IMG/VR virus record: IMGVR_UViG_3300033146_000323 | Coordinates: 1-55,754 of that record | DNA: 55,754 nucleotides | From: a virus | Taxonomy: Duplodnaviria > Caudoviricetes | Strand: one strand, 5' to 3' | Shown here: in pieces, positions 1 to 55,754 of the stretch | How positions within the stretch are numbered: position 1 is the first letter of the stretch | Layout of the letters: each line of letters begins with the position of its first letter | Position numbers and translations under genes: made by a program | The notes under the pieces: model-generated | What the model was told of the DNA's origin: nothing | Databases searched by the model: none | Seen by the model: only the letters and a program-made list of their open reading frames with translations

Positions 1-46
1 AAATGGATAGTTAGAAGTAAGTTTAATGCAATAAAACAAAAGTAAA

Positions 47-226
47 ATGTGCAAGAGAAAACCAAAACCCACAATCAAAGTTGAGTTAACCCACGATGAG
101 TTATGGCTCATCTATATGAGTGTAGAACACAACATCACAAGACGTTGGGATTCAAACACAGACAAAAGGTTGAAGAAACTAATGGCGAAAGCCGAAGACA
201 AAGGAAAAGAATTGAGAGGTTGGTAA
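47..226 (+). CDS. hypothetical early protein (59 aa, MCKRKPKPTIKVELTHDELW...)
   Basis: Read manually: ATG at 47 after an A-rich leader, TAA at 224-226; below the ORF-track cutoff. Confidence 0.6.
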   Translation: MCKRKPKPTIKVELTHDELWLIYMSVEHNITRRWDSNTDKRLKKLMAKAEDKGKELRGW

Positions 227-233
227 AAATAAA

Positions 234-265
234 TTTGGATATGTCGATTCTTTGTCGTATCTTTG
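234..265 (+). promoter_or_regulatory. Bacteroidota sigma70-type promoter (-33 TTTG, -7 TATCTTTG)
   Basis: TTTG 234-237, 20-nt spacer, TATCTTTG 258-265; matches the established TTTG...TAnnTTTG consensus; intergenic. Confidence 0.8.
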
Positions 266-293
266 TCTAAATCAAATGTTAAATCAGAGTTCT

Positions 294-309
294 GTGTCTT
301 CAAAGACAC
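294..309. repeat. 16-bp palindrome GTGTCTTYRAAGACAC, copy 1 (5' leader of the GATase gene)
   Basis: GTGTCTTCAAAGACAC. Confidence 0.95.
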
Positions 310-370
310 TGCTCATAAATCAAATCACTTATGTGTATAGGTCAGCTATCACAAATCAAAAGAGTATCAG

Positions 371-1303
371 TTGCTCAACACAGACAGACCATACATTGCA
401 CACTTCAGATATGCAACGGTTGGTAAAATCTGCAAGGCAAACACACACCCATTTGTGTGTGGCAACAATCAAGATGAGTTGTTGATGATGAACGGTACGG
501 TCAGAGGTTACGGTAACGAGAATATGACAGACACCGAAGACTTGGCAATCAAGTTGGGTCGTACACCACGACATACTTGGAAACAATCATTGGCAAAGTT
601 CGATGCAAGATTTGTTGCAATCAATACTCGCACCCGTTCATTTCAAATCTTCAACAAGCACCTGTACACGTACAAGGATGGAGTTTGGTACTCCAAAGAC
701 AACGTGTTGCAAACCAATGTTGTTGCGGTGTATGGCACACTGAAGAAAGGATTCGGTAACTACTACTCGTACCTAACTAATTCAAAACATCTTGGTCGAG
801 GCAAGACCAAAGACAAGTACCCGTTGGTAGTCAGTGGGTTACCTTACCTTATCGAAAAGAAAGGGAAGGGTACGAATGTGGTGGTCGATGTATTCAAGGT
901 CAACAATACCACGTTCAAGAAACTTGATGCACTTGAGTCTCATCCACGTTGGTATGTACGAAAGCAAGTTCCTATCCGTTTGAACGGCAAGACAATTACG
1001 GCTTGGATTTATTTCAATCCGTCTGCGGAAAACAAATGGGATGGAAAGAATCACGTTGAGTCTTTCGAAAGGAAACCAATACTCCCGACAAGAGAGTTCA
1101 CCTTTGAGCCGCAGCAAGAAGTTGAACCTACGTGCAGCCAATTATCATTCTACGATGAGTTCCACGACAAAGAGTTTGGCGATGAGACTCCTATCTGCAT
1201 AGATTGTTTTCACGATTTAGACTACGATGATTTTGCAAACTATCACTGCAATGGATGTGATGCTTGGTTTACAGAGGAAGAAGTGCAACACTTTCAAAAG
1301 TAA
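371..1303 (+). CDS. class II glutamine amidotransferase fused to a gamma-glutamylcyclotransferase (AIG2-like) domain and a C-terminal Zn ribbon; 5' end appears disrupted
   Basis: AHFRYATVG, NTHPF and MNG (GATase-II); VAVYGTLKKG and LDALE (GGCT); CxxC...CxxC; the catalytic Met-Cys start at 331 is out of frame. Confidence 0.8.
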   Translation: MLNTDRPYIAHFRYATVGKICKANTHPFVCGNNQDELLMMNGTVRGYGNENMTDTEDLAIKLGRTPRHTWKQSLAKFDARFVAINTRTRSFQIFNKHLYTYKDGVWYSKDNVLQTNVVAVYGTLKKGFGNYYSYLTNSKHLGRGKTKDKYPLVVSGLPYLIEKKGKGTNVVVDVFKVNNTTFKKLDALESHPRWYVRKQVPIRLNGKTITAWIYFNPSAENKWDGKNHVESFERKPILPTREFTFEPQQEVEPTCSQLSFYDEFHDKEFGDETPICIDCFHDLDYDDFANYHCNGCDAWFTEEEVQHFQK

Positions 1304-1313
1304 ACCACAGGCA

Positions 1314-1329
1314 GTGTCTTCAAAGACAC
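1314..1329. repeat. 16-bp palindrome, copy 2 (intergenic; extends to the hairpin GCAGTGTCTT-CA-AAGACACTGC, 1311-1332)
   Basis: GTGTCTTCAAAGACAC. Confidence 0.95.
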
Positions 1330-1332
1330 TGC

Positions 1333-1383
1333 TCTGTTCACGGATGTGTGTCCGTGCTGATGAAGTCAAAAGACAGAAACAGA
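1333..1383 (+). ncRNA. type III hammerhead-like self-cleaving ribozyme (variant stem II)
   Basis: Stem III UCUGU/ACAGA; cleavage triplet GUU (1336-1338); stem I CACGGA/UCCGUG; core CUGAUGA (1357-1363); stem II GUC-AAAA-GAC flanked by A and A; GAAA (1376-1379); intergenic. Confidence 0.7.
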
Positions 1384-1401
1384 AACTTAAAATTTAATAC
1401 G

Positions 1402-1707
1402 ATGGCAATACATTTAACTAAAGATAATTTTGTTTGGCTCGATGTGACAGACCAAATGAAATACGGAATGAAAAAGATTGAAGAGATATGGCTCGGTCAC
1501 GAGTTGTATGCAGTACACGATGATGATACAGACTCGCTTATAGAATCACACGAAGAGATAGAAGAGGCAGTCAAGTTGGGTCTGAAGATATGTATCGAAG
1601 TTGGATACCTACCAAAAAAGGACAAACCCAAATGGTGGAGTAAAGCCAACAAGAAAATTATTGATGGACATTGGTGGGTAAAAATATCTGATGTAAAATT
1701 TGGATAG
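1402..1707 (+). CDS. hypothetical protein (MAIHLTKDNF...)
   Basis: Part of ORF 1264..1707; start moved to ATG 1402, downstream of the ribozyme. Confidence 0.7.
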   Translation: MAIHLTKDNFVWLDVTDQMKYGMKKIEEIWLGHELYAVHDDDTDSLIESHEEIEEAVKLGLKICIEVGYLPKKDKPKWWSKANKKIIDGHWWVKISDVKFG

Positions 1708-1730
1708 TTCCATTTAATGTACTATATTTG
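1699..1730 (+). promoter_or_regulatory. Bacteroidota sigma70-type promoter
   Basis: TTTG(GATA) at 1699, 20-nt spacer, TATATTTG 1723-1730; same geometry as the promoter at 234. Confidence 0.75.
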
Positions 1731-1760
1731 AACAAACATTAAACTTTAAATACAATCAAA

Positions 1761-2027
1761 ATGAAAGTAAAAATTCAACAACGGAGTGTCTACCACAAAT
1801 TTGCGGAGGTAGAAGTAGAAGTACCAAACAATTTAACGGAGGAGCAAGTGCTTGATTATCTATGGGAGAACGAAGATATCTACGTGGATAAGATAGATAC
1901 TGCAATGAGTGAAGCTAACTTTGAGTATGGCAGTGGAGTAGATGATTACAATGGAATGAACGAACCCGAGTCAGTATCAGAGTGGAGATTCGAGTGTGAC
2001 CATTTGAAGATTGGAGGTCACCTATGA
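1761..2027 (+). CDS. acidic hypothetical protein
   Basis: ORF after promoter, A-rich leader AATCAAAATG. Confidence 0.75.
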   Translation: MKVKIQQRSVYHKFAEVEVEVPNNLTEEQVLDYLWENEDIYVDKIDTAMSEANFEYGSGVDDYNGMNEPESVSEWRFECDHLKIGGHL

Positions 2028-2179
2028 GAATCAAAGCATGGAATTTAGAAGTTCAATACGAGGATGGCACGACTGAAAAGTTGGGCAACCTACCTACGTA
2101 TTTAATTAGGTCTATTAATAGTTTTCTTGATGAAGTTGAAGAGGAAACAGAACAAGCAGAACAATGGCAAGACTTATAA
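2024..2179 (+). CDS. hypothetical protein (51 aa, MRIKAWNLEVQYEDG...)
   Basis: Read manually; ATGA overlap with the upstream stop; fills the gap. Confidence 0.6.
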   Translation: MRIKAWNLEVQYEDGTTEKLGNLPTYLIRSINSFLDEVEEETEQAEQWQDL

Positions 2180-2412
2180 AAGCGGATGGAAAGACAATCG
2201 ATAACTACGAATGTGCAGGACTTGAAGCCAAGCAGAAAGCAGTCGGAGGATACATCGAACCTGTGTACACAAGTCAGTGGGTAATACTTGTGAACGAGGA
2301 AGGACACTTACAAAACTTACCCTTGAACATTGAGGTCTCTGCTCTTTGTGGTCGTGTACTTGTAGGCGATGCATTAGTAATGACACACCAAGAGTGGGCA
2401 TCAGAAAATTAA
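2164..2412 (+). CDS. DUF3846-like phage protein
   Basis: QKAVGGYIE...VNEEG...LPLN...LVGD pattern. Confidence 0.7.
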   Translation: MARLIKADGKTIDNYECAGLEAKQKAVGGYIEPVYTSQWVILVNEEGHLQNLPLNIEVSALCGRVLVGDALVMTHQEWASEN

Positions 2413-2418
2413 ATCAAA

Positions 2419-2754
2419 ATGAAATCAGTTTATTTACTTGAGGCAACACAAGAAAAAATGCGACCCAAACCCGACACCAATTACATCCAAAGGATGCAAC
2501 AGTTGGCAGACAAGGATGAGGAGTTTACATTCAGTGTCTTCAAAGACACAGGAAGATTGATGCGTTGGTATGATTACAAAGATATCAATCCCAACGTCAG
2601 ACTACACGATGACTGCGTGGATGTAATGCTATATTTAGGCAATGCGTTCATTCAATTGTTGAAGAACGGAACGTGGTACACCCACGATAAGCAAAGTAAG
2701 AACATCAAAGATGTGGAGAAACATTTATTTGATGGAAAGTTTATTGTGAAATAA
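2419..2754 (+). CDS. hypothetical protein
   Basis: ORF in operon; carries palindrome copy 3. Confidence 0.7.
   Translation: MKSVYLLEATQEKMRPKPDTNYIQRMQQLADKDEEFTFSVFKDTGRLMRWYDYKDINPNVRLHDDCVDVMLYLGNAFIQLLKNGTWYTHDKQSKNIKDVEKHLFDGKFIVK
2534..2549. repeat. 16-bp palindrome, copy 3 (coding, reads S-V-F-K-D-T)
   Basis: GTGTCTTCAAAGACAC. Confidence 0.95.
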
Positions 2755-2805
2755 TTGCACAATAAATAAACAATGAGTATATTTACTAATTCAAAATCAA
2801 ACATT

Positions 2806-3003
2806 ATGGCAAAGTCAAAACAGATGTTCAACGCAATGCGTGAACAGGAGGAGCAAGACAACACTTTTTTAGATGACCAATATCGTTTCAATCAGTGGAT
2901 GGCTCGACTCGAGCAGGAAGAGAATCACAAATCAAGTAACGCAGTAGATGTGCTGAACAATTTATTCAAAGAGTTCGGTAAAATCTATTCACCTAAAAAT
3001 TAA
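2806..3003 (+). CDS. hypothetical protein (MAKSKQMF...)
   Basis: Part of ORF 2773..3003; likely start at ATG 2806. Confidence 0.65.
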   Translation: MAKSKQMFNAMREQEEQDNTFLDDQYRFNQWMARLEQEENHKSSNAVDVLNNLFKEFGKIYSPKN

Positions 3004-3005
3004 AT

Positions 3006-3293
3006 ATGAAGAAGGGAATTTTCAATGAATATGTAGACAGGGTTCTACGTACATTCGGTATAGAAAAAGAAGAGTTGTTCACCAAATCAAAACGAAGAGA
3101 CTTGGTTGATGCAAGACATCTTCTTTACTACTTGTGCTACCACAGACCAATGCAAATCAGATACATTCAAGAGTATATGAGAGAGAATGGATACGAGGTA
3201 GGACATTCAACAATCATTCACGGAATCGAACAGGTATCAGACAAGGTATCAGAAGATATGGACTATGACACAATTTGCAGAGAACTATCTTAA
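3006..3293 (+). CDS. stand-alone DnaA C-terminal (domain IV) helix-turn-helix protein
   Basis: FGIEKEELFTKSKRRDLVDARHLLYYL...HSTIIHG resembles Bac_DnaA_C. Confidence 0.75.
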   Translation: MKKGIFNEYVDRVLRTFGIEKEELFTKSKRRDLVDARHLLYYLCYHRPMQIRYIQEYMRENGYEVGHSTIIHGIEQVSDKVSEDMDYDTICRELS

Positions 3294-3699
3294 GTATTCA
3301 ATGGATGATATAATGCATCAAGCATTGACCGATGAGTTTTCTGTGGTCTTGGATGGCGATGGATACGAGGCGAGGTTGTTGTATGGATGCAAGATATCAA
3401 GGGACTACGAGACGAAGGAGGTAACAATCCAAAACACAACACGTGCAGGGGATTGGTACACACCTGTTAGCGATGATGACTTATATATTTTTCTACAAAA
3501 AGGTTGGAGAATTGGAGTGTATGAATTATCTTTGTCTAACTATCGTTTAAAACTTGATAAGGTCGAGGAGTCAATCAAGCGAGAAGTAAACGGGAGAAAG
3601 AATCCCAAACAAATCCAATCGTTAAAGAATGCTCGACAGAATATTATGAATCGATATAGTAAAATAAAATATAAATTAAATCAAATATCAAATGGCTAA
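3265..3699 (+). CDS. hypothetical protein
   Basis: ORF overlapping neighbours in operon. Confidence 0.7.
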   Translation: MTQFAENYLKYSMDDIMHQALTDEFSVVLDGDGYEARLLYGCKISRDYETKEVTIQNTTRAGDWYTPVSDDDLYIFLQKGWRIGVYELSLSNYRLKLDKVEESIKREVNGRKNPKQIQSLKNARQNIMNRYSKIKYKLNQISNG

Positions 3700-4219
3700 A
3701 TTAAAAACCGTAAACATCAAGGGTAAAGAGTACGTTGAAGTAAACGAGAGACTCATCTATTTTAGAAAGACTTACCCAAACTATTCTTTGACATCAGAAG
3801 TGTTAGAGAAGACAGACAAATCAATACTTATTCTCGCTACCATTTCAGATGACAATGGCAGGGTTATATCTACAGGTATGGCTGAAGAAGAGAAAGGAAG
3901 TACATTCATTAACAAGACATCGTATGTAGAGAACTGCGAGACATCAGCGTGGGGTAGAGCGTTAGCAAACTTTGGTATCGGACTTGATACATCAGTTGCC
4001 TCAGCAGATGAAGTGCAGAATGCTATTGCAAATCAAGACAAAGTGTCTTCAAAGACACCAAGTAAAATCAAATTAGAAATTGGCGATGACAATTGGGAAA
4101 AGGTAATGAAGTGGGTGGTTGCAAACAAAGACAAAGGTCTTACTGCAATCGTCAAGACATTACAACAAAAGTATTCTATCCCGAATCTTGTCAAGGCAGA
4201 ACTTAAAAAGAATATCTAA
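3692..4219 (+). CDS. single-strand annealing protein / recombinase (Rad52/Erf/Sak-like)
   Basis: GKEYVEVNERL...ENCETSAWGRALANFGIG; lies directly before an exonuclease. Confidence 0.65.
   Translation: MAKLKTVNIKGKEYVEVNERLIYFRKTYPNYSLTSEVLEKTDKSILILATISDDNGRVISTGMAEEEKGSTFINKTSYVENCETSAWGRALANFGIGLDTSVASADEVQNAIANQDKVSSKTPSKIKLEIGDDNWEKVMKWVVANKDKGLTAIVKTLQQKYSIPNLVKAELKKNI
4043..4058. repeat. 16-bp palindrome, copy 4 (coding, reads V-S-S-K-T)
   Basis: GTGTCTTCAAAGACAC. Confidence 0.95.
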
Positions 4220-4986
4220 TGGCAAAGACAATCAAACATCAAGACATCATCTCCAAGTTGCGAGATGATGAGGAATACTACAACGGTATAGGTAGACAAT
4301 ACCTTTCCAATTCAGACATCGGAACCTTGCTTAAGAATCCAAAAGACTTTGGGACCAAGCGAGAAGACTCCAAAGAGTTTGCAATGGGAAGATACTTTCA
4401 CCAATTATTTTTAGAACCAAGTAAGGCAGAGGAGTGGGACTTTATAGATGTTGCATCACGTAACACGAAGAAGTACAAGGAGTATGTTGCAGAGTTACAA
4501 GCTAACAGTAGCAGACCAAGAGACTTTGCTTTACTACAAAGAGAAAAGGATGAGGTTGAGCGATGGGTTGAAGCAGTCAAAACTAACTTTGATTTTTTTA
4601 ACTACATTTACGATGACAAAAATGCATACGAAGTACCTGCAGTAGCAGAGATTTGCGGAGAGCAATGGAAGGGTAAGGCAGATATCGTAGGCAAAGATTT
4701 TCTTTTCGACCTGAAAACGACAAGCAACATTAATGATTTTCGTTGGAATTTTCGTAAGTATAATTACGATAGTCAGGCATATATCTATTCTACTTTATTT
4801 AACAAGCCGATGATGTTCCTCGTCATAGACAAGACAAGTCTAATGATGGGTGCTTACACTGTGAGTGAGGAAAGTTTAGGCAGGGGAAAAGAGAAAGTGG
4901 AGAGAGCAGTAGAAATTTACCGAAAGTTTTTTGGGGATAATCCTACTGATGATATTAACCAATACTATTTCTATGAAGAAATTTAA
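4219..4986 (+). CDS. PD-(D/E)XK exonuclease (RecE/DUF3799-like)
   Basis: LSNSD, G..FH, KGKADIV...DLKTT, Y..QA..Y motifs. Confidence 0.8.
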   Translation: MAKTIKHQDIISKLRDDEEYYNGIGRQYLSNSDIGTLLKNPKDFGTKREDSKEFAMGRYFHQLFLEPSKAEEWDFIDVASRNTKKYKEYVAELQANSSRPRDFALLQREKDEVERWVEAVKTNFDFFNYIYDDKNAYEVPAVAEICGEQWKGKADIVGKDFLFDLKTTSNINDFRWNFRKYNYDSQAYIYSTLFNKPMMFLVIDKTSLMMGAYTVSEESLGRGKEKVERAVEIYRKFFGDNPTDDINQYYFYEEI

Positions 4987-5137
4987 AAACCTAATAGTGT
5001 CTTTGAAGACACGACTATTTAAAAAGAAACGAGTACACGTAGTGGAAGTTCCAAACACTTGCGAAACTCGTGCCGAGAAAAAACAAATAATCAAGGCGAC
5101 CTTAAAATTTTTGGAACAGAACATTGTAATATTATAA
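4973..5137 (+). CDS. small basic hypothetical protein (MKKFKNLIV...)
   Basis: Part of ORF 4931..5137; ATG 4973 fills the gap between exonuclease and SSB. Confidence 0.5.
   Translation: MKKFKNLIVSLKTRLFKKKRVHVVEVPNTCETRAEKKQIIKATLKFLEQNIVIL
4997..5012. repeat. 16-bp palindrome, copy 5
   Basis: GTGTCTTTGAAGACAC. Confidence 0.95.
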
Positions 5138-5139
5138 CT

Positions 5140-5406
5140 ATGGCACAAGAAGAAAAAGTGTTTGCAGATGGGTTCTCTTTCAAGCGAAGAGACAATGCTC
5201 CCGACTTTGTAGTCGGAAGAGTATCAGTAAAATGTGATGATGCAGTTTCATTTATGAAGAAACATCAGAAGAATGGATGGATAAATCTAAATATCAACCA
5301 AGCTAAATCAGGTAGCTACTACGTAGAACTTGACACATTTGTACCTGAGAAAAGAACTGAGAATGTAGGTACTCCGAAAACGGAGGAAGTAGACCTACCA
5401 TTCTAA
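5140..5406 (+). CDS. putative single-stranded DNA-binding protein
   Basis: Start at ATG 5140 (MAQEEKVFADG); acidic C-terminal EEVDLPF tail; next to recombinase and exonuclease. Confidence 0.65.
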   Translation: MAQEEKVFADGFSFKRRDNAPDFVVGRVSVKCDDAVSFMKKHQKNGWINLNINQAKSGSYYVELDTFVPEKRTENVGTPKTEEVDLPF

Positions 5407-5428
5407 GTGTGTTTTAATCATTTGTAAT

Positions 5429-5456
5429 GGGGAGGGTTTCGGCTCTCCCCTTTTTT
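5429..5456 (+). terminator. Rho-independent terminator
   Basis: GGGGAGGGT-TTCG-GCTCTCCCC followed by TTTTTT. Confidence 0.85.
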
Positions 5457-5487
5457 GACCTATGAATGCTAAGTTAATTGACTACAT

Positions 5488-5611
5488 ATTGTTTTTATTT
5501 CTTATTTCTATTTTATTTTTTTTTCTTATACGATAGAAAAAAGTTAACATAATAAGCAAGTCGTTGATACTCAGCGAGAAAGACAACATAAAGTCGACAT
5601 AAAGTCGACAT
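5488..5611. other. origin-like locus A: AT-rich tract, IHF-consensus site and 11-bp iterons
   Basis: T-rich 5488-5530; AAAGTTAACAT at 5540; TATCAACGACTTG on - strand 5557-5569; AAAGACAACAT-AAAGTCGACAT-AAAGTCGACAT 5579-5611, just upstream of the primase-helicase. Confidence 0.6.
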
Positions 5612-5624
5612 AATTAAATCAAAT

Positions 5625-8042
5625 ATGACATCAAAGATTACTATATTCAGAAACATTAAAGAGACAGATGCTCCTTTTCACAGAGAGGTAGAGCATATCT
5701 TAGAGCGTATCAAGAACGGTGCGTCAAAGGATTTGGTAAAGCGAATCCGTAAAGAGCAACGCAAGGCAGAGCGTAATGAACTAAAGAAACAACTCCCGGC
5801 AATATGTTTTAGCGGAGTCTTCACCAAGCGTAACGACAACTCTATTCAAGAACATTCAGGACTAATATGTTTAGACTTCGATGGGTATGAGAAGAGTAAG
5901 GATATGTTACAAGACAAGGAGAACATTACTAAATCTCCTTACACCTATTCAGTATTCATATCTCCATCAGGACAAGGACTAAAAGTTTTAGTCAAGATAC
6001 CACAGGATGTAGACAACCACGTGAACTACTTCAATAGTCTACAGAAACATTACAACAATAGTAAGTTTGACGTAACGTGTAAAAACGTATCACGTGTATG
6101 CTATGAATCTTATGACCCACTAATCTATGTCAACGAGAACTCATCGTTGTGGGACAAGATTGAAGAGAGGGAGTACGAAGAGAAACATCAGTATAGAGAT
6201 GCTCCTACTATACCAATCACAGACGAGAATAAAATCGTAGAGATACTTGTCAAGTGGTGGACCAAGAAGTATCCAATGGTGGAGGGACAACGTAACAACA
6301 ACTGCTACGTTCTTGCTTCAGCATTCAACGACTTTGGAATAAACAAATCGTTGGCAGGTTATGTAATGAGTAACTACAAGACTCAAGACTTTAACGATAC
6401 AGAGATACAAAGAACCATAGACTCAGCGTATTCAAACTCTGCAAACTTCGGAACTAAATACTATGAAGATGAGGAGCGTGTTCAGAATCTAAAGATTAAA
6501 CTAAAGCGTGGTGCATCAAAAAAAGAACTTCGTTCTCAACTCGAAAACGAGTCTCAGTTAGAGAGCGATGTAATAGAGGCAGTGCTTACACGTATAGATG
6601 AAGAGGCACAAGAGACTCAGTTTTGGACAAAGACAGAAAAAGGTGTGGTGCAAATCATCCACATACTATTTAAACAATTCTTAGAAGACAATGGATTCTA
6701 CAAGTATTGTCCTGAAGGAAGTAAGAACTATGTCTTTGTCAAGGTAACCAACAACCTAATAGACCACACAGATGAGAAAGAGATAAAGGATTTTATCTTG
6801 AATCATTTGATAGAGATTGATGACTTAAGTATCTACAATCATTTTGCAGACAAGGTTAGATATTTCAAAGAAGACTTTCTAACTCTGCTATCAACGATTG
6901 ATATATACTTTATTGAAGATAGTAAGGATACATCTTACCTGTACTACAGAAACTGTGCAGTCAAGATAACCAAAGATGAAATGGTAATGATTGACTACAT
7001 AGATTTAGGTGGGTATGTTTGGAAAGACCACGTGATAGATAGGAACTTTACAAAGTGTGATGCAGACACAGATTATAAAAAATTTATATCAAACATCTGC
7101 AAGAGTGAGGAAGACCGAGTGTCTTCTATGGAATCAACGATAGGTTTCCTAATGCACGGTCACAAGAACTTATCATTTTGCCCTGCCGTTATTTTAAATG
7201 ATGAGGTAATATCAGACAACCCCGAAGGTGGTACAGGTAAAGGTATCTTTATGAATGCATTGAGTCAGATGAAGAAAGTAGTTACCATTGATGGTAAGTC
7301 TTTTAATTTTGAGCGTTCATTTGCATACCAACTTGTGAGTGCAGATACACAGATACTTGTGTTCGATGATGTAAGAAAACATTTTGACTTCGAAAGATTG
7401 TTCTCCGTTGTAACCGAAGGACTTACACTTGAAAAGAAAAACAAAGATGCAATCAAGATACCATTTGAAAAGTCTCCGAAGATAGCCATCACTACGAACT
7501 ACGCAATCAAAGGGAGCGGTAATTCTTTTGCGAGACGAAAGTGGGAACTTGAATTACATCAACACTATAATAAAAACTTCACACCATTAGATGAGTTTAA
7601 CAAACTATTCTTTGGCGATTGGAATGATGATGAGTGGTGTGCGTTTGACAACTATATGATTGGATGTTTGCAAGGATACCTCAACACAGGATTGGTTGAA
7701 AGTAAATTTGTAAATTTAAAGATACGACAACTATCAGCCGAGACTTCACACGACTTCATCGAATGGTGTGGACTTATCAATGGTAGTGAATCTAATCCTA
7801 TGCTTGTGAGAGATACTAAAATTAATTTACAATCTGCTTACTTAGATTTCATCGAACAGTATCCCGACTATGCACCAAAAGCAAAGCTAACGATAAGCCG
7901 TATACGATTTAATAAATGGATGTCAGCTTACGCAGTCTTCTTATCAGGTGCTTCACCACAAGAGGGAAGAGATATGTCAGGAAGATGGATGAGAATCAAG
8001 AGACAAGATGAAACAACTACCCAAACAAAATTTAATGTCTGA
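5625..8042 (+). CDS. primase-helicase (BT4734/VirE N-terminal primase-like domain, PriCT-like domain, P-loop helicase)
   Basis: ICLDFD, FISPSGQGLK, GQRNN, Walker A GGTGKG, Walker B VFDD, ITTN. Confidence 0.8.
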   Translation: MTSKITIFRNIKETDAPFHREVEHILERIKNGASKDLVKRIRKEQRKAERNELKKQLPAICFSGVFTKRNDNSIQEHSGLICLDFDGYEKSKDMLQDKENITKSPYTYSVFISPSGQGLKVLVKIPQDVDNHVNYFNSLQKHYNNSKFDVTCKNVSRVCYESYDPLIYVNENSSLWDKIEEREYEEKHQYRDAPTIPITDENKIVEILVKWWTKKYPMVEGQRNNNCYVLASAFNDFGINKSLAGYVMSNYKTQDFNDTEIQRTIDSAYSNSANFGTKYYEDEERVQNLKIKLKRGASKKELRSQLENESQLESDVIEAVLTRIDEEAQETQFWTKTEKGVVQIIHILFKQFLEDNGFYKYCPEGSKNYVFVKVTNNLIDHTDEKEIKDFILNHLIEIDDLSIYNHFADKVRYFKEDFLTLLSTIDIYFIEDSKDTSYLYYRNCAVKITKDEMVMIDYIDLGGYVWKDHVIDRNFTKCDADTDYKKFISNICKSEEDRVSSMESTIGFLMHGHKNLSFCPAVILNDEVISDNPEGGTGKGIFMNALSQMKKVVTIDGKSFNFERSFAYQLVSADTQILVFDDVRKHFDFERLFSVVTEGLTLEKKNKDAIKIPFEKSPKIAITTNYAIKGSGNSFARRKWELELHQHYNKNFTPLDEFNKLFFGDWNDDEWCAFDNYMIGCLQGYLNTGLVESKFVNLKIRQLSAETSHDFIEWCGLINGSESNPMLVRDTKINLQSAYLDFIEQYPDYAPKAKLTISRIRFNKWMSAYAVFLSGASPQEGRDMSGRWMRIKRQDETTTQTKFNV

Positions 8043-8280
8043 GATAAATAAAGCAATGATAAACTCTTTGAATGTTTTGACAGGACACAAAACAGTAGAA
8101 GAACTAATAATAGAAGATGATGGGTTCTTCATTTTCAATCCCGAAGAACCTGTGTCTTCAAAGACACTTGATGATTTGCTTTATTACTTTACAAAGATGG
8201 AAGATTATGAGCGGTGTATTGAAGTTAAAAAACTAATAGACGATGGCAGTATTATTGGAAGAGACACGAGGATTCAATGA
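8035..8280 (+). CDS. hypothetical protein with UVR-like C-terminal helix
   Basis: YFTKMEDYERCIEVKKL; likely start at ATG 8035. Confidence 0.6.
   Translation: MSEINKAMINSLNVLTGHKTVEELIIEDDGFFIFNPEEPVSSKTLDDLLYYFTKMEDYERCIEVKKLIDDGSIIGRDTRIQ
8152..8167. repeat. 16-bp palindrome, copy 6 (coding, V-S-S-K-T)
   Basis: GTGTCTTCAAAGACAC. Confidence 0.95.
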
Positions 8281-8488
8281 TTGTGAACACCTCAAAGAAC
8301 TACATCATCTTAGAGCAGTGATGTTCAAGACTCGTGATGTAAAAGTAGGCAGAGGAAAAAAGGCATTCACCAAAAAAGAGTTTGTCTATGACACAGATGA
8401 TGACCGTGAAGTAAGAGAAAATATAATGTATTCAATTAAAATTTTTAAAGATAGATGTTCAGATATAGAAAGTACCAATGGGAAATAA
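8243..8488 (+). CDS. hypothetical protein
   Basis: ORF in operon. Confidence 0.6.
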   Translation: MAVLLEETRGFNDCEHLKELHHLRAVMFKTRDVKVGRGKKAFTKKEFVYDTDDDREVRENIMYSIKIFKDRCSDIESTNGK

Positions 8489-9693
8489 TAGATAAGGCGG
8501 TTGAGATTTGCACGAAACATAATTTCGTGTACTTAGCAATGGAGGTCCGCACCGGCAAGACGCTTACAAGTCTTGGGATAGCACAAGCGTTGGGGTGTAG
8601 AAATGTTTTATTTGTTACAAAGAAGAAAGCCATTAGTAGTATTCAATCTGATTATGAATTACTTAACCCATCGTATGGATTTAGAGTTATCAATTACGAA
8701 TCATTACACAAGGTAGACCACCTTGATTATGAAATGATTATCGTGGATGAAGCTCATACACTTGGAGCTTTTCCTAAGCCATCCAAGAGAGCAAAAGATG
8801 TGGGAGAACTTATAAAGAAGTACAACCCATATGTTTGTTTGATGTCAGGAACCCCAACACCTGAGAGTTACAGTCAGATGTATCATCAGGTGTATGGGAT
8901 TCCAAATAATCCTTTCAAAGAACACAAATCTTTCTACAAGTTTGCTCGTGAGTATGTAAACGTGAGGCAGAGAAAAATCAATTCACTGTATGTAAACGAT
9001 TACTCGAATGGTCTGCAAACTATTCTTGACAGAATGAAACCATACACTATTTCTTTCACGCAGAAAGAGGCAGGATTTATAAATGAAATAAATGAATCTA
9101 TCCTACGGGTTACGATGAATGATATTACATATACGATGACTGCCCTGCTAAAAAAAGATAGAGTATTAGAAGGGGGAGAAGAAGTAATACTTGGCGATAC
9201 TCCTGCCAAGCTAATGCAAAAGCTACATCAACTATATTCAGGAACGTGTAAGTTTGAAAGCGGAAACAGTCAAGTGTTTGACTATACCAAAGCGGAGTTT
9301 ATTCAAGATAGATTTAGAGATAAGAAGATTGCTATCTTCTACAAATTCAAAGCCGAGTATGAAGCACTGAAAGAAGTCTTCGGTAAAAAAAATATCACAC
9401 AAGAACTTAGTGTCTTCAAAGACACAGACTGCAAAGTGATTGCTCTACAAATAGTTAGTGGTCGAGAAGGTATATCCTTACGTGAAGCTGATGCCTTAAT
9501 CTACTACAACATAGACTTCAGTGCCACAAGTTATTGGCAAAGCCGTGACCGTATGACAACAAAGGAAAGAGAGCACAGTAAAGTGTATTGGATTTTCTCT
9601 GATGGCGGTATAGAAAAGGATATCTACAAGGCAGTAATCAAGAAGAAGGATTACACTGTCAACCATTTTAAAAGGGATTTATTATCTTTGTAA
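8455..9693 (+). CDS. SF2/SNF2-like helicase
   Basis: RTGKT, IVDEAH, SGTP, GREGISL, QSRDR motifs. Confidence 0.85.
   Translation: MFRYRKYQWEIIDKAVEICTKHNFVYLAMEVRTGKTLTSLGIAQALGCRNVLFVTKKKAISSIQSDYELLNPSYGFRVINYESLHKVDHLDYEMIIVDEAHTLGAFPKPSKRAKDVGELIKKYNPYVCLMSGTPTPESYSQMYHQVYGIPNNPFKEHKSFYKFAREYVNVRQRKINSLYVNDYSNGLQTILDRMKPYTISFTQKEAGFINEINESILRVTMNDITYTMTALLKKDRVLEGGEEVILGDTPAKLMQKLHQLYSGTCKFESGNSQVFDYTKAEFIQDRFRDKKIAIFYKFKAEYEALKEVFGKKNITQELSVFKDTDCKVIALQIVSGREGISLREADALIYYNIDFSATSYWQSRDRMTTKEREHSKVYWIFSDGGIEKDIYKAVIKKKDYTVNHFKRDLLSL
9410..9425. repeat. 16-bp palindrome, copy 7 (coding, S-V-F-K-D-T)
   Basis: GTGTCTTCAAAGACAC. Confidence 0.95.
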
Positions 9694-9694
9694 T

Positions 9695-9901
9695 ATGAGG
9701 TTCGTTAAATTTCTACTTGTTTGGATTAGTCAGAATTTAGCGATTCCTTTTTGGGTGGTGGGTCATATACACTTGTCCATCCATAATCTACACGATGTTG
9801 TAGAAATCTTATCATCCATTGGTATGAATGTAATCGTAGCCATTGGATTTTTAATCGACTATAATAATGACCGAGCAACAGATACAAAAGAAAAGAATTA
9901 A
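9695..9901 (+). CDS. small membrane protein
   Basis: Two hydrophobic segments; TATCTTTG -7 element at 9683-9690. Confidence 0.6.
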   Translation: MRFVKFLLVWISQNLAIPFWVVGHIHLSIHNLHDVVEILSSIGMNVIVAIGFLIDYNNDRATDTKEKN

Positions 9902-10106
9902 AGAATTGGAAGAGCAAGGTTATTACGTAATCAAATTAATTAAAACGAATAAAAATGGAATACCTGATTTGATAGCTATACCTCCGGGAAGTGAAGTTTT
10001 GTTTAGTGAAGTGAAAAAACCTGATGGTAAAGCGTCTAAGCTACAAGAGTACAGACTAAAAGAACTAACTAAATATGGCTTTAAAACTGAGATATATAGA
10101 GGATAA
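9867..10106 (+). CDS. VRR-NUC domain nuclease
   Basis: EQQIQ...GIPDL...EVK...SKLQ motif. Confidence 0.8.
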   Translation: MTEQQIQKKRIKELEEQGYYVIKLIKTNKNGIPDLIAIPPGSEVLFSEVKKPDGKASKLQEYRLKELTKYGFKTEIYRG

Positions 10107-10440
10107 CTATTACGAGGTAGAGGATTGGTTTGTGGAAAAACTACGAGAGTACCCGAGACTTATAGGGTTTGAAATAGCAAAGCAAGTAGAGTATAGTTGG
10201 GATACATTGCCTGAAAAATATGGGTGGACCCAACGTGTTGGTGGTGTATGTACACGCACCGAAGAACCATTCTTTTTTGAGGTTGAATATTTAAACCAAC
10301 CGGATGAAGCTCCTGTGTTCCTTGACGTTGAAGCTATTGAGGTAGACGATTACCTTGACTATATAATCGAAAAAAAAATACTTAAATCAAATAACAATGA
10401 AAGCGAGATTAGAACCACAGATAGCACAGAGTCTGATTGA
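10075..10440 (+). CDS. hypothetical protein
   Basis: ORF in operon. Confidence 0.6.
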   Translation: MALKLRYIEDNYYEVEDWFVEKLREYPRLIGFEIAKQVEYSWDTLPEKYGWTQRVGGVCTRTEEPFFFEVEYLNQPDEAPVFLDVEAIEVDDYLDYIIEKKILKSNNNESEIRTTDSTESD

Positions 10441-10924
10441 TATCATCAATGAGTACCTGTCTGTAGATATAAGAACCAAATCCCGAAAGCAGGAGATAGT
10501 AAACGGAAGAATGATATACTTTAAACTTCTGAGGGAACTCCACTATAACTATGCTGCCATCGCAAAAAGTATGGGTAAAAACCACGCAACAGTGATACAC
10601 GCAGTTAAAACTTTGAATAATTATTTAGAGTATGATGCTCAGATGATACGTGATTATGAGCTGATTCGGGACATCTTTTTTGATTCACACGGACTACATC
10701 CCCTGCATCTATCCTCACGTCAAGAGTTGATTTCTCGCTCAATTCATTTGGAAAAAGAAATAAAAAGTTTAAATTTGTTTATAACACAGTTGAAAGATAG
10801 TCTAAATAATTACAAAAAGTATGACCCTATCTTCGATTTGTTAAAGGAAAGAAGTCTCAAGTCAGAGACTCTTGGCTATGTAGAAAAGAAACTAAATCAT
10901 ATATTAAATGGCATACAACGTTAA
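10397..10924 (+). CDS. second DnaA domain-IV-like HTH protein with C-terminal coiled coil
   Basis: KSRKQEIVNGRMIY...AIAKSMGKNHATVIHAVK. Confidence 0.75.
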   Translation: MKARLEPQIAQSLIDIINEYLSVDIRTKSRKQEIVNGRMIYFKLLRELHYNYAAIAKSMGKNHATVIHAVKTLNNYLEYDAQMIRDYELIRDIFFDSHGLHPLHLSSRQELISRSIHLEKEIKSLNLFITQLKDSLNNYKKYDPIFDLLKERSLKSETLGYVEKKLNHILNGIQR

Positions 10925-11144
10925 TGATATAGAAAAGATTATAGACTTCTCTTCTTGGTCTAATAAGAAAAAGTTAGATGAGTTACTGAGAATTGATTGT
11001 GCACAGTACACATACTTGGGGTGCGATTCCACAAAGGCAGAGAAGGAGGCGGTGAAAAAGAACTCACGTAAGATATATAGATTAATTAAATCAAATCTGA
11101 ATCATCGAATGGGTTCAGAGTTTTTGATGGCAATGGATAAATAG
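10908..11144 (+). CDS. hypothetical protein
   Basis: ORF in operon. Confidence 0.7.
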   Translation: MAYNVNDIEKIIDFSSWSNKKKLDELLRIDCAQYTYLGCDSTKAEKEAVKKNSRKIYRLIKSNLNHRMGSEFLMAMDK

Positions 11145-11338
11145 TGGCAAGAAACATTTCATCCGTAGACTACGAAAGAGTTAGGTACATCAACACGTTG
11201 ATGGATGATTTGTATTCTCATCTCCCAAATATTTACGAGACTCTTGTCGATAAAGATATTGACAACGCAAGGTGTGAAATAAAAGCACTAATCCAAAAGC
11301 TCAAAGGTTTGCAAGAATCAATGGAGGATGAGCTCTAA
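11144..11338 (+). CDS. hypothetical protein
   Basis: GTG start overlapping the upstream stop. Confidence 0.6.
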   Translation: MARNISSVDYERVRYINTLMDDLYSHLPNIYETLVDKDIDNARCEIKALIQKLKGLQESMEDEL

Positions 11339-11717
11339 GAAATGCAGTAAGTGTGGAGTTGTAAAAGATATTTCAGAGTATTATCTGACCGGCAGGTACA
11401 CTCTTGCAGGAAAGAATATACCAAGAGCAAAGTGTAAGAGTTGTGTTGGTGATGTAAAGAATGAAAGGAGAGCCAACATACGTGCTTGGCTTAAACAGTT
11501 TAAAAGAAACTCTGCTTGTGCTAAGTGTGGATACTCAAAGGAAACGCATCCGGACTTTACTGCTAAGGCATTAGAGTTTCATCATCCGCAAGACAATAAA
11601 GAGTTTGCTATAGGTGAAGCACCGGGTAAAGGAATGGCTATTGAAAAAATCAAAAAAGAAATAGACAAATGCGTAATTTTGTGTGCACGATGTCATATGG
11701 AAATACACAATAAATGA
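11328..11717 (+). CDS. Zn-finger HNH endonuclease-like protein
   Basis: CSKC...CKSC; CAKC...LEFHH...LCARCHMEIH. Confidence 0.75.
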   Translation: MSSKKCSKCGVVKDISEYYLTGRYTLAGKNIPRAKCKSCVGDVKNERRANIRAWLKQFKRNSACAKCGYSKETHPDFTAKALEFHHPQDNKEFAIGEAPGKGMAIEKIKKEIDKCVILCARCHMEIHNK

Positions 11718-12124
11718 GATTCGAATCCAATAAAGACTTACAAAGAGAAAGAAAAGCTATAGAAAAATTTGTTAGCAGGTTCAAAGGAACATATAAAAAA
11801 CTTGGCGACAACGATGTGGACTATCGTGTGTTTGATGAGAACAACAAACTCATTGCTTACGCTGAAGTAAAAGGAAGATACAGAACAATAGCTAACGCAT
11901 ATCCTCTTCCGGTAGCAGCTCGTAAAGTTGTAAAGCTCTGTGACAAAAGACTAAACCCTGTAATGATATGGGCGTGTGATGATGGAATCATCTACGGTAA
12001 ACCTACGCACTTGCAGGGAGAAGTAAAGTGGGGTGGTAGGAAACCACGTGAAGGAGCAGTCAATGATGAAGAGCTAATGATATACTACGAGAAACAAAAA
12101 GAGTTTAGATACTTTAGATATTAA
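11714..12124 (+). CDS. PD-(D/E)XK-like nuclease
   Basis: VDY...YAEVKGR motif. Confidence 0.55.
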   Translation: MRFESNKDLQRERKAIEKFVSRFKGTYKKLGDNDVDYRVFDENNKLIAYAEVKGRYRTIANAYPLPVAARKVVKLCDKRLNPVMIWACDDGIIYGKPTHLQGEVKWGGRKPREGAVNDEELMIYYEKQKEFRYFRY

Positions 12125-15100
12125 TCTATTGGATAGAGCTTACCACCAACTTCTTTGTATCCCATTTCTTCAAGCATCTTCTTACGTAACTCTCTCTGTT
12201 CTTTCATTATTCTATCAGCCTCACCATAAACTTGTTCGTACAAATCAGGGTCGTATCTTTTCAAATCTGATTTATTTTTGATACCACCAATCGGCATAAT
12301 ACCTTTTACTGAAGAACCTTTCCTTCCGTATCCCGGTCTGTATGATTTAGTGATACCTAAGAAATCATAGATGTTATCGTAGAACTCGTCTTGTGTAGTG
12401 TCTCCAAAGACACCATCTTTTATAGCGTTATGCAATCCAATGAATGGGTCTACCTGTGCACCTAAAGCTAACTCGATTGTAGGAATCGCAATTGCTTTAA
12501 ACCAATCATCAGGGTTTTCTTTATAATTTCTATACATCTTACCTAATACTGCAGATACGGGATTTACTACATCATCAACAGGTTTTCTTGTTCCTCTTAT
12601 CCAATTAACACCCTCCTCTGCTGCCGCACCTAAGTATGGGAGTTGATATAGTAGGTTAAGACCAAGCATTGCGTCTTTAAGTTTTCTCATAAACGCATCT
12701 CTGTCTTCTTTGTCTCCACGTGTGAGTAGTGCAATGTTGGACATACCAACAAACAATACGTTTGCTACTGCATAGTTTAAATAGAATGCTCTCAAATCTT
12801 TTTTGGTTGGTCGAGCTTCCATTCCTTTTTTAAACTCTCCTTTTGCAAAGTGACCTATCGCAGTGGAGAATGCTCTTCCCATATTTGTTGCACTCTGCAT
12901 TACCTTGTTAATCTGCAAGAACAAGGTGCTACCAAACATAGTAAAACCTTTTGAGAGAAAGTCTCCTTGTAATTGTAGAGGAATCTTTTCTGTATTTCTT
13001 CTTGTCTGCTGAGTAGCATTGTAATCATTGAACTCTTCTAAGGCTTGTGCCTCACTCATACCATTGGCAATGTTACGCTTATAGTTAATGTAGTATCCCA
13101 TTACACCCATAATATCTCCAATGATAGTAGGTCTTGCTGCTAATCTTTTAAAGTTTCTACGAGCCGTTGCAAATCTACCCACACCTTTACCTGCAGGTTT
13201 AAATGTTTGACTACCTGATTCAAGACCGTATACATCTCCTTCTAATCCTTGCTCCACACGTGCATCAAATGTAGCTGACATCTTACGTGCTTTGGCGATT
13301 GCACCTTCTTTGCCTACAAGGTCTTTAGCCATTTCAAACATTACCCCTGCTCCATCTACCATAAACATTGCAAAGTCAATAGGTCCTTGTAATGCCTTTG
13401 GAAACTTACTGTCTTTTGGGAAATAGTTATACTGCTCAAACGCATTGATAAATGACGTGGCTTGTTTAGCTATCTGAATAACTTTAAATGCCAAAGCAAA
13501 AGATGTAAACTTACTTTGGAATCTTTCCATTAAACCCGGTGCATTTAATTTATCTGCTTTAAATGCAGACTGTGGGTTTACAGAGACATTGACTAATGTT
13601 TTTGTAAGTTTAAGTAATCCTGATGCTCTAAGTAAAGAATCAACCGCAGGTATCTGAAAGAACGCATTCAACTCTTGGACACCCGGAGCTAACGCTTTGT
13701 ATCTCTCCATAGTTTCCATATGGTTCATCAGCGTACCTGTAAACGTGCCTCCTTTTAAATCTATTTCACTAACTGTATCTACCCTGTCTTTAAATGCAGG
13801 TGCAGTTTCTGCAGAGAAGATACCATTGAAGTCTCCCTCGCTTAATAGTTGAGCATCTACCTCACTTCGTACAGTTTTGGTTGGGAAATAGTTTTCTATA
13901 AAACCTAAGTTAACTCCATTGACTTGTTTATAAACTGCATTGACTTCATTGAAAGATTCAGTGCTTAAATAATTTACCATCCTGTCTGCAAAATCTATAA
14001 GCTCAGGACCTAATGCGGTTTTGATGTCTTCAATATTTTGGTCTGTAAATCCTTGTCTCTCTAACTTAGCACGTTGAATAGGGTTCTTGCTCAGTGCATA
14101 GATTCTAAGCAACTGATTGGCATTGAATACTGATTTTCTTGGCTTATCAGTCTTAGCGTTTCTAACAGTGAATGTCATAGTGTTAGGAACTCCAACCTTA
14201 TTAACACCTAATGCTTTGTTTACGGCTAACTCTACACCCTCAATACCACCTTCAATACCTGATGCAGCAGCAATATCATTTATCTTCTTTCTCATCACTC
14301 GCATATTCTGCAGAGCGACCTCTTCCATTCTATTTAACTTACGGTATACTTTATCTCTAAACACATTGAGACCTTTGTTACTTCTATCTAAGAAGTTAGC
14401 GATGGTTCCTAAATGAGTAATGGTATTCTTCATTCTCGTGAGAAGACCATCTTTATCTCTTCCAAATAAATCCGTAACGATTTTAAGATATACTTTTTTG
14501 AGTATACCTTTTGCGGTAAAGTCTTTTGCTAAGTTGTCTCTGTCATCGTTTATTTCATTTATGTTTTTGACAGTGCCATCTTCTTCGAATAAATCAGGAT
14601 TAGTTTCTTGAATTTGATTAGTAACCTCCTCAGTTAATGCTGCTTTATCTGCGGCTTGTTTTAATCTTCTATTGTTAAAACGAAGTATTGATTCGGATTT
14701 CTGTTGTTTCACATCTTCAAGTAACGCTTGTGCTTCTTCTAACGTAGCATTATCAAGGTTAGAGAATTGGTCATAAGCCAACTGTAACTGCAACAAAGAC
14801 TCTTCTCTCAGCGTTAAGTCTTCATCATTCAATATTTTTGCAGACGCTGCATCAATCTCAGCTCTGTTTGCATCTAACTTATCTTTAATATCTTTTAGTT
14901 TTTGTGCACGTAACTCAGGGTTGGTAACCAATACTGCATCCATTACCGTTTTGATATTGGAGAATATTACCTGACCTACTGCATCAATACCTTTTGGTCT
15001 TGGCTTACCGGATTGTTTTCTTGGTCTTGCCTTAGCTTTTACTTCTTTATAAATGTCTTTAAGAACTTGCTTCTTAATCTTGCCACGCTCTTGGTCTACA

Positions 15101-18100
15101 ACCTTCATAACTTTTTCTGCCTGTGCTCTAAAGTTATCTGCATTGGTTTCTGTAACTGCTTTGATTAGTCTGTTTATCTGAGCTTGTGTATAGGTTTTAG
15201 ACTTTGGTAGGTTGGCTCTGATAAAGTTCTTCAATACTATCTGAGCATCACGCAAGTTTTCTCTTCCTATTTTTCTTTCTCTTAATGCTTGTCTGATAGC
15301 AGCCATATCTTGCGATACAGTTCTATTGCTTCTATATCCAAGAGACCTATCCAATCCGAGCTTCAACTCCATTTGAACCTGTTCGTTTTGCTCTTGGTAA
15401 ATTGGATTAGCTTCAAGTAACTCTTGAGCTTTCTGTCTAATCTCTGCAAATGATTTTACTCTACGTCTTCCAATAATGTTTGCTCTTCCTGATGTAGCAA
15501 ACTTTTGTAGTGCTACATTAACTTCATTGAACAACTTGGCTGCACGTAGAATACCACCTTCTCCTTCGATTCTTCTAAACTCACGAGGTATCTCATTAAA
15601 TAAATCTACCTGATAAGTCATCGCTTCATTTATCTCTGCAGCTCTGACTCCTCTACCTCTTAATACTTCACGTATAGATGCATCTGAATATCCATTCTCT
15701 CTACCTATCCTTACAATCTCTGCAACAGAATCATCTACTCTAAACATAGCGTCTGCCATATTCTCTGTTAGTGTGCTCATCTGTTTGTCCGTCATCTTAA
15801 TAGGTTTACCCTGTAAGATATCAGCCAATGCGACACCCAAGAACTCATCCATTGTAAGGTCTTGGATTTCTTCTACAGTTAAATCTTTAGATAGCTTGAA
15901 TGTATCTTTTACATAAGACCATACTGCCGTAATCCAATCTTTTAATTTTTGTTTTAGACTTGCATCAACAACACTCTGACCTTTGTTACCAATAAGAGTT
16001 GCTAAAGTTTCATCAACTGCTTTGTCTACATCACCGTTAAACTTCTTCAGAAACTTTTGGTAGGTTTCTGTTTGCATAGCAAGTGCTTTACCACGTGCAT
16101 ATAGTTTCTTTCCTTTTGGTGTGAGCTTCAAGGTCTCAGTCCATATGTGTCCCATCTCGTGAATAGCCGTGTTGAACAATTCACTTTCAGAATTATGCAC
16201 ATCTGAATTGATAAATATCTTTCCGTCTTGTGTCATACCATATGCCACCTGTCCTTCTTTCAAATAAGGTGTTACAAATGGACTTGATATTACACGATTA
16301 AACGTAGCTGAATCTGTAGATATATTTACAAATGGCATACTTCGGTTTAGGAAATCCATAAACCTACCCACATTATCAATACCTACTTTACTTGCAATGA
16401 ACTCTGTGTTAGTCATTCCCATTTGAACAGGAATCTTTTCCATCAGTCTTTGCTTCGCACTTCTTTGTCGGGTTTCTCCTCTTGCTTCTTGCTCTATCGC
16501 AAGTGCTATATTATTGTATGCTGCCGGGAACAATTCAAGAACTGATTGCGGTTGCTCTACAATACCTATTACTTTTCCTTTTGGACCTACCGGATAGTTA
16601 GGATGTGTCGTTGTTTCGATTTCAGGATTCAATACATCAATACCTGTAATCATAAACGCAGACCTTGTTGGTGTTTTTTCTAACTGCGGTTCTGTAATAA
16701 GGTCTGTTATAACTCCAAGATTTAGTTTGCTTCTCTCTTCTAATGTAGGTTTTTCACCAAGCAATGCTTTTGCCACAGGAGTAGAAGGGATACCCGGTGT
16801 TACCTTCTTGGCTGCAGGACTATTTGGTTTTCCGTATGCTATGTTTTGAGTAATAATATTTACTGAAGTAATACCTTTTAAATTTTCAAGAGCTTGAGGT
16901 GTAAGAATTTGGTCAATGCTTGTAGCGTTGATAGCTTCCATCATTGAAATCACATCATCAATCTGAGCTACTTTTTGTTCTGCTTGTTTGATTGTAGATG
17001 GAGTAGCATTGTTTCCGTTTTGTAGTTTACCTGTTTCTACAATCTTTAATTGCTTCTCTCTTTGAGAAAGGATTCTTTCATTAAATGCCTCGAGAGCTGC
17101 TACTTTGTTTTCTTGAGGGAAAGATTTAAGATTGTCTGCTAACACTCTTACAACTGCCTCATTACTTAGGATAGAGCTTGACTCCATCTTAACAATAACC
17201 ATAGGGACTAATCCATTGTATTCAGGATTTTGACCCCACCAATTGTCAAAGAACTCTTTATTGTTTTGATATACTTCAGTAGCAGCAGTTTGTTGTGCTT
17301 TTACTTTGGCTTCGTTTACACTTGCCCACGCAATGTTTTGATGTCCTTCAATACCATTGAAACCTATACCACCTTTCAAGTTATCTATTGTTGTACCCGT
17401 CAATGGATTTACAATATCACCTGTTCTTAGTTGGTCAGATATATTAAAGATTACAGGAACCCCGTCAATTACTTTCCATTCAACTGTTGGAATCGGATTG
17501 TCTACTCTACTATTTAGCTCCTCTATATCTATCTTAGGAGACTCAGGCATAGTTTCTTTTACCTCGTCCAACTCAATAACTGCACCGTCAGCATTAGCAC
17601 TCATAGCTGCAGCTATCTCATCCACCTGTCCTCTACCTTCTGTACTTAATTCTTCTTTTAATCTAAAGTCTATTCTTCCTCCTTTTTTATCTAAGGTTTG
17701 CTCGAGGTCAGCCGCTTCTTCTTTGAGTGTCTTTGAAGACACTATCTCATCAATACGTGATTGGTTTTGTTCAGCCACACGTGATTGAAACTTAGTAAGT
17801 GGTTTATCTGCTATCTGTTTATCAGCGATACCTGCAAGGATACCATCGAGCCTTGTTTCTTCTATGGTCTGATTATCAAATGCAGCAACATCTTTCTTTG
17901 TAGGTCTTACTACAGACTTAGGAACTACAATAGCTTCTGTTTCGGTTTCTACAGACACCTGTTCTTTTACAGGTAACCCGGCAGCTTTACGTTGTCTGTT
18001 AGACATACGCTCATCCATCTTAGGATTCCTTACGGTTGTAATGTCTACATCTTCAGTAGTCTGTATTTCACCTGCGGCTTCTGTTAAATATTCTTCATTA

Positions 18101-21100
18101 GACAAAGTGTTGTCTTTAGAAATATTTTGAACCCTATCATTACCTATTTTTAATTTTCTACTTCCATCAAGTTGAGTGGTAATGGTAGCACCTACCACAT
18201 CACCGTCAGGCATTTCTACAGTAAACTTCTGTTGTGATACGGGGATTTGACTATCGTTTAATCTTTCTACCTCAGTCTCCTCAGTGGTCTCAGGTTCTGT
18301 GGTTTGTTCCTGTTGAACGGTCCGTACCGCTTCTTCCAACGTCTGTACACCTCCGGTTCGTTGATTCGGAGATAATCCTCCTGTTTCTTGCTCTTGAATG
18401 GCATCTGTTCCAAATTTTTCAGTTAATATATCAGTTACTTCTTGGTCATTATCTACGGTTATGTTTGCACCTTTTAGTTTGGCAAGGGACATATCGTTGA
18501 TTCTGTTCAAGAATTTTCTACGAGTCAATGATTTACCATCGATTGTATATTTTGATTGTGCCGTTTCTCTGATATCAGTATCTGATGTTTGCTCAACAAG
18601 ACCTATACCTGCAACATTAGTTTGAAAACCTTGTGCGAATGTATTACCCTGCTGAATCTGTGCTTCAGTTGCGGTTTCTGCTTTTGGTCTAACCTTTTTT
18701 GTTTCTGCTAACTCTGCAAGTTCTGCATTTATTTCTTTGATTTTACCTGCGAATACTTGCTTTCTATTTGGTGTTGACTCAAGCTCTTGCTTGGCAGACA
18801 TCAACTCCATTGTTCTGTTTAGAACATCCGTATCTACACCACCTTTACCCTCAGTTGCTTCTAATACATTTATAGCATCCTGTCTTAATCCTAAGTTAAG
18901 CTGAATACGTTGGTTCGTTTCTTTGCTAATTTGACCGAGCTTCTCCATATTGTTTGCCCAATTAGAAACTCGTGTTGGTGATGGCTTAAATATTCCTCCA
19001 CCTAATTCTTTGTTCAATCCTTGTATTGTAGTTAGGTCATTGGCAATATTAGTATTATTTGTTTGCCTTAAATCCATAGCCATATTCAATGCAGCAAACG
19101 GAGCGTTGTTACCAATACCACCTAATGCTTCAGCAAATATTTCTTTGAACTCAATATCGTCACCTACATTTACTTGTGCAGCAAATTCACCCGTTGCTTC
19201 TGCTAAGGGGTCAAAGACCAAACGCTCACCTACTTGAGTGGCGAATCTTGTGCTTCGACTTGCGGTTTTACCAACCTTAAATACACGACCTGCAAGACCT
19301 GAAGAAAGCATATCTACTATGGCAATTGGGATACCTCTTTTTCTACCTCTATCACCACCTTCTGACCACACATTTTCATCAGTTAAAGCAGCCTCCATAT
19401 CTTTTGGATTGGTGATGTCATAGCCATTGCTTTTGGCTGCATCCATAATAGCATTAGTATATTCCAATGCATACGATGTAGCTGCAAAACCTGTTCTAAG
19501 ACCCCACATACCACCTGCAAGAGCACCACCTCCTGTGGTTAATACACCACCGGGTCCTGAAACAAACCCTGTTGAACCAATAACTGCTCCTGTACCTGCA
19601 CCGGATGCGGTAGATATACCAATGATTTTAGTTCCATATGGTAACATCTGACTAATACTGTTGGCGGCAAAACTAATCGCTAATTCTGCAGGGTTATCGC
19701 TAAACGCATCCCACGCTTCTCTAAAACCTTTTGCACTATGCCAACGAGACATCGCTCTACTAACCTGACCGGTATTAGATGCCTCCATATATTCTACAAT
19801 TCTTCGAGAAATTTGAGCAACAGTTTCTTCATCTTCAGTGTCTTCTAAACCAAGAGCTAATTTTAGTATTTCATTACCTGCTTTACCTCTGTTTAAGCCT
19901 TCGGTAATTTGTTGCTGCATTCCTGCATAGTTCTCTACTATTTCACCACGCAGTTCTTCATCAAACTTTCCTGATAAATAAGTTTGTGCTACTTCAAATT
20001 TATCTGCTGCTAACTGAGCTACATCTTTTGATGCTTGATGAGATGTTAAAAGAGCTTCACGCAGCTTGACACCCTCCGCATCATCCGGTACGTAATTATA
20101 TAATGCTTCTATACCCACCCCAAACTCTGCATATGAGTTTGCTTCAAGTTCATTTTGAATTACCTTAGTAGAGTAGTTGGTTGCAACCGCTTCGTTGTTA
20201 AGTTCTTGAAACTGTTTATCTATATACACATCAAAGTCTTCTCTTACTTCTTGTAAGTCATCATCTGTATATATATCTACTAAATCATCTACAATCTTTT
20301 GCTCACGTTTTAAAATATCTGCAGCATCTTGTCGGAGTATGCCTTTTTCATTGTACAAATAACCATACTTCTGTTGTTCTTCGGGAGTAAGGTTTTTTAA
20401 TTCTTGCCCTATACCTCTATCAAGTTTATCTTCAATGAAAAAAGCAGCATCTCTTGCTCTTTCATACTCATCAAATTGGTCTCTAATTGTTAGGTAATCA
20501 TAACCTCTTTCTCTAAAGAAACTTGTTCCTTCTGCATCTACATTTCGATAATCTTTCCAAGAACCTTCAGCAAACTTATTAGCTTCCTCTTCGGTGTCAA
20601 AGATAAATACCTCATCACGCTTGACTGCTTCTTCATATGCTTCCATACCATCTAACTCTGTCCAATAGTCAGGGTTAGTAGTTTGTACGTTAGGGTTGGT
20701 TGGAAACAGTGTTGGGTATACTACGTTTTTGCCATCTATTACGGCAGATTCAAACATAACTGTAGACTCTGTACCGTCTGCGTTTAAACGTGGTGTCTTA
20801 CGTAAGTTCTGTGCTTTTAAAGATGCTTGAGATATATTAGATTCTACCTCTTCTCTTGCCTCACTCGGCTTTTTTGCGTACTTGCTTATAAACTCTTTTA
20901 GCTTAGTTGATTCTTCTGTAGCAGTAGCATCAAAGAATGGGTCTAAATCTATTGTCTCTTCAACTACTTCGCCATTTGCTAAAACAGTAGTAACTACCAT
21001 AGCATCGCCTAAACCTGTTGGTCTAAATGTAAAGCCATACTTTGCATAAGTGTCGTTGAAATAAGGAATTGCTTCGTCTTCATCTAAGTTTATTTTGTCC

Positions 21101-21720
21101 TTATCAAGCTCTTGCATTGCTACAACAAACTCTTGACTATTGATAACCTCATCTCTTGCTTCAGTCTCGTCTGCAAGATTTGTTTGTAAAGCTGCTTGTT
21201 CTTGTGCTTGTACTCGAGTAAGTTCCGGTTGTTCTGCTTCTATTTGTTGGCTTGTAAAAGTGATATCAGCAAGTCGCTGATTCATTGCTCTTTGTACCGC
21301 TTCTTGACCTCCTTCAGGGTACATACCAAGTGACCTAACGGGGTCCATATACCCGTCAAGTCGAGTGTCTCTACCTACTATTTGGTCAGGATTGTAGTTT
21401 TGTAAAAAGTCGGCATTAAACTCCTGAATCTCGACAGACTCCGATGAACCAACTCCCGAAGGTGAAACCCCACCTTGTTGGGGTGTGTCTTTTTTTTTTA
21501 CTTCTTCTACTTTAGTGATTCCGATATCTTCAAAAAATGTATTTACATCTACATTCATTTTAAATGTTTCGTCTAAACCACCTAAATAGTTGTATATCTG
21601 AGCTGCATATTGCTCATCAGACATATCAGTAGTAAAGGTATCGAAGTCAACATTGCCTTGAAAAGCTGAATCATTCTGACCTAAGTAATCATACAGTTGT
21701 TGTAGGTACTCTTTGTCCAT
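12121..21720 (-). CDS. giant internal virion / DNA-ejection protein (3199 aa) with zincin HExxH motif
   Basis: Last gene of the structural operon; TAIHEMGHIW; glycine-rich hydrophobic segment; helical composition. Confidence 0.75.
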   Translation of the reverse strand: MDKEYLQQLYDYLGQNDSAFQGNVDFDTFTTDMSDEQYAAQIYNYLGGLDETFKMNVDVNTFFEDIGITKVEEVKKKDTPQQGGVSPSGVGSSESVEIQEFNADFLQNYNPDQIVGRDTRLDGYMDPVRSLGMYPEGGQEAVQRAMNQRLADITFTSQQIEAEQPELTRVQAQEQAALQTNLADETEARDEVINSQEFVVAMQELDKDKINLDEDEAIPYFNDTYAKYGFTFRPTGLGDAMVVTTVLANGEVVEETIDLDPFFDATATEESTKLKEFISKYAKKPSEAREEVESNISQASLKAQNLRKTPRLNADGTESTVMFESAVIDGKNVVYPTLFPTNPNVQTTNPDYWTELDGMEAYEEAVKRDEVFIFDTEEEANKFAEGSWKDYRNVDAEGTSFFRERGYDYLTIRDQFDEYERARDAAFFIEDKLDRGIGQELKNLTPEEQQKYGYLYNEKGILRQDAADILKREQKIVDDLVDIYTDDDLQEVREDFDVYIDKQFQELNNEAVATNYSTKVIQNELEANSYAEFGVGIEALYNYVPDDAEGVKLREALLTSHQASKDVAQLAADKFEVAQTYLSGKFDEELRGEIVENYAGMQQQITEGLNRGKAGNEILKLALGLEDTEDEETVAQISRRIVEYMEASNTGQVSRAMSRWHSAKGFREAWDAFSDNPAELAISFAANSISQMLPYGTKIIGISTASGAGTGAVIGSTGFVSGPGGVLTTGGGALAGGMWGLRTGFAATSYALEYTNAIMDAAKSNGYDITNPKDMEAALTDENVWSEGGDRGRKRGIPIAIVDMLSSGLAGRVFKVGKTASRSTRFATQVGERLVFDPLAEATGEFAAQVNVGDDIEFKEIFAEALGGIGNNAPFAALNMAMDLRQTNNTNIANDLTTIQGLNKELGGGIFKPSPTRVSNWANNMEKLGQISKETNQRIQLNLGLRQDAINVLEATEGKGGVDTDVLNRTMELMSAKQELESTPNRKQVFAGKIKEINAELAELAETKKVRPKAETATEAQIQQGNTFAQGFQTNVAGIGLVEQTSDTDIRETAQSKYTIDGKSLTRRKFLNRINDMSLAKLKGANITVDNDQEVTDILTEKFGTDAIQEQETGGLSPNQRTGGVQTLEEAVRTVQQEQTTEPETTEETEVERLNDSQIPVSQQKFTVEMPDGDVVGATITTQLDGSRKLKIGNDRVQNISKDNTLSNEEYLTEAAGEIQTTEDVDITTVRNPKMDERMSNRQRKAAGLPVKEQVSVETETEAIVVPKSVVRPTKKDVAAFDNQTIEETRLDGILAGIADKQIADKPLTKFQSRVAEQNQSRIDEIVSSKTLKEEAADLEQTLDKKGGRIDFRLKEELSTEGRGQVDEIAAAMSANADGAVIELDEVKETMPESPKIDIEELNSRVDNPIPTVEWKVIDGVPVIFNISDQLRTGDIVNPLTGTTIDNLKGGIGFNGIEGHQNIAWASVNEAKVKAQQTAATEVYQNNKEFFDNWWGQNPEYNGLVPMVIVKMESSSILSNEAVVRVLADNLKSFPQENKVAALEAFNERILSQREKQLKIVETGKLQNGNNATPSTIKQAEQKVAQIDDVISMMEAINATSIDQILTPQALENLKGITSVNIITQNIAYGKPNSPAAKKVTPGIPSTPVAKALLGEKPTLEERSKLNLGVITDLITEPQLEKTPTRSAFMITGIDVLNPEIETTTHPNYPVGPKGKVIGIVEQPQSVLELFPAAYNNIALAIEQEARGETRQRSAKQRLMEKIPVQMGMTNTEFIASKVGIDNVGRFMDFLNRSMPFVNISTDSATFNRVISSPFVTPYLKEGQVAYGMTQDGKIFINSDVHNSESELFNTAIHEMGHIWTETLKLTPKGKKLYARGKALAMQTETYQKFLKKFNGDVDKAVDETLATLIGNKGQSVVDASLKQKLKDWITAVWSYVKDTFKLSKDLTVEEIQDLTMDEFLGVALADILQGKPIKMTDKQMSTLTENMADAMFRVDDSVAEIVRIGRENGYSDASIREVLRGRGVRAAEINEAMTYQVDLFNEIPREFRRIEGEGGILRAAKLFNEVNVALQKFATSGRANIIGRRRVKSFAEIRQKAQELLEANPIYQEQNEQVQMELKLGLDRSLGYRSNRTVSQDMAAIRQALRERKIGRENLRDAQIVLKNFIRANLPKSKTYTQAQINRLIKAVTETNADNFRAQAEKVMKVVDQERGKIKKQVLKDIYKEVKAKARPRKQSGKPRPKGIDAVGQVIFSNIKTVMDAVLVTNPELRAQKLKDIKDKLDANRAEIDAASAKILNDEDLTLREESLLQLQLAYDQFSNLDNATLEEAQALLEDVKQQKSESILRFNNRRLKQAADKAALTEEVTNQIQETNPDLFEEDGTVKNINEINDDRDNLAKDFTAKGILKKVYLKIVTDLFGRDKDGLLTRMKNTITHLGTIANFLDRSNKGLNVFRDKVYRKLNRMEEVALQNMRVMRKKINDIAAASGIEGGIEGVELAVNKALGVNKVGVPNTMTFTVRNAKTDKPRKSVFNANQLLRIYALSKNPIQRAKLERQGFTDQNIEDIKTALGPELIDFADRMVNYLSTESFNEVNAVYKQVNGVNLGFIENYFPTKTVRSEVDAQLLSEGDFNGIFSAETAPAFKDRVDTVSEIDLKGGTFTGTLMNHMETMERYKALAPGVQELNAFFQIPAVDSLLRASGLLKLTKTLVNVSVNPQSAFKADKLNAPGLMERFQSKFTSFALAFKVIQIAKQATSFINAFEQYNYFPKDSKFPKALQGPIDFAMFMVDGAGVMFEMAKDLVGKEGAIAKARKMSATFDARVEQGLEGDVYGLESGSQTFKPAGKGVGRFATARRNFKRLAARPTIIGDIMGVMGYYINYKRNIANGMSEAQALEEFNDYNATQQTRRNTEKIPLQLQGDFLSKGFTMFGSTLFLQINKVMQSATNMGRAFSTAIGHFAKGEFKKGMEARPTKKDLRAFYLNYAVANVLFVGMSNIALLTRGDKEDRDAFMRKLKDAMLGLNLLYQLPYLGAAAEEGVNWIRGTRKPVDDVVNPVSAVLGKMYRNYKENPDDWFKAIAIPTIELALGAQVDPFIGLHNAIKDGVFGDTTQDEFYDNIYDFLGITKSYRPGYGRKGSSVKGIMPIGGIKNKSDLKRYDPDLYEQVYGEADRIMKEQRELRKKMLEEMGYKEVGGKLYPID
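12398..12413. repeat. 16-bp palindrome, one-mismatch copy (coding, V-F-G-D-T)
   Basis: GTGTCTCCAAAGACAC. Confidence 0.75.
17727..17742. repeat. 16-bp palindrome copy (coding, V-S-S-K-T on - strand)
   Basis: GTGTCTTTGAAGACAC. Confidence 0.95.
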
Positions 21721-21730
21721 CGCTTATTTT

Positions 21731-23689
21731 TTATCCACCACCTGTGTTATTACCACCCTGATTTTTTTTATTTTTTATAGGCACAGTGTTCGCACCACCA
21801 CCGGTGTTGGTATTTACATTTGATGTGGGTTTCACTGTACCGTACTGCTCAACGTATTGTTTTTGTTTCTCACCCTTTAAATCTGTAACGGCAAATCGTT
21901 GTGCAGCTTTTGCAAGGATTGCTTTTTTAACATCTTCAAATTGGTCGGCTGAGTTTTCTGAATCTTCAAGGTCGATGTACATATCATTACCATCAATAGT
22001 TACTACTAACCCTTTACCTTGACCCATATGATAACCACGTACTTTTACATCACCCTCAACGAGACCCGGTATTTGAGCTATCATTGAATTTAAGTCTGAC
22101 TTCGCTTGGCTTTCTTGAGCAGTCGTGATAGCAGCACCTGCATTTTCAAGCACCTTGTTTCCATCAAATTTACCACCTTCATTTCTTATAAACGCTTCAT
22201 CGAATGGTAGTTGCTGCAACGTTCCACTTTCTGATGTAAAGTCAAATGTAGTAAACGGTCTTAGAACTACGTTGCCGTTATTATCATACTTAAACTTACC
22301 ACTACGTTTTACTACCTCATCAATGTCTGCAATCTTCTTACCTTCCGGCAATGCGAAGTTAGCTCCACGTTTAATGAAGTCAATCTCATTTGTATCGTCT
22401 AATCTAATAGTTTCAAAACTACCATCCTTCATAGTGAAAGTGATAGAGTTTCCATCATCCGATGGTAAGATTGATTTTATGTTAGGGTTAAATGCACGGA
22501 TGGCATCTGCTGCGGTTTTCTTGCCGTCTGCAGTATCATAGAATAATCTACTAAATTCAGTAACAATACTTTCTTCTTGTTTCTCTTTATTGCCTTGACC
22601 AATGCTTGTTGCAGTTTCACGTGTAGTAAATCCTGCAGATTTAGCGGTAGTCTTCTCATCAATCGATGCTCGTATTGCAATCTTTAATGTTTCTCTAACT
22701 ACTTTTTCTTGTTCGTCAGTAAACTTTGGTACACCTGCAGGGTTTGTTGAGCGGTCTATAAAAATAAGGTTGGGGTCATTCTTAGCTGCTTCTTCATCAA
22801 ACGTAGGTACATATTCTTCACCCGTTGCAGGGTTTGTAACTTTTCTATCTGTAAGAACAGACATAACATTAAACCCATTAACCATCATAGCAGATACTTG
22901 GTCTTCTTCCCACTCTTTATATGTGGCAGCAAATTGCTCTCCTTCTAAACCATAGTTACCTTCTTTGGCATCTATCTTAGAGATGATGGTATTTAAGTTT
23001 CCTTCTGATGCATATTTTACCACATCTTTTTGAACTACACCAAGTTGATTTGCAGCAGTTTTAGCAGCAGCATCAACGTCATACCTATCATATTGTTGCT
23101 TCAACCTGCTTCTAAGTTCTGCAACCGTAACAAAATCATTAGGGTCTTTACTAAGCTCCATTACACCACCTTTACCCTTAACTTTTTTACCAATACTGAG
23201 CACTCCATTGGTTGGGTTAATAAAGGTACCTACTGTACCTAAATTATTTAAACCTTCCGCCTGTTCCATTGACCACTGCTCATACTTAGATGACTCTGAA
23301 TTATTCCATCGGTCCATCTTTGTTTTATATTCCGCTTGGTATTCTTTGGCGAGGTCAAATACTTGCTTGGTTCCGTCTACACTATTTTGTCTGTTACGTG
23401 TATAGTCTCGTAAACTTAGGTCACCGTTTTGAAGCATACGGTCTTGCATCAATCTATATTGCTGCATATCGTTTGCATAATTAGCAGCAAAGGTATTACC
23501 TGCATCAAAGTCTCCTGTTGGAGAGTTGGATAGTTGTTCTCCATATTGCCTTGACTTATCAGCAATTTCTTTTTTCTTTTTGAACCGAGCTTCTGCCTCG
23601 TTCTTGAGCATATCGGTCATATTTTTGCCGATTTCTGCCCAATTTACTTGGTTATCTACCTCACGTTCTACATACTTAAAATAAGTCAT
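21731..23689 (-). CDS. putative internal virion (ejection) protein
   Basis: Position between the small and giant internal proteins; coiled-coil N-terminus. Confidence 0.6.
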   Translation of the reverse strand: MTYFKYVEREVDNQVNWAEIGKNMTDMLKNEAEARFKKKKEIADKSRQYGEQLSNSPTGDFDAGNTFAANYANDMQQYRLMQDRMLQNGDLSLRDYTRNRQNSVDGTKQVFDLAKEYQAEYKTKMDRWNNSESSKYEQWSMEQAEGLNNLGTVGTFINPTNGVLSIGKKVKGKGGVMELSKDPNDFVTVAELRSRLKQQYDRYDVDAAAKTAANQLGVVQKDVVKYASEGNLNTIISKIDAKEGNYGLEGEQFAATYKEWEEDQVSAMMVNGFNVMSVLTDRKVTNPATGEEYVPTFDEEAAKNDPNLIFIDRSTNPAGVPKFTDEQEKVVRETLKIAIRASIDEKTTAKSAGFTTRETATSIGQGNKEKQEESIVTEFSRLFYDTADGKKTAADAIRAFNPNIKSILPSDDGNSITFTMKDGSFETIRLDDTNEIDFIKRGANFALPEGKKIADIDEVVKRSGKFKYDNNGNVVLRPFTTFDFTSESGTLQQLPFDEAFIRNEGGKFDGNKVLENAGAAITTAQESQAKSDLNSMIAQIPGLVEGDVKVRGYHMGQGKGLVVTIDGNDMYIDLEDSENSADQFEDVKKAILAKAAQRFAVTDLKGEKQKQYVEQYGTVKPTSNVNTNTGGGANTVPIKNKKNQGGNNTGGG

Positions 23690-23699
23690 ATATTATTTT

Positions 23700-24554
23700 T
23701 TATTCTTCGCCTAATGACGCAGCTCCGTATTGCATACCAAAAACATTCTCAAATCCTTTAGGCTTGTATCTACCAAAAGCGTCTTGATATTGCTGACTTC
23801 CAAACAACATATTGTATTGGTCAGTATTTAATGCATCTTTAAAAGCTCTAAAGTCTTTATTACTCATTTGACTAATCTGCTCAAAATCAACATTTGTAAA
23901 ACCTTCACCTGCTTCTCCTAAACCTTTAACATTTCCAAACTGCTCAAATTGTTCAGGGGTAAACTGCATATCTCCTACCGCTTGTTTTTGAGCACCCACA
24001 TTTTGTGCGAACAAAGGAACTAATGCTAAACCTTGTTGAACTGTTTGACCTAAACTTGTAAATCCTTGTTGCATCGCTGCAGAACGAGCAGCCTGTGCGT
24101 CTGATGCAGCTTGTTGAGCACCTTGAATTTCTCCCATATCTAATTGAAGATTAAGGTCTCTAAGTCGTGCATCTTCTTTAGCCGAAAGTTCAGCCAATCT
24201 ATTTACTTCTGCTTCTTGTGATGCCCTAACCTGCCTTTGACCTGCTTGAGTACCCATTGTTACTCGACCTGCAGTTGCAGCAGCACCCCTTGCATCTCCT
24301 TCCATACCGGCTTGAGTAGCGGCAGCAGTAGCTTGTAATACGTTATCTCTTTCTATATTATACTGTTCCTTGTTTATATCAAGGTCATCCATATAGTTTA
24401 CTTCTAATCTCTGACGAGCTTTCGCCATTTGTTCTGCGGCTTTTTTGTTAGCTCTGTCCATTAATTTTTTCTGTGAACCTGCTTGACCAAAAGACAATGC
24501 AGTTGTTCCAACACCTATGGCGAGACTTGCGATACCTAATCCTAATCCTGACAT
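23700..24554 (-). CDS. putative small internal virion (pilot/ejection) protein
   Basis: Hydrophobic Gly-rich N-terminus followed by Ala/Gln-rich helices, typical of podovirus pilot proteins. Confidence 0.65.
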   Translation of the reverse strand: MSGLGLGIASLAIGVGTTALSFGQAGSQKKLMDRANKKAAEQMAKARQRLEVNYMDDLDINKEQYNIERDNVLQATAAATQAGMEGDARGAAATAGRVTMGTQAGQRQVRASQEAEVNRLAELSAKEDARLRDLNLQLDMGEIQGAQQAASDAQAARSAAMQQGFTSLGQTVQQGLALVPLFAQNVGAQKQAVGDMQFTPEQFEQFGNVKGLGEAGEGFTNVDFEQISQMSNKDFRAFKDALNTDQYNMLFGSQQYQDAFGRYKPKGFENVFGMQYGAASLGEE

Positions 24555-25075
24555 AATAATTTTTCTTTTTTAATTACACTCGCAGGGAGTGTTCTATAGT
24601 TTTCTGTATAAACATCAGCCTCTGCTTCTGTAAAAGTCTTTGCATCCGTTTTATAAACACAACACCATTTGGTGTCTTCGTGCATATACAAAACTCTTTG
24701 AGTCCCTATTTGGGTAAATATGATATGTGGAGCTTCTATAGTTACAAGTTCACCACTATCAGTGAGATAAGAAACTTTTCCTTCAAGCAAAAAAGATGGA
24801 TGTTGTTGCTTGTGAATCATAGATATAATGATGTGTCCTTTTGGGATAAACATCTGTCTTGTGTATAACCCACCCTCTAAATGTTCTTTTATAGGATAAG
24901 TTTGTTTACACTCTTCACTTTGCTCTTCACCACACTTATGCGTTATTGCTCCGTCAAAACCTGCAAGGGTTTGTTTAAAAGTTTCTATCCTTTCCCAAAG
25001 CATTCCTCTATTTTGGTTGACATAGTTTAATACCTCTTCAGGATTATCCTCTTGAACCACAACAGACTTTTGCAT
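24542..25075 (-). CDS. cupin-fold-like phage protein
   Basis: GLYTRQMFIPKGHIIISMIHKQQHPSFLLEGKV beta-barrel pattern. Confidence 0.55.
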   Translation of the reverse strand: MQKSVVVQEDNPEEVLNYVNQNRGMLWERIETFKQTLAGFDGAITHKCGEEQSEECKQTYPIKEHLEGGLYTRQMFIPKGHIIISMIHKQQHPSFLLEGKVSYLTDSGELVTIEAPHIIFTQIGTQRVLYMHEDTKWCCVYKTDAKTFTEAEADVYTENYRTLPASVIKKEKLLCQD

Positions 25076-25108
25076 ATAATTAAATTTTCATTACAAAGAT
25101 AATAAAAT

Positions 25109-25927
25109 TTAAGGGAAAGATTTCATCACTTCAGATTCCACCGCAAATAGCTCAGAAGGATTAATCGACTCTTGAACGGGTAATGTGAGAGTAAATTCAC
25201 AATAATGACCTAAAACACCGTGAGATTCTGCAATTGGGTTCTTGATATACAAGAAATAAGCGTCATTAATTGGTATAGGATTGGTAGCTCCCGGCACTGA
25301 AGTAGAGTCTATAACAATAGAGTTAATACCATTGGCTTTATCTACATCTATATTAGTTATTTCTCCTGCAAATATCGGGGTATCATAAGGTGGAAGTGCA
25401 TAGTATAAATAGTCTCCTACACTTACAATACTTCCGATGTTAACTGACAAATCAAATGCAACCACATATGCGTTTGCCGCACCACCTACACTTGTACTAC
25501 GAGCAATACCATTTAAAGAACGAAGCTCGAACTCGGCTTCAGTAACTGAAGCACCTGTTCCACCATCATTACGTATGAATGCAAACCACGCTTCTTCTTT
25601 CTTTTCATACCACGTGTAATCAATAAATCCTGTGTTTTGAATATCCGTAACAAACCTGCCTTGCCACGCATCATCACTTTCAAGGTTAATTGTTTTAAAT
25701 AACTTGTTTTGTAATGGCATATCATTAAACACACTTGACATAGTTGACGGGAATGTGGTACCATAAAACGTGTTGTAATCATTATTGGTATTGTGACGAA
25801 ATAAATTACCTCCTTTAAACGTATAAAAGAACTGATTCATTCCTATCATATAATCAGGAAAGAAAGAATAAAAAGAAGGGAACCCCTTTGAGGTTTCACT
25901 GTATGTTAAAGTATAATTCTGACTCAT
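25109..25927 (-). CDS. tail structural protein
   Basis: TLTYSE..GFPSFYSF.PD.M and KKE..WFA motifs; tail-module position. Confidence 0.6.
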   Translation of the reverse strand: MSQNYTLTYSETSKGFPSFYSFFPDYMIGMNQFFYTFKGGNLFRHNTNNDYNTFYGTTFPSTMSSVFNDMPLQNKLFKTINLESDDAWQGRFVTDIQNTGFIDYTWYEKKEEAWFAFIRNDGGTGASVTEAEFELRSLNGIARSTSVGGAANAYVVAFDLSVNIGSIVSVGDYLYYALPPYDTPIFAGEITNIDVDKANGINSIVIDSTSVPGATNPIPINDAYFLYIKNPIAESHGVLGHYCEFTLTLPVQESINPSELFAVESEVMKSFP

Positions 25928-25937
25928 ATCTTATTTT

Positions 25938-26861
25938 TTACGGACAATTAATCATTGAAATAATAACTCCATTTGCGTCTACATCTATTTGTTTTTGTCC
26001 TGATGGGGGGTCGATGGTATAACTACCCTGAGCTGCTCTGTTGTTACCATATGCATCTGTAACAAAGAACTCACGTACCGCAGGTTCCCCTGCAGTTCCA
26101 CCACGATTAGGTACATTGTAATATGTATTTGGTTTTTCGTCATCGCATTGTCCATTCAACTGACTTGTTGGTACACCTGTAAGTAATACAGGGCAGTTTA
26201 TTTCTACCTGCCAAGCCGTTCCACAAACACCTGTTATCTGTACAGTAAAGTCTTCAGGAGTAGCAACATTTTTTGGTATATATAAAGTAGAATATCCCGG
26301 AGCTGCTGCAGTTAATACCACGTCTCCACTTGTTCCTGTAACTGTTCCTGAAGTTCCAACCAAATCAAAGTTCGAACCATTCCATTGTCTTTCATCTAAT
26401 CCTGAATATCCACCTGCATCTAAAGTTTGTCCTATAGGTGGGTTACAATCATTTGCTGTTGCTCCAATAAAAGTATAATTGTTTGCGTTATTAGAAGCGA
26501 GATATCCATAGTTAGGACTTGTAAGTTCATTAAATGTATTATTGTCATACAGAACTCTAATACCATCAGGAACCGATTGAGGATTAAAATAAACAATAGT
26601 ACAACCTACACTATTACCTGTGCCGAAGGTTAATTCAAAAACACCTGAGCCTCCACCTGCATTAATCGCTTGACCACAAGGGAATGTGCAACTTGGACAA
26701 ACGGTTTGAAAAGTTAAAAAACCTCCTACCTGCTCACGCACAATAGCTCCGTCTGAATAAAATCCATCGGGTGCTTTAGTCGTAAGAGCAGCAGTATCAA
26801 AAACTGCTGATGCATTTGATAACGAAGTTCCGTCTATAAAGTAATTTCCTAATGTTGGCAT
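25938..26861 (-). CDS. tail-associated structural protein
   Basis: Gly/Thr-rich beta protein in the tail module. Confidence 0.55.
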   Translation of the reverse strand: MPTLGNYFIDGTSLSNASAVFDTAALTTKAPDGFYSDGAIVREQVGGFLTFQTVCPSCTFPCGQAINAGGGSGVFELTFGTGNSVGCTIVYFNPQSVPDGIRVLYDNNTFNELTSPNYGYLASNNANNYTFIGATANDCNPPIGQTLDAGGYSGLDERQWNGSNFDLVGTSGTVTGTSGDVVLTAAAPGYSTLYIPKNVATPEDFTVQITGVCGTAWQVEINCPVLLTGVPTSQLNGQCDDEKPNTYYNVPNRGGTAGEPAVREFFVTDAYGNNRAAQGSYTIDPPSGQKQIDVDANGVIISMINCP

Positions 26862-26873
26862 ATCATTTAATTT

Positions 26874-29800
26874 TTAAGGTGCACATCCGCATCTAAGTTC
26901 ATTTACTGTTATACCTGCTACGGGTGTGTATTGTTTGTCACATTCAGTTACTGTTTGTCCTGCAACGATTAATCTTAAAATCGGTGTATCATCACAATCA
27001 ATCGTTTGAATTGTTATATTATTCTGAGTTGTATTTGTGTACTCATAAGTTTTACAACTACCCTCACAACAACATTGTTGTAGTACCGCATTATACGTTG
27101 CAGTAGTTGCCGGTGGATTAAATGTTTTAATACATCTTGTCCCCGAGAAACCTGCAAGTTGGCTTTCAGTTACAGTGTTTCCAAAACAGTTTACGTAAGA
27201 AACCTGTCCATCAGATATCCAAAAAACTTGATACTCTTGACATATATCATCACAAGTTATGCCTGTAACAAGAGAACCAATTGTTGCGGTAGCAGGTCCA
27301 TCAGTAATTGCTTGTATTGTGTAATGACATCCATCAATAGTTACTAAGTCGCCCTGACTTGCACCTAACGTATTTTCAACTATGTGGTTCTGAGTTAAAG
27401 AAGGGTCTACACTTGTTCCGTTTTCACATAATGAAGCCTGTCTAAACTCTGTGCATTCACAACCAATCAGTTTCATTTCGTATTGTGCAGTAATTCCCGG
27501 AGGATATACTTCTTTAATACATCTTGTAATTACCTGACTTTCAACTGCCGTGAATCCTAAAATAGTACCATCACACTGCACATATCCAAAATTACCGCCT
27601 GTTAAGAAAGTAACCTCATAATTATGACAAACGTTTTGACACGTAATCTCAATAGGGAATACTTGTGTAGGCACTGCAGTAGCAGGACCTGCTACAATTG
27701 CATCGGCTCTATAAGAACATCCATTGATTTCAACAATTTGTCCAATAACTATAGCACCTCCTACAGATTCTACAACGTGAGTTGTAACTACTGATGGGTC
27801 AGGTGGTACGTTTCCTGCGTCACATATTCTAACTTCTAAAAATTCAGTAGGAACTACATCACACGTACAACTAATTAATCCTACTTCAATACCTACAGGT
27901 TGAACCGGAGGAATCTCTGTTGCACAAACTTCTTCAAACCCTCCTGCCTCTATTAGAGGTATCTCTTGTGGGTCTCCATTACAATCAGTGTATGGTACAT
28001 TAACAATTGGTCCACCTGATGTGTTGTTAAATCTATACGTTTGACACACATCAGTACAGTCTGTAATATCATTTCTAACTGCAGATATGGTGTCAGTTGA
28101 ATTGTCTTGAACTATGCTTGTTATTTCAAACACACAATCAGGATACCCTGTAAGCTCTACAAAGTCACCAATCGTTTCATTGACAAGTTGTGTAACTACT
28201 TCAGTTACTACTTGACCGTCTTGACGACACTGTTGAACTAACATTTGGTCAGGGTCTAATGTACACTGACAATTTGCTAAGTTTAAACTAATTCCTTGTG
28301 GGATTGTAGTAAGCTCAGTCATACAGACTTTTGCCGTACCTCCCGGTGGAAGAGCCTCAGAAACATTTGCTCCCTCACAATCTACATAGTCTACAGTTAG
28401 GGTTGCTTGTGGGTCAGTGTTTGACATATTGTACTCTTGACATACATCAGTACAATCAGTGATGTCATTTCTAACCGCATTAACTGAAGCGTTTACTGAC
28501 TCCTGCGTGGTCTGAGATACTTGGAAAATACAATTAGGATAACCTACAAGCTCTACAAAATCACCTATTGATAACCCAAGATTGTCATCTATAACGAATT
28601 GTTGAATTGTTCCGTCTTCTCTACATTGTCTCACTAACAATCTATCTACTGATTCACCACACTCACAACAAGCAGCAAATGCCGTGTTAGCATCGTAACA
28701 AAGTTCTACTGCAGTTCCATTTCTATAATCGTAAATAATATATAGATATTGGTCGTTAGTATTTGGCATAGTAAACTGTGCTTCATACGTATTAGGTCCA
28801 CCTGTTATTGGTGTAGCATTATTTGAAGCAGCAAGTAAAGCCGTAATATCTCCGGGTGTATTAGCGTAGAACGTGTTAGTTCTTAAATATCTTAATTTAT
28901 CAACCAATGGGTCAAACACAAAATCATCAATCGGAAGGATTCTGTTACTTATAATACTAACATCAGCATTGTCAGCCGGAATAAATCCTCCACCTTGAGC
29001 TCCAACTATTTGAGTAAACTGTGAAACCAAAGGTGTATTGGTTCCTGTGACTAATTCTACTTGTTCACTCTGTAATGGAGAAGTAAATACTCCATCCACC
29101 CATCTATATTCATTATGAATAAATTGTCCTCCATCACCATTAACAGAAAGACAAACCTGAATAATAGTTATCTCTTGAGCATCAGGACAGTTTACTGTTA
29201 CTTCAAGTAATGTGCTACCTGTAGAAGTAACTAAAAGCTCAATGCTTTCTTCTGTTACATTGTTCTTTGGTACAGTTAAAGAACCTGAAACACCTGTAAC
29301 CCCTGTGGTAAATGTTTGTCCATCATAAGTTGCATTCAACACAAAGTCGTCTTGACCTGCTCCAATCACGTTATACTCAATTAACACTTCACCTACAAGC
29401 GTCCCTACATCAACGCAGAAATCACTTGATGATTCAAGTGTCACATTTAAAGTTCTTGTAATACCACATTCAATGCATTCTACAATCTGAGGTAATAATT
29501 CATTGTTTGAACTTAACACGTATTCATTGTGATACGGGTCCCAACCTCCTAACTTTTGCGTATTAAATGATTCAAGAAACAAATCTCTAAACCATCCACG
29601 CATCCCTGCTTCAGAGATAACATTTAATGCTTCATTTTGTCCTGCAGTTCCTCTAAGCTGAATGACTGCTCCTCTTTTTGCATCAGTAAAGAATTTGTTA
29701 GGTCCCCACTTAGCATAGCTTTCAGGATGAAAACTTATACCGTATTCTTCTATACGTGCTACTTGTGTCCCTAATACTTCAGGAATAGACGCAACTGTAC

Positions 29801-30449
29801 TTCCTCCTGTAGAGTCTGTAAGCAAGTTTTTACCTGCTAAAACAAAAGATATCTTGTCTTCTTGTAGTGTAAGTATGTCGGTTTCTCTGCCGTCTAACTT
29901 CATTACGGGTCCAAACTCTTCTTCTAATGGCTTAAAGTTTAACAACCCTAAGTTGAACTCATTTAATTTATTTACGTTGCTCTCATCGTTAAATACACCA
30001 CTATACGTTAAATCAGCAAACCTTCGAACTTCTTGATAATCCTGTGCGGATGTACTCGTTACTTGGTTTCCAATAGCTAACTCTTGCTGACCAATACCAT
30101 CCCTAATCTGATAGCTTTCTACTCCATTACCAAAAGAATAGCAGTTAAAGAATGCAGTATCTATAATAGCAGGTTGTGTAGGAGTTTGATTTTGAATATT
30201 CCCTGCGTGTGCACCGTGTGGTAAAGATATACTTGTAATTACTGTAGTAGGTTGTGATGGTGGGGTAGATGGACTTATAACTGCACTATTACACTCTCCC
30301 AATACAACCTTGCTACCTCCCGGATTAATTGTTACATTTCGAGAGATACCATAAATATCATCATAATCAAACTGAATTGGACTTACCTCTGCAGCCGATA
30401 CAAAGAATGAAAATTGACAAGTGTTTGGTTGAGCGATTGGATAACTCAC
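26874..30449 (-). CDS. tail nozzle/stabilization protein, C-terminal part with Cys-rich repeats (frame open upstream to about 30776)
   Basis: FNCYSFGNGVES, NKLNEFN, EEYGISFHPES motifs; no good start codon; the same frame extends about 109 codons upstream. Confidence 0.7.
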   Translation of the reverse strand: MSYPIAQPNTCQFSFFVSAAEVSPIQFDYDDIYGISRNVTINPGGSKVVLGECNSAVISPSTPPSQPTTVITSISLPHGAHAGNIQNQTPTQPAIIDTAFFNCYSFGNGVESYQIRDGIGQQELAIGNQVTSTSAQDYQEVRRFADLTYSGVFNDESNVNKLNEFNLGLLNFKPLEEEFGPVMKLDGRETDILTLQEDKISFVLAGKNLLTDSTGGSTVASIPEVLGTQVARIEEYGISFHPESYAKWGPNKFFTDAKRGAVIQLRGTAGQNEALNVISEAGMRGWFRDLFLESFNTQKLGGWDPYHNEYVLSSNNELLPQIVECIECGITRTLNVTLESSSDFCVDVGTLVGEVLIEYNVIGAGQDDFVLNATYDGQTFTTGVTGVSGSLTVPKNNVTEESIELLVTSTGSTLLEVTVNCPDAQEITIIQVCLSVNGDGGQFIHNEYRWVDGVFTSPLQSEQVELVTGTNTPLVSQFTQIVGAQGGGFIPADNADVSIISNRILPIDDFVFDPLVDKLRYLRTNTFYANTPGDITALLAASNNATPITGGPNTYEAQFTMPNTNDQYLYIIYDYRNGTAVELCYDANTAFAACCECGESVDRLLVRQCREDGTIQQFVIDDNLGLSIGDFVELVGYPNCIFQVSQTTQESVNASVNAVRNDITDCTDVCQEYNMSNTDPQATLTVDYVDCEGANVSEALPPGGTAKVCMTELTTIPQGISLNLANCQCTLDPDQMLVQQCRQDGQVVTEVVTQLVNETIGDFVELTGYPDCVFEITSIVQDNSTDTISAVRNDITDCTDVCQTYRFNNTSGGPIVNVPYTDCNGDPQEIPLIEAGGFEEVCATEIPPVQPVGIEVGLISCTCDVVPTEFLEVRICDAGNVPPDPSVVTTHVVESVGGAIVIGQIVEINGCSYRADAIVAGPATAVPTQVFPIEITCQNVCHNYEVTFLTGGNFGYVQCDGTILGFTAVESQVITRCIKEVYPPGITAQYEMKLIGCECTEFRQASLCENGTSVDPSLTQNHIVENTLGASQGDLVTIDGCHYTIQAITDGPATATIGSLVTGITCDDICQEYQVFWISDGQVSYVNCFGNTVTESQLAGFSGTRCIKTFNPPATTATYNAVLQQCCCEGSCKTYEYTNTTQNNITIQTIDCDDTPILRLIVAGQTVTECDKQYTPVAGITVNELRCGCAP

Positions 30450-30733
30450 AGGACTTATGTACCATACATCAGGAACGGCATCCTGTGGTTGAGTTTCAAA
30501 AGCAATAAAAGAGGAGCTTCTAACAACGTCAATAAGAACCTTTAGTTTTGTTTCTTTATTCTTTCCGTTATATCCCTTTGAACTTCTAACTGAAAAAGTG
30601 TCTGCAGCGTTTGGTCCATTGTCTTTAAAGAAACAAGATATTTGACTTGTCTCACAAGATAAAAATCCTGCGTTTATAACAGGGTTGTAGTTTGGACCAC
30701 TAACTCCTGTTCCGTCAGTTGTGGCTTGTGCCT

Positions 30734-33211
30734 CTAATGCAGGAGCAATATTGTCTCCGTCAAAAAAGTCTTTACATTACCAAATGGTTTATCTGTATTA
30801 CCACGTCTAAAGTTGTCAATCAAGATTCTAATTCTACTACCTGCCGGTATAGTGTAGTCAATATACACACCCGGATTAAGAGGGTCAGGGTCTTCAATTT
30901 GAACCGGATAATCTATTACAGGACAGTTGTTATCCTTCTTACTTTTTTCTCCAAAAGTAATTACCGGATTATCACCAAGAGTTGTAGAAAAGGTATTAGC
31001 TCTTCTAATCTTCATATATGTGCCGGGTGGCACTACAAGTTCATTATCATTTGCATCTACCGGTTTAGGGTCAAGGAAGTCACGTGTTTGTGATTTCTTT
31101 TCTAATACTGTAGCAAAAGCACATCTACTAAGTGCTCCATTTGTATCAGTTTTTACTTTTAATAAATCTCCTTCTTCAACTTTTCTTGTGTTCTGACCTT
31201 CAATAAGGAAGTAGTCCGCAGAAGTTGTAGGGTCTCTAAAGAAGAAAGAACTATATACATTAAAATAATTTTCTTTGTCTTGTTTGATACAGAACTTATA
31301 TCTCGTTGCCCAAGCCGGAGCAATTTGTTGAATCGGAATAGTAGCTCTGATTTTATTTTGTTGGTCTGAATCTGCACAAGGAATATTAACTGTATTATTT
31401 AAACTAACCAAAGCCGTTGATGCACGGTTAAAGTCGTCCATATAAACAATACCTATCTCATAGTTTCTATCACTATGTAAACTTTTTGGATTACCTGTTT
31501 CTTGGAAAGATGCTCCTGCAAAACTTACTTGATAGTATTCAAAAACCTCTTGAGTAATAGCAACTCCTGTTGGGTCGTCAACAAACCTCATTGCCACTAA
31601 CTGCAATCCTATGTTAGGTGAACCCGGAGAAGAGAAAATTAAAATACCTTGACCTGCTTGGTTTACACCACTTTCAAATTTTGTCAACCCATCTAAAGTC
31701 TGTGGTATAATACAGTTTTGTTCATCTGTTAATGTGACTCCATCACAAGCATTTGCTACAGTTTCAATGTTGGCTGCAGTTCCTATCTTGTCTACAAAAT
31801 CTACACTTGTTGCCAACTCATTTGCTGATGCAAAATCTTGCGGTAAAATGTATTGAAAGTTTATTTCAACCTCCGAAGTAGTATTAGCAGGAAATGGTGC
31901 TTGACCCGTAAATTGTGAGTGTTCAAATTTGATTTGTATATCAATAGCAGAACCTGCTTGTAAGTTAAGACTATCAACATCCAATAAATCAACTCGAGAG
32001 TTTAATATATTTTGTGGACCTACACTTGAATCAATAGTGTATGACCCTGTGGTTTCTGAGGTTTCTATTTCTGTTAGACCAATGTCTACATTAACTTTTT
32101 CTACAGTATATTCTAAAAGCACAGGTTGTCCTGCAGGTGTAACTAAATCATATTGCTCTAAGTAGTTTCCATAAATTAGTCTATTACCCATAAGCGTTTG
32201 AGCTTGAGCTAATCTTGGAACATTATCGTATAACCTAAGTATTTCACTGTCAGGTAAAACTGTAAATATTTTACTATCACTAAAAGTGTAGGTATATTCT
32301 GTATTGTCTACTAATCCTAAAACAGATTTATCTAATTTTTCAATAACTCTAATTAGACCATTGGTCATATCCTTCCACAACAAATCTATACCTACTACTA
32401 AAGAACTTCCTGAATCGTAAGTGATTGTGGCTTGATTGATGAAGTTTAACATCCCTTCATTTAGACCTGTTGCAAAATCATATCTAAATGAGTTTGGAAC
32501 AAATGCAGGTTCAGTAAATTGAGAAACCGCACTGTATTCTCCGTCAGCAAATCTATATCTATAGCCAAACGAAACAAATCTATCTTCTAAAAAATTATTC
32601 TGAGCTGATGTAGATTGTAGTGTAAGACCCGGAGAATTGATAGGTGGTTTTTTGATTACAAGCAACTGCTCTGCAGTTATTTGGTCAATATTAGCTACAG
32701 GGTTTGGGTAATTTCTACCTATGTTTATAAATCTTGGAGGGTTGAGATTGTCCGTAAAAAACAAAAGCTCTGCATCAATAAGATTCGCACCTGTGATTAA
32801 ATAAGTGTCGTTAAAATTTAAAGTAGTATTTACACCACCTCCATCGTCTATACTTATTACGTGATACGTTAAAACATTTTGTTGTACATCTAAAGAGACA
32901 ATCAAGTCCAACTTACCTGTGGTGGGACTACCTTGAAATGCAGGGTCGTGAACAAACCAATAGATTGTTTCGTTAGCACCGTCTTCTACTGCACCAATAC
33001 ATTTGGCTTCAGGGGACAAAGATTGCCCAAGAAATTCTAAGGATGTTAATTGGTCATTACCTTTAGTGTTTTCTACTGACCCTATTTCTGAATCTTCAGT
33101 AGCACCTAAGCGTACATTCAATGCGTCAACATATTGACCATTAGGAATGAGTCTTTCATCAAGACTCTTGTTCATTACTCCTTTTATAAAATTCCTTTGA
33201 ATATTTGCCAT
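30734..33211 (-). CDS. tail nozzle/stabilization protein, N-terminal part
   Basis: MNKSLDERL.PNGQY.DALNVR, FFTDNLNPPR, GNRLIYGNY. Confidence 0.75.
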   Translation of the reverse strand: MANIQRNFIKGVMNKSLDERLIPNGQYVDALNVRLGATEDSEIGSVENTKGNDQLTSLEFLGQSLSPEAKCIGAVEDGANETIYWFVHDPAFQGSPTTGKLDLIVSLDVQQNVLTYHVISIDDGGGVNTTLNFNDTYLITGANLIDAELLFFTDNLNPPRFINIGRNYPNPVANIDQITAEQLLVIKKPPINSPGLTLQSTSAQNNFLEDRFVSFGYRYRFADGEYSAVSQFTEPAFVPNSFRYDFATGLNEGMLNFINQATITYDSGSSLVVGIDLLWKDMTNGLIRVIEKLDKSVLGLVDNTEYTYTFSDSKIFTVLPDSEILRLYDNVPRLAQAQTLMGNRLIYGNYLEQYDLVTPAGQPVLLEYTVEKVNVDIGLTEIETSETTGSYTIDSSVGPQNILNSRVDLLDVDSLNLQAGSAIDIQIKFEHSQFTGQAPFPANTTSEVEINFQYILPQDFASANELATSVDFVDKIGTAANIETVANACDGVTLTDEQNCIIPQTLDGLTKFESGVNQAGQGILIFSSPGSPNIGLQLVAMRFVDDPTGVAITQEVFEYYQVSFAGASFQETGNPKSLHSDRNYEIGIVYMDDFNRASTALVSLNNTVNIPCADSDQQNKIRATIPIQQIAPAWATRYKFCIKQDKENYFNVYSSFFFRDPTTSADYFLIEGQNTRKVEEGDLLKVKTDTNGALSRCAFATVLEKKSQTRDFLDPKPVDANDNELVVPPGTYMKIRRANTFSTTLGDNPVITFGEKSKKDNNCPVIDYPVQIEDPDPLNPGVYIDYTIPAGSRIRILIDNFRRGNTDKPFGNVKTFLTETILLLH

Positions 33212-33212
33212 A

Positions 33213-34136
33213 TTACTTTAGCCATTTATCCCTGCCTCTCAAGTTCATTAAGAGTCTTCCCGGATGTATGTTACTGATTCTAATTTTTGCGTTTCTTAAA
33301 AGAGCTGCACTTCTTTTACGTGCTCTTGCAATAACGTATTCTTGCACACCGAGTTTTGAGTTGAGAATAGCATATTCGATATAGGCATATATGTAACTTT
33401 CAAATAATTTATTTACCGTAACTTCTGTGTCGTTACCGTTTTCCATTCCATCAGAAACGTATTCTAAAACCACCGATTGGTTTGCCATATCTGAACTGAA
33501 ATTAATAACTCCTGATTTTTTGTCAATGCTAAATGTTGGATTTGCATTTGCCGTTTCTGTATTCAAACCGAATCGTGCTCCAATCTCATAATCAAAATAC
33601 CAATATCCATCACAACAATATCCTTCATAGCCGTGAAACGGATTACCTGCATTTAAGTAAATAGACTTTTCGCTGCCTGTAATTCTTTCATAGTCTAATT
33701 CAGAAAACTGAGGACTCAATGCATTCCCATCTTGGTCAAACAAAATCCTACAATTATTATCCTGTAAGTATGCACTACTCCAATTAGTTTGAATGTTTTC
33801 TGTAAGAGGATATAACAATCCATTTTTATGTACAGATATTCTAACCCAATTCACGTAGTCTGATGGCAATACATATCTTAATGTATTACACACAGTTAGT
33901 TGCAATATTTTAATTTCTTTAAACGCATCGTAGTTTAATTCTTGTATACCACGTTTTGCGTGAAACAAAACCTTATATCGCTCTTCATTATTTACAAGGC
34001 TGTGATTACCTGCATACATCAACATAAAGTTGTTTACTATGTCATATAAAGACACGTATTGGTATGACCCCCAATTTGCATTTTCGGGTTGGCTTCCACC
34101 GTTTTCGTAATACTGATATTGTGATATATAAGGCAT
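33213..34136 (-). CDS. tail tube/adaptor (ring) protein
   Basis: LPSDYVNWVRIS, LEYVSDG; position after the capsid genes. Confidence 0.65.
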   Translation of the reverse strand: MPYISQYQYYENGGSQPENANWGSYQYVSLYDIVNNFMLMYAGNHSLVNNEERYKVLFHAKRGIQELNYDAFKEIKILQLTVCNTLRYVLPSDYVNWVRISVHKNGLLYPLTENIQTNWSSAYLQDNNCRILFDQDGNALSPQFSELDYERITGSEKSIYLNAGNPFHGYEGYCCDGYWYFDYEIGARFGLNTETANANPTFSIDKKSGVINFSSDMANQSVVLEYVSDGMENGNDTEVTVNKLFESYIYAYIEYAILNSKLGVQEYVIARARKRSAALLRNAKIRISNIHPGRLLMNLRGRDKWLK

Positions 34137-34142
34137 AGTTTA

Positions 34143-35105
34143 TTATTTTTCGTCTTGGTCTTCTTTTCCTTCTAATCCTTGACCAAATTGTACTGCAGCT
34201 ACCTCTCTAATAGACATACCTGCGTACTGCAATATCTTCAACACCAATGTAGGTTCATCTGATATAGACAGTTCAAAATCTTGAAAGTCCGGTTGCGATT
34301 GGTCAAACGAGGGTTCTCCTCCAATCAAGTTTACGTATGTCCACTTAGGGTCTCTTGGATATCTGATGTATTGACATTGTACTGCTCCTATAGTATTGAT
34401 ACTTGCAGGGAACAATGACAACGTAGGTTCTTGCTGAGTGTAAGCAGGAAACAGAGTTGATGGTGCAGTAAGTAAAGAGTTGTTAAGCATAGTGATTTTA
34501 CTTTGCGTAACTTTTTCTGCCTCGTTTACTATAGCATCATCATAGATTACGTAGCCTTCAGGAAAGTTCTGAAATATATCAGCAGGATTTCCGTCAGCGT
34601 CTATTAATCTTAAAGTATTTATATTAATTATCTCTCCAACAAAAGCACTTGCATTGGTAGTGGTGTTACCCACAATATCTCCAACCTGCACTCCTGATGC
34701 CACAAAATCAGTGGTGGTATCTACCAAATCCTGAACCAATACTTGGTCATTAACTCCTGATATCAAAAGTCTGCTATATACCAAAACTTTGTTTAGCAGA
34801 TAGTAATTATCGTTTGTGGTAGTTAGACTCGGTGTAAAGAACTTATTATTAAACTGCGGAATAAGAAACTTGGTTTCAGAGAATATATTAATTACCTCTT
34901 CATAACCTTTGGTAATATCTGCATAACCCGTGCCTGATTGACGAGCATTCTCTTTATTTATCTGATAGTTATACTGATAAAAATAATCCTCAAAAATATC
35001 TAACTGAGCTTGTTTTGCAAATAAGTTAAAATCAGATGGTGATATGTATCCGTAATTATTTTTATTTAGTATAGATAATACTGTGTTTCTAACCGAGTTT
35101 ATCAT
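34143..35105 (-). CDS. head-tail adaptor/ring protein
   Basis: Start at ATG 35105 (MINSVRNTVLSILNKNNYGY); YIRYPRDPKW. Confidence 0.65.
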   Translation of the reverse strand: MINSVRNTVLSILNKNNYGYISPSDFNLFAKQAQLDIFEDYFYQYNYQINKENARQSGTGYADITKGYEEVINIFSETKFLIPQFNNKFFTPSLTTTNDNYYLLNKVLVYSRLLISGVNDQVLVQDLVDTTTDFVASGVQVGDIVGNTTTNASAFVGEIININTLRLIDADGNPADIFQNFPEGYVIYDDAIVNEAEKVTQSKITMLNNSLLTAPSTLFPAYTQQEPTLSLFPASINTIGAVQCQYIRYPRDPKWTYVNLIGGEPSFDQSQPDFQDFELSISDEPTLVLKILQYAGMSIREVAAVQFGQGLEGKEDQDEK

Positions 35106-35122
35106 CTTAAAATACTTTGATA

Positions 35123-35130
35123 CAAAGATA
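35123..35130 (-). promoter_or_regulatory. -7 promoter element TAnnTTTG, representative of a set upstream of - strand genes (also 25094, 38644, 46590, 50884, 52178, 54726, 55315)
   Basis: CAAAGNTA on the + strand, 17-31 nt upstream of eight - strand start codons, at gene boundaries. Confidence 0.7.
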
Positions 35131-35133
35131 AAC

Positions 35134-35169
35134 AAAAAAAAAGAGAGGGGTATTAAACCCCTCCCTCTT
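35134..35169 (-). terminator. Rho-independent terminator
   Basis: On - strand AGAGGGAGGGG-TTTAATA-CCCCTCTCT followed by a T run. Confidence 0.75.
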
Positions 35170-35222
35170 ACATATGGTTAATCACATCCTGCTGCGAATC
35201 AGGATATGTCAAATATAATACA

Positions 35223-35960
35223 TCACATTTGTTTTTCCAAAAACTGTAATACATCTACACCTTCATCCGTTTTAAACCAATCGGATAAATACTCTATTGG
35301 GTCAACTCCAAAAGGAATGGTTGTCATTCTTTTTCTGTTGCCTTCAAGGTTATAGTGTACATCTCTTTTCTTGTTTCTGAAAGACAATACCTTAGTATCA
35401 AACATTTGTTGTACGGTAGACTGAAGTTTCAATGAAGGGTCAGAAAGTGCTCTTAGAAATACACTTGGATTCTTTTTAGCAAATACCAATATATCTCTTT
35501 TCAATTCTGCCGTTGACATCATCGTTACATCTTTACTAAATAAAACTCTACCAACTTGTTCACATTGTTCAAGTGATAAAGATTTAGCTTCAATCAATGC
35601 ATCCACTTCTACATTAAGTCTTTCGATTTGTTCAGAAGCATCTTTACTGTAATCTACTTCTATAAACTTTTTACCATTCATTGGATGGTAATGTAAAAAC
35701 TCCTGTAGGATAGGATTGGTCTTTGGTACTTGCAACATACCATCTTCAAACACAATTGGTTCTACAATAGCAGTACCATCTTGTTCGTCTTCAAAACAAC
35801 TCTTTTGATTTCTTGCGTAGCGTAATGCCCTGTTGTATCCTTTATCTTGGTCAAAATAAAGTAACGGGTTTCTTCTACTATTTCTTGAGGGAATAATGCA
35901 CGACAATGGTGCTCTGTCTCGTGTGAGTTTATAAACTCTATCTTTTGATTCTAATTTCAT
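35223..35960 (-). CDS. conserved phage protein downstream of the major capsid gene
   Basis: RALRYARNQKS.FEDEQ; long ORF flanked by terminators. Confidence 0.7.
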   Translation of the reverse strand: MKLESKDRVYKLTRDRAPLSCIIPSRNSRRNPLLYFDQDKGYNRALRYARNQKSCFEDEQDGTAIVEPIVFEDGMLQVPKTNPILQEFLHYHPMNGKKFIEVDYSKDASEQIERLNVEVDALIEAKSLSLEQCEQVGRVLFSKDVTMMSTAELKRDILVFAKKNPSVFLRALSDPSLKLQSTVQQMFDTKVLSFRNKKRDVHYNLEGNRKRMTTIPFGVDPIEYLSDWFKTDEGVDVLQFLEKQM

Positions 35961-35980
35961 TTCAATTTAATTTAAAAGTT

Positions 35981-36022
35981 AAAAAATAAAGGAAGGAGTG
36001 TCTTTAAAGACACTCCCCCTTT
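35981..36022 (-). terminator. terminator after the major capsid gene; its stem contains a 16-bp palindrome copy (35998-36013)
   Basis: On - strand AAAGGGGGAGTGTCTT-TA-AAGACACTCCTTCCTTTATTTTTT. Confidence 0.75.
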
Positions 36023-36031
36023 AATTACATA

Positions 36032-37510
36032 TTAGTCTTCGAACAGTACGAAGTTGTTTGCACCCATTGTACAAACACATCTTTCTGATAGGAAGTGTAC
36101 TTCCATAGCATCTAAGCTACTTGTAGCTGCACCACCTGCAGAACCTGTAATCCAAGTCTTATATCTTCTATCTTCAGTTTCTGAAGCTCTATATCTTACG
36201 TGTAGATAAGGTCTCTTGGCATTCTTACCAAGAATTTGGTCATACACAGATGTAGAACCTGCAGGAACTAAAAGACCATTGATGTGACCTGAATTAGCAC
36301 CACCCGGGTTAGAACCACGCATAGTTGGGTCATTCAAGTATTTCCAATCAGTCTTATAGAAGTCATATCCTCTTCTGAATCCTGAGAATCCTAAGTTAAG
36401 TGCCATCTCTTCGTCATTGTCAAACAATCCGTAAGAAGTACCACCTGCACCATAAGAGTTTTGCTCTGCCAACATATCGTCAATAGCAAATCCGAACTGT
36501 CTGTCAAGGAATAGTACGTTTTCCTCGATAGCTCCTTGAGCATCTAATCTACCAATAATGGTATCAAAGTCTGCAAGAGCATCCGGCACACCACCTGTCC
36601 AAAGGTTACCTCTATCTCCTACTACGTAGAAAATACCTTCTGAACCTTTGTTACCATAGTTAGGGTTAGCAGCAGGGTCAACGACACCTGAACCTGCTTC
36701 TGCAGGAACTGCTTCAACCATAGCGGTTTCAAGATAGTCATCGAATCTCAAACGAGTTTCGTGCTCAGACTTCATATACCATAGGTATCCTGTAGCACCA
36801 TTCTCAGTTGTTACTTCTACCCAACCGATTTGAGCCATATCAGAACCTGATACTGCATATTTGTCTTTGATAATAATTGGTGAGTTCTCAAAGATGTAGT
36901 CGTCAGACTCAAGAGAGCCTTCCATTCCTACAGTTCCTTTTTTAAACTCAGAACCATAAATAAAGATAGTAACGTCAGAGTTACCAACACCTGTACCTGC
37001 AGTTACAAGACCACCTGCTTCATAGAAAGCGATAGTAGCTTGAATAGGAGAAACAGTTAGGTCTACGTCAGTAACGATACCTTTGTTTTCTCCTGAACCG
37101 TTATTCTGAATTACAACTACAGTTTGTCCTTCTCTAAGTGCGATACCGCCTTGTGCTGAGAATGGAACCTGTCCTGTAGATACAACTCCTGCCGGAGCAG
37201 CCGGGTCATTGATTTGGAAAGTTACTGCATCGTCACCTTGTGCACCTGCTGAACCAACCTGAGTATACTTCACGTGAAGTCTACCTTGCTCTGCCCATTT
37301 TACTAAATCTGAATTAGAAGGAAGCTCTGCTCCTACTAATCTTAAGAACGAACTAATCGTTCTGTTTCCATATCTTTCAAATTCTTTTTCGTAAGTATCA
37401 GGAAGATACTGATTCAAGAAGTCGAAATTTTGGATGTAGTTTGTTGCCAACGGCACCTGTTGTGCGGATGGCTGAAGGTCAAAACCGGGACCTGAAAAAT
37501 TACCTGCCAT
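36032..37510 (-). CDS. major capsid protein
   Basis: Follows portal and scaffold; QYLPD.YEKE.ERYGNR and WAEQGRLH resemble Bacteroidota podovirus capsids; strong terminator. Confidence 0.8.
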   Translation of the reverse strand: MAGNFSGPGFDLQPSAQQVPLATNYIQNFDFLNQYLPDTYEKEFERYGNRTISSFLRLVGAELPSNSDLVKWAEQGRLHVKYTQVGSAGAQGDDAVTFQINDPAAPAGVVSTGQVPFSAQGGIALREGQTVVVIQNNGSGENKGIVTDVDLTVSPIQATIAFYEAGGLVTAGTGVGNSDVTIFIYGSEFKKGTVGMEGSLESDDYIFENSPIIIKDKYAVSGSDMAQIGWVEVTTENGATGYLWYMKSEHETRLRFDDYLETAMVEAVPAEAGSGVVDPAANPNYGNKGSEGIFYVVGDRGNLWTGGVPDALADFDTIIGRLDAQGAIEENVLFLDRQFGFAIDDMLAEQNSYGAGGTSYGLFDNDEEMALNLGFSGFRRGYDFYKTDWKYLNDPTMRGSNPGGANSGHINGLLVPAGSTSVYDQILGKNAKRPYLHVRYRASETEDRRYKTWITGSAGGAATSSLDAMEVHFLSERCVCTMGANNFVLFED

Positions 37511-37529
37511 AATTTCTAATTTTTAAGTT

Positions 37530-38627
37530 TTACTTTTTTTTACTTTTAATCGTTAAGCCTCTACTGCTTGGTTGCGATATAGACCTAATTTGCAATCCAT
37601 CCTTCCTACTTGCAACCTGCGGTGTTTTACGTTCCGACATATCAACATTTTTCATCTTACGTGTTACATCTTCAGTTGCATCCGCTTTGCCTTGCTCATA
37701 AAAAAACGAGGCAAACTTGTCAGGATTCATTGCGATGGCTAATGCCCTGTGATATCCACTAAAATCACTAATAGAACCGGTACTCTCGTCAACATATTTA
37801 TTCATTAGATTGTTGACATCAAGATTGTTCTTCTTAATGCTTTCAGTATCACCCGGATTAAAAGTCAAAGTAGTATCACCTATCTTGAAATCAAAACCTT
37901 TGAAATCCGTGAATACTTCGTTGGTCTTTTTTAAAAACCAATCCCTTTTCCTTTTTAGCTCCTCTTGGTTACTTTTAGCCGAAGCTAAGTATTGCCTATA
38001 CTCATCAAGTTCTTCTTGTTGCTGAGGAGAAATAGCAGTACCGCTTGACTCAACCGGTTGCTTATACATTTCTTTCTGCTCCGTAAAAAACTTCTTTGCT
38101 TTAGCAATAGCTTTTTTCTTTGCCAACTTTATTTTCTTAATATCTTTCTCTTCGTCAAGCTCTTCGTCATATCTGTAGTCATCCATAAGGACATCTACAT
38201 CTTCTGCGTCTGTAGCTTCACCTGAAGATATAAGATACTCAGATAGTAGTTGGTCATCCTCCATAGTAGAAAAATCTCGATTAAGTTTTACATAATCATC
38301 CATTCCCCTACCGGTAGTTTTTTTATACTCGAAATACGCTTTCACATCTTCAGGTAAATCCTCGTTACTATCTTTAGTATCAAAGATTTGGTCTACCGAT
38401 GTGAAATCTTTCTCATATCTATTTTTAATAAATGAAAGAACGTCTTCCTCTTTTAACTCTGAGGATTGAGTTTCTTCTTCTTTAACTTCAGTTTCTGCAG
38501 GAGCTTCCGCTTGTGCAGTCTCTTCAGTTTGGTTATTCTTTTCTTCTGCTTTATCAAGCAGTTCTTGTTCAATTTGTTGTGAGGATTTCTCTTCGACACC
38601 CTCAACGGCTCTTACTTTAATTTCCAT
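37530..38627 (-). CDS. capsid scaffolding protein
   Basis: Acidic and coiled-coil; between portal and capsid; FFYEQGKADA. Confidence 0.7.
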   Translation of the reverse strand: MEIKVRAVEGVEEKSSQQIEQELLDKAEEKNNQTEETAQAEAPAETEVKEEETQSSELKEEDVLSFIKNRYEKDFTSVDQIFDTKDSNEDLPEDVKAYFEYKKTTGRGMDDYVKLNRDFSTMEDDQLLSEYLISSGEATDAEDVDVLMDDYRYDEELDEEKDIKKIKLAKKKAIAKAKKFFTEQKEMYKQPVESSGTAISPQQQEELDEYRQYLASAKSNQEELKRKRDWFLKKTNEVFTDFKGFDFKIGDTTLTFNPGDTESIKKNNLDVNNLMNKYVDESTGSISDFSGYHRALAIAMNPDKFASFFYEQGKADATEDVTRKMKNVDMSERKTPQVASRKDGLQIRSISQPSSRGLTIKSKKK

Positions 38628-38679
38628 TTGATTTAATTTTGTACAAAGTTAATAATAAATTTTCGTTCATTTTATTCAG

Positions 38680-41115
38680 TTATCTTGGGGAAAACTCGGC
38701 TAAATCAAAGCCATCTAAACTGTCCTCGTTTGATTCAAATATCTGCGGTGGTAAATTGTTTTTACGCTGATTAATCAATTTGGACTGTTGAGTATTTTGC
38801 TTATCTATTCTTTTAGATTTAGCTTCTTCTCTCTGAGTTTCTCTACTTTGTAGTGCTCTCTCAGAAATATCCCTAAGTTGCTGATTATAGTTAAACTCTT
38901 CAGCCATAAGCTGAGACTTGAGTTTAGCTTCATTATTCATCTTTTCGATTTCAAATGCTATCTCTGCTTGTTTCAACTGCATCTTACCTTGCATCTCTTG
39001 TTGGTGTTTTTGCATTGCAAGTTGTGCTGCCATTTGTTGAGACTTCAGTTGTTGTTGTGCAGTCATTGCCTGTTGCTGCATTTTCATTTCTTCTTCTCTG
39101 TCTTGCTTTTGCTTACGTTTCATTTTAAGCAATTGATTTGCAAGTTTTAAATTTTTAAGTTCTCTAATATCAATAGCGTCTTCAAGATTAATATCTTGTT
39201 TAGATAAAGCCATTTGAATATTCTGTTCGAGTTTAGCTTTTTCTTCTTCATCCGGTGCTACTTCAATAAAAATACCAAAGTCGTAAATGTATAAGTCAGA
39301 TATTTCATTAAGAATACTTACGTTATACTTTCCAATCTTATTAGCAAAATCATCTTTGAAGTCTGCATATTCTAATATGTCTGCGATTCTATAGGTAAGA
39401 GCTTCAGAAATAGTTCTAAACAAATACAAACTACCATCAAGGATGTGACGTGTAGCTACATTAGAGTTTAGAGCAGCAAGTTTTTGTAGACCAACTAATG
39501 AATCAGGGTCAGGTAAAGAAGCATCTCTTGCTTCATTTAATCCTGTTACCTGTCTAATCATATTCAAATAATGATTGTAGTTCTGAATTAACATCTGTGT
39601 TTTAGATGCACCTGATGATGACTGTAGTTCTTTGATTGGTACTTTACCCTGATTGTAATCTCCTTCTTGAGTATAAGACCTACCAATAACAGAACCTGTT
39701 TGGAAGTATAACCTCAATGCATCTTCAGGATTGTAAGCATTACCTGTTCCTAAGTCTACTTCATTTAATCCATCAGCATCAATATATACACCATCAGGAA
39801 CTACTCTTGAAATAACTTGTTGTAGTTTCAAGTGAGTCATTTGAATCAAGTCTGCAAAAGGAATCATTCTTCTTACAAGTGATTCTAATACTCCTTTGTA
39901 CATTCTTGGTGCACAAGCTACATAATTAGGAAGTGCGTGTTGACTTGTTGATTTTGGTCTTACCATATTCTTTGCAAGTTCCCACTTCAATAGAATATTA
40001 GTACCCATAACCATTACTCCATCATACCATACGTCAATAGTCTTTTCAAACTTTTCAAAGTTACCTTCCTCCATAATTTCTACAGGTGGATTAAATTGGT
40101 CATCTTTTTCGATTACCTTATTACCACCCGTAGCCGTTACTTTTTTCTTATAGACCATCTTCTTAGTGGTCTTATAATTAAAATACATTAACGTACACGT
40201 GTCTCTATAGAACACATCATTCTGATAAAACTGTGCTACATTGTAATAGTCATACCAAGATTGGCTATATTTAGATATCTCTTCTAAGTCAGAATTTGTA
40301 AGTGAAGGGTCTATCTTTTTGAGTTCGATGATTGGTACTGTCTTTACTTCTCCCCAATAAAAACAATCCTTGAAATATGGGTCTTCAGTATAGCTATAAA
40401 CCACGTTAGCAGGGTCCACATAGGACACCTCAACACCTGAGCCTTTTAAGAACTCGTGTTTAGCAACAGAGATTCCTAATGTAGTCAAGTCATAATCACA
40501 TCTCTTTCTTAAATCTAAATAGTGGTTTTCATCAAGTATAGTATTGATTGCTTCTTCTTCAGCAATCTCGATTGCAGGTTTGTAGTTAATCTGCATATAT
40601 AGTGAAAGCTCTTCGTCATTTGCAGGGAGTTCATCTGACGGCATAACAAATGGGTCATATCCACTTTTTTGTTGAACTATTTCTAAGATATCTTTAGAAA
40701 CCATTTGTCCTTCTATCATATCTTGATACTTAGAACGCTTGGCTTGAGACATTGCATCTTGTGCGTAGGCTTTGACTTTGAACATTCTGTCCGCCATTCC
40801 GTTTACTACAATATCTACAAACTTAGGAATGATAGGCACGGGTGTCCAATCTAAATTCAGATACGACAAATCACCGTCAATTGCTAATTCATCTTTATAT
40901 TTTCTGATTGATTGTTCTCCTCTTGCGTACAATCTCAACCTGTGAAATTCTCGCCATTGGTCATAAAATCTACAACCGTTTCCATCTTTACGAAACCATT
41001 CATATTGAATGGCTTGACCTATCATCAATCCATATTCATCCGTAGCCTTTTCAGCATCGGAAACGAACTGACTTGGAAACCCTGCAGATGAAATATTTAT
41101 TTTTACGTCTTTCAT
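38680..41115 (-). CDS. portal protein
   Basis: Follows terminase; PIIPKFVDIVVNG; Gln-rich C-terminal coiled coil. Confidence 0.8.
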   Translation of the reverse strand: MKDVKINISSAGFPSQFVSDAEKATDEYGLMIGQAIQYEWFRKDGNGCRFYDQWREFHRLRLYARGEQSIRKYKDELAIDGDLSYLNLDWTPVPIIPKFVDIVVNGMADRMFKVKAYAQDAMSQAKRSKYQDMIEGQMVSKDILEIVQQKSGYDPFVMPSDELPANDEELSLYMQINYKPAIEIAEEEAINTILDENHYLDLRKRCDYDLTTLGISVAKHEFLKGSGVEVSYVDPANVVYSYTEDPYFKDCFYWGEVKTVPIIELKKIDPSLTNSDLEEISKYSQSWYDYYNVAQFYQNDVFYRDTCTLMYFNYKTTKKMVYKKKVTATGGNKVIEKDDQFNPPVEIMEEGNFEKFEKTIDVWYDGVMVMGTNILLKWELAKNMVRPKSTSQHALPNYVACAPRMYKGVLESLVRRMIPFADLIQMTHLKLQQVISRVVPDGVYIDADGLNEVDLGTGNAYNPEDALRLYFQTGSVIGRSYTQEGDYNQGKVPIKELQSSSGASKTQMLIQNYNHYLNMIRQVTGLNEARDASLPDPDSLVGLQKLAALNSNVATRHILDGSLYLFRTISEALTYRIADILEYADFKDDFANKIGKYNVSILNEISDLYIYDFGIFIEVAPDEEEKAKLEQNIQMALSKQDINLEDAIDIRELKNLKLANQLLKMKRKQKQDREEEMKMQQQAMTAQQQLKSQQMAAQLAMQKHQQEMQGKMQLKQAEIAFEIEKMNNEAKLKSQLMAEEFNYNQQLRDISERALQSRETQREEAKSKRIDKQNTQQSKLINQRKNNLPPQIFESNEDSLDGFDLAEFSPR

Positions 41116-43346
41116 CTAATTATCTGACTTAATTTGCCGTCATTACTATACCTTGCAAAGTTAATCATAATTCTTGACTCTTTTCTTTCAGGCTGATATA
41201 GATGCTTTTGACAAGCCATTACTGCTAATCCTGAGCTAATAGATGCATCAAACTTAGTTCTGTTAGAAATATCGAACCTTGCCCAATCTTCTAAAGTTCT
41301 GTTGAAAGGCATATTGTTCATATCTCCTTCTTCAGTCATTAATCCTACGTGTTTTTCAATATAGGATTCTATAGCTGCTGCGTGAGCTTGTTTTACATCT
41401 TCACTTGAGTTTGGTATTCCTCCTAATTCTCTTTCTGTTTTTGAGAGTTTGGTGAATACTTTATCAGGTCTATTCATACAAAAACCTCTATATCCTCTAT
41501 TCTTAAAATGGTATAATAATCTTGGTTTGTTATTCTCTATTAGTATTGGCATACCATAAAACACACAAGCCATAAGAACATCTTCAAAGAATATCTCTGC
41601 AGTTTGTGGTCTTGCAATATATTCTAAGAAGAACTCATTACTTGGAGCTTCTTCCATACTAAACTTTGTTAATCCGTGTAAAGACCCGTTGGACCCTTTA
41701 CCGCCTACAGTACCGCTAATATCGTAGGAGTCACATCCGAATGCACCAATGTGTTCATTGCCCGGATATTTGATTCCTCCTTTTGTTCGCATATTGTTTT
41801 GAATGTTTGAATTTGGAACCCAAGTAATTAAAAACCTTCCTCGTTTGTCAGGACTAAAAACTACTTTGGTATCCTTTACTCCATCCTTCCAACTAAATGA
41901 ACCACGTGTTACATATTGTTCTGTAATCATTGAATCATTATAATCTATTTGTTGGTATATCTTAGTTAGATTAAATAATGATTGTCTGCTTTCATCTCTA
42001 AAAGCGTGAGATTCAGTTCTTGGAAACTGTCTATAATATTCATTCAATGCATCAGGGTCGTGTTTTAACGAGTCAACTTCGTTTTCCCAATACTCAAGAG
42101 CTCCTTGATATATCATTTCATTGTCAATCCCTAACACCTCTGTTGGTGGAGTTTTTAAAACAGGCATTCCGTATCTATCAATGAAGCCTTCCATATTATG
42201 CTCCATAGGAATAAACAATGAATACAAACCGCTTTTAGTTTGACCATTGGCATTTCTATTAGTTACATCAGAGTCATAAAACATTTTCTTAAAATTATCT
42301 CCTCCTTTTGATAATGCATTTGATGTTGAACCCATCATACATTTTCCGATAATCTTACTACCCAAACGCAAACACGTTTTTGTAACTCGCCAATTGTTTA
42401 GAATATTATTTGGCTTCAACCACTTACCGCTTTCATCGTGTACTAAAAGCAAAAGTTTTTCCCCATCATAACTATTGTCATCAGTATTCTTCCAATCAAT
42501 AGTTGTATCTAACCCTTCGATTTCCTCTTCATCTATATCATACATATTCTTTTTTGTAATCTTAGATGCAGGTACTCGATAAGCTAATTCTGTTTTTGGT
42601 TTATCCATTCCATCCATAATCGGTTTGAAAAAGAATGGAAGTCTACTGTTAATAGGAACGACTTTATCTGTAAACATTTTCTTTGCATCAGAACCTGTCT
42701 TTGATAAAATGCCTACCCTTGCGTCTTTAGCAAGTGTTCCTGTATTGACACATTCAGATGAGGACATAAATGAAAAACCGGAACGTCTTATCTTTAGATA
42801 AATCATTCCGAAACTTCTTTTATCTGCTTTACACGCTTCCCAAAAAATAAACAAGATTCTATTAGCTTCTCTATAATCAGGATATCCTACATCAATACTT
42901 GTCCATTGCAGGTACATATAGTGAGCTCCTGTTATATATGTTGGCTTTCCATTATTCATAAACCAACACCCTTCCTCTCTATAATCAAACTCTTGTTCAA
43001 TATAATCTACCCATCTGCTTTTAAAATCAGTAGGCATTTCATTCCACTGAAAGATAGATTGAATCTTAGACAGTGGTTTTGGAAGTTCAGTTCTTTCCCA
43101 ATACTGTTGCTTTTTGTCTGAGTGTCTTTGAAGACACTCTTTTGGTGTCTTCGGAAGTGCAATCTTTAATCCTGATACTTCAATAATATCACCTATCTGT
43201 CCGGTTTTAGAAATAACAACTATATCGTATTTATCGTTATAACCATAAAGCCAAGACTTATTACGGTTTTTATTTGATACTACGTTAGTTGGTACAACAT
43301 CTTGTACCACTTTATATAGTTCTCTATTTAGACCTTCTTTCTGCAA
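41112..43346 (-). CDS. terL: terminase large subunit
   Basis: Walker A KIRRSGFS, Walker B LLVHDESGK, GSTSN motif III, nuclease GCDSYD. Confidence 0.85.
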   Translation of the reverse strand: MQKEGLNRELYKVVQDVVPTNVVSNKNRNKSWLYGYNDKYDIVVISKTGQIGDIIEVSGLKIALPKTPKECLQRHSDKKQQYWERTELPKPLSKIQSIFQWNEMPTDFKSRWVDYIEQEFDYREEGCWFMNNGKPTYITGAHYMYLQWTSIDVGYPDYREANRILFIFWEACKADKRSFGMIYLKIRRSGFSFMSSSECVNTGTLAKDARVGILSKTGSDAKKMFTDKVVPINSRLPFFFKPIMDGMDKPKTELAYRVPASKITKKNMYDIDEEEIEGLDTTIDWKNTDDNSYDGEKLLLLVHDESGKWLKPNNILNNWRVTKTCLRLGSKIIGKCMMGSTSNALSKGGDNFKKMFYDSDVTNRNANGQTKSGLYSLFIPMEHNMEGFIDRYGMPVLKTPPTEVLGIDNEMIYQGALEYWENEVDSLKHDPDALNEYYRQFPRTESHAFRDESRQSLFNLTKIYQQIDYNDSMITEQYVTRGSFSWKDGVKDTKVVFSPDKRGRFLITWVPNSNIQNNMRTKGGIKYPGNEHIGAFGCDSYDISGTVGGKGSNGSLHGLTKFSMEEAPSNEFFLEYIARPQTAEIFFEDVLMACVFYGMPILIENNKPRLLYHFKNRGYRGFCMNRPDKVFTKLSKTERELGGIPNSSEDVKQAHAAAIESYIEKHVGLMTEEGDMNNMPFNRTLEDWARFDISNRTKFDASISSGLAVMACQKHLYQPERKESRIMINFARYSNDGKLSQIIR
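43122..43137. repeat. 16-bp palindrome copy (in terL, reads C-L-Q-R-H)
   Basis: GAGTGTCTTTGAAGACACTC (43120-43139). Confidence 0.95.
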
Positions 43347-43602
43347 ATCCTTGTTTTGTATCTATTTTAGTATTAGTCGTTCCTTCTTCAAGAGACTCTC
43401 TTTCTTCTTCAACTCTTTTTAATATTTCAAAAGCATCAAAGATGGCAAGTTTCTTGGTAGCTGCTGCGTTCTTTAATCTATCTGCAGCTAAATCATCTTC
43501 AGGGTCAGGCTTAATAATTTTTTCTTTAGCAACTTTTATTAGTTGCTCTACCGCCTGATGACCTGCTTCAATAATTTTTAATTTGATTTCTTTTGTACTC
43601 AT
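43324..43602 (-). CDS. putative terminase small subunit
   Basis: Small helical ORF directly upstream of terL. Confidence 0.5.
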   Translation of the reverse strand: MSTKEIKLKIIEAGHQAVEQLIKVAKEKIIKPDPEDDLAADRLKNAAATKKLAIFDAFEILKRVEEERESLEEGTTNTKIDTKQGFAERRSK

Positions 43603-44162
43603 ACTACTAAAGTTATTGAATGGTCATACATTCTATATAGTATTTCATCGTCTACTCTAAACTCATATTCTTGTAAAGGTTTGTAACACACAGTGTCACC
43701 TTTTTTAACACCTTTACTTTTTAAATAATCGTTTACAATAACCATCTCACCCATCAAAGGTTCTTTGGTAAAAGGCTTGAATATATAGCTATCTGTTGGT
43801 GGTATGGATTTGACAAAACAATACCTATCATACCCGTGCCATTCGTCATTCTTTTTGTAAGCAAAGAATTGGTCCGGGTCTAAAAAGAAAATGTTTTCTT
43901 TGAGAAAACTTTTGCCACTTCTACGTCTACCTTTCATATCATTATAAAACTTAAAAACATTGTGATGCACTAATAAAGTGTCTCCCTTTTCTATAGGTCC
44001 ACAATAATTTAAGGGTGTCTCGATAACGGTGGCTTGACGATTGGATGTAGATACATCCTCTTCAGAGGTGCTTGTTATAAAATCAAGACCTCCTATGTTT
44101 TTTATATTGTCGTATCTCCTATTGTTTTTAGGTTCTACAATAAACTGATATAATGATTTCAT
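43599..44162 (-). CDS. tandem double GroES-like protein
   Basis: Start at ATG 44162; two units each with [IV][EK]KGDT[LV] (ATVIETP...IEKGDTLLV; GEMVIV...VKKGDTVCY...EFRVDDEILYRMYDHSI). Confidence 0.55.
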   Translation of the reverse strand: MKSLYQFIVEPKNNRRYDNIKNIGGLDFITSTSEEDVSTSNRQATVIETPLNYCGPIEKGDTLLVHHNVFKFYNDMKGRRRSGKSFLKENIFFLDPDQFFAYKKNDEWHGYDRYCFVKSIPPTDSYIFKPFTKEPLMGEMVIVNDYLKSKGVKKGDTVCYKPLQEYEFRVDDEILYRMYDHSITLVV

Positions 44163-44389
44163 TAAAAATTTATATTGTATTCGATTGAGACAGGCATAGC
44201 AGAAGTAAACTCCTTCCACAACATAACTTCCATCTCATCGCTTTCAATCCATATTTTTATAGAATCAGTTTCTTCGTAATATTTTATAAGGTGAATCTTG
44301 TAGTGTCCGTTTAAGACATCTTGACCGACAATGTAGTGCATTGCTCCCGACTTATAATCAGGACCAATGGAGATTTTTCTAATATCCAT
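44162..44389 (-). CDS. hypothetical protein
   Basis: ORF in operon with TAATG overlap. Confidence 0.7.
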   Translation of the reverse strand: MDIRKISIGPDYKSGAMHYIVGQDVLNGHYKIHLIKYYEETDSIKIWIESDEMEVMLWKEFTSAMPVSIEYNINF

Positions 44390-44400
44390 TTCATTAAATT

Positions 44401-46338
44401 TTATTTTTTCAAAGCGTCAAGCTCTGCTTTCAACTCTTGAATAGCTTTTACCAATACAGGAATCAACGCTGCATTACCCATTTGCCAAGCATCAGGGTTA
44501 TCTCTGTTTACCAATGAAGGTAGGATATCTTCTGCACTGTGTGCTTGAAGAGCGTTGTCTGTAAACTGTGCAATGAAACCTGAATCTTTTTTACCCTTCA
44601 TAGTTCCATCTCGTCTTTCCCAATCCCAACTAACAGGTTTTAAATCAGCTATGAAATCTAATCCTAAACGTAAGTCTTCTACGTTGTTCTTGTCTCTTAA
44701 ATCAGAAAGACCTGAGATAATTTGTGTATTACATCTAAGTGTAGTTACATTATTATCACCTAATACTACTTCGTTAGATGCCTGTGGTTGAGAGTTGTGA
44801 CCTAATGCAGTTGTATTATCGAACCCTACTTGTACAGAACCTGCAGATTTACCGATTGCAGTATTATTAGTTCCTGTGCCTAAATTAAATAGTGCATCGT
44901 TTCCAATCGCTACGTTGAAGTCTCCACCTTGTTGTTGATTCAATGCATTTGTTCCTACTGCAACATTAAAGAACCCAAGCAGTGGTTGACCACCGTGAGC
45001 ATTGTTACCAATGGAGATATTATTTTCTCCATTTAGTTGGGAAGCGGCATTTGAACCAATAGCGATAGAGTTAGAATAGTTCCCACCTCCTACACCTGCT
45101 TGAGATGCAGCTAAGTATCCAATGGCAATCGGATAGTCAATAGTCTGTCCTAAACCTTGTGTAGCACTACCAAAAGCACCAAACCCTAAAGCGGTAGCAT
45201 TGTTTACATCAGTAGCACCGGGTCCTGCAAAAGTTCCTGCACCTACTAAAGTATGTCCACCACCATCTAAATTTATACCGGAAGAGTTTCCAATATAAAC
45301 ATCTTGTAAAAGGTCATTTACTGCGGCACCCTCTGCAACACTTGCACCAATAAGAACACTATTTGATGCAGTTGCATAAGCAGGTCTTGTGCTTTGTGAT
45401 TGAGGTGTTAAAATTACACTTGATTGTACCTCTTCAGCCTCATAAGCAGCTTGGCTACCTGCAATAATATTTCGTTCACCACCCATCTGTCTACCTGCAG
45501 TTGAGCCGATAATAACATTGTCAAATAAGTTAAGAACACCTCCTGCTGAACCTGCCTGTGAAGCAGCACTATATCCTAAGATTACGTTGTCTTCTAATTC
45601 TTCAGATGTGTGAGCAAATGCTATCCTACTTCCAACAAAAGTGTTACGTGCAGTCGCACAGTTTGGACCATAATTATTTTGGTCTCCTAAAACCCAAAAG
45701 CCTACAAACACATCATCATCTGCTGACTGAATTGATTTTAGCGACCTACCTCCAATAGCTACGGTGGCTGACATTTCATTACCGCCTACTGCAGTTTGAG
45801 TAGTAAGCATATCGTCACCTATAAGGGTACTGTAAAGAATGTAATCATTATTATTGCTTACAAAGTCTGTAGCTATTCGTGTACCAATCAGTTGTGAATC
45901 CCTTATACCACTGCCTGAACCCGTCATATCTCCGGGAGCTACATCAATACCAATTGCAAGAACATTCGGGAATTGTCCCGGTCTCAAAGCTAATGGTGTT
46001 GTGCCTTTTCCTAATACTAAAGATGTATCGGTTTCTGCATCCGTTGCATCCATTGATATGCTACCTTTAATCTGTGTAGTGTCGGTAGCTGCTGCACCCA
46101 ATCCACCTACGTGGTATGTTAGCGTGTTTGTATCTACACCCACATTATTAGCATCTCCATAAAGTAGCCTTGTAGATGTAATTGTTGGAGGTACCTGAGG
46201 GGGTGGGGGTGGTACTAAACTAATAATATCACCTATGGTATAGTTCTTAGTTATGTTATTATCATTAACATCCGTACCTATAACTTTATCATTAAGTTGA
46301 GGTGTGGAGTCTATTGCATAGGTAGATATTTTTCCCAT
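44401..46338 (-). CDS. tail fibre/spike with C-terminal intramolecular chaperone (peptidase S74)
   Basis: N.AIG/N.A.G beta-roll repeats; SDLRDK...LKPVSW...GFIAQ...LVKAIQEL. Confidence 0.85.
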   Translation of the reverse strand: MGKISTYAIDSTPQLNDKVIGTDVNDNNITKNYTIGDIISLVPPPPPQVPPTITSTRLLYGDANNVGVDTNTLTYHVGGLGAAATDTTQIKGSISMDATDAETDTSLVLGKGTTPLALRPGQFPNVLAIGIDVAPGDMTGSGSGIRDSQLIGTRIATDFVSNNNDYILYSTLIGDDMLTTQTAVGGNEMSATVAIGGRSLKSIQSADDDVFVGFWVLGDQNNYGPNCATARNTFVGSRIAFAHTSEELEDNVILGYSAASQAGSAGGVLNLFDNVIIGSTAGRQMGGERNIIAGSQAAYEAEEVQSSVILTPQSQSTRPAYATASNSVLIGASVAEGAAVNDLLQDVYIGNSSGINLDGGGHTLVGAGTFAGPGATDVNNATALGFGAFGSATQGLGQTIDYPIAIGYLAASQAGVGGGNYSNSIAIGSNAASQLNGENNISIGNNAHGGQPLLGFFNVAVGTNALNQQQGGDFNVAIGNDALFNLGTGTNNTAIGKSAGSVQVGFDNTTALGHNSQPQASNEVVLGDNNVTTLRCNTQIISGLSDLRDKNNVEDLRLGLDFIADLKPVSWDWERRDGTMKGKKDSGFIAQFTDNALQAHSAEDILPSLVNRDNPDAWQMGNAALIPVLVKAIQELKAELDALKK

Positions 46339-46344
46339 CAGTTT

Positions 46345-46566
46345 TTATTTTTGTTGGACTTCTCCTGTCTGTAAATTAATGACAGAATCTTTTCCATATT
46401 TCTCAATCAGTTTCTTTTCGTTCTGAGCAAATTGTAATTTAATTTGGTTTATCTCAGAAATAATAAAACTCTTTTGAACTTCAATCTCTCCAATCTGCAT
46501 TTTCTTTTTTGAAAACTCAGTGTTGAGGTCTTGTAATTCCTTTAGTTCTTCTTTACTTAGTTTCAT
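46345..46566 (-). CDS. small coiled-coil protein
   Basis: LIEKYGKDSVINLQTGEV; own -7 promoter element. Confidence 0.65.
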   Translation of the reverse strand: MKLSKEELKELQDLNTEFSKKKMQIGEIEVQKSFIISEINQIKLQFAQNEKKLIEKYGKDSVINLQTGEVQQK

Positions 46567-46601
46567 TTTATTTAGATTTTTAATTTAGACAAAGTTACGA
46601 A

Positions 46602-46994
46602 TTATTTTTTTTTAATCTTTTCAAACGACCTGCCACCAAAATATGCTGAAATCACTGTTATCAAAACAATCTGAAGTAGGTCAACCCAATTTTCTTGGAC
46701 ATTAAATTTAATAGCACCTGCATCTATAAATATCATTACGATAGTTGATACAATAAGAAACAACAAAACCAATGGTCTTACATTCTTTGAGAGCCACGAA
46801 TCAGAACCCATATCAGACTTCCAACGCTCCGTTACGTTTTGTTGCATATCTTTTTCAGCTTCAATAAATATTTGAGTAAGTTCTTTTTCAAACTGAGCTT
46901 TCTCGTCTTTTGATTGAACGAATCTATCAACAAGGTCTCCGACCTTAGATGCAACATTATCGATGCCGAATATTTTTTTAAGAATCTCCTTCAT
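46602..46994 (-). CDS. holin (GTA 3TM-holin-like)
   Basis: SDSWLSKNVRP, hydrophobic helices, AYFGGRSFEK; next to the amidase. Confidence 0.7.
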   Translation of the reverse strand: MKEILKKIFGIDNVASKVGDLVDRFVQSKDEKAQFEKELTQIFIEAEKDMQQNVTERWKSDMGSDSWLSKNVRPLVLLFLIVSTIVMIFIDAGAIKFNVQENWVDLLQIVLITVISAYFGGRSFEKIKKK

Positions 46995-47425
46995 AGCTTT
47001 TTCCAATTTTCATCCTTGTACTCTTCAGTAGCATCGAAACTTGGACAGGCTTTGTTTGCAAAATCCCTATGTCCGTGTATCTTAGCTTCAGGTGCAAGTA
47101 GTTTCAAGAAATATAACAAGTAAGCTAAAGAGTCTTTTTGTTTTTCAGTACGAGTATCTTTTGGAGTCTTACCATCTTTCTCTACTCCTCCGATATAACA
47201 TATTCCCCAAGATTCACTATTCAACCCCTTCGTATGAGCTCCACGCACATTTATCTTTCTTCCGGTTTCTATAGTGCCATCCATTAAAATAACGAAATGA
47301 TATCCGCAACCATTCCACCCTCTTGCCTTATGCCATTTGTCTATTACTTCAGCATTTACTGAATCATCACCTTCTCGGGTAGCTGAACAATGAATTATAA
47401 TTTTTTTTATTTCTGATGGTATCAT
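46991..47425 (-). CDS. endolysin, N-acetylmuramoyl-L-alanine amidase (T7 lysozyme-like)
   Basis: IIIHCSAT, GYH, GAH, GHRD, KACPSF. Confidence 0.9.
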   Translation of the reverse strand: MIPSEIKKIIIHCSATREGDDSVNAEVIDKWHKARGWNGCGYHFVILMDGTIETGRKINVRGAHTKGLNSESWGICYIGGVEKDGKTPKDTRTEKQKDSLAYLLYFLKLLAPEAKIHGHRDFANKACPSFDATEEYKDENWKKL

Positions 47426-47547
47426 CTGCCTTGTCCTCTATATTTTTGTTTGTAACCTGATTGACCCTTTGATGCATTCTTAGAATGTACACCGGGTCTT
47501 TTTTTATTAGTCTTAAAAATATAAGTAGGTGTGTGAAGTTTAGCCAT
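47422..47547 (-). CDS. tiny basic protein (41 aa, ...KKRPGVHSK...YRGQGR)
   Basis: Read manually; overlapping start and stop with both neighbours. Confidence 0.65.
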   Translation of the reverse strand: MAKLHTPTYIFKTNKKRPGVHSKNASKGQSGYKQKYRGQGR

Positions 47548-47885
47548 TAGTGATTATTTACGTGTGCTTGAAGTTCTTGAAGAGTTACAGTAGGTTCGAA
47601 CATTATGTTGCCTTCCCAAAAAGCAATTGGTTCGTTTCCTTTTTTAATAACTATGAAGGGAATCTTTTGGAATTTATCTTGAACGTCTTTGTTTTGTTCT
47701 TCAAGATATGCCCACTCGATATTACAGTTTTTTAATCTATTAATATCAAGTGCATTGTTTTCATTCCACTTTGCATTGATTTGTAAGACTGTGAGCTCAT
47801 AACTTTCAGTGCGTTCATTAATAGGCATTGGCGACACAAATAGTGCTGCGAATATTAATGTTACTAAAAGGATTATAGTTCTCAT
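47547..47885 (-). CDS. exported protein, possibly thioredoxin-like fold without CxxC
   Basis: Signal peptide; QINAKWN...KIPFIVI. Confidence 0.5.
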   Translation of the reverse strand: MRTIILLVTLIFAALFVSPMPINERTESYELTVLQINAKWNENNALDINRLKNCNIEWAYLEEQNKDVQDKFQKIPFIVIKKGNEPIAFWEGNIMFEPTVTLQELQAHVNNH

Positions 47886-48178
47886 CTTCTTTTTTCATAC
47901 AGTCGTGCCTCGAGTGTCTTTAATGTTTCTTTGATTTCTTTGACATCTTCTTTCATTGCGTCAACATCTTGTTGTGTCAACATAATGGTTTTTCTGACAA
48001 TCTCGTCTTTGTAATGATATTCTTGCTCTGAGATAACCGGCTCGGGTTTTTCCATAGCCAAAGCTATATCTGCTTTTAATGTAAAGTAAACGCTTAATAC
48101 GCTTACCAAAACAAATCCCAATCCTGCTGCGTCTTTAATACTTAACTTGAATGTTGTATCCTTGTCTATCTGAGTCAT
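47882..48178 (-). CDS. membrane-anchored coiled-coil protein (spanin/holin-like)
   Basis: One TM segment followed by a coiled coil; near the lysis genes. Confidence 0.5.
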   Translation of the reverse strand: MTQIDKDTTFKLSIKDAAGLGFVLVSVLSVYFTLKADIALAMEKPEPVISEQEYHYKDEIVRKTIMLTQQDVDAMKEDVKEIKETLKTLEARLYEKRR

Positions 48179-48244
48179 CTTTTACAATTTCATAGATTAC
48201 TTTTATATTTTCTATATCTAAAGTTGTATTAAAGTCGTATTGCA

Positions 48245-48967
48245 TTAGTCAATTTTTTCTATACATATTGAACAAGCAATCCCACCTGTAGTCGCAGGGA
48301 ATGGGTCATTACCATTACCACCGATAAATTCAAGTTTGATTTCTACTTCATCTCCTGACGCTGCAGTAAATGTGTTTTGTCCAAAGTAGTTCATATCATT
48401 TTTATTGTGATTACCTGCAACAGTATTCACAATCCCCTTGATAAGGTTAGTTGTATTACGGGTATATATACCTGCAAAAACAGACATCCCTGAGTTAGCA
48501 GAGCTTTGGTCAAAAAAGTTTAAGTTAATACCTATCTTATACTGACCTTCAGTTTCAATTGAAAAATATGTATTACCATTGTTTCCGGGTATCCCGTTAT
48601 AGTTCATTGTAATCCCACCTGCTGCTGAATTAGTGTTGGCATTACTTTGCTCATCGTTATAAGGTATGTTAGTAAGTGAGCTTTTTGGAATATTAAAATA
48701 AGAGTTACCGCCTGTGTTTAGCCATTCAGCATACAACGAAATTCTCACAGGTACATTCGGATGTTGTGATGGATTAATGAAATCAACTGCTCCACCATTA
48801 ATGTAAAGCATATCATTTGCCGTTTGGTTAGCAGCATTTGCAATTGTATTTAAAAGGTTACTACCTGTAAACACCCTACAGTTTGCTCCATTGTCTAATC
48901 CTACCAATTCGGTTTGATTGTATGAAGGTGTTAATACCTGATTAAACTGTGAAAACTTTGTTGCCAT
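48245..48967 (-). CDS. virion decoration/fibre protein with C1q-like beta domain
   Basis: MATKFSQF N-terminus; GQYKI...SGDEVEI. Confidence 0.5.
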   Translation of the reverse strand: MATKFSQFNQVLTPSYNQTELVGLDNGANCRVFTGSNLLNTIANAANQTANDMLYINGGAVDFINPSQHPNVPVRISLYAEWLNTGGNSYFNIPKSSLTNIPYNDEQSNANTNSAAGGITMNYNGIPGNNGNTYFSIETEGQYKIGINLNFFDQSSANSGMSVFAGIYTRNTTNLIKGIVNTVAGNHNKNDMNYFGQNTFTAASGDEVEIKLEFIGGNGNDPFPATTGGIACSICIEKID

Positions 48968-48978
48968 ATCTTATTTTT

Positions 48979-49137
48979 TTATTCTGCTATCATATCAACT
49001 CCTGTCTCTGTGACTATTTGGTCATCAGGTGCAGGTAAAAATCCGGTTTCTGTTATAAGAAAGTTTGGTGTAGGTGAAGAACCTCCCGGTTTAATGGTAA
49101 ATAAGATTCCATTACCTATGCCAATTATACTTCCCAT
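48979..49137 (-). CDS. small structural protein (52 aa, MGSIIGIGNGI...)
   Basis: Read manually; fills the gap; LITE/IVTE repeats. Confidence 0.55.
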   Translation of the reverse strand: MGSIIGIGNGILFTIKPGGSSPTPNFLITETGFLPAPDDQIVTETGVDMIAE

Positions 49138-49138
49138 T

Positions 49139-49609
49139 TTACCAAAGTGCTATAATGTCCGAACAGGTTGTTCCTGTATCCTGAACAGAACTTATCATTA
49201 TTGGAATGAATGAAGCATTTGCTAAATTCGTTAACTGAACTAAATCACCACCTACTGTTTTAATTGCAAGTGTACCACCCGTTCCTACGAATAGTACAGG
49301 ACCTTCACTATTGTTGGTATTGTATACCGCATAGCCGTTAGGGTCTGCAAGAAAAATATCTTCAGATAAAGTCAACACTGTTTCTTGAACCTGTAAAACT
49401 GTTGCAGTTAAATTGGTTGTAGTGTTATAAACTGTAGCACCGGGAATAACTTTGCCTCTAAAATCTCCACTGTTTGAGTCTTCTAAAAGACCTGCAGCTA
49501 CCGCATCGTTTGTACCCGAAGCAACCAAATCTGAAGGAGATGGCACAATAACGTCATCGTTTGGGAAAACGTTAATAGCTCTTCTACCTTGTAATTTTTG
49601 ATATGCCAT
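49139..49609 (-). CDS. putative structural protein
   Basis: LFVGTGG...FIPI...TGTT.SDIIALW. Confidence 0.6.
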   Translation of the reverse strand: MAYQKLQGRRAINVFPNDDVIVPSPSDLVASGTNDAVAAGLLEDSNSGDFRGKVIPGATVYNTTTNLTATVLQVQETVLTLSEDIFLADPNGYAVYNTNNSEGPVLFVGTGGTLAIKTVGGDLVQLTNLANASFIPIMISSVQDTGTTCSDIIALW

Positions 49610-49611
49610 AA

Positions 49612-49779
49612 TTAATCTCTGTAAGGAATTAATCTATTTAAGGAATCACGTCTCTTATCGCAGCCACAGTCTTTCCCTACTTTTTTTGAGACTGTATCTA
49701 CTACTGACTTGATACCTGTCAATCGTGTTACTTTAGCAACAGTGTCACCAAAGCCTCGTGATTTTTCATTTAACTTCAT
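49612..49779 (-). CDS. small protein (55 aa, GFGDTVAK...DCGCDKRR)
   Basis: Read manually; ATGA overlap. Confidence 0.65.
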   Translation of the reverse strand: MKLNEKSRGFGDTVAKVTRLTGIKSVVDTVSKKVGKDCGCDKRRDSLNRLIPYRD

Positions 49780-49913
49780 TTGCAAGTACACATTTTATTT
49801 GGACAAGATGCCACGTTAAATAATAACTTGCTTATTAGCCAATTCCATTTGCATTGGAACTTACACCAAATGCCTTGCATCCATAGTCCGACTTTAACTA
49901 ATAACTTTCCCAT
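49776..49913 (-). CDS. Trp/Cys-rich amphipathic peptide (45 aa)
   Basis: Read manually: MGKLLVKVGLWMQGIWCKFQCKWNWLISKLLFNVASCPNKMCTCK; translationally coupled on both sides. Confidence 0.6.
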   Translation of the reverse strand: MGKLLVKVGLWMQGIWCKFQCKWNWLISKLLFNVASCPNKMCTCK

Positions 49914-50119
49914 TACTTCTTAATGAGTTTGCCTAAATGACCGTGTACATCACTTGGGTAGTGCTTATCCATATGATGGTCTCCACTGTAAGCGTGACCT
50001 GTCATAGCTTTTGCCATTCCCTTTGACTCGTCTCTTCTACTCTTCATAGATTGAGATTTAGCACCTCTGTGCTTCATTCCAATAGACTCATCAAGTCTGT
50101 CGTTGTAACCTTGTTTCAT
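49913..50119 (-). CDS. small basic His-rich protein (MKQGYNDRLDE...)
   Basis: Start at ATG 50119 within ORF 49913..50155. Confidence 0.65.
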   Translation of the reverse strand: MKQGYNDRLDESIGMKHRGAKSQSMKSRRDESKGMAKAMTGHAYSGDHHMDKHYPSDVHGHLGKLIKK

Positions 50120-50123
50120 AACA

Positions 50124-50315
50124 TTAGTTTTTACTGCAGCCAAAGTTCTTAGCAAAATTTGCCATCTTGACTACATTGGGTTTATACTTATTTTTACGTC
50201 TCATTACTGCTGACGCTGCAGCACAAACTGATTTACCCGGCATATTCTTTTTTGCCCAATCAGTAAATTTTCCTTCGTTGGCTTTTTTAATTTCTATATC
50301 CGCTTTCTTTGCCAT
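50124..50315 (-). CDS. small basic protein (MAKKADIEIKK...ANFAKN)
   Basis: Start at ATG 50315 within ORF 50124..50471. Confidence 0.65.
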   Translation of the reverse strand: MAKKADIEIKKANEGKFTDWAKKNMPGKSVCAAASAVMRRKNKYKPNVVKMANFAKNFGCSKN

Positions 50316-50319
50316 AACC

Positions 50320-50862
50320 TTAGATTGTAATTCTGTTAAAAATGAAATACACATCATATCCTTGGTCAAAATCATAAATGTCTTGAGGTGTAGATGCAAC
50401 TGATTGGTCAAGGTCAATTCCCGTAAGAATAATCTGATTAGTACCACCAAACGATAATACAGTGGCTCCAAATAATTCTACACCATTAGAAAGTGTAGCT
50501 CCAACTCCTTCTTGACTTGTTTGACACCAACTATAAATTCCATTAGCCTCATCTCTCAATGCTCCTCCTGTAACTGTAGCAATAGCTTGGTTATTACCAT
50601 TACCTGCTGATGCCCAAGAAAAACTTAGACCTGTGTCATTGTGAAGTTCATCAACATCTGTTAACGTATCACCTGACATTTGCAGCTTAACGATATATTG
50701 CTTGTAAGCCAAACCTCCACCTGAAGAAGCTCCAACCGTGTCGATAATGTCTTGCATTGTGAAAGACTTTCTACGAGAGTTGGCTTGTGCCGAGCCTTTG
50801 TTTGAGGTATCTACACTTCCTGCTTGAGTATGAAACTGTTGACTATTTGGAATTATTGCCAT
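50320..50862 (-). CDS. putative structural protein
   Basis: ORF with its own -7 element. Confidence 0.6.
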   Translation of the reverse strand: MAIIPNSQQFHTQAGSVDTSNKGSAQANSRRKSFTMQDIIDTVGASSGGGLAYKQYIVKLQMSGDTLTDVDELHNDTGLSFSWASAGNGNNQAIATVTGGALRDEANGIYSWCQTSQEGVGATLSNGVELFGATVLSFGGTNQIILTGIDLDQSVASTPQDIYDFDQGYDVYFIFNRITI

Positions 50863-50891
50863 AATTTACTTTTTTATATTTTACAAAGATA

Positions 50892-51182
50892 CTAATATTT
50901 TCCTTTTCTATTTTTCGGACTTGACTTCTTAGAACCGCCCTTTCCTGCCCATAGATTCTTACAAGCCCAATACCTTGCAGTTAGTTTTGATTTAGCAGTT
51001 CCACATTTGTGTCGAGCTCTAAAAGATTTACGTGCTGCTGCAGAGTAGTTGTGACCGTAACCCTTTGCACCAAAGTGAATTAGTTTTTCTTTACCACCTT
51101 CACAGGCTTTTACCATTCTCTTTTTGCCGGGTCTGTCGCTTGGTCTAACGACATTACATTTCATCTTACTCTTATCAGCCAT
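50892..51182 (-). CDS. basic protein (IHFGAKGY...SFRARH...ARYWA)
   Basis: Lys/Arg-rich ORF. Confidence 0.7.
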   Translation of the reverse strand: MADKSKMKCNVVRPSDRPGKKRMVKACEGGKEKLIHFGAKGYGHNYSAAARKSFRARHKCGTAKSKLTARYWACKNLWAGKGGSKKSSPKNRKGKY

Positions 51183-51436
51183 TACCTTTTTGTAAATCGT
51201 TTTGTTACTCTACCTGCTTTTGTGTTGGCTACAACTGTTTTACCTTTTGCACCTGCACGTTTCTTTTTACGAGCAGTTCTTGCTCGTTCAGCTTTAGTCA
51301 TTGACTTAGCTTTAGCTAAAGGCAAACAACGGTCCGGGTTCTTTTTATTCTTGCTTGTTCCACAAGCACCCTTAATAGAACCATCAAGTCCTATACGGAC
51401 CCACTTCTCCTCTCGCCACTTTTTTAACTCACCCAT
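51182..51436 (-). CDS. basic protein (LKKW.EEKWV...RCLP)
   Basis: Lys/Arg-rich ORF with TAATG overlaps. Confidence 0.7.
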   Translation of the reverse strand: MGELKKWREEKWVRIGLDGSIKGACGTSKNKKNPDRCLPLAKAKSMTKAERARTARKKKRAGAKGKTVVANTKAGRVTKRFTKR

Positions 51437-51591
51437 TAATATCCGCTTGAATATCTATTCGGATTGTTTTTGATTGAACCTCCCATTGTTTTGGCAAACT
51501 CAACTGCTTGAGCTTTACCTACTGCGTTGTAAGGGAAAGTTCTTTTTTTCATTTTTCCTGTGTCTCCACACTTGTAACTAACTGTTGGCAT
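51436..51591 (-). CDS. small basic protein (51 aa, MPTVSYKCG...FPYNAVGK)
   Basis: Read manually. Confidence 0.6.
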   Translation of the reverse strand: MPTVSYKCGDTGKMKKRTFPYNAVGKAQAVEFAKTMGGSIKNNPNRYSSGY

Positions 51592-51593
51592 AA

Positions 51594-51707
51594 TTATTTA
51601 TTTTTCTTTTTACGTTTCTTTAATACATCAAAGTCTGCCTTTGTGATTTTATCAAAAGGCATAGCGGCTCTTGCAATCTTGCGTTGCTTTTTACTTAGCT
51701 TACTCAT
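51594..51707 (-). CDS. tiny basic protein (37 aa, MSKLSKKQRKIA...ITKADF)
   Basis: Read manually; ATGA overlap. Confidence 0.6.
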   Translation of the reverse strand: MSKLSKKQRKIARAAMPFDKITKADFDVLKKRKKKNK

Positions 51708-51886
51708 TTCTTTTTCTTTTTATCACGTTCCTCTCTCATCTTCCTAAGTCTATCTACTTCTTTCTTATACTCCTCTTCATTTAGACCATCGAATCTACCG
51801 CCTTGTATAGGAAACTCTGTTTCCTCGTATACAGGTTTCTGAACGTATTTAAATTTTCTTTTTTGCCCTTTGCCTAATTTGCTCAT
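51704..51886 (-). CDS. small basic protein (60 aa)
   Basis: ORF track; coupled overlaps. Confidence 0.6.
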   Translation of the reverse strand: MSKLGKGQKRKFKYVQKPVYEETEFPIQGGRFDGLNEEEYKKEVDRLRKMREERDKKKKK

Positions 51887-51999
51887 TTCTTTTTCTTCAT
51901 TGATTTGATGAGACGGTCAATCTTACCTGCCTGAGCTTTGTGCATAGCAGATGCTTTTTTTAGTTGACTTGAAATCTCTCTTAATTTTTTTGCGTCCAT
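51883..51999 (-). CDS. tiny basic protein (38 aa, MDAKKLREISSQLKKASAMHKAQA...)
   Basis: Read manually; TAATG and ATGA overlaps. Confidence 0.6.
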   Translation of the reverse strand: MDAKKLREISSQLKKASAMHKAQAGKIDRLIKSMKKKK

Positions 52000-52160
52000 T
52001 ACTTTTTTCCTTTAGCACCCTTTGCGTAGTTAGGGTCTTTACAATATTTACTTGCAGCCATATTTGCATAGGCTGATGGATAGGTGTCGAAAGTTCTTTT
52101 TGCCCAAGCAATCCCTGCCGGACAAATCTTGTTCCCTTTCTTTTTTCTCTTCCTTGCCAT
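51999..52160 (-). CDS. small basic protein (53 aa, KICPAGIAWAKRTFDTYPSAYAN)
   Basis: Read manually; first gene after the -7 element at 52178. Confidence 0.65.
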   Translation of the reverse strand: MARKRKKKGNKICPAGIAWAKRTFDTYPSAYANMAASKYCKDPNYAKGAKGKK

Positions 52161-52167
52161 AAATTTT

Positions 52168-52185
52168 TATCTTTGTACAAAGTTA
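52168..52185. promoter_or_regulatory. pair of oppositely oriented -7 promoter elements 2 bp apart
   Basis: TATCTTTG-TA-CAAAGTTA; the core CTTTGTACAAAG is a perfect palindrome. Confidence 0.65.
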
Positions 52186-52206
52186 AGAATTTTAATCTAT
52201 TATATT

Positions 52207-52641
52207 TTGAGCTCTGACTATCTCAAATATTGGCGAGTAATACGTCAATACATCAAAGTAAAGTACGGACTTACACAGTCCGACCTTGACATACTTTTGT
52301 TTCTAAATACAGAAGGGTACTTTGATAAAGACAAATTCTTAGAGTTTGATAGAATCCTGTCTTGGGATGAGCAGAGGTTTGACAATCTGCTACGGGATGG
52401 TTGGATAGAGGTTTTCAGAAAACGAAAAGGAAAAACAAAAGGACTATATATGTTATCATACAAATCCAAAAGAGTTATAACCTCTATATATAAAAAACTC
52501 AATGGGGAAGAAATACCTACTTCGCCATCTCAGAATCGAATGTTTCTAAAGAATGTTTCTTATACCGACAAAAGATATCGGGAAGCTATAGAAAATATGA
52601 ATAGCTTTATAAGACAACAACGACATCTCTCTCCTGAATAA
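52207..52641 (+). CDS. winged-helix (MarR-like) DNA-binding protein
   Basis: YGLTQSDLDILLFL...LLRDGWIE...YMLSYK; likely TTG start at 52207; the only convincing + strand CDS in the late region. Confidence 0.6.
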   Translation: MSSDYLKYWRVIRQYIKVKYGLTQSDLDILLFLNTEGYFDKDKFLEFDRILSWDEQRFDNLLRDGWIEVFRKRKGKTKGLYMLSYKSKRVITSIYKKLNGEEIPTSPSQNRMFLKNVSYTDKRYREAIENMNSFIRQQRHLSPE

Positions 52642-52867
52642 TCGTACAGGATTCGCCATTGATTACAAGAGTATAACATTGTCTTGTGTCATAATAAACG
52701 ATATCATCTTTTTTTAGGTAATCAGATACATCAGAACCTGATAAAACTATTTTACCTTTTTGATATCTAAAGTCTTTCACATCATCATTAGATAGTAGTA
52801 GTCCACTTTCAGTGGTAATCTCTTCATCAATCTTTTCGATGATTATGTTTTTCCCTATTGCTCTCAT
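52607..52867 (-). CDS. groES: co-chaperonin GroES
   Basis: TTESGLLL mobile loop, GKIV..G, KKDDIV, IIQERDV. Confidence 0.85.
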   Translation of the reverse strand: MRAIGKNIIIEKIDEEITTESGLLLSNDDVKDFRYQKGKIVLSGSDVSDYLKKDDIVYYDTRQCYTLVINGESCTIIQERDVVVVL

Positions 52868-52964
52868 TTACAATTTTTCTTACTTCCCCACCAAGCTCTT
52901 GGTCGTTTGGGAATATTCTACTTAAATGTTTTATTAGTCCCGATGTTAGTTTTCTCTTTCTCAT
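52827..52964 (-). CDS. small protein (45 aa, FPNDQELGGEVRK)
   Basis: Read manually; fills the gap before groES. Confidence 0.45.
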   Translation of the reverse strand: MRKRKLTSGLIKHLSRIFPNDQELGGEVRKIVNESNREKHNHRKD

Positions 52965-53106
52965 CTTTTTTGTATTCTCCTTGTTTGTAGACAACATAGT
53001 CATTCTCTCTCAACAAAGATATTGCTTCTTTGATTTTCTTTTCTTTTTGTCTGAACGCATCAAATACAGGACTTTCTATTGGATAATCCATATTATTGGG
53101 TTTCAT
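52918..53106 (-). CDS. hypothetical protein
   Basis: ORF overlapping the groEL stop. Confidence 0.55.
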   Translation of the reverse strand: MKPNNMDYPIESPVFDAFRQKEKKIKEAISLLRENDYVVYKQGEYKKDEKEKTNIGTNKTFK

Positions 53107-54700
53107 AGCTACGTGCCATAGTCACGATAGCATTGGTTGATAATATAGTAACGGCTACTGATACTGCATTTTGCAGAGCTTGTCTTGTAACTTTCACAGG
53201 GTCTATGACTCCGAGTGTCATCAAGTATCCGTACTTCTCGTTTTTTACATCGTATCCATACAATGCACCCTTACAATCTTTATAGATTTCATCAGCATCC
53301 TTTCCTGCATTCTCTAAGATTTGGTATAGCGGTGCCTTAAGAGTTTCTGCCAAAACTGCGTAAGCAGTTTTTTTTGCGGAATTTTTTTCACCTGCTGCCT
53401 TAACGGTATAGCTTTTGTGAAGGTTGTACAAGGTGAGTCCACCTCCGGGAAGTATACCTTCCTCAAGTGCAGAACGCACTGCACAGACCGCATCATCTAC
53501 TCTATCGTACAGTTCTTTTTGTTCGAGGTCTGTGTTTCCTCCAACATATACAACTCCGATTCCACCTGACAATGAAGCTATCCTTTGATTGATAAACTCC
53601 TTGTCTTCTTTCTTCTTAGTATTTTTATGAGCATCTTGTAATTGAGCTACTCGCTCCATCACTTCCTCAGTATTTTCTTTTTCATCTTTAACGATGACCG
53701 TTGAGTCACGGCTAACTATCACCTTAGCACAGTGACCCAAATCTTCGAACTTAATCAAACTCAAGTCATCGCCTGTCTTTTCGCTAAAGTATGTAGCACC
53801 AACACTAACCGCAATATCCTGCATCAACTCGTGTTGTCTGTAACCAAAGTCCGGTGGGTTGATTGTACAAATCTTCAAACCGTTCTTCATTACATTGGCT
53901 GCTAAGGTATTTGTTACGTTTTGAGAACAGGGAGCAATCATTAGTAGTTTCTTGCCTTCTGATATAATTGGTTTCAGAATATTCTCAATCTGTAGTATGT
54001 TGTTTATCTCGGTGTCACATACAAGTACATAAGTGTCTTCGAAGACACACTCGTCTCTTTTTTGGTCATTGATAAATAGGGTAGAAGCATATCCTCTTTT
54101 TACTTTGATACCCTTTGTGGTTTCGTAATATGTAGATGAGGTTTTACTTTTCTCAACTGTTACTACACCATCTTTACCAACGCTTTCGTATACATCTGCT
54201 ATGATACCTCCGACCTGTGGGTCGTTATTCGCAGATATAATGGCAACGTCACGAAGTCTCTTTTCGTCTAACTTCTTGCCTTTAATTTTTAATTGCTTTC
54301 CAATTGATTTCGTCTCACTAACTAAATGTCGCAAGACTTCTGTTCTATTGGTATCCTCTGTGATGAGGTCTGTTCCTGCATCAACCATTGCTTCAGCCAA
54401 CACGATTGCAGTAGTAGTTCCGTCACCTGCGGAGGATGCCGTTCTATCTGCTGCTTCTTTCATCATACGGACCGCAAGGTTTTCTACAGGGTCTAATAAT
54501 GAAATAGATTTAGCTACTGTTACACCATCTTTAGTTACGGTTATACCGTGAAGGTGTTCGGGTGATTCAATAAGTACAGTGTTACCTCGTGGTCCTAATG
54601 TAGATTTAACTGCTTGAGCAATTGTTTTTATACCACTAATTAGTTTGTTACGACCTTCATCCGAGAAATGAAGTTCTTTTGGAGTGAATCCTTGTTGCAT
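53093..54700 (-). CDS. groEL: chaperonin GroEL
   Basis: TLGPRG, VTKDGVTVA, AGDGTTTA, EEGILPGGG, GVIDPVKV; start at ATG 54700; no GGM tail. Confidence 0.95.
   Translation of the reverse strand: MQQGFTPKELHFSDEGRNKLISGIKTIAQAVKSTLGPRGNTVLIESPEHLHGITVTKDGVTVAKSISLLDPVENLAVRMMKEAADRTASSAGDGTTTAIVLAEAMVDAGTDLITEDTNRTEVLRHLVSETKSIGKQLKIKGKKLDEKRLRDVAIISANNDPQVGGIIADVYESVGKDGVVTVEKSKTSSTYYETTKGIKVKRGYASTLFINDQKRDECVFEDTYVLVCDTEINNILQIENILKPIISEGKKLLMIAPCSQNVTNTLAANVMKNGLKICTINPPDFGYRQHELMQDIAVSVGATYFSEKTGDDLSLIKFEDLGHCAKVIVSRDSTVIVKDEKENTEEVMERVAQLQDAHKNTKKKEDKEFINQRIASLSGGIGVVYVGGNTDLEQKELYDRVDDAVCAVRSALEEGILPGGGLTLYNLHKSYTVKAAGEKNSAKKTAYAVLAETLKAPLYQILENAGKDADEIYKDCKGALYGYDVKNEKYGYLMTLGVIDPVKVTRQALQNAVSVAVTILSTNAIVTMARSYETQ
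54033..54048. repeat. 16-bp palindrome copy (in groEL, V-F-E-D-T)
   Basis: GTGTCTTCGAAGACAC (perfect palindrome). Confidence 0.95.
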
Positions 54701-54828
54701 AATGTATTCAATTTGATTATATATGCAAAGATAAAAAATAAATCTAAATAAATATGACAAGAAATCTATTCCCTATACTACTACTACTCTCCTCCTATTA
54801 TATATCTTTACTTCATATGGGAGGCTTC

Positions 54829-54942
54829 AAACTTAACATTTCAACATATTTTTTTCTAACTGATTGATAATCAATAAGTTAATCTAATAAAAGTCAACAT
54901 AAAGTCAACATAAACTTAACATATATAAAAAAAACTTAACAC
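54829..54942. other. origin-like locus B: 11-bp iterons and a double IHF-consensus site
   Basis: AAACTTAACAT at 54829; TAACTGATTGATAATCAATAAGTTA 54857-54881; AAAGTCAACAT x2 plus AAACTTAACAT 54890-54922; AAACTTAACAC at 54932. Confidence 0.55.
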
Positions 54943-55014
54943 CTCTATAGCTCAATTGGATAGAGCAATAGCCTTCTAAGCTATCGGTTTCAGGTTCGAG
55001 TCCTGATAGGGGTA
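54941..55014 (+). tRNA. tRNA-Arg(UCU)
   Basis: Acceptor ACCTCTA/TAGGGGT; D-arm GCTC...GAGC; anticodon arm ATAGC-CTTCTAA-GCTAT; T-arm TCAGG-TTCGAGT-CCTGA; CCA not encoded. Confidence 0.92.
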
Positions 55015-55015
55015 C

Positions 55016-55046
55016 AAAAAAAAGAGGGACTTAGGTCCCTCTTCTT
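55016..55046. terminator. probably bidirectional terminator between the tRNA and the 67-aa gene
   Basis: A8-GAGGGAC-TTAG-GTCCCTC-TTCTT. Confidence 0.75.
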
Positions 55047-55080
55047 CATCAAACATCAAACACTATAATCGTAGACACAC

Positions 55081-55284
55081 TTATAGTTTCTTAAAAAGGT
55101 CAATGTTAGCATTTGCAAGTTCATTACCTTCAGCTATCATTCTAACCTTTTTGGCTCTCTTGAGATTCCTTCTCATCTCAGCCAATTTTGTGATTCCCAT
55201 TTCAGGAGATGGAGCCATATTGATTAGCCTACCATCTTTGATTGTATATCCTTGTTCAGCAGGACTTCCTTTATAATACTCCAT
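55081..55284 (-). CDS. hypothetical protein (67 aa)
   Basis: ORF with upstream -7 element (55315) and downstream terminator. Confidence 0.7.
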   Translation of the reverse strand: MEYYKGSPAEQGYTIKDGRLINMAPSPEMGITKLAEMRRNLKRAKKVRMIAEGNELANANIDLFKKL

Positions 55285-55560
55285 AGCAATTCTTTTTTTA
55301 GTTGTTACCTGTTACAAAGGTAATAAATTTTTTTAGATAGCTATATTATTTAGGCTCCCCCCCACCCCACGTGCACGACCCCCAAACCGAAAGCCGTTTT
55401 TTTTTGCAGGGGGGGGTTGTCGTTTTGTATCTGCGGTTCTGATTTTTTTGGCTTTTTTTCTGCTACCTGTTGGTTCCCTGTAGCGGTTCCCTCTTCCCCT
55501 CTTCCCCTCTTCCGTTCTACGATTTTGTTACCCCTGTTAACCTTCCCCTTACCCTGTAAC

Positions 55561-55576
55561 GTGTCTTTAAAGACAC
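55561..55576. repeat. 16-bp palindrome copy (non-coding right end)
   Basis: GTGTCTTTAAAGACAC (perfect palindrome). Confidence 0.95.
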
Positions 55577-55754
55577 AGACAAAGAGAAATACTCTTTAAC
55601 CCCTCGACCACATTTTTAAGACCATACAAACCACAGGGAACAGATTCTGCGTAACTGCTTGTAACAGAAGAGAAAGACAGAAATTAGACATTGAATGAAA
55701 AAAAATAAAAGAAAACGTTTGTGGGAATGCAGAAAAAGACTATATTTACAAAAG

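What the first reader, a model, noticed from the sequence alone, without database searches (positions are those of the whole stretch)
294..55576. Genome-wide 16-bp palindrome GTGTCTTYRAAGACAC written through coding sequence: candidate phage DNA-marking system
Seen: 12 exact copies at 294, 1314, 2534, 4043, 4997, 8152, 9410, 17727, 35998, 43122, 54033 and 55561, plus a one-mismatch copy at 12398. The two central bases are always pyrimidine-purine (CA, TG, TA, CG), so the site is fully symmetric. Most copies lie inside unrelated genes and use all three frames (VSSKT; VFKDT/VFEDT; CLQRH), so selection acts on the nucleic acid and not the protein. Chance expectation for 14 fixed bases is about 2e-4 per window (0.25^14 x 55.7 kb). 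Density is graded: 7 copies in the first 9.5 kb, 2 in the last 1.8 kb, and few in between. Established: dispersed intragenic palindromes of this kind are typical of chromosome-organising sites (parS/ParB, matS/MatP, Noc and SlmA sites), but this sequence matches none of those consensuses as I recall them, and no ParB is visible here. Inference: it binds a dimeric phage or host protein that localises, pulls in, compacts or protects the early end of the genome. Candidate readers are the wHTH protein (52207-52641), the DnaA-IV proteins, or a host factor.
Basis: partly seen in the sequence, partly recalled or inferred. Interest (0 to 1): 0.9.

Follow-up and report, generated by a model that had tools for sequence, protein, structure and literature searches.

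The report
Phage-wide hairpin repeat beside ribozymes
A marine phage carries 12 exact copies of a 16-base palindrome that most likely works as a standard RNA hairpin marking the boundaries of its messages, and related phages have each shifted all their copies to their own version of it.

Summary
There are 12 exact copies and one 1-mismatch copy; none of 100 shuffles gave any. The window is a whole, 92%-complete phage record.

The repeat is a family trait. Among phages sharing the primase, at least 9 arm versions occur. The closest GenBank relative has 0 copies of the window's version but 14 of its own. Orthologous positions keep a site while the version changes in place, even inside the terminase gene, where the amino acids follow the version.

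Sites avoid coding sequence: 34% are coding-like, against 74% of random positions. Flanking bases form extra, covarying stems with G·U pairs on the sense strand, and loop orientation follows transcription. Sites lie in 5' leaders, in terminator stems, or 4-8 nt upstream of type III hammerhead ribozymes. One such ribozyme is in the window at 1334-1382.

Best reading, about 0.5: an RNA hairpin that punctuates transcripts and is read by an unidentified version-specific factor. A dimeric DNA-binding reader remains a live rival, about 0.25. The wHTH and DnaA-IV candidates do not track the motif.

It is a new variant of known dispersed phage repeats (PeSLs, Cluster O 17-bp repeats).

The parts
258..265 (+). 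Host-type promoter -7 box (TATCTTTG), 28 nt upstream of the first palindrome
   Evidence: scan for the recalled Bacteroidetes -7 consensus TAnnTTTG. The same box sits 20-35 nt upstream of many late-gene start codons and is conserved at this position in relatives.
287..314 (+). Hairpin in the 5' leader of the GATase-GGACT gene: 16-mer core 294-309 plus lower stem 287-290/311-314. An ATG follows at 331.
   Evidence: MFE -11.1 kcal/mol, z -2.8. In the alignment of 22 orthologous leaders, 7 of 9 pairs show compensatory changes.
1310..1333 (+). Hairpin (core 1314-1329 plus 3-bp lower stem), 11 nt after the stop of the GGACT gene
1334..1382 (+). Type III hammerhead ribozyme, variant with an A·A mispair at 10.1/11.1. 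Predicted cleavage after U1338. The next gene's ATG is at 1402.
   Evidence: Own covariance model R1 gives 92.9 bits, E 1.8e-18, for 1302-1390. Stems I-III covary in 22 aligned copies. Rfam RF00008 matches relatives' copies but not this one.
2534..2549 (+). Palindrome copy inside ORF 2419-2754; position conserved in relatives
4043..4058 (+). Palindrome copy inside ORF 3692-4219 (reads VSSKT), 161 nt before the exonuclease gene. The closest relative has its own version at the same place (VSLTT).
4997..5012 (+). Intergenic copy, 11 nt after the stop of the exonuclease gene. This is the best conserved position and carries the local version in every relative examined.
8152..8167 (+). Copy inside small ORF 8008-8280, after the primase gene. 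The centre flips between CA, TG and TA among relatives at this position. Motif-free relatives code a similar peptide without the palindrome.
9410..9425 (+). Copy inside the SNF2 helicase gene. Relatives have it 36 nt upstream instead (turnover).
12398..12413 (-). One-mismatch copy near the 3' end of the 3199-aa ORF
17727..17742 (-). Copy inside the 3199-aa ORF; conserved in relative L138
35987..36023 (-). Terminator-like hairpin after the major virion protein gene (36032-37510). The 16-mer core (35998-36013) is extended to about 16 bp and followed by a U run.
   Evidence: MFE -22 kcal/mol, z -5.5. The same arrangement occurs in G002, G003, G009, G012 and G013.
43122..43137 (-). Copy inside the large terminase gene (aa 71-75, CLQRH), extended to a 20-bp palindrome
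   Evidence: the same position reads CRQRH in GTGTCG-version phages and CVRAH in the GTGTGT-version phage..
54033..54048 (-). Copy inside the phage GroEL gene
55561..55576 (+). Intergenic copy at the start of the early region, next to the contig end; conserved in L137

Best explanation
The palindrome is the DNA image of a standardised RNA stem-loop that punctuates the phage's transcripts. It has invariant 5-6 bp arms and a U-Y-R-A centre, and is often lengthened by a site-specific lower stem. It lies in 5' leaders 14-23 nt before start codons, just after stop codons, 4-8 nt upstream of self-cleaving hammerhead ribozymes or tRNA-like minihelices, and in the stems of U-run terminators. After ribozyme cleavage it would be the 3'-terminal hairpin of the upstream message. 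Shown here: the structure, its covariation, its strand bias and its genomic contexts. Inferred: it controls the fate of transcripts (3'-end protection, attenuation or antitermination, or translation of the next gene), and a factor reads the arms by sequence. Such a factor is needed because all copies in one genome are identical, copies are written into coding sequence, and relatives have switched every copy to another version. The factor is probably a fast-evolving phage protein and was not identified.
For: 1) Family trait with concerted version changes. Relatives carry 18, 13, 7, 5 and 4 copies. At least 9 arm versions occur in 84 related sequences, scattered over the primase tree. The version changes in place at orthologous sites.
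2) Sites avoid coding sequence. 105 of 310 sites are coding-like against 9255 of 12476 random positions (odds ratio 0.18, p 1e-48).
3) Extra complementarity outside the 16-mer. Watson-Crick pairing is 46-47% at flank positions 2-3, and 0 of 500 within-genome shuffles reach it.
4) Sense-strand G·U exceeds A·C in intergenic flanks, 132 against 87.
5) Hairpin plus hammerhead composite. In 22 aligned copies 96.2% of cells pair, against 78.4% shuffled (0 of 500), and 18 of 25 pairs have compensatory changes. There are 27 strong matches in 13 of 21 genomes, including window 1302-1390. Rfam RF00008 matches relatives.
6) In 22 orthologous 5' leaders, 7 of 9 pairs are compensatory, downstream of a host-type -7 box.
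7) Loop orientation follows transcription. Intergenic centres are CA 80 against TG 31, and 25 genomes against 4 favour CA (p 1e-4).
8) Contexts of the 205 intergenic sites: start codon at 5-32 nt, 69; hammerhead core, 36; T-run, 24; T-arm minihelix, 10; other, 66.
9) In folds of 10 window segments covering 7 of the 13 copies, on one or both strands, the 16-mer pairs as a hairpin in the minimum-energy structure every time.
Against: The 16-mer is symmetric even in its centre. All 143 GTGTCTT-version sites have a Y-R centre, and that set is closed under reverse complement. This fits a dimer on duplex DNA better than a tetraloop. Of 86 one-mismatch sites, 74 differ only at the innermost arm pair. 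Many of these are hybrids of two versions that cannot pair (33 non-pairing). G·U against A·C there is 21 against 20, so there is no strand bias. Coding copies mostly lack a lower stem. Only 1 of the window's 12 copies adjoins a ribozyme, and 66 of 205 intergenic sites have no recognised context. The window's hammerhead has a mispair next to the core and is not found by Rfam. No reader was found: no gene is present in all 15 motif-bearing and absent from all 6 motif-free genomes. No RNA data exist. Orthologous sites in related genomes are not independent, so the p-values are optimistic.
Confidence: 0.5

Rival explanations
1. The palindrome is a duplex-DNA site for a dimeric phage regulator, with half-site GTGTCTT. 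The regulator would bind many places in the early region, for example as a roadblock that shuts off early transcription. This resembles mycobacteriophage stoperators and is what was proposed for the Cluster O 17-bp repeats.
For: Perfect dyad symmetry including the centre (143 of 143 Y-R). Hybrid half-sites and no strand bias at the innermost pair. The centre flips CA/TG/TA at one orthologous position. Bare 16-mers occur in coding sequence, with amino acids bent to fit. All copies switch version in concert. HTH proteins are encoded. Cluster O repeats have a similar distribution, and their authors favour dimeric DNA binders (PMC4351075, passages read).
Against: It does not explain the covarying lower stems, the sense-strand G·U excess, the transcription-linked loop orientation, the fixed spacing to hammerheads or the reuse in terminator stems. 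The wHTH protein is present in 5 of 5 motif-free genomes and does not track the version. The reading segment of the DnaA-IV protein is constant across versions.
Confidence: 0.25
2. The repeats are mainly recombination linkers. These would be short identical sequences at gene and domain boundaries that let co-infecting relatives swap cassettes, as shown for PeSL elements of T4-type phages. Any regulatory role would be secondary.
For: The sites flank small, variable early genes. The phage encodes an exonuclease and two resolvase-like nucleases. Some genomes carry mixed versions or hybrid sites, as expected after exchange. PeSLs combine a stem-loop with expression signals and recombine (PMC2839356, abstract and passages; PMC4122927, abstract).
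Against: 16-20 bp is very short for homologous exchange. Palindromy and lower-stem covariation are not needed for recombination. Copies inside conserved genes arose by substitution, not by cassette joints. A host-type -7 box lies within 8-45 nt upstream of only 14 of 205 intergenic sites, so this is not a promoter-plus-stem-loop composite.
Confidence: 0.1
3. The palindrome is a hairpin promoter for a virion-injected RNA polymerase, as in N4-like phages, with the 3199-aa virion protein as the polymerase.
For: There is a giant ORF of N4-polymerase size. Hairpins lie upstream of early genes, 14-23 nt before start codons.
Against: The giant ORF has no Pfam, PHROG or PDB-sequence match and no clear catalytic motif. 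Host-type -7 boxes precede early and late genes. Wobble pairs lie on the sense strand, not the template strand. Copies also sit in late genes and terminators.
Confidence: 0.04

Closest known systems
Cluster O mycobacteriophage 17-bp dyad-symmetric repeats (Corndog and relatives; PMC4351075, passages read)
   Same: An invariant 7-bp inverted repeat around a short variable centre. Tens of copies are spread over a phage genome but denser in one transcription block. About a third lie inside genes. Positions are mostly shared among relatives, with some loss. The repeat is absent from host genomes, and its function is unknown.
   Different: The sequence and host phylum are unrelated. No version switching among relatives, no link to ribozymes and no lower-stem covariation are reported there. 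Its authors favour dimeric DNA-binding proteins.
PeSL (promoter-early stem-loop) cassettes of T4-type phages (PMC2839356, PMC4122927)
   Same: Repeated stem-loop elements between small variable early genes. [quoted passage not shown]
   Different: PeSLs are about 100-bp composites defined by a consensus host promoter. Here a -7 box is nearby in only 14 of 205 sites. The conserved unit is an exact 16-20 bp palindrome, and copies also occur inside conserved genes.
Multiple hammerhead ribozymes flanking phage genes (Perreault et al. 2011, PMC3088659, passages read)
   Same: Type III hammerheads lie between phage genes and are thought to cut long transcripts into gene-length mRNAs.
   Different: That work does not describe a standard hairpin directly upstream. 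Here the hairpin is far more numerous than the ribozymes.
Lambda-type nut/boxB hairpins with N protein (recalled, not checked in a paper here)
   Same: A 15-16 nt hairpin with 5-bp arms in early transcripts, identical within a phage and different between relatives, co-evolving with a small fast-evolving RNA-binding protein.
   Different: Lambdoid phages have two sites, not 12-18. No N-like protein was identified here, and there are copies in coding sequence.
Cluster A mycobacteriophage stoperators (as described in PMC4351075; otherwise recalled)
   Same: Dozens of identical short sites across a phage genome, within and between genes, with versions that differ between related phages.
   Different: Stoperators are asymmetric, oriented with transcription, bound by the immunity repressor of temperate phages, and act on DNA.

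Membership tests
Hammerhead ribozyme, type III (Rfam RF00008): applies to window 1334-1382 | Conserved catalytic core (CUGANGA ... GAAA) with a cleavage triplet ending in a non-G base | tested here: met
   The core is invariant in 22 aligned copies, including the window's. The core of relatives' copies aligns to RF00008.
Hammerhead ribozyme, type III (Rfam RF00008): applies to window 1334-1382 | Three helices around the core, supported by covariation, with stem III open | tested here: met
   Stems I and III pair in 100% of cells and stem II in 85%; 12 of their 14 pairs have compensatory changes.
Hammerhead ribozyme, type III (Rfam RF00008): applies to window 1334-1382 | Score at or above Rfam's gathering threshold (48.5 bits) | tested here: not met
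   No match in the window. Six copies in relatives score 29.6-44.5 bits, E 1.7e-6 to 0.03.
Hammerhead ribozyme, type III (Rfam RF00008): applies to window 1334-1382 | Standard base pair next to the core in stem II (10.1-11.1), and self-cleavage | tested here: not met
   The window copy has A·A there, and 11 of 22 aligned copies lack a standard pair. Cleavage itself cannot be tested with these tools.
Intrinsic terminator: applies to window 35987-36023 (-) | Stable G+C-containing hairpin directly followed by a U run, downstream of a gene | tested here: met
   MFE -22 kcal/mol, z -5.5, followed by a U-rich run, after gene 36032-37510.
PeSL cassettes | Consensus host promoter joined to the stem-loop | tested here: not met
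   A -7 box lies 8-45 nt upstream of only 14 of 205 intergenic sites.
PeSL cassettes | Recombination between copies creates indels or circles | not tested
   Breakpoints were not mapped. Hybrid and mixed versions are only suggestive.
Operator or stoperator set of a phage repressor | A DNA-binding protein whose presence or sequence follows the sites | tested here: not met
   For the wHTH protein; for the DnaA-IV protein. No gene has a perfect phyletic match. Small fast-evolving proteins could have escaped.
parS/ParB-type centromere or nucleoid-organising sites | A partner ParB-like, MatP-like or Noc-like protein is encoded | tested here: not met
   No such family appeared in 58 window ORFs scanned against Pfam; 10 further ORFs were scanned against PHROGs only.
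REP elements with RAYT transposase, or MITEs | High-copy extragenic palindromes with a cognate transposase; insertions with conserved ends | tested here: not met
   Flanks are unrelated. Coding copies arose by in-frame substitution. No transposase family was found. The repeat is absent from host genomes.
N4-type hairpin promoters | A virion RNA polymerase is encoded, and the hairpin forms on the template strand | tested here: not met
   No polymerase signal in the giant ORF. Wobble pairs are on the sense strand.
RNA anti-CRISPR (solitary CRISPR-repeat mimic) | The same sequence occurs as an arrayed repeat in host genomes | tested here: not met
nut/boxB-type antitermination hairpin | A cognate RNA-binding antiterminator and downstream terminators that it overrides | not testable with these tools
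   No candidate protein was identified.

The most novel reading that the evidence does not exclude
These phages encode a fast-evolving, sequence-specific reader of a short RNA hairpin that acts genome-wide, at 12-18 sites including sites written into conserved genes. That would be a natural set of orthogonal hairpin-protein pairs controlling the fate of transcripts, working alongside hammerhead ribozymes.
Probability: 0.3. Interest if true: 0.8.

Novelty: new variant of a known kind. Interest (0 to 1): 0.65.

Why it matters
Dispersed dyad-symmetric repeats of unknown function have been noted in several phage groups, but no mechanism has been established. This family gives unusual leverage on the question. 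It has hundreds of uncultured relatives and at least 9 versions that changed in place. It also has relatives that lack the repeat altogether, and a physical link to self-cleaving ribozymes that points to the RNA level. If a version-specific reader exists, the family is a ready-made panel of orthogonal hairpin-protein pairs. It would also be a model for how one factor and a dozen or more dispersed targets change specificity together. It further suggests that marine Bacteroidota phages process early transcripts with ribozymes, tRNA-like elements and standard 3' hairpins.

Tried and rejected
- **Host repeat or CRISPR-repeat mimic.** The genome-contig scan gave only single chance-level matches, plus one 56-kb phage-like contig binned in a Cytophagales MAG.
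- **Mobile element.** Flanks are unrelated.
- **Other repeated 11-mers in relatives.** They proved to be tRNA-array flanks or coding repeats.
- **Reader hunt, none conclusive.**
  - wHTH alignment and phyletic check.
  - DnaA-IV alignment.
  - Presence/absence over 47 loci and 21 genomes. The top hits were GATase-GGACT (12/15 against 0/6), a 333-aa protein (9/15 against 0/6) and a 211-aa first early protein (9/15 against 0/6). These are probably lineage or cassette effects.
  - Similarity against version. The top hits were tail proteins and the 211-aa protein, but the latter's identities do not follow the version.
  - The ESM Atlas gave nothing for ORFs 5140-5406 and 3265-3699.
- **Giant ORF as an RNA polymerase.** No Pfam, PHROG or PDB match. 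The motif scan was inconclusive.
- **Rfam on the window.** Only a tRNA was found.
- **ARAGORN.** It calls no tRNA at the tRNA-like minihelices.
- **Sequencing runs.** No RNA holder was listed. Contigs of 4 runs were laid and could show no RNA ends.
- **Literature.** Searches found no description of this element in Bacteroidota phages.
- **Closed or unavailable.** Supplementary files of the papers cited were not seen. The PeSL and hammerhead supplements might show upstream hairpins.
Full report
**1. The observation**

The pattern GTGTCTTYRAAGACAC occurs 12 times at the stated coordinates, and none of 100 dinucleotide-preserving shuffles gave a match. A 1-mismatch copy lies at 12398. A 2-mismatch match at 30619 is within chance.

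CA and TG centres are one site read on opposite strands. The flanks are unrelated, so this is not a mobile element.

The window is an entire linear IMG/VR virus record, 92% complete. Genes run on the + strand from 1 to 12.1 kb (early and replication genes) and on the - strand from 12.1 to 55.3 kb (virion, lysis, chaperonin genes). The contig is broken inside the early region.

**2. What kind of phage**

- The closest GenBank record is an uncultured podovirus, MW202828.1; its primase is 72% identical over 98% of the length.
- The closest cultured phages are Flavobacterium Elemovirus phages, 41% identical over the N-terminal third.
- Holders of the sequence are mostly marine metagenomes.
- IMG/VR holds 246 relatives of the primase, of which the best 80 were kept.

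**3. The repeat is a family trait with versions**

- The window's 16-mer occurs 18, 13, 7, 5 and 4 times in five other IMG/VR records; the reversed control pattern occurs 0 times.
- MW202828.1 and the Elemovirus have no copy, even allowing one mismatch.
- MW202828.1 instead has 14 exact copies of a version that differs at one symmetric position. All 14 lie in its early region, and 8 of them are 16-23 nt upstream of start codons.
- Across 80 loci and the whole records fetched, the commonest palindrome has these arms: GTGTCT (26 sequences), GTGTCG (7), GTGTCC (6), GTCTCT (6), GTCCGT (4), and GTTCAC, ATCCGT, GTGTGT and GTCTGT (2 each). 37 sequences, many of them short, have none.
- The versions are scattered over the primase tree.
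- Six complete or near-complete relatives, including the Elemovirus, have no repeated hairpin at all.
- Window positions 294, 1314, 2534, 4043, 4997 and 8152 are kept in relatives that are only 70-77% identical in DNA. At 1314 and 4997 the GTGTCC-version phages carry their own version in place.
- Turnover also occurs: 9410 sits 36 nt away from the relatives' site.
- Inside the terminase gene the peptide follows the version. It reads CLQRH, CRQRH or CVRAH, while phages without a site there read other residues.
- After the primase gene, motif-free relatives encode a similar peptide without the palindrome.
- Selection therefore acts on the nucleotides, and all copies of a genome change together.

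**4. Evidence that the element works as a transcribed hairpin**

*(a) Position.* 310 sites were counted in the sequences holding at least 3 copies. Duplicate loci were dropped, and the sense strand was assigned by local purine excess. 105 of the 310 are coding-like, against 9255 of 12476 random positions judged by the same rule (odds ratio 0.18).

*(b) Context.* The 205 intergenic sites divide as follows (regex-based, approximate):

| What follows the site | Sites |
|---|---|
| Start codon of a long ORF at 5-32 nt | 69 |
| Hammerhead core | 36 |
| T run | 24 |
| tRNA T-arm-like minihelix | 10 |
| None of these | 66 |

*(c) Extra pairing.* Bases outside the 16-mer are complementary more often than within-genome shuffles allow: 0 of 500 shuffles reach the observed value at flank positions 2-5. 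Several pair types occur.

*(d) Strand.* In intergenic flanks G·U exceeds A·C on the sense strand, 132 against 87. Base composition predicts about equal numbers (my estimate).

*(e) Loop orientation.* Intergenic centres read CA 80 times and TG 31 times on the sense strand. 25 genomes have more CA and 4 have more TG (sign test 1e-4).

*(f) Promoters.* Sequences matching the recalled Bacteroidetes -7 box lie 20-35 nt upstream of many late genes. One lies at 258-265, 28 nt before site 294, and is conserved in relatives. That hairpin therefore lies in a 5' leader and not in a promoter. In 22 orthologous leaders RNAalifold predicts a 3-bp lower helix, an internal loop and the 6-bp upper helix, and 7 of 9 pairs show compensatory changes.

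*(g) Ribozymes.* Sites with a start codon 60-95 nt downstream turned out to be followed by type III hammerheads.
- Rfam RF00008 matches six copies in three relatives over the full model, below its gathering score.
- I aligned 22 copies chosen by eye from the 33 rows printed.
- On that alignment the structure 'hairpin with lower stem plus hammerhead stems III, I, II' pairs in 96.2% of cells. Shuffles give 78.4% (0 of 500 reach the observed value) and slid controls give 35-48%. 18 of 25 pairs are compensatory.
- A covariance model built from it finds 27 matches of at least 49 bits in 13 of 21 genomes. 57 large pieces were searched; seven short end pieces were left out.
- The window's copy is 1302-1390: hairpin 1310-1333, ribozyme 1334-1382, predicted cut after U1338, next start codon at 1402.
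- Motif-free genomes G016 and G017 also have a hairpin before their hammerheads, but with other sequences. The hairpin-ribozyme pair therefore looks older than the standardised arms.

*(h) Terminators.* At 35998 the core is extended to about 16 bp and followed by a U run after the major virion protein gene. Relatives do the same.

**5. Evidence that keeps a DNA reading alive**

- All 143 sites of the GTGTCTT version have a Y-R centre, a set closed under reverse complement.
- At one orthologous position the centre flips among CA, TG and TA.
- Of 86 one-mismatch sites, 74 differ only at the innermost arm pair. Many of these combine halves of two versions that cannot pair. There G·U against A·C is 21 against 20.
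- The invariant unit is therefore 5-bp arms around six bases, as expected either for half-sites of a dimer or for a 5-bp stem with a hexaloop.
- Coding copies mostly lack lower stems.

**6.

- The wHTH protein (52207-52641) occurs in 5 of 5 motif-free genomes. It is 82% identical in a phage of another version but only 60% identical in one of the same version.
- The DnaA-IV protein (10397-10924) is very divergent, yet keeps its reading segment whatever the version.
- No orthogroup separates the 15 motif-bearing genomes from the 6 motif-free ones.
- Similarity-against-version scans were not convincing.
- A small, fast-evolving protein or a host factor would have escaped these tests.

**7. Comparison with what is known**

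- *Cluster O mycobacteriophage 17-bp repeats.* These are the closest look-alike. They have invariant 7-bp inverted repeats, 34 copies, about a third in genes, no copies in hosts, and unknown function. Their authors suggest dimeric DNA binders (PMC4351075, passages).
- *PeSL cassettes of T4-type phages.* These join a host promoter to a terminator stem-loop between variable early genes and mediate shuffling (PMC2839356, abstract and passages; PMC4122927, abstract). Here a -7 box is nearby at only 14 of 205 sites.
- *Hammerheads flanking phage genes.* These are known and are thought to cut polycistronic RNAs (PMC3088659, passages).
- *Resemblance to lambdoid boxB/N pairs.* This is recalled from memory only.
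- Four literature searches found no description of this element.

**8. Verdict**

The repeat is real, far beyond chance, selected at the nucleotide level and shared by a large family of marine phages. It has changed version in concert at least 9 times.

| Reading | Weight |
|---|---|
| Transcript-punctuating RNA hairpin with an unidentified version-specific reader | about 0.5 |
| Dimeric DNA-binding reader | about 0.25 |
| Recombination linkers | about 0.1 |
| N4-type hairpin promoters | under 0.05 |
| Something else | the rest |

These readings are not fully exclusive. I class the element as a new variant of known dispersed phage repeats, made more interesting by the ribozyme link and the version switching.

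Noticed in passing
window 331-1303: The class-II glutamine amidotransferase / gamma-glutamyl cyclotransferase (GGACT) fusion gene is out of frame at its 5' end. A start codon at 331 (reading M-C-I-G, with the catalytic Cys next to Met) is in a different frame from the ORF that carries the domains (371-1303). Contigs of three public runs break or join at 281 and 338/339. This suggests an assembly chimera or strain variation rather than a real frameshift.
   Followed up: partly
window 12121-21720 (-): A 3199-aa ORF at the end of the virion module has no Pfam, PHROG or PDB-sequence match. Relatives have 3100-3900-aa counterparts.
   Followed up: partly
window 52160-52195 and 38630-38660: Back-to-back -7 boxes on both strands form a 10-12 bp palindrome (core TTTGTACAAA). 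These look like bidirectional host-type promoters. One pair serves the lone + strand wHTH gene and its divergent neighbour.
   Followed up: no
window 52607-52867 and 53093-54760 (-): The phage encodes its own GroES and GroEL. The GroEL gene carries one palindrome copy.
   Followed up: no
window 54941-55015 (+): A tRNA-Arg (anticodon TCT) lies on the strand opposite to the surrounding genes, close to the start of the early region.
   Followed up: no
window 30734-33211 and 26874-30449 (-): The N terminus of the first ORF matches the crassvirus muzzle protein (Pfam crAss_MUZ). The two ORFs match the N- and C-terminal parts of one 1474-position PHROG profile, so the protein is split here.
   Followed up: no
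L166 about 5383-5480; also L168, L157, L189, L176: Some palindrome copies in relatives are followed at once by a tRNA-like minihelix, with an acceptor stem and a T arm but no D or anticodon arm. ARAGORN calls none of them. They could be RNase P or RNase Z processing signals.
   Followed up: partly
L137 1068-2069 and homologues (missing part of the window's genome): A 333-aa early protein with no Pfam match travels with the GATase-GGACT gene. It is found only in motif-bearing genomes (9 of 15 against 0 of 6). Its conserved acidic and His motifs recall, from memory, glutamine-synthetase-like amidoligases.
   Followed up: partly
L284 and L331 (contig WTJX01000555.1, 56,458 bp): A contig binned in a Cytophagales MAG carries 5 copies of the window's palindrome and has the size of these phages. 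It is probably a phage contig in the bin, and so at most a weak hint about the host.
   Followed up: no
window 3006-3293, 10397-10924, 9867-10106, 11714-12124: There are two DnaA domain-IV HTH proteins, a VRR-NUC/Hjc-like nuclease and a PDDEXK_14 nuclease in the early block, but no DNA polymerase gene was seen.
   Followed up: no
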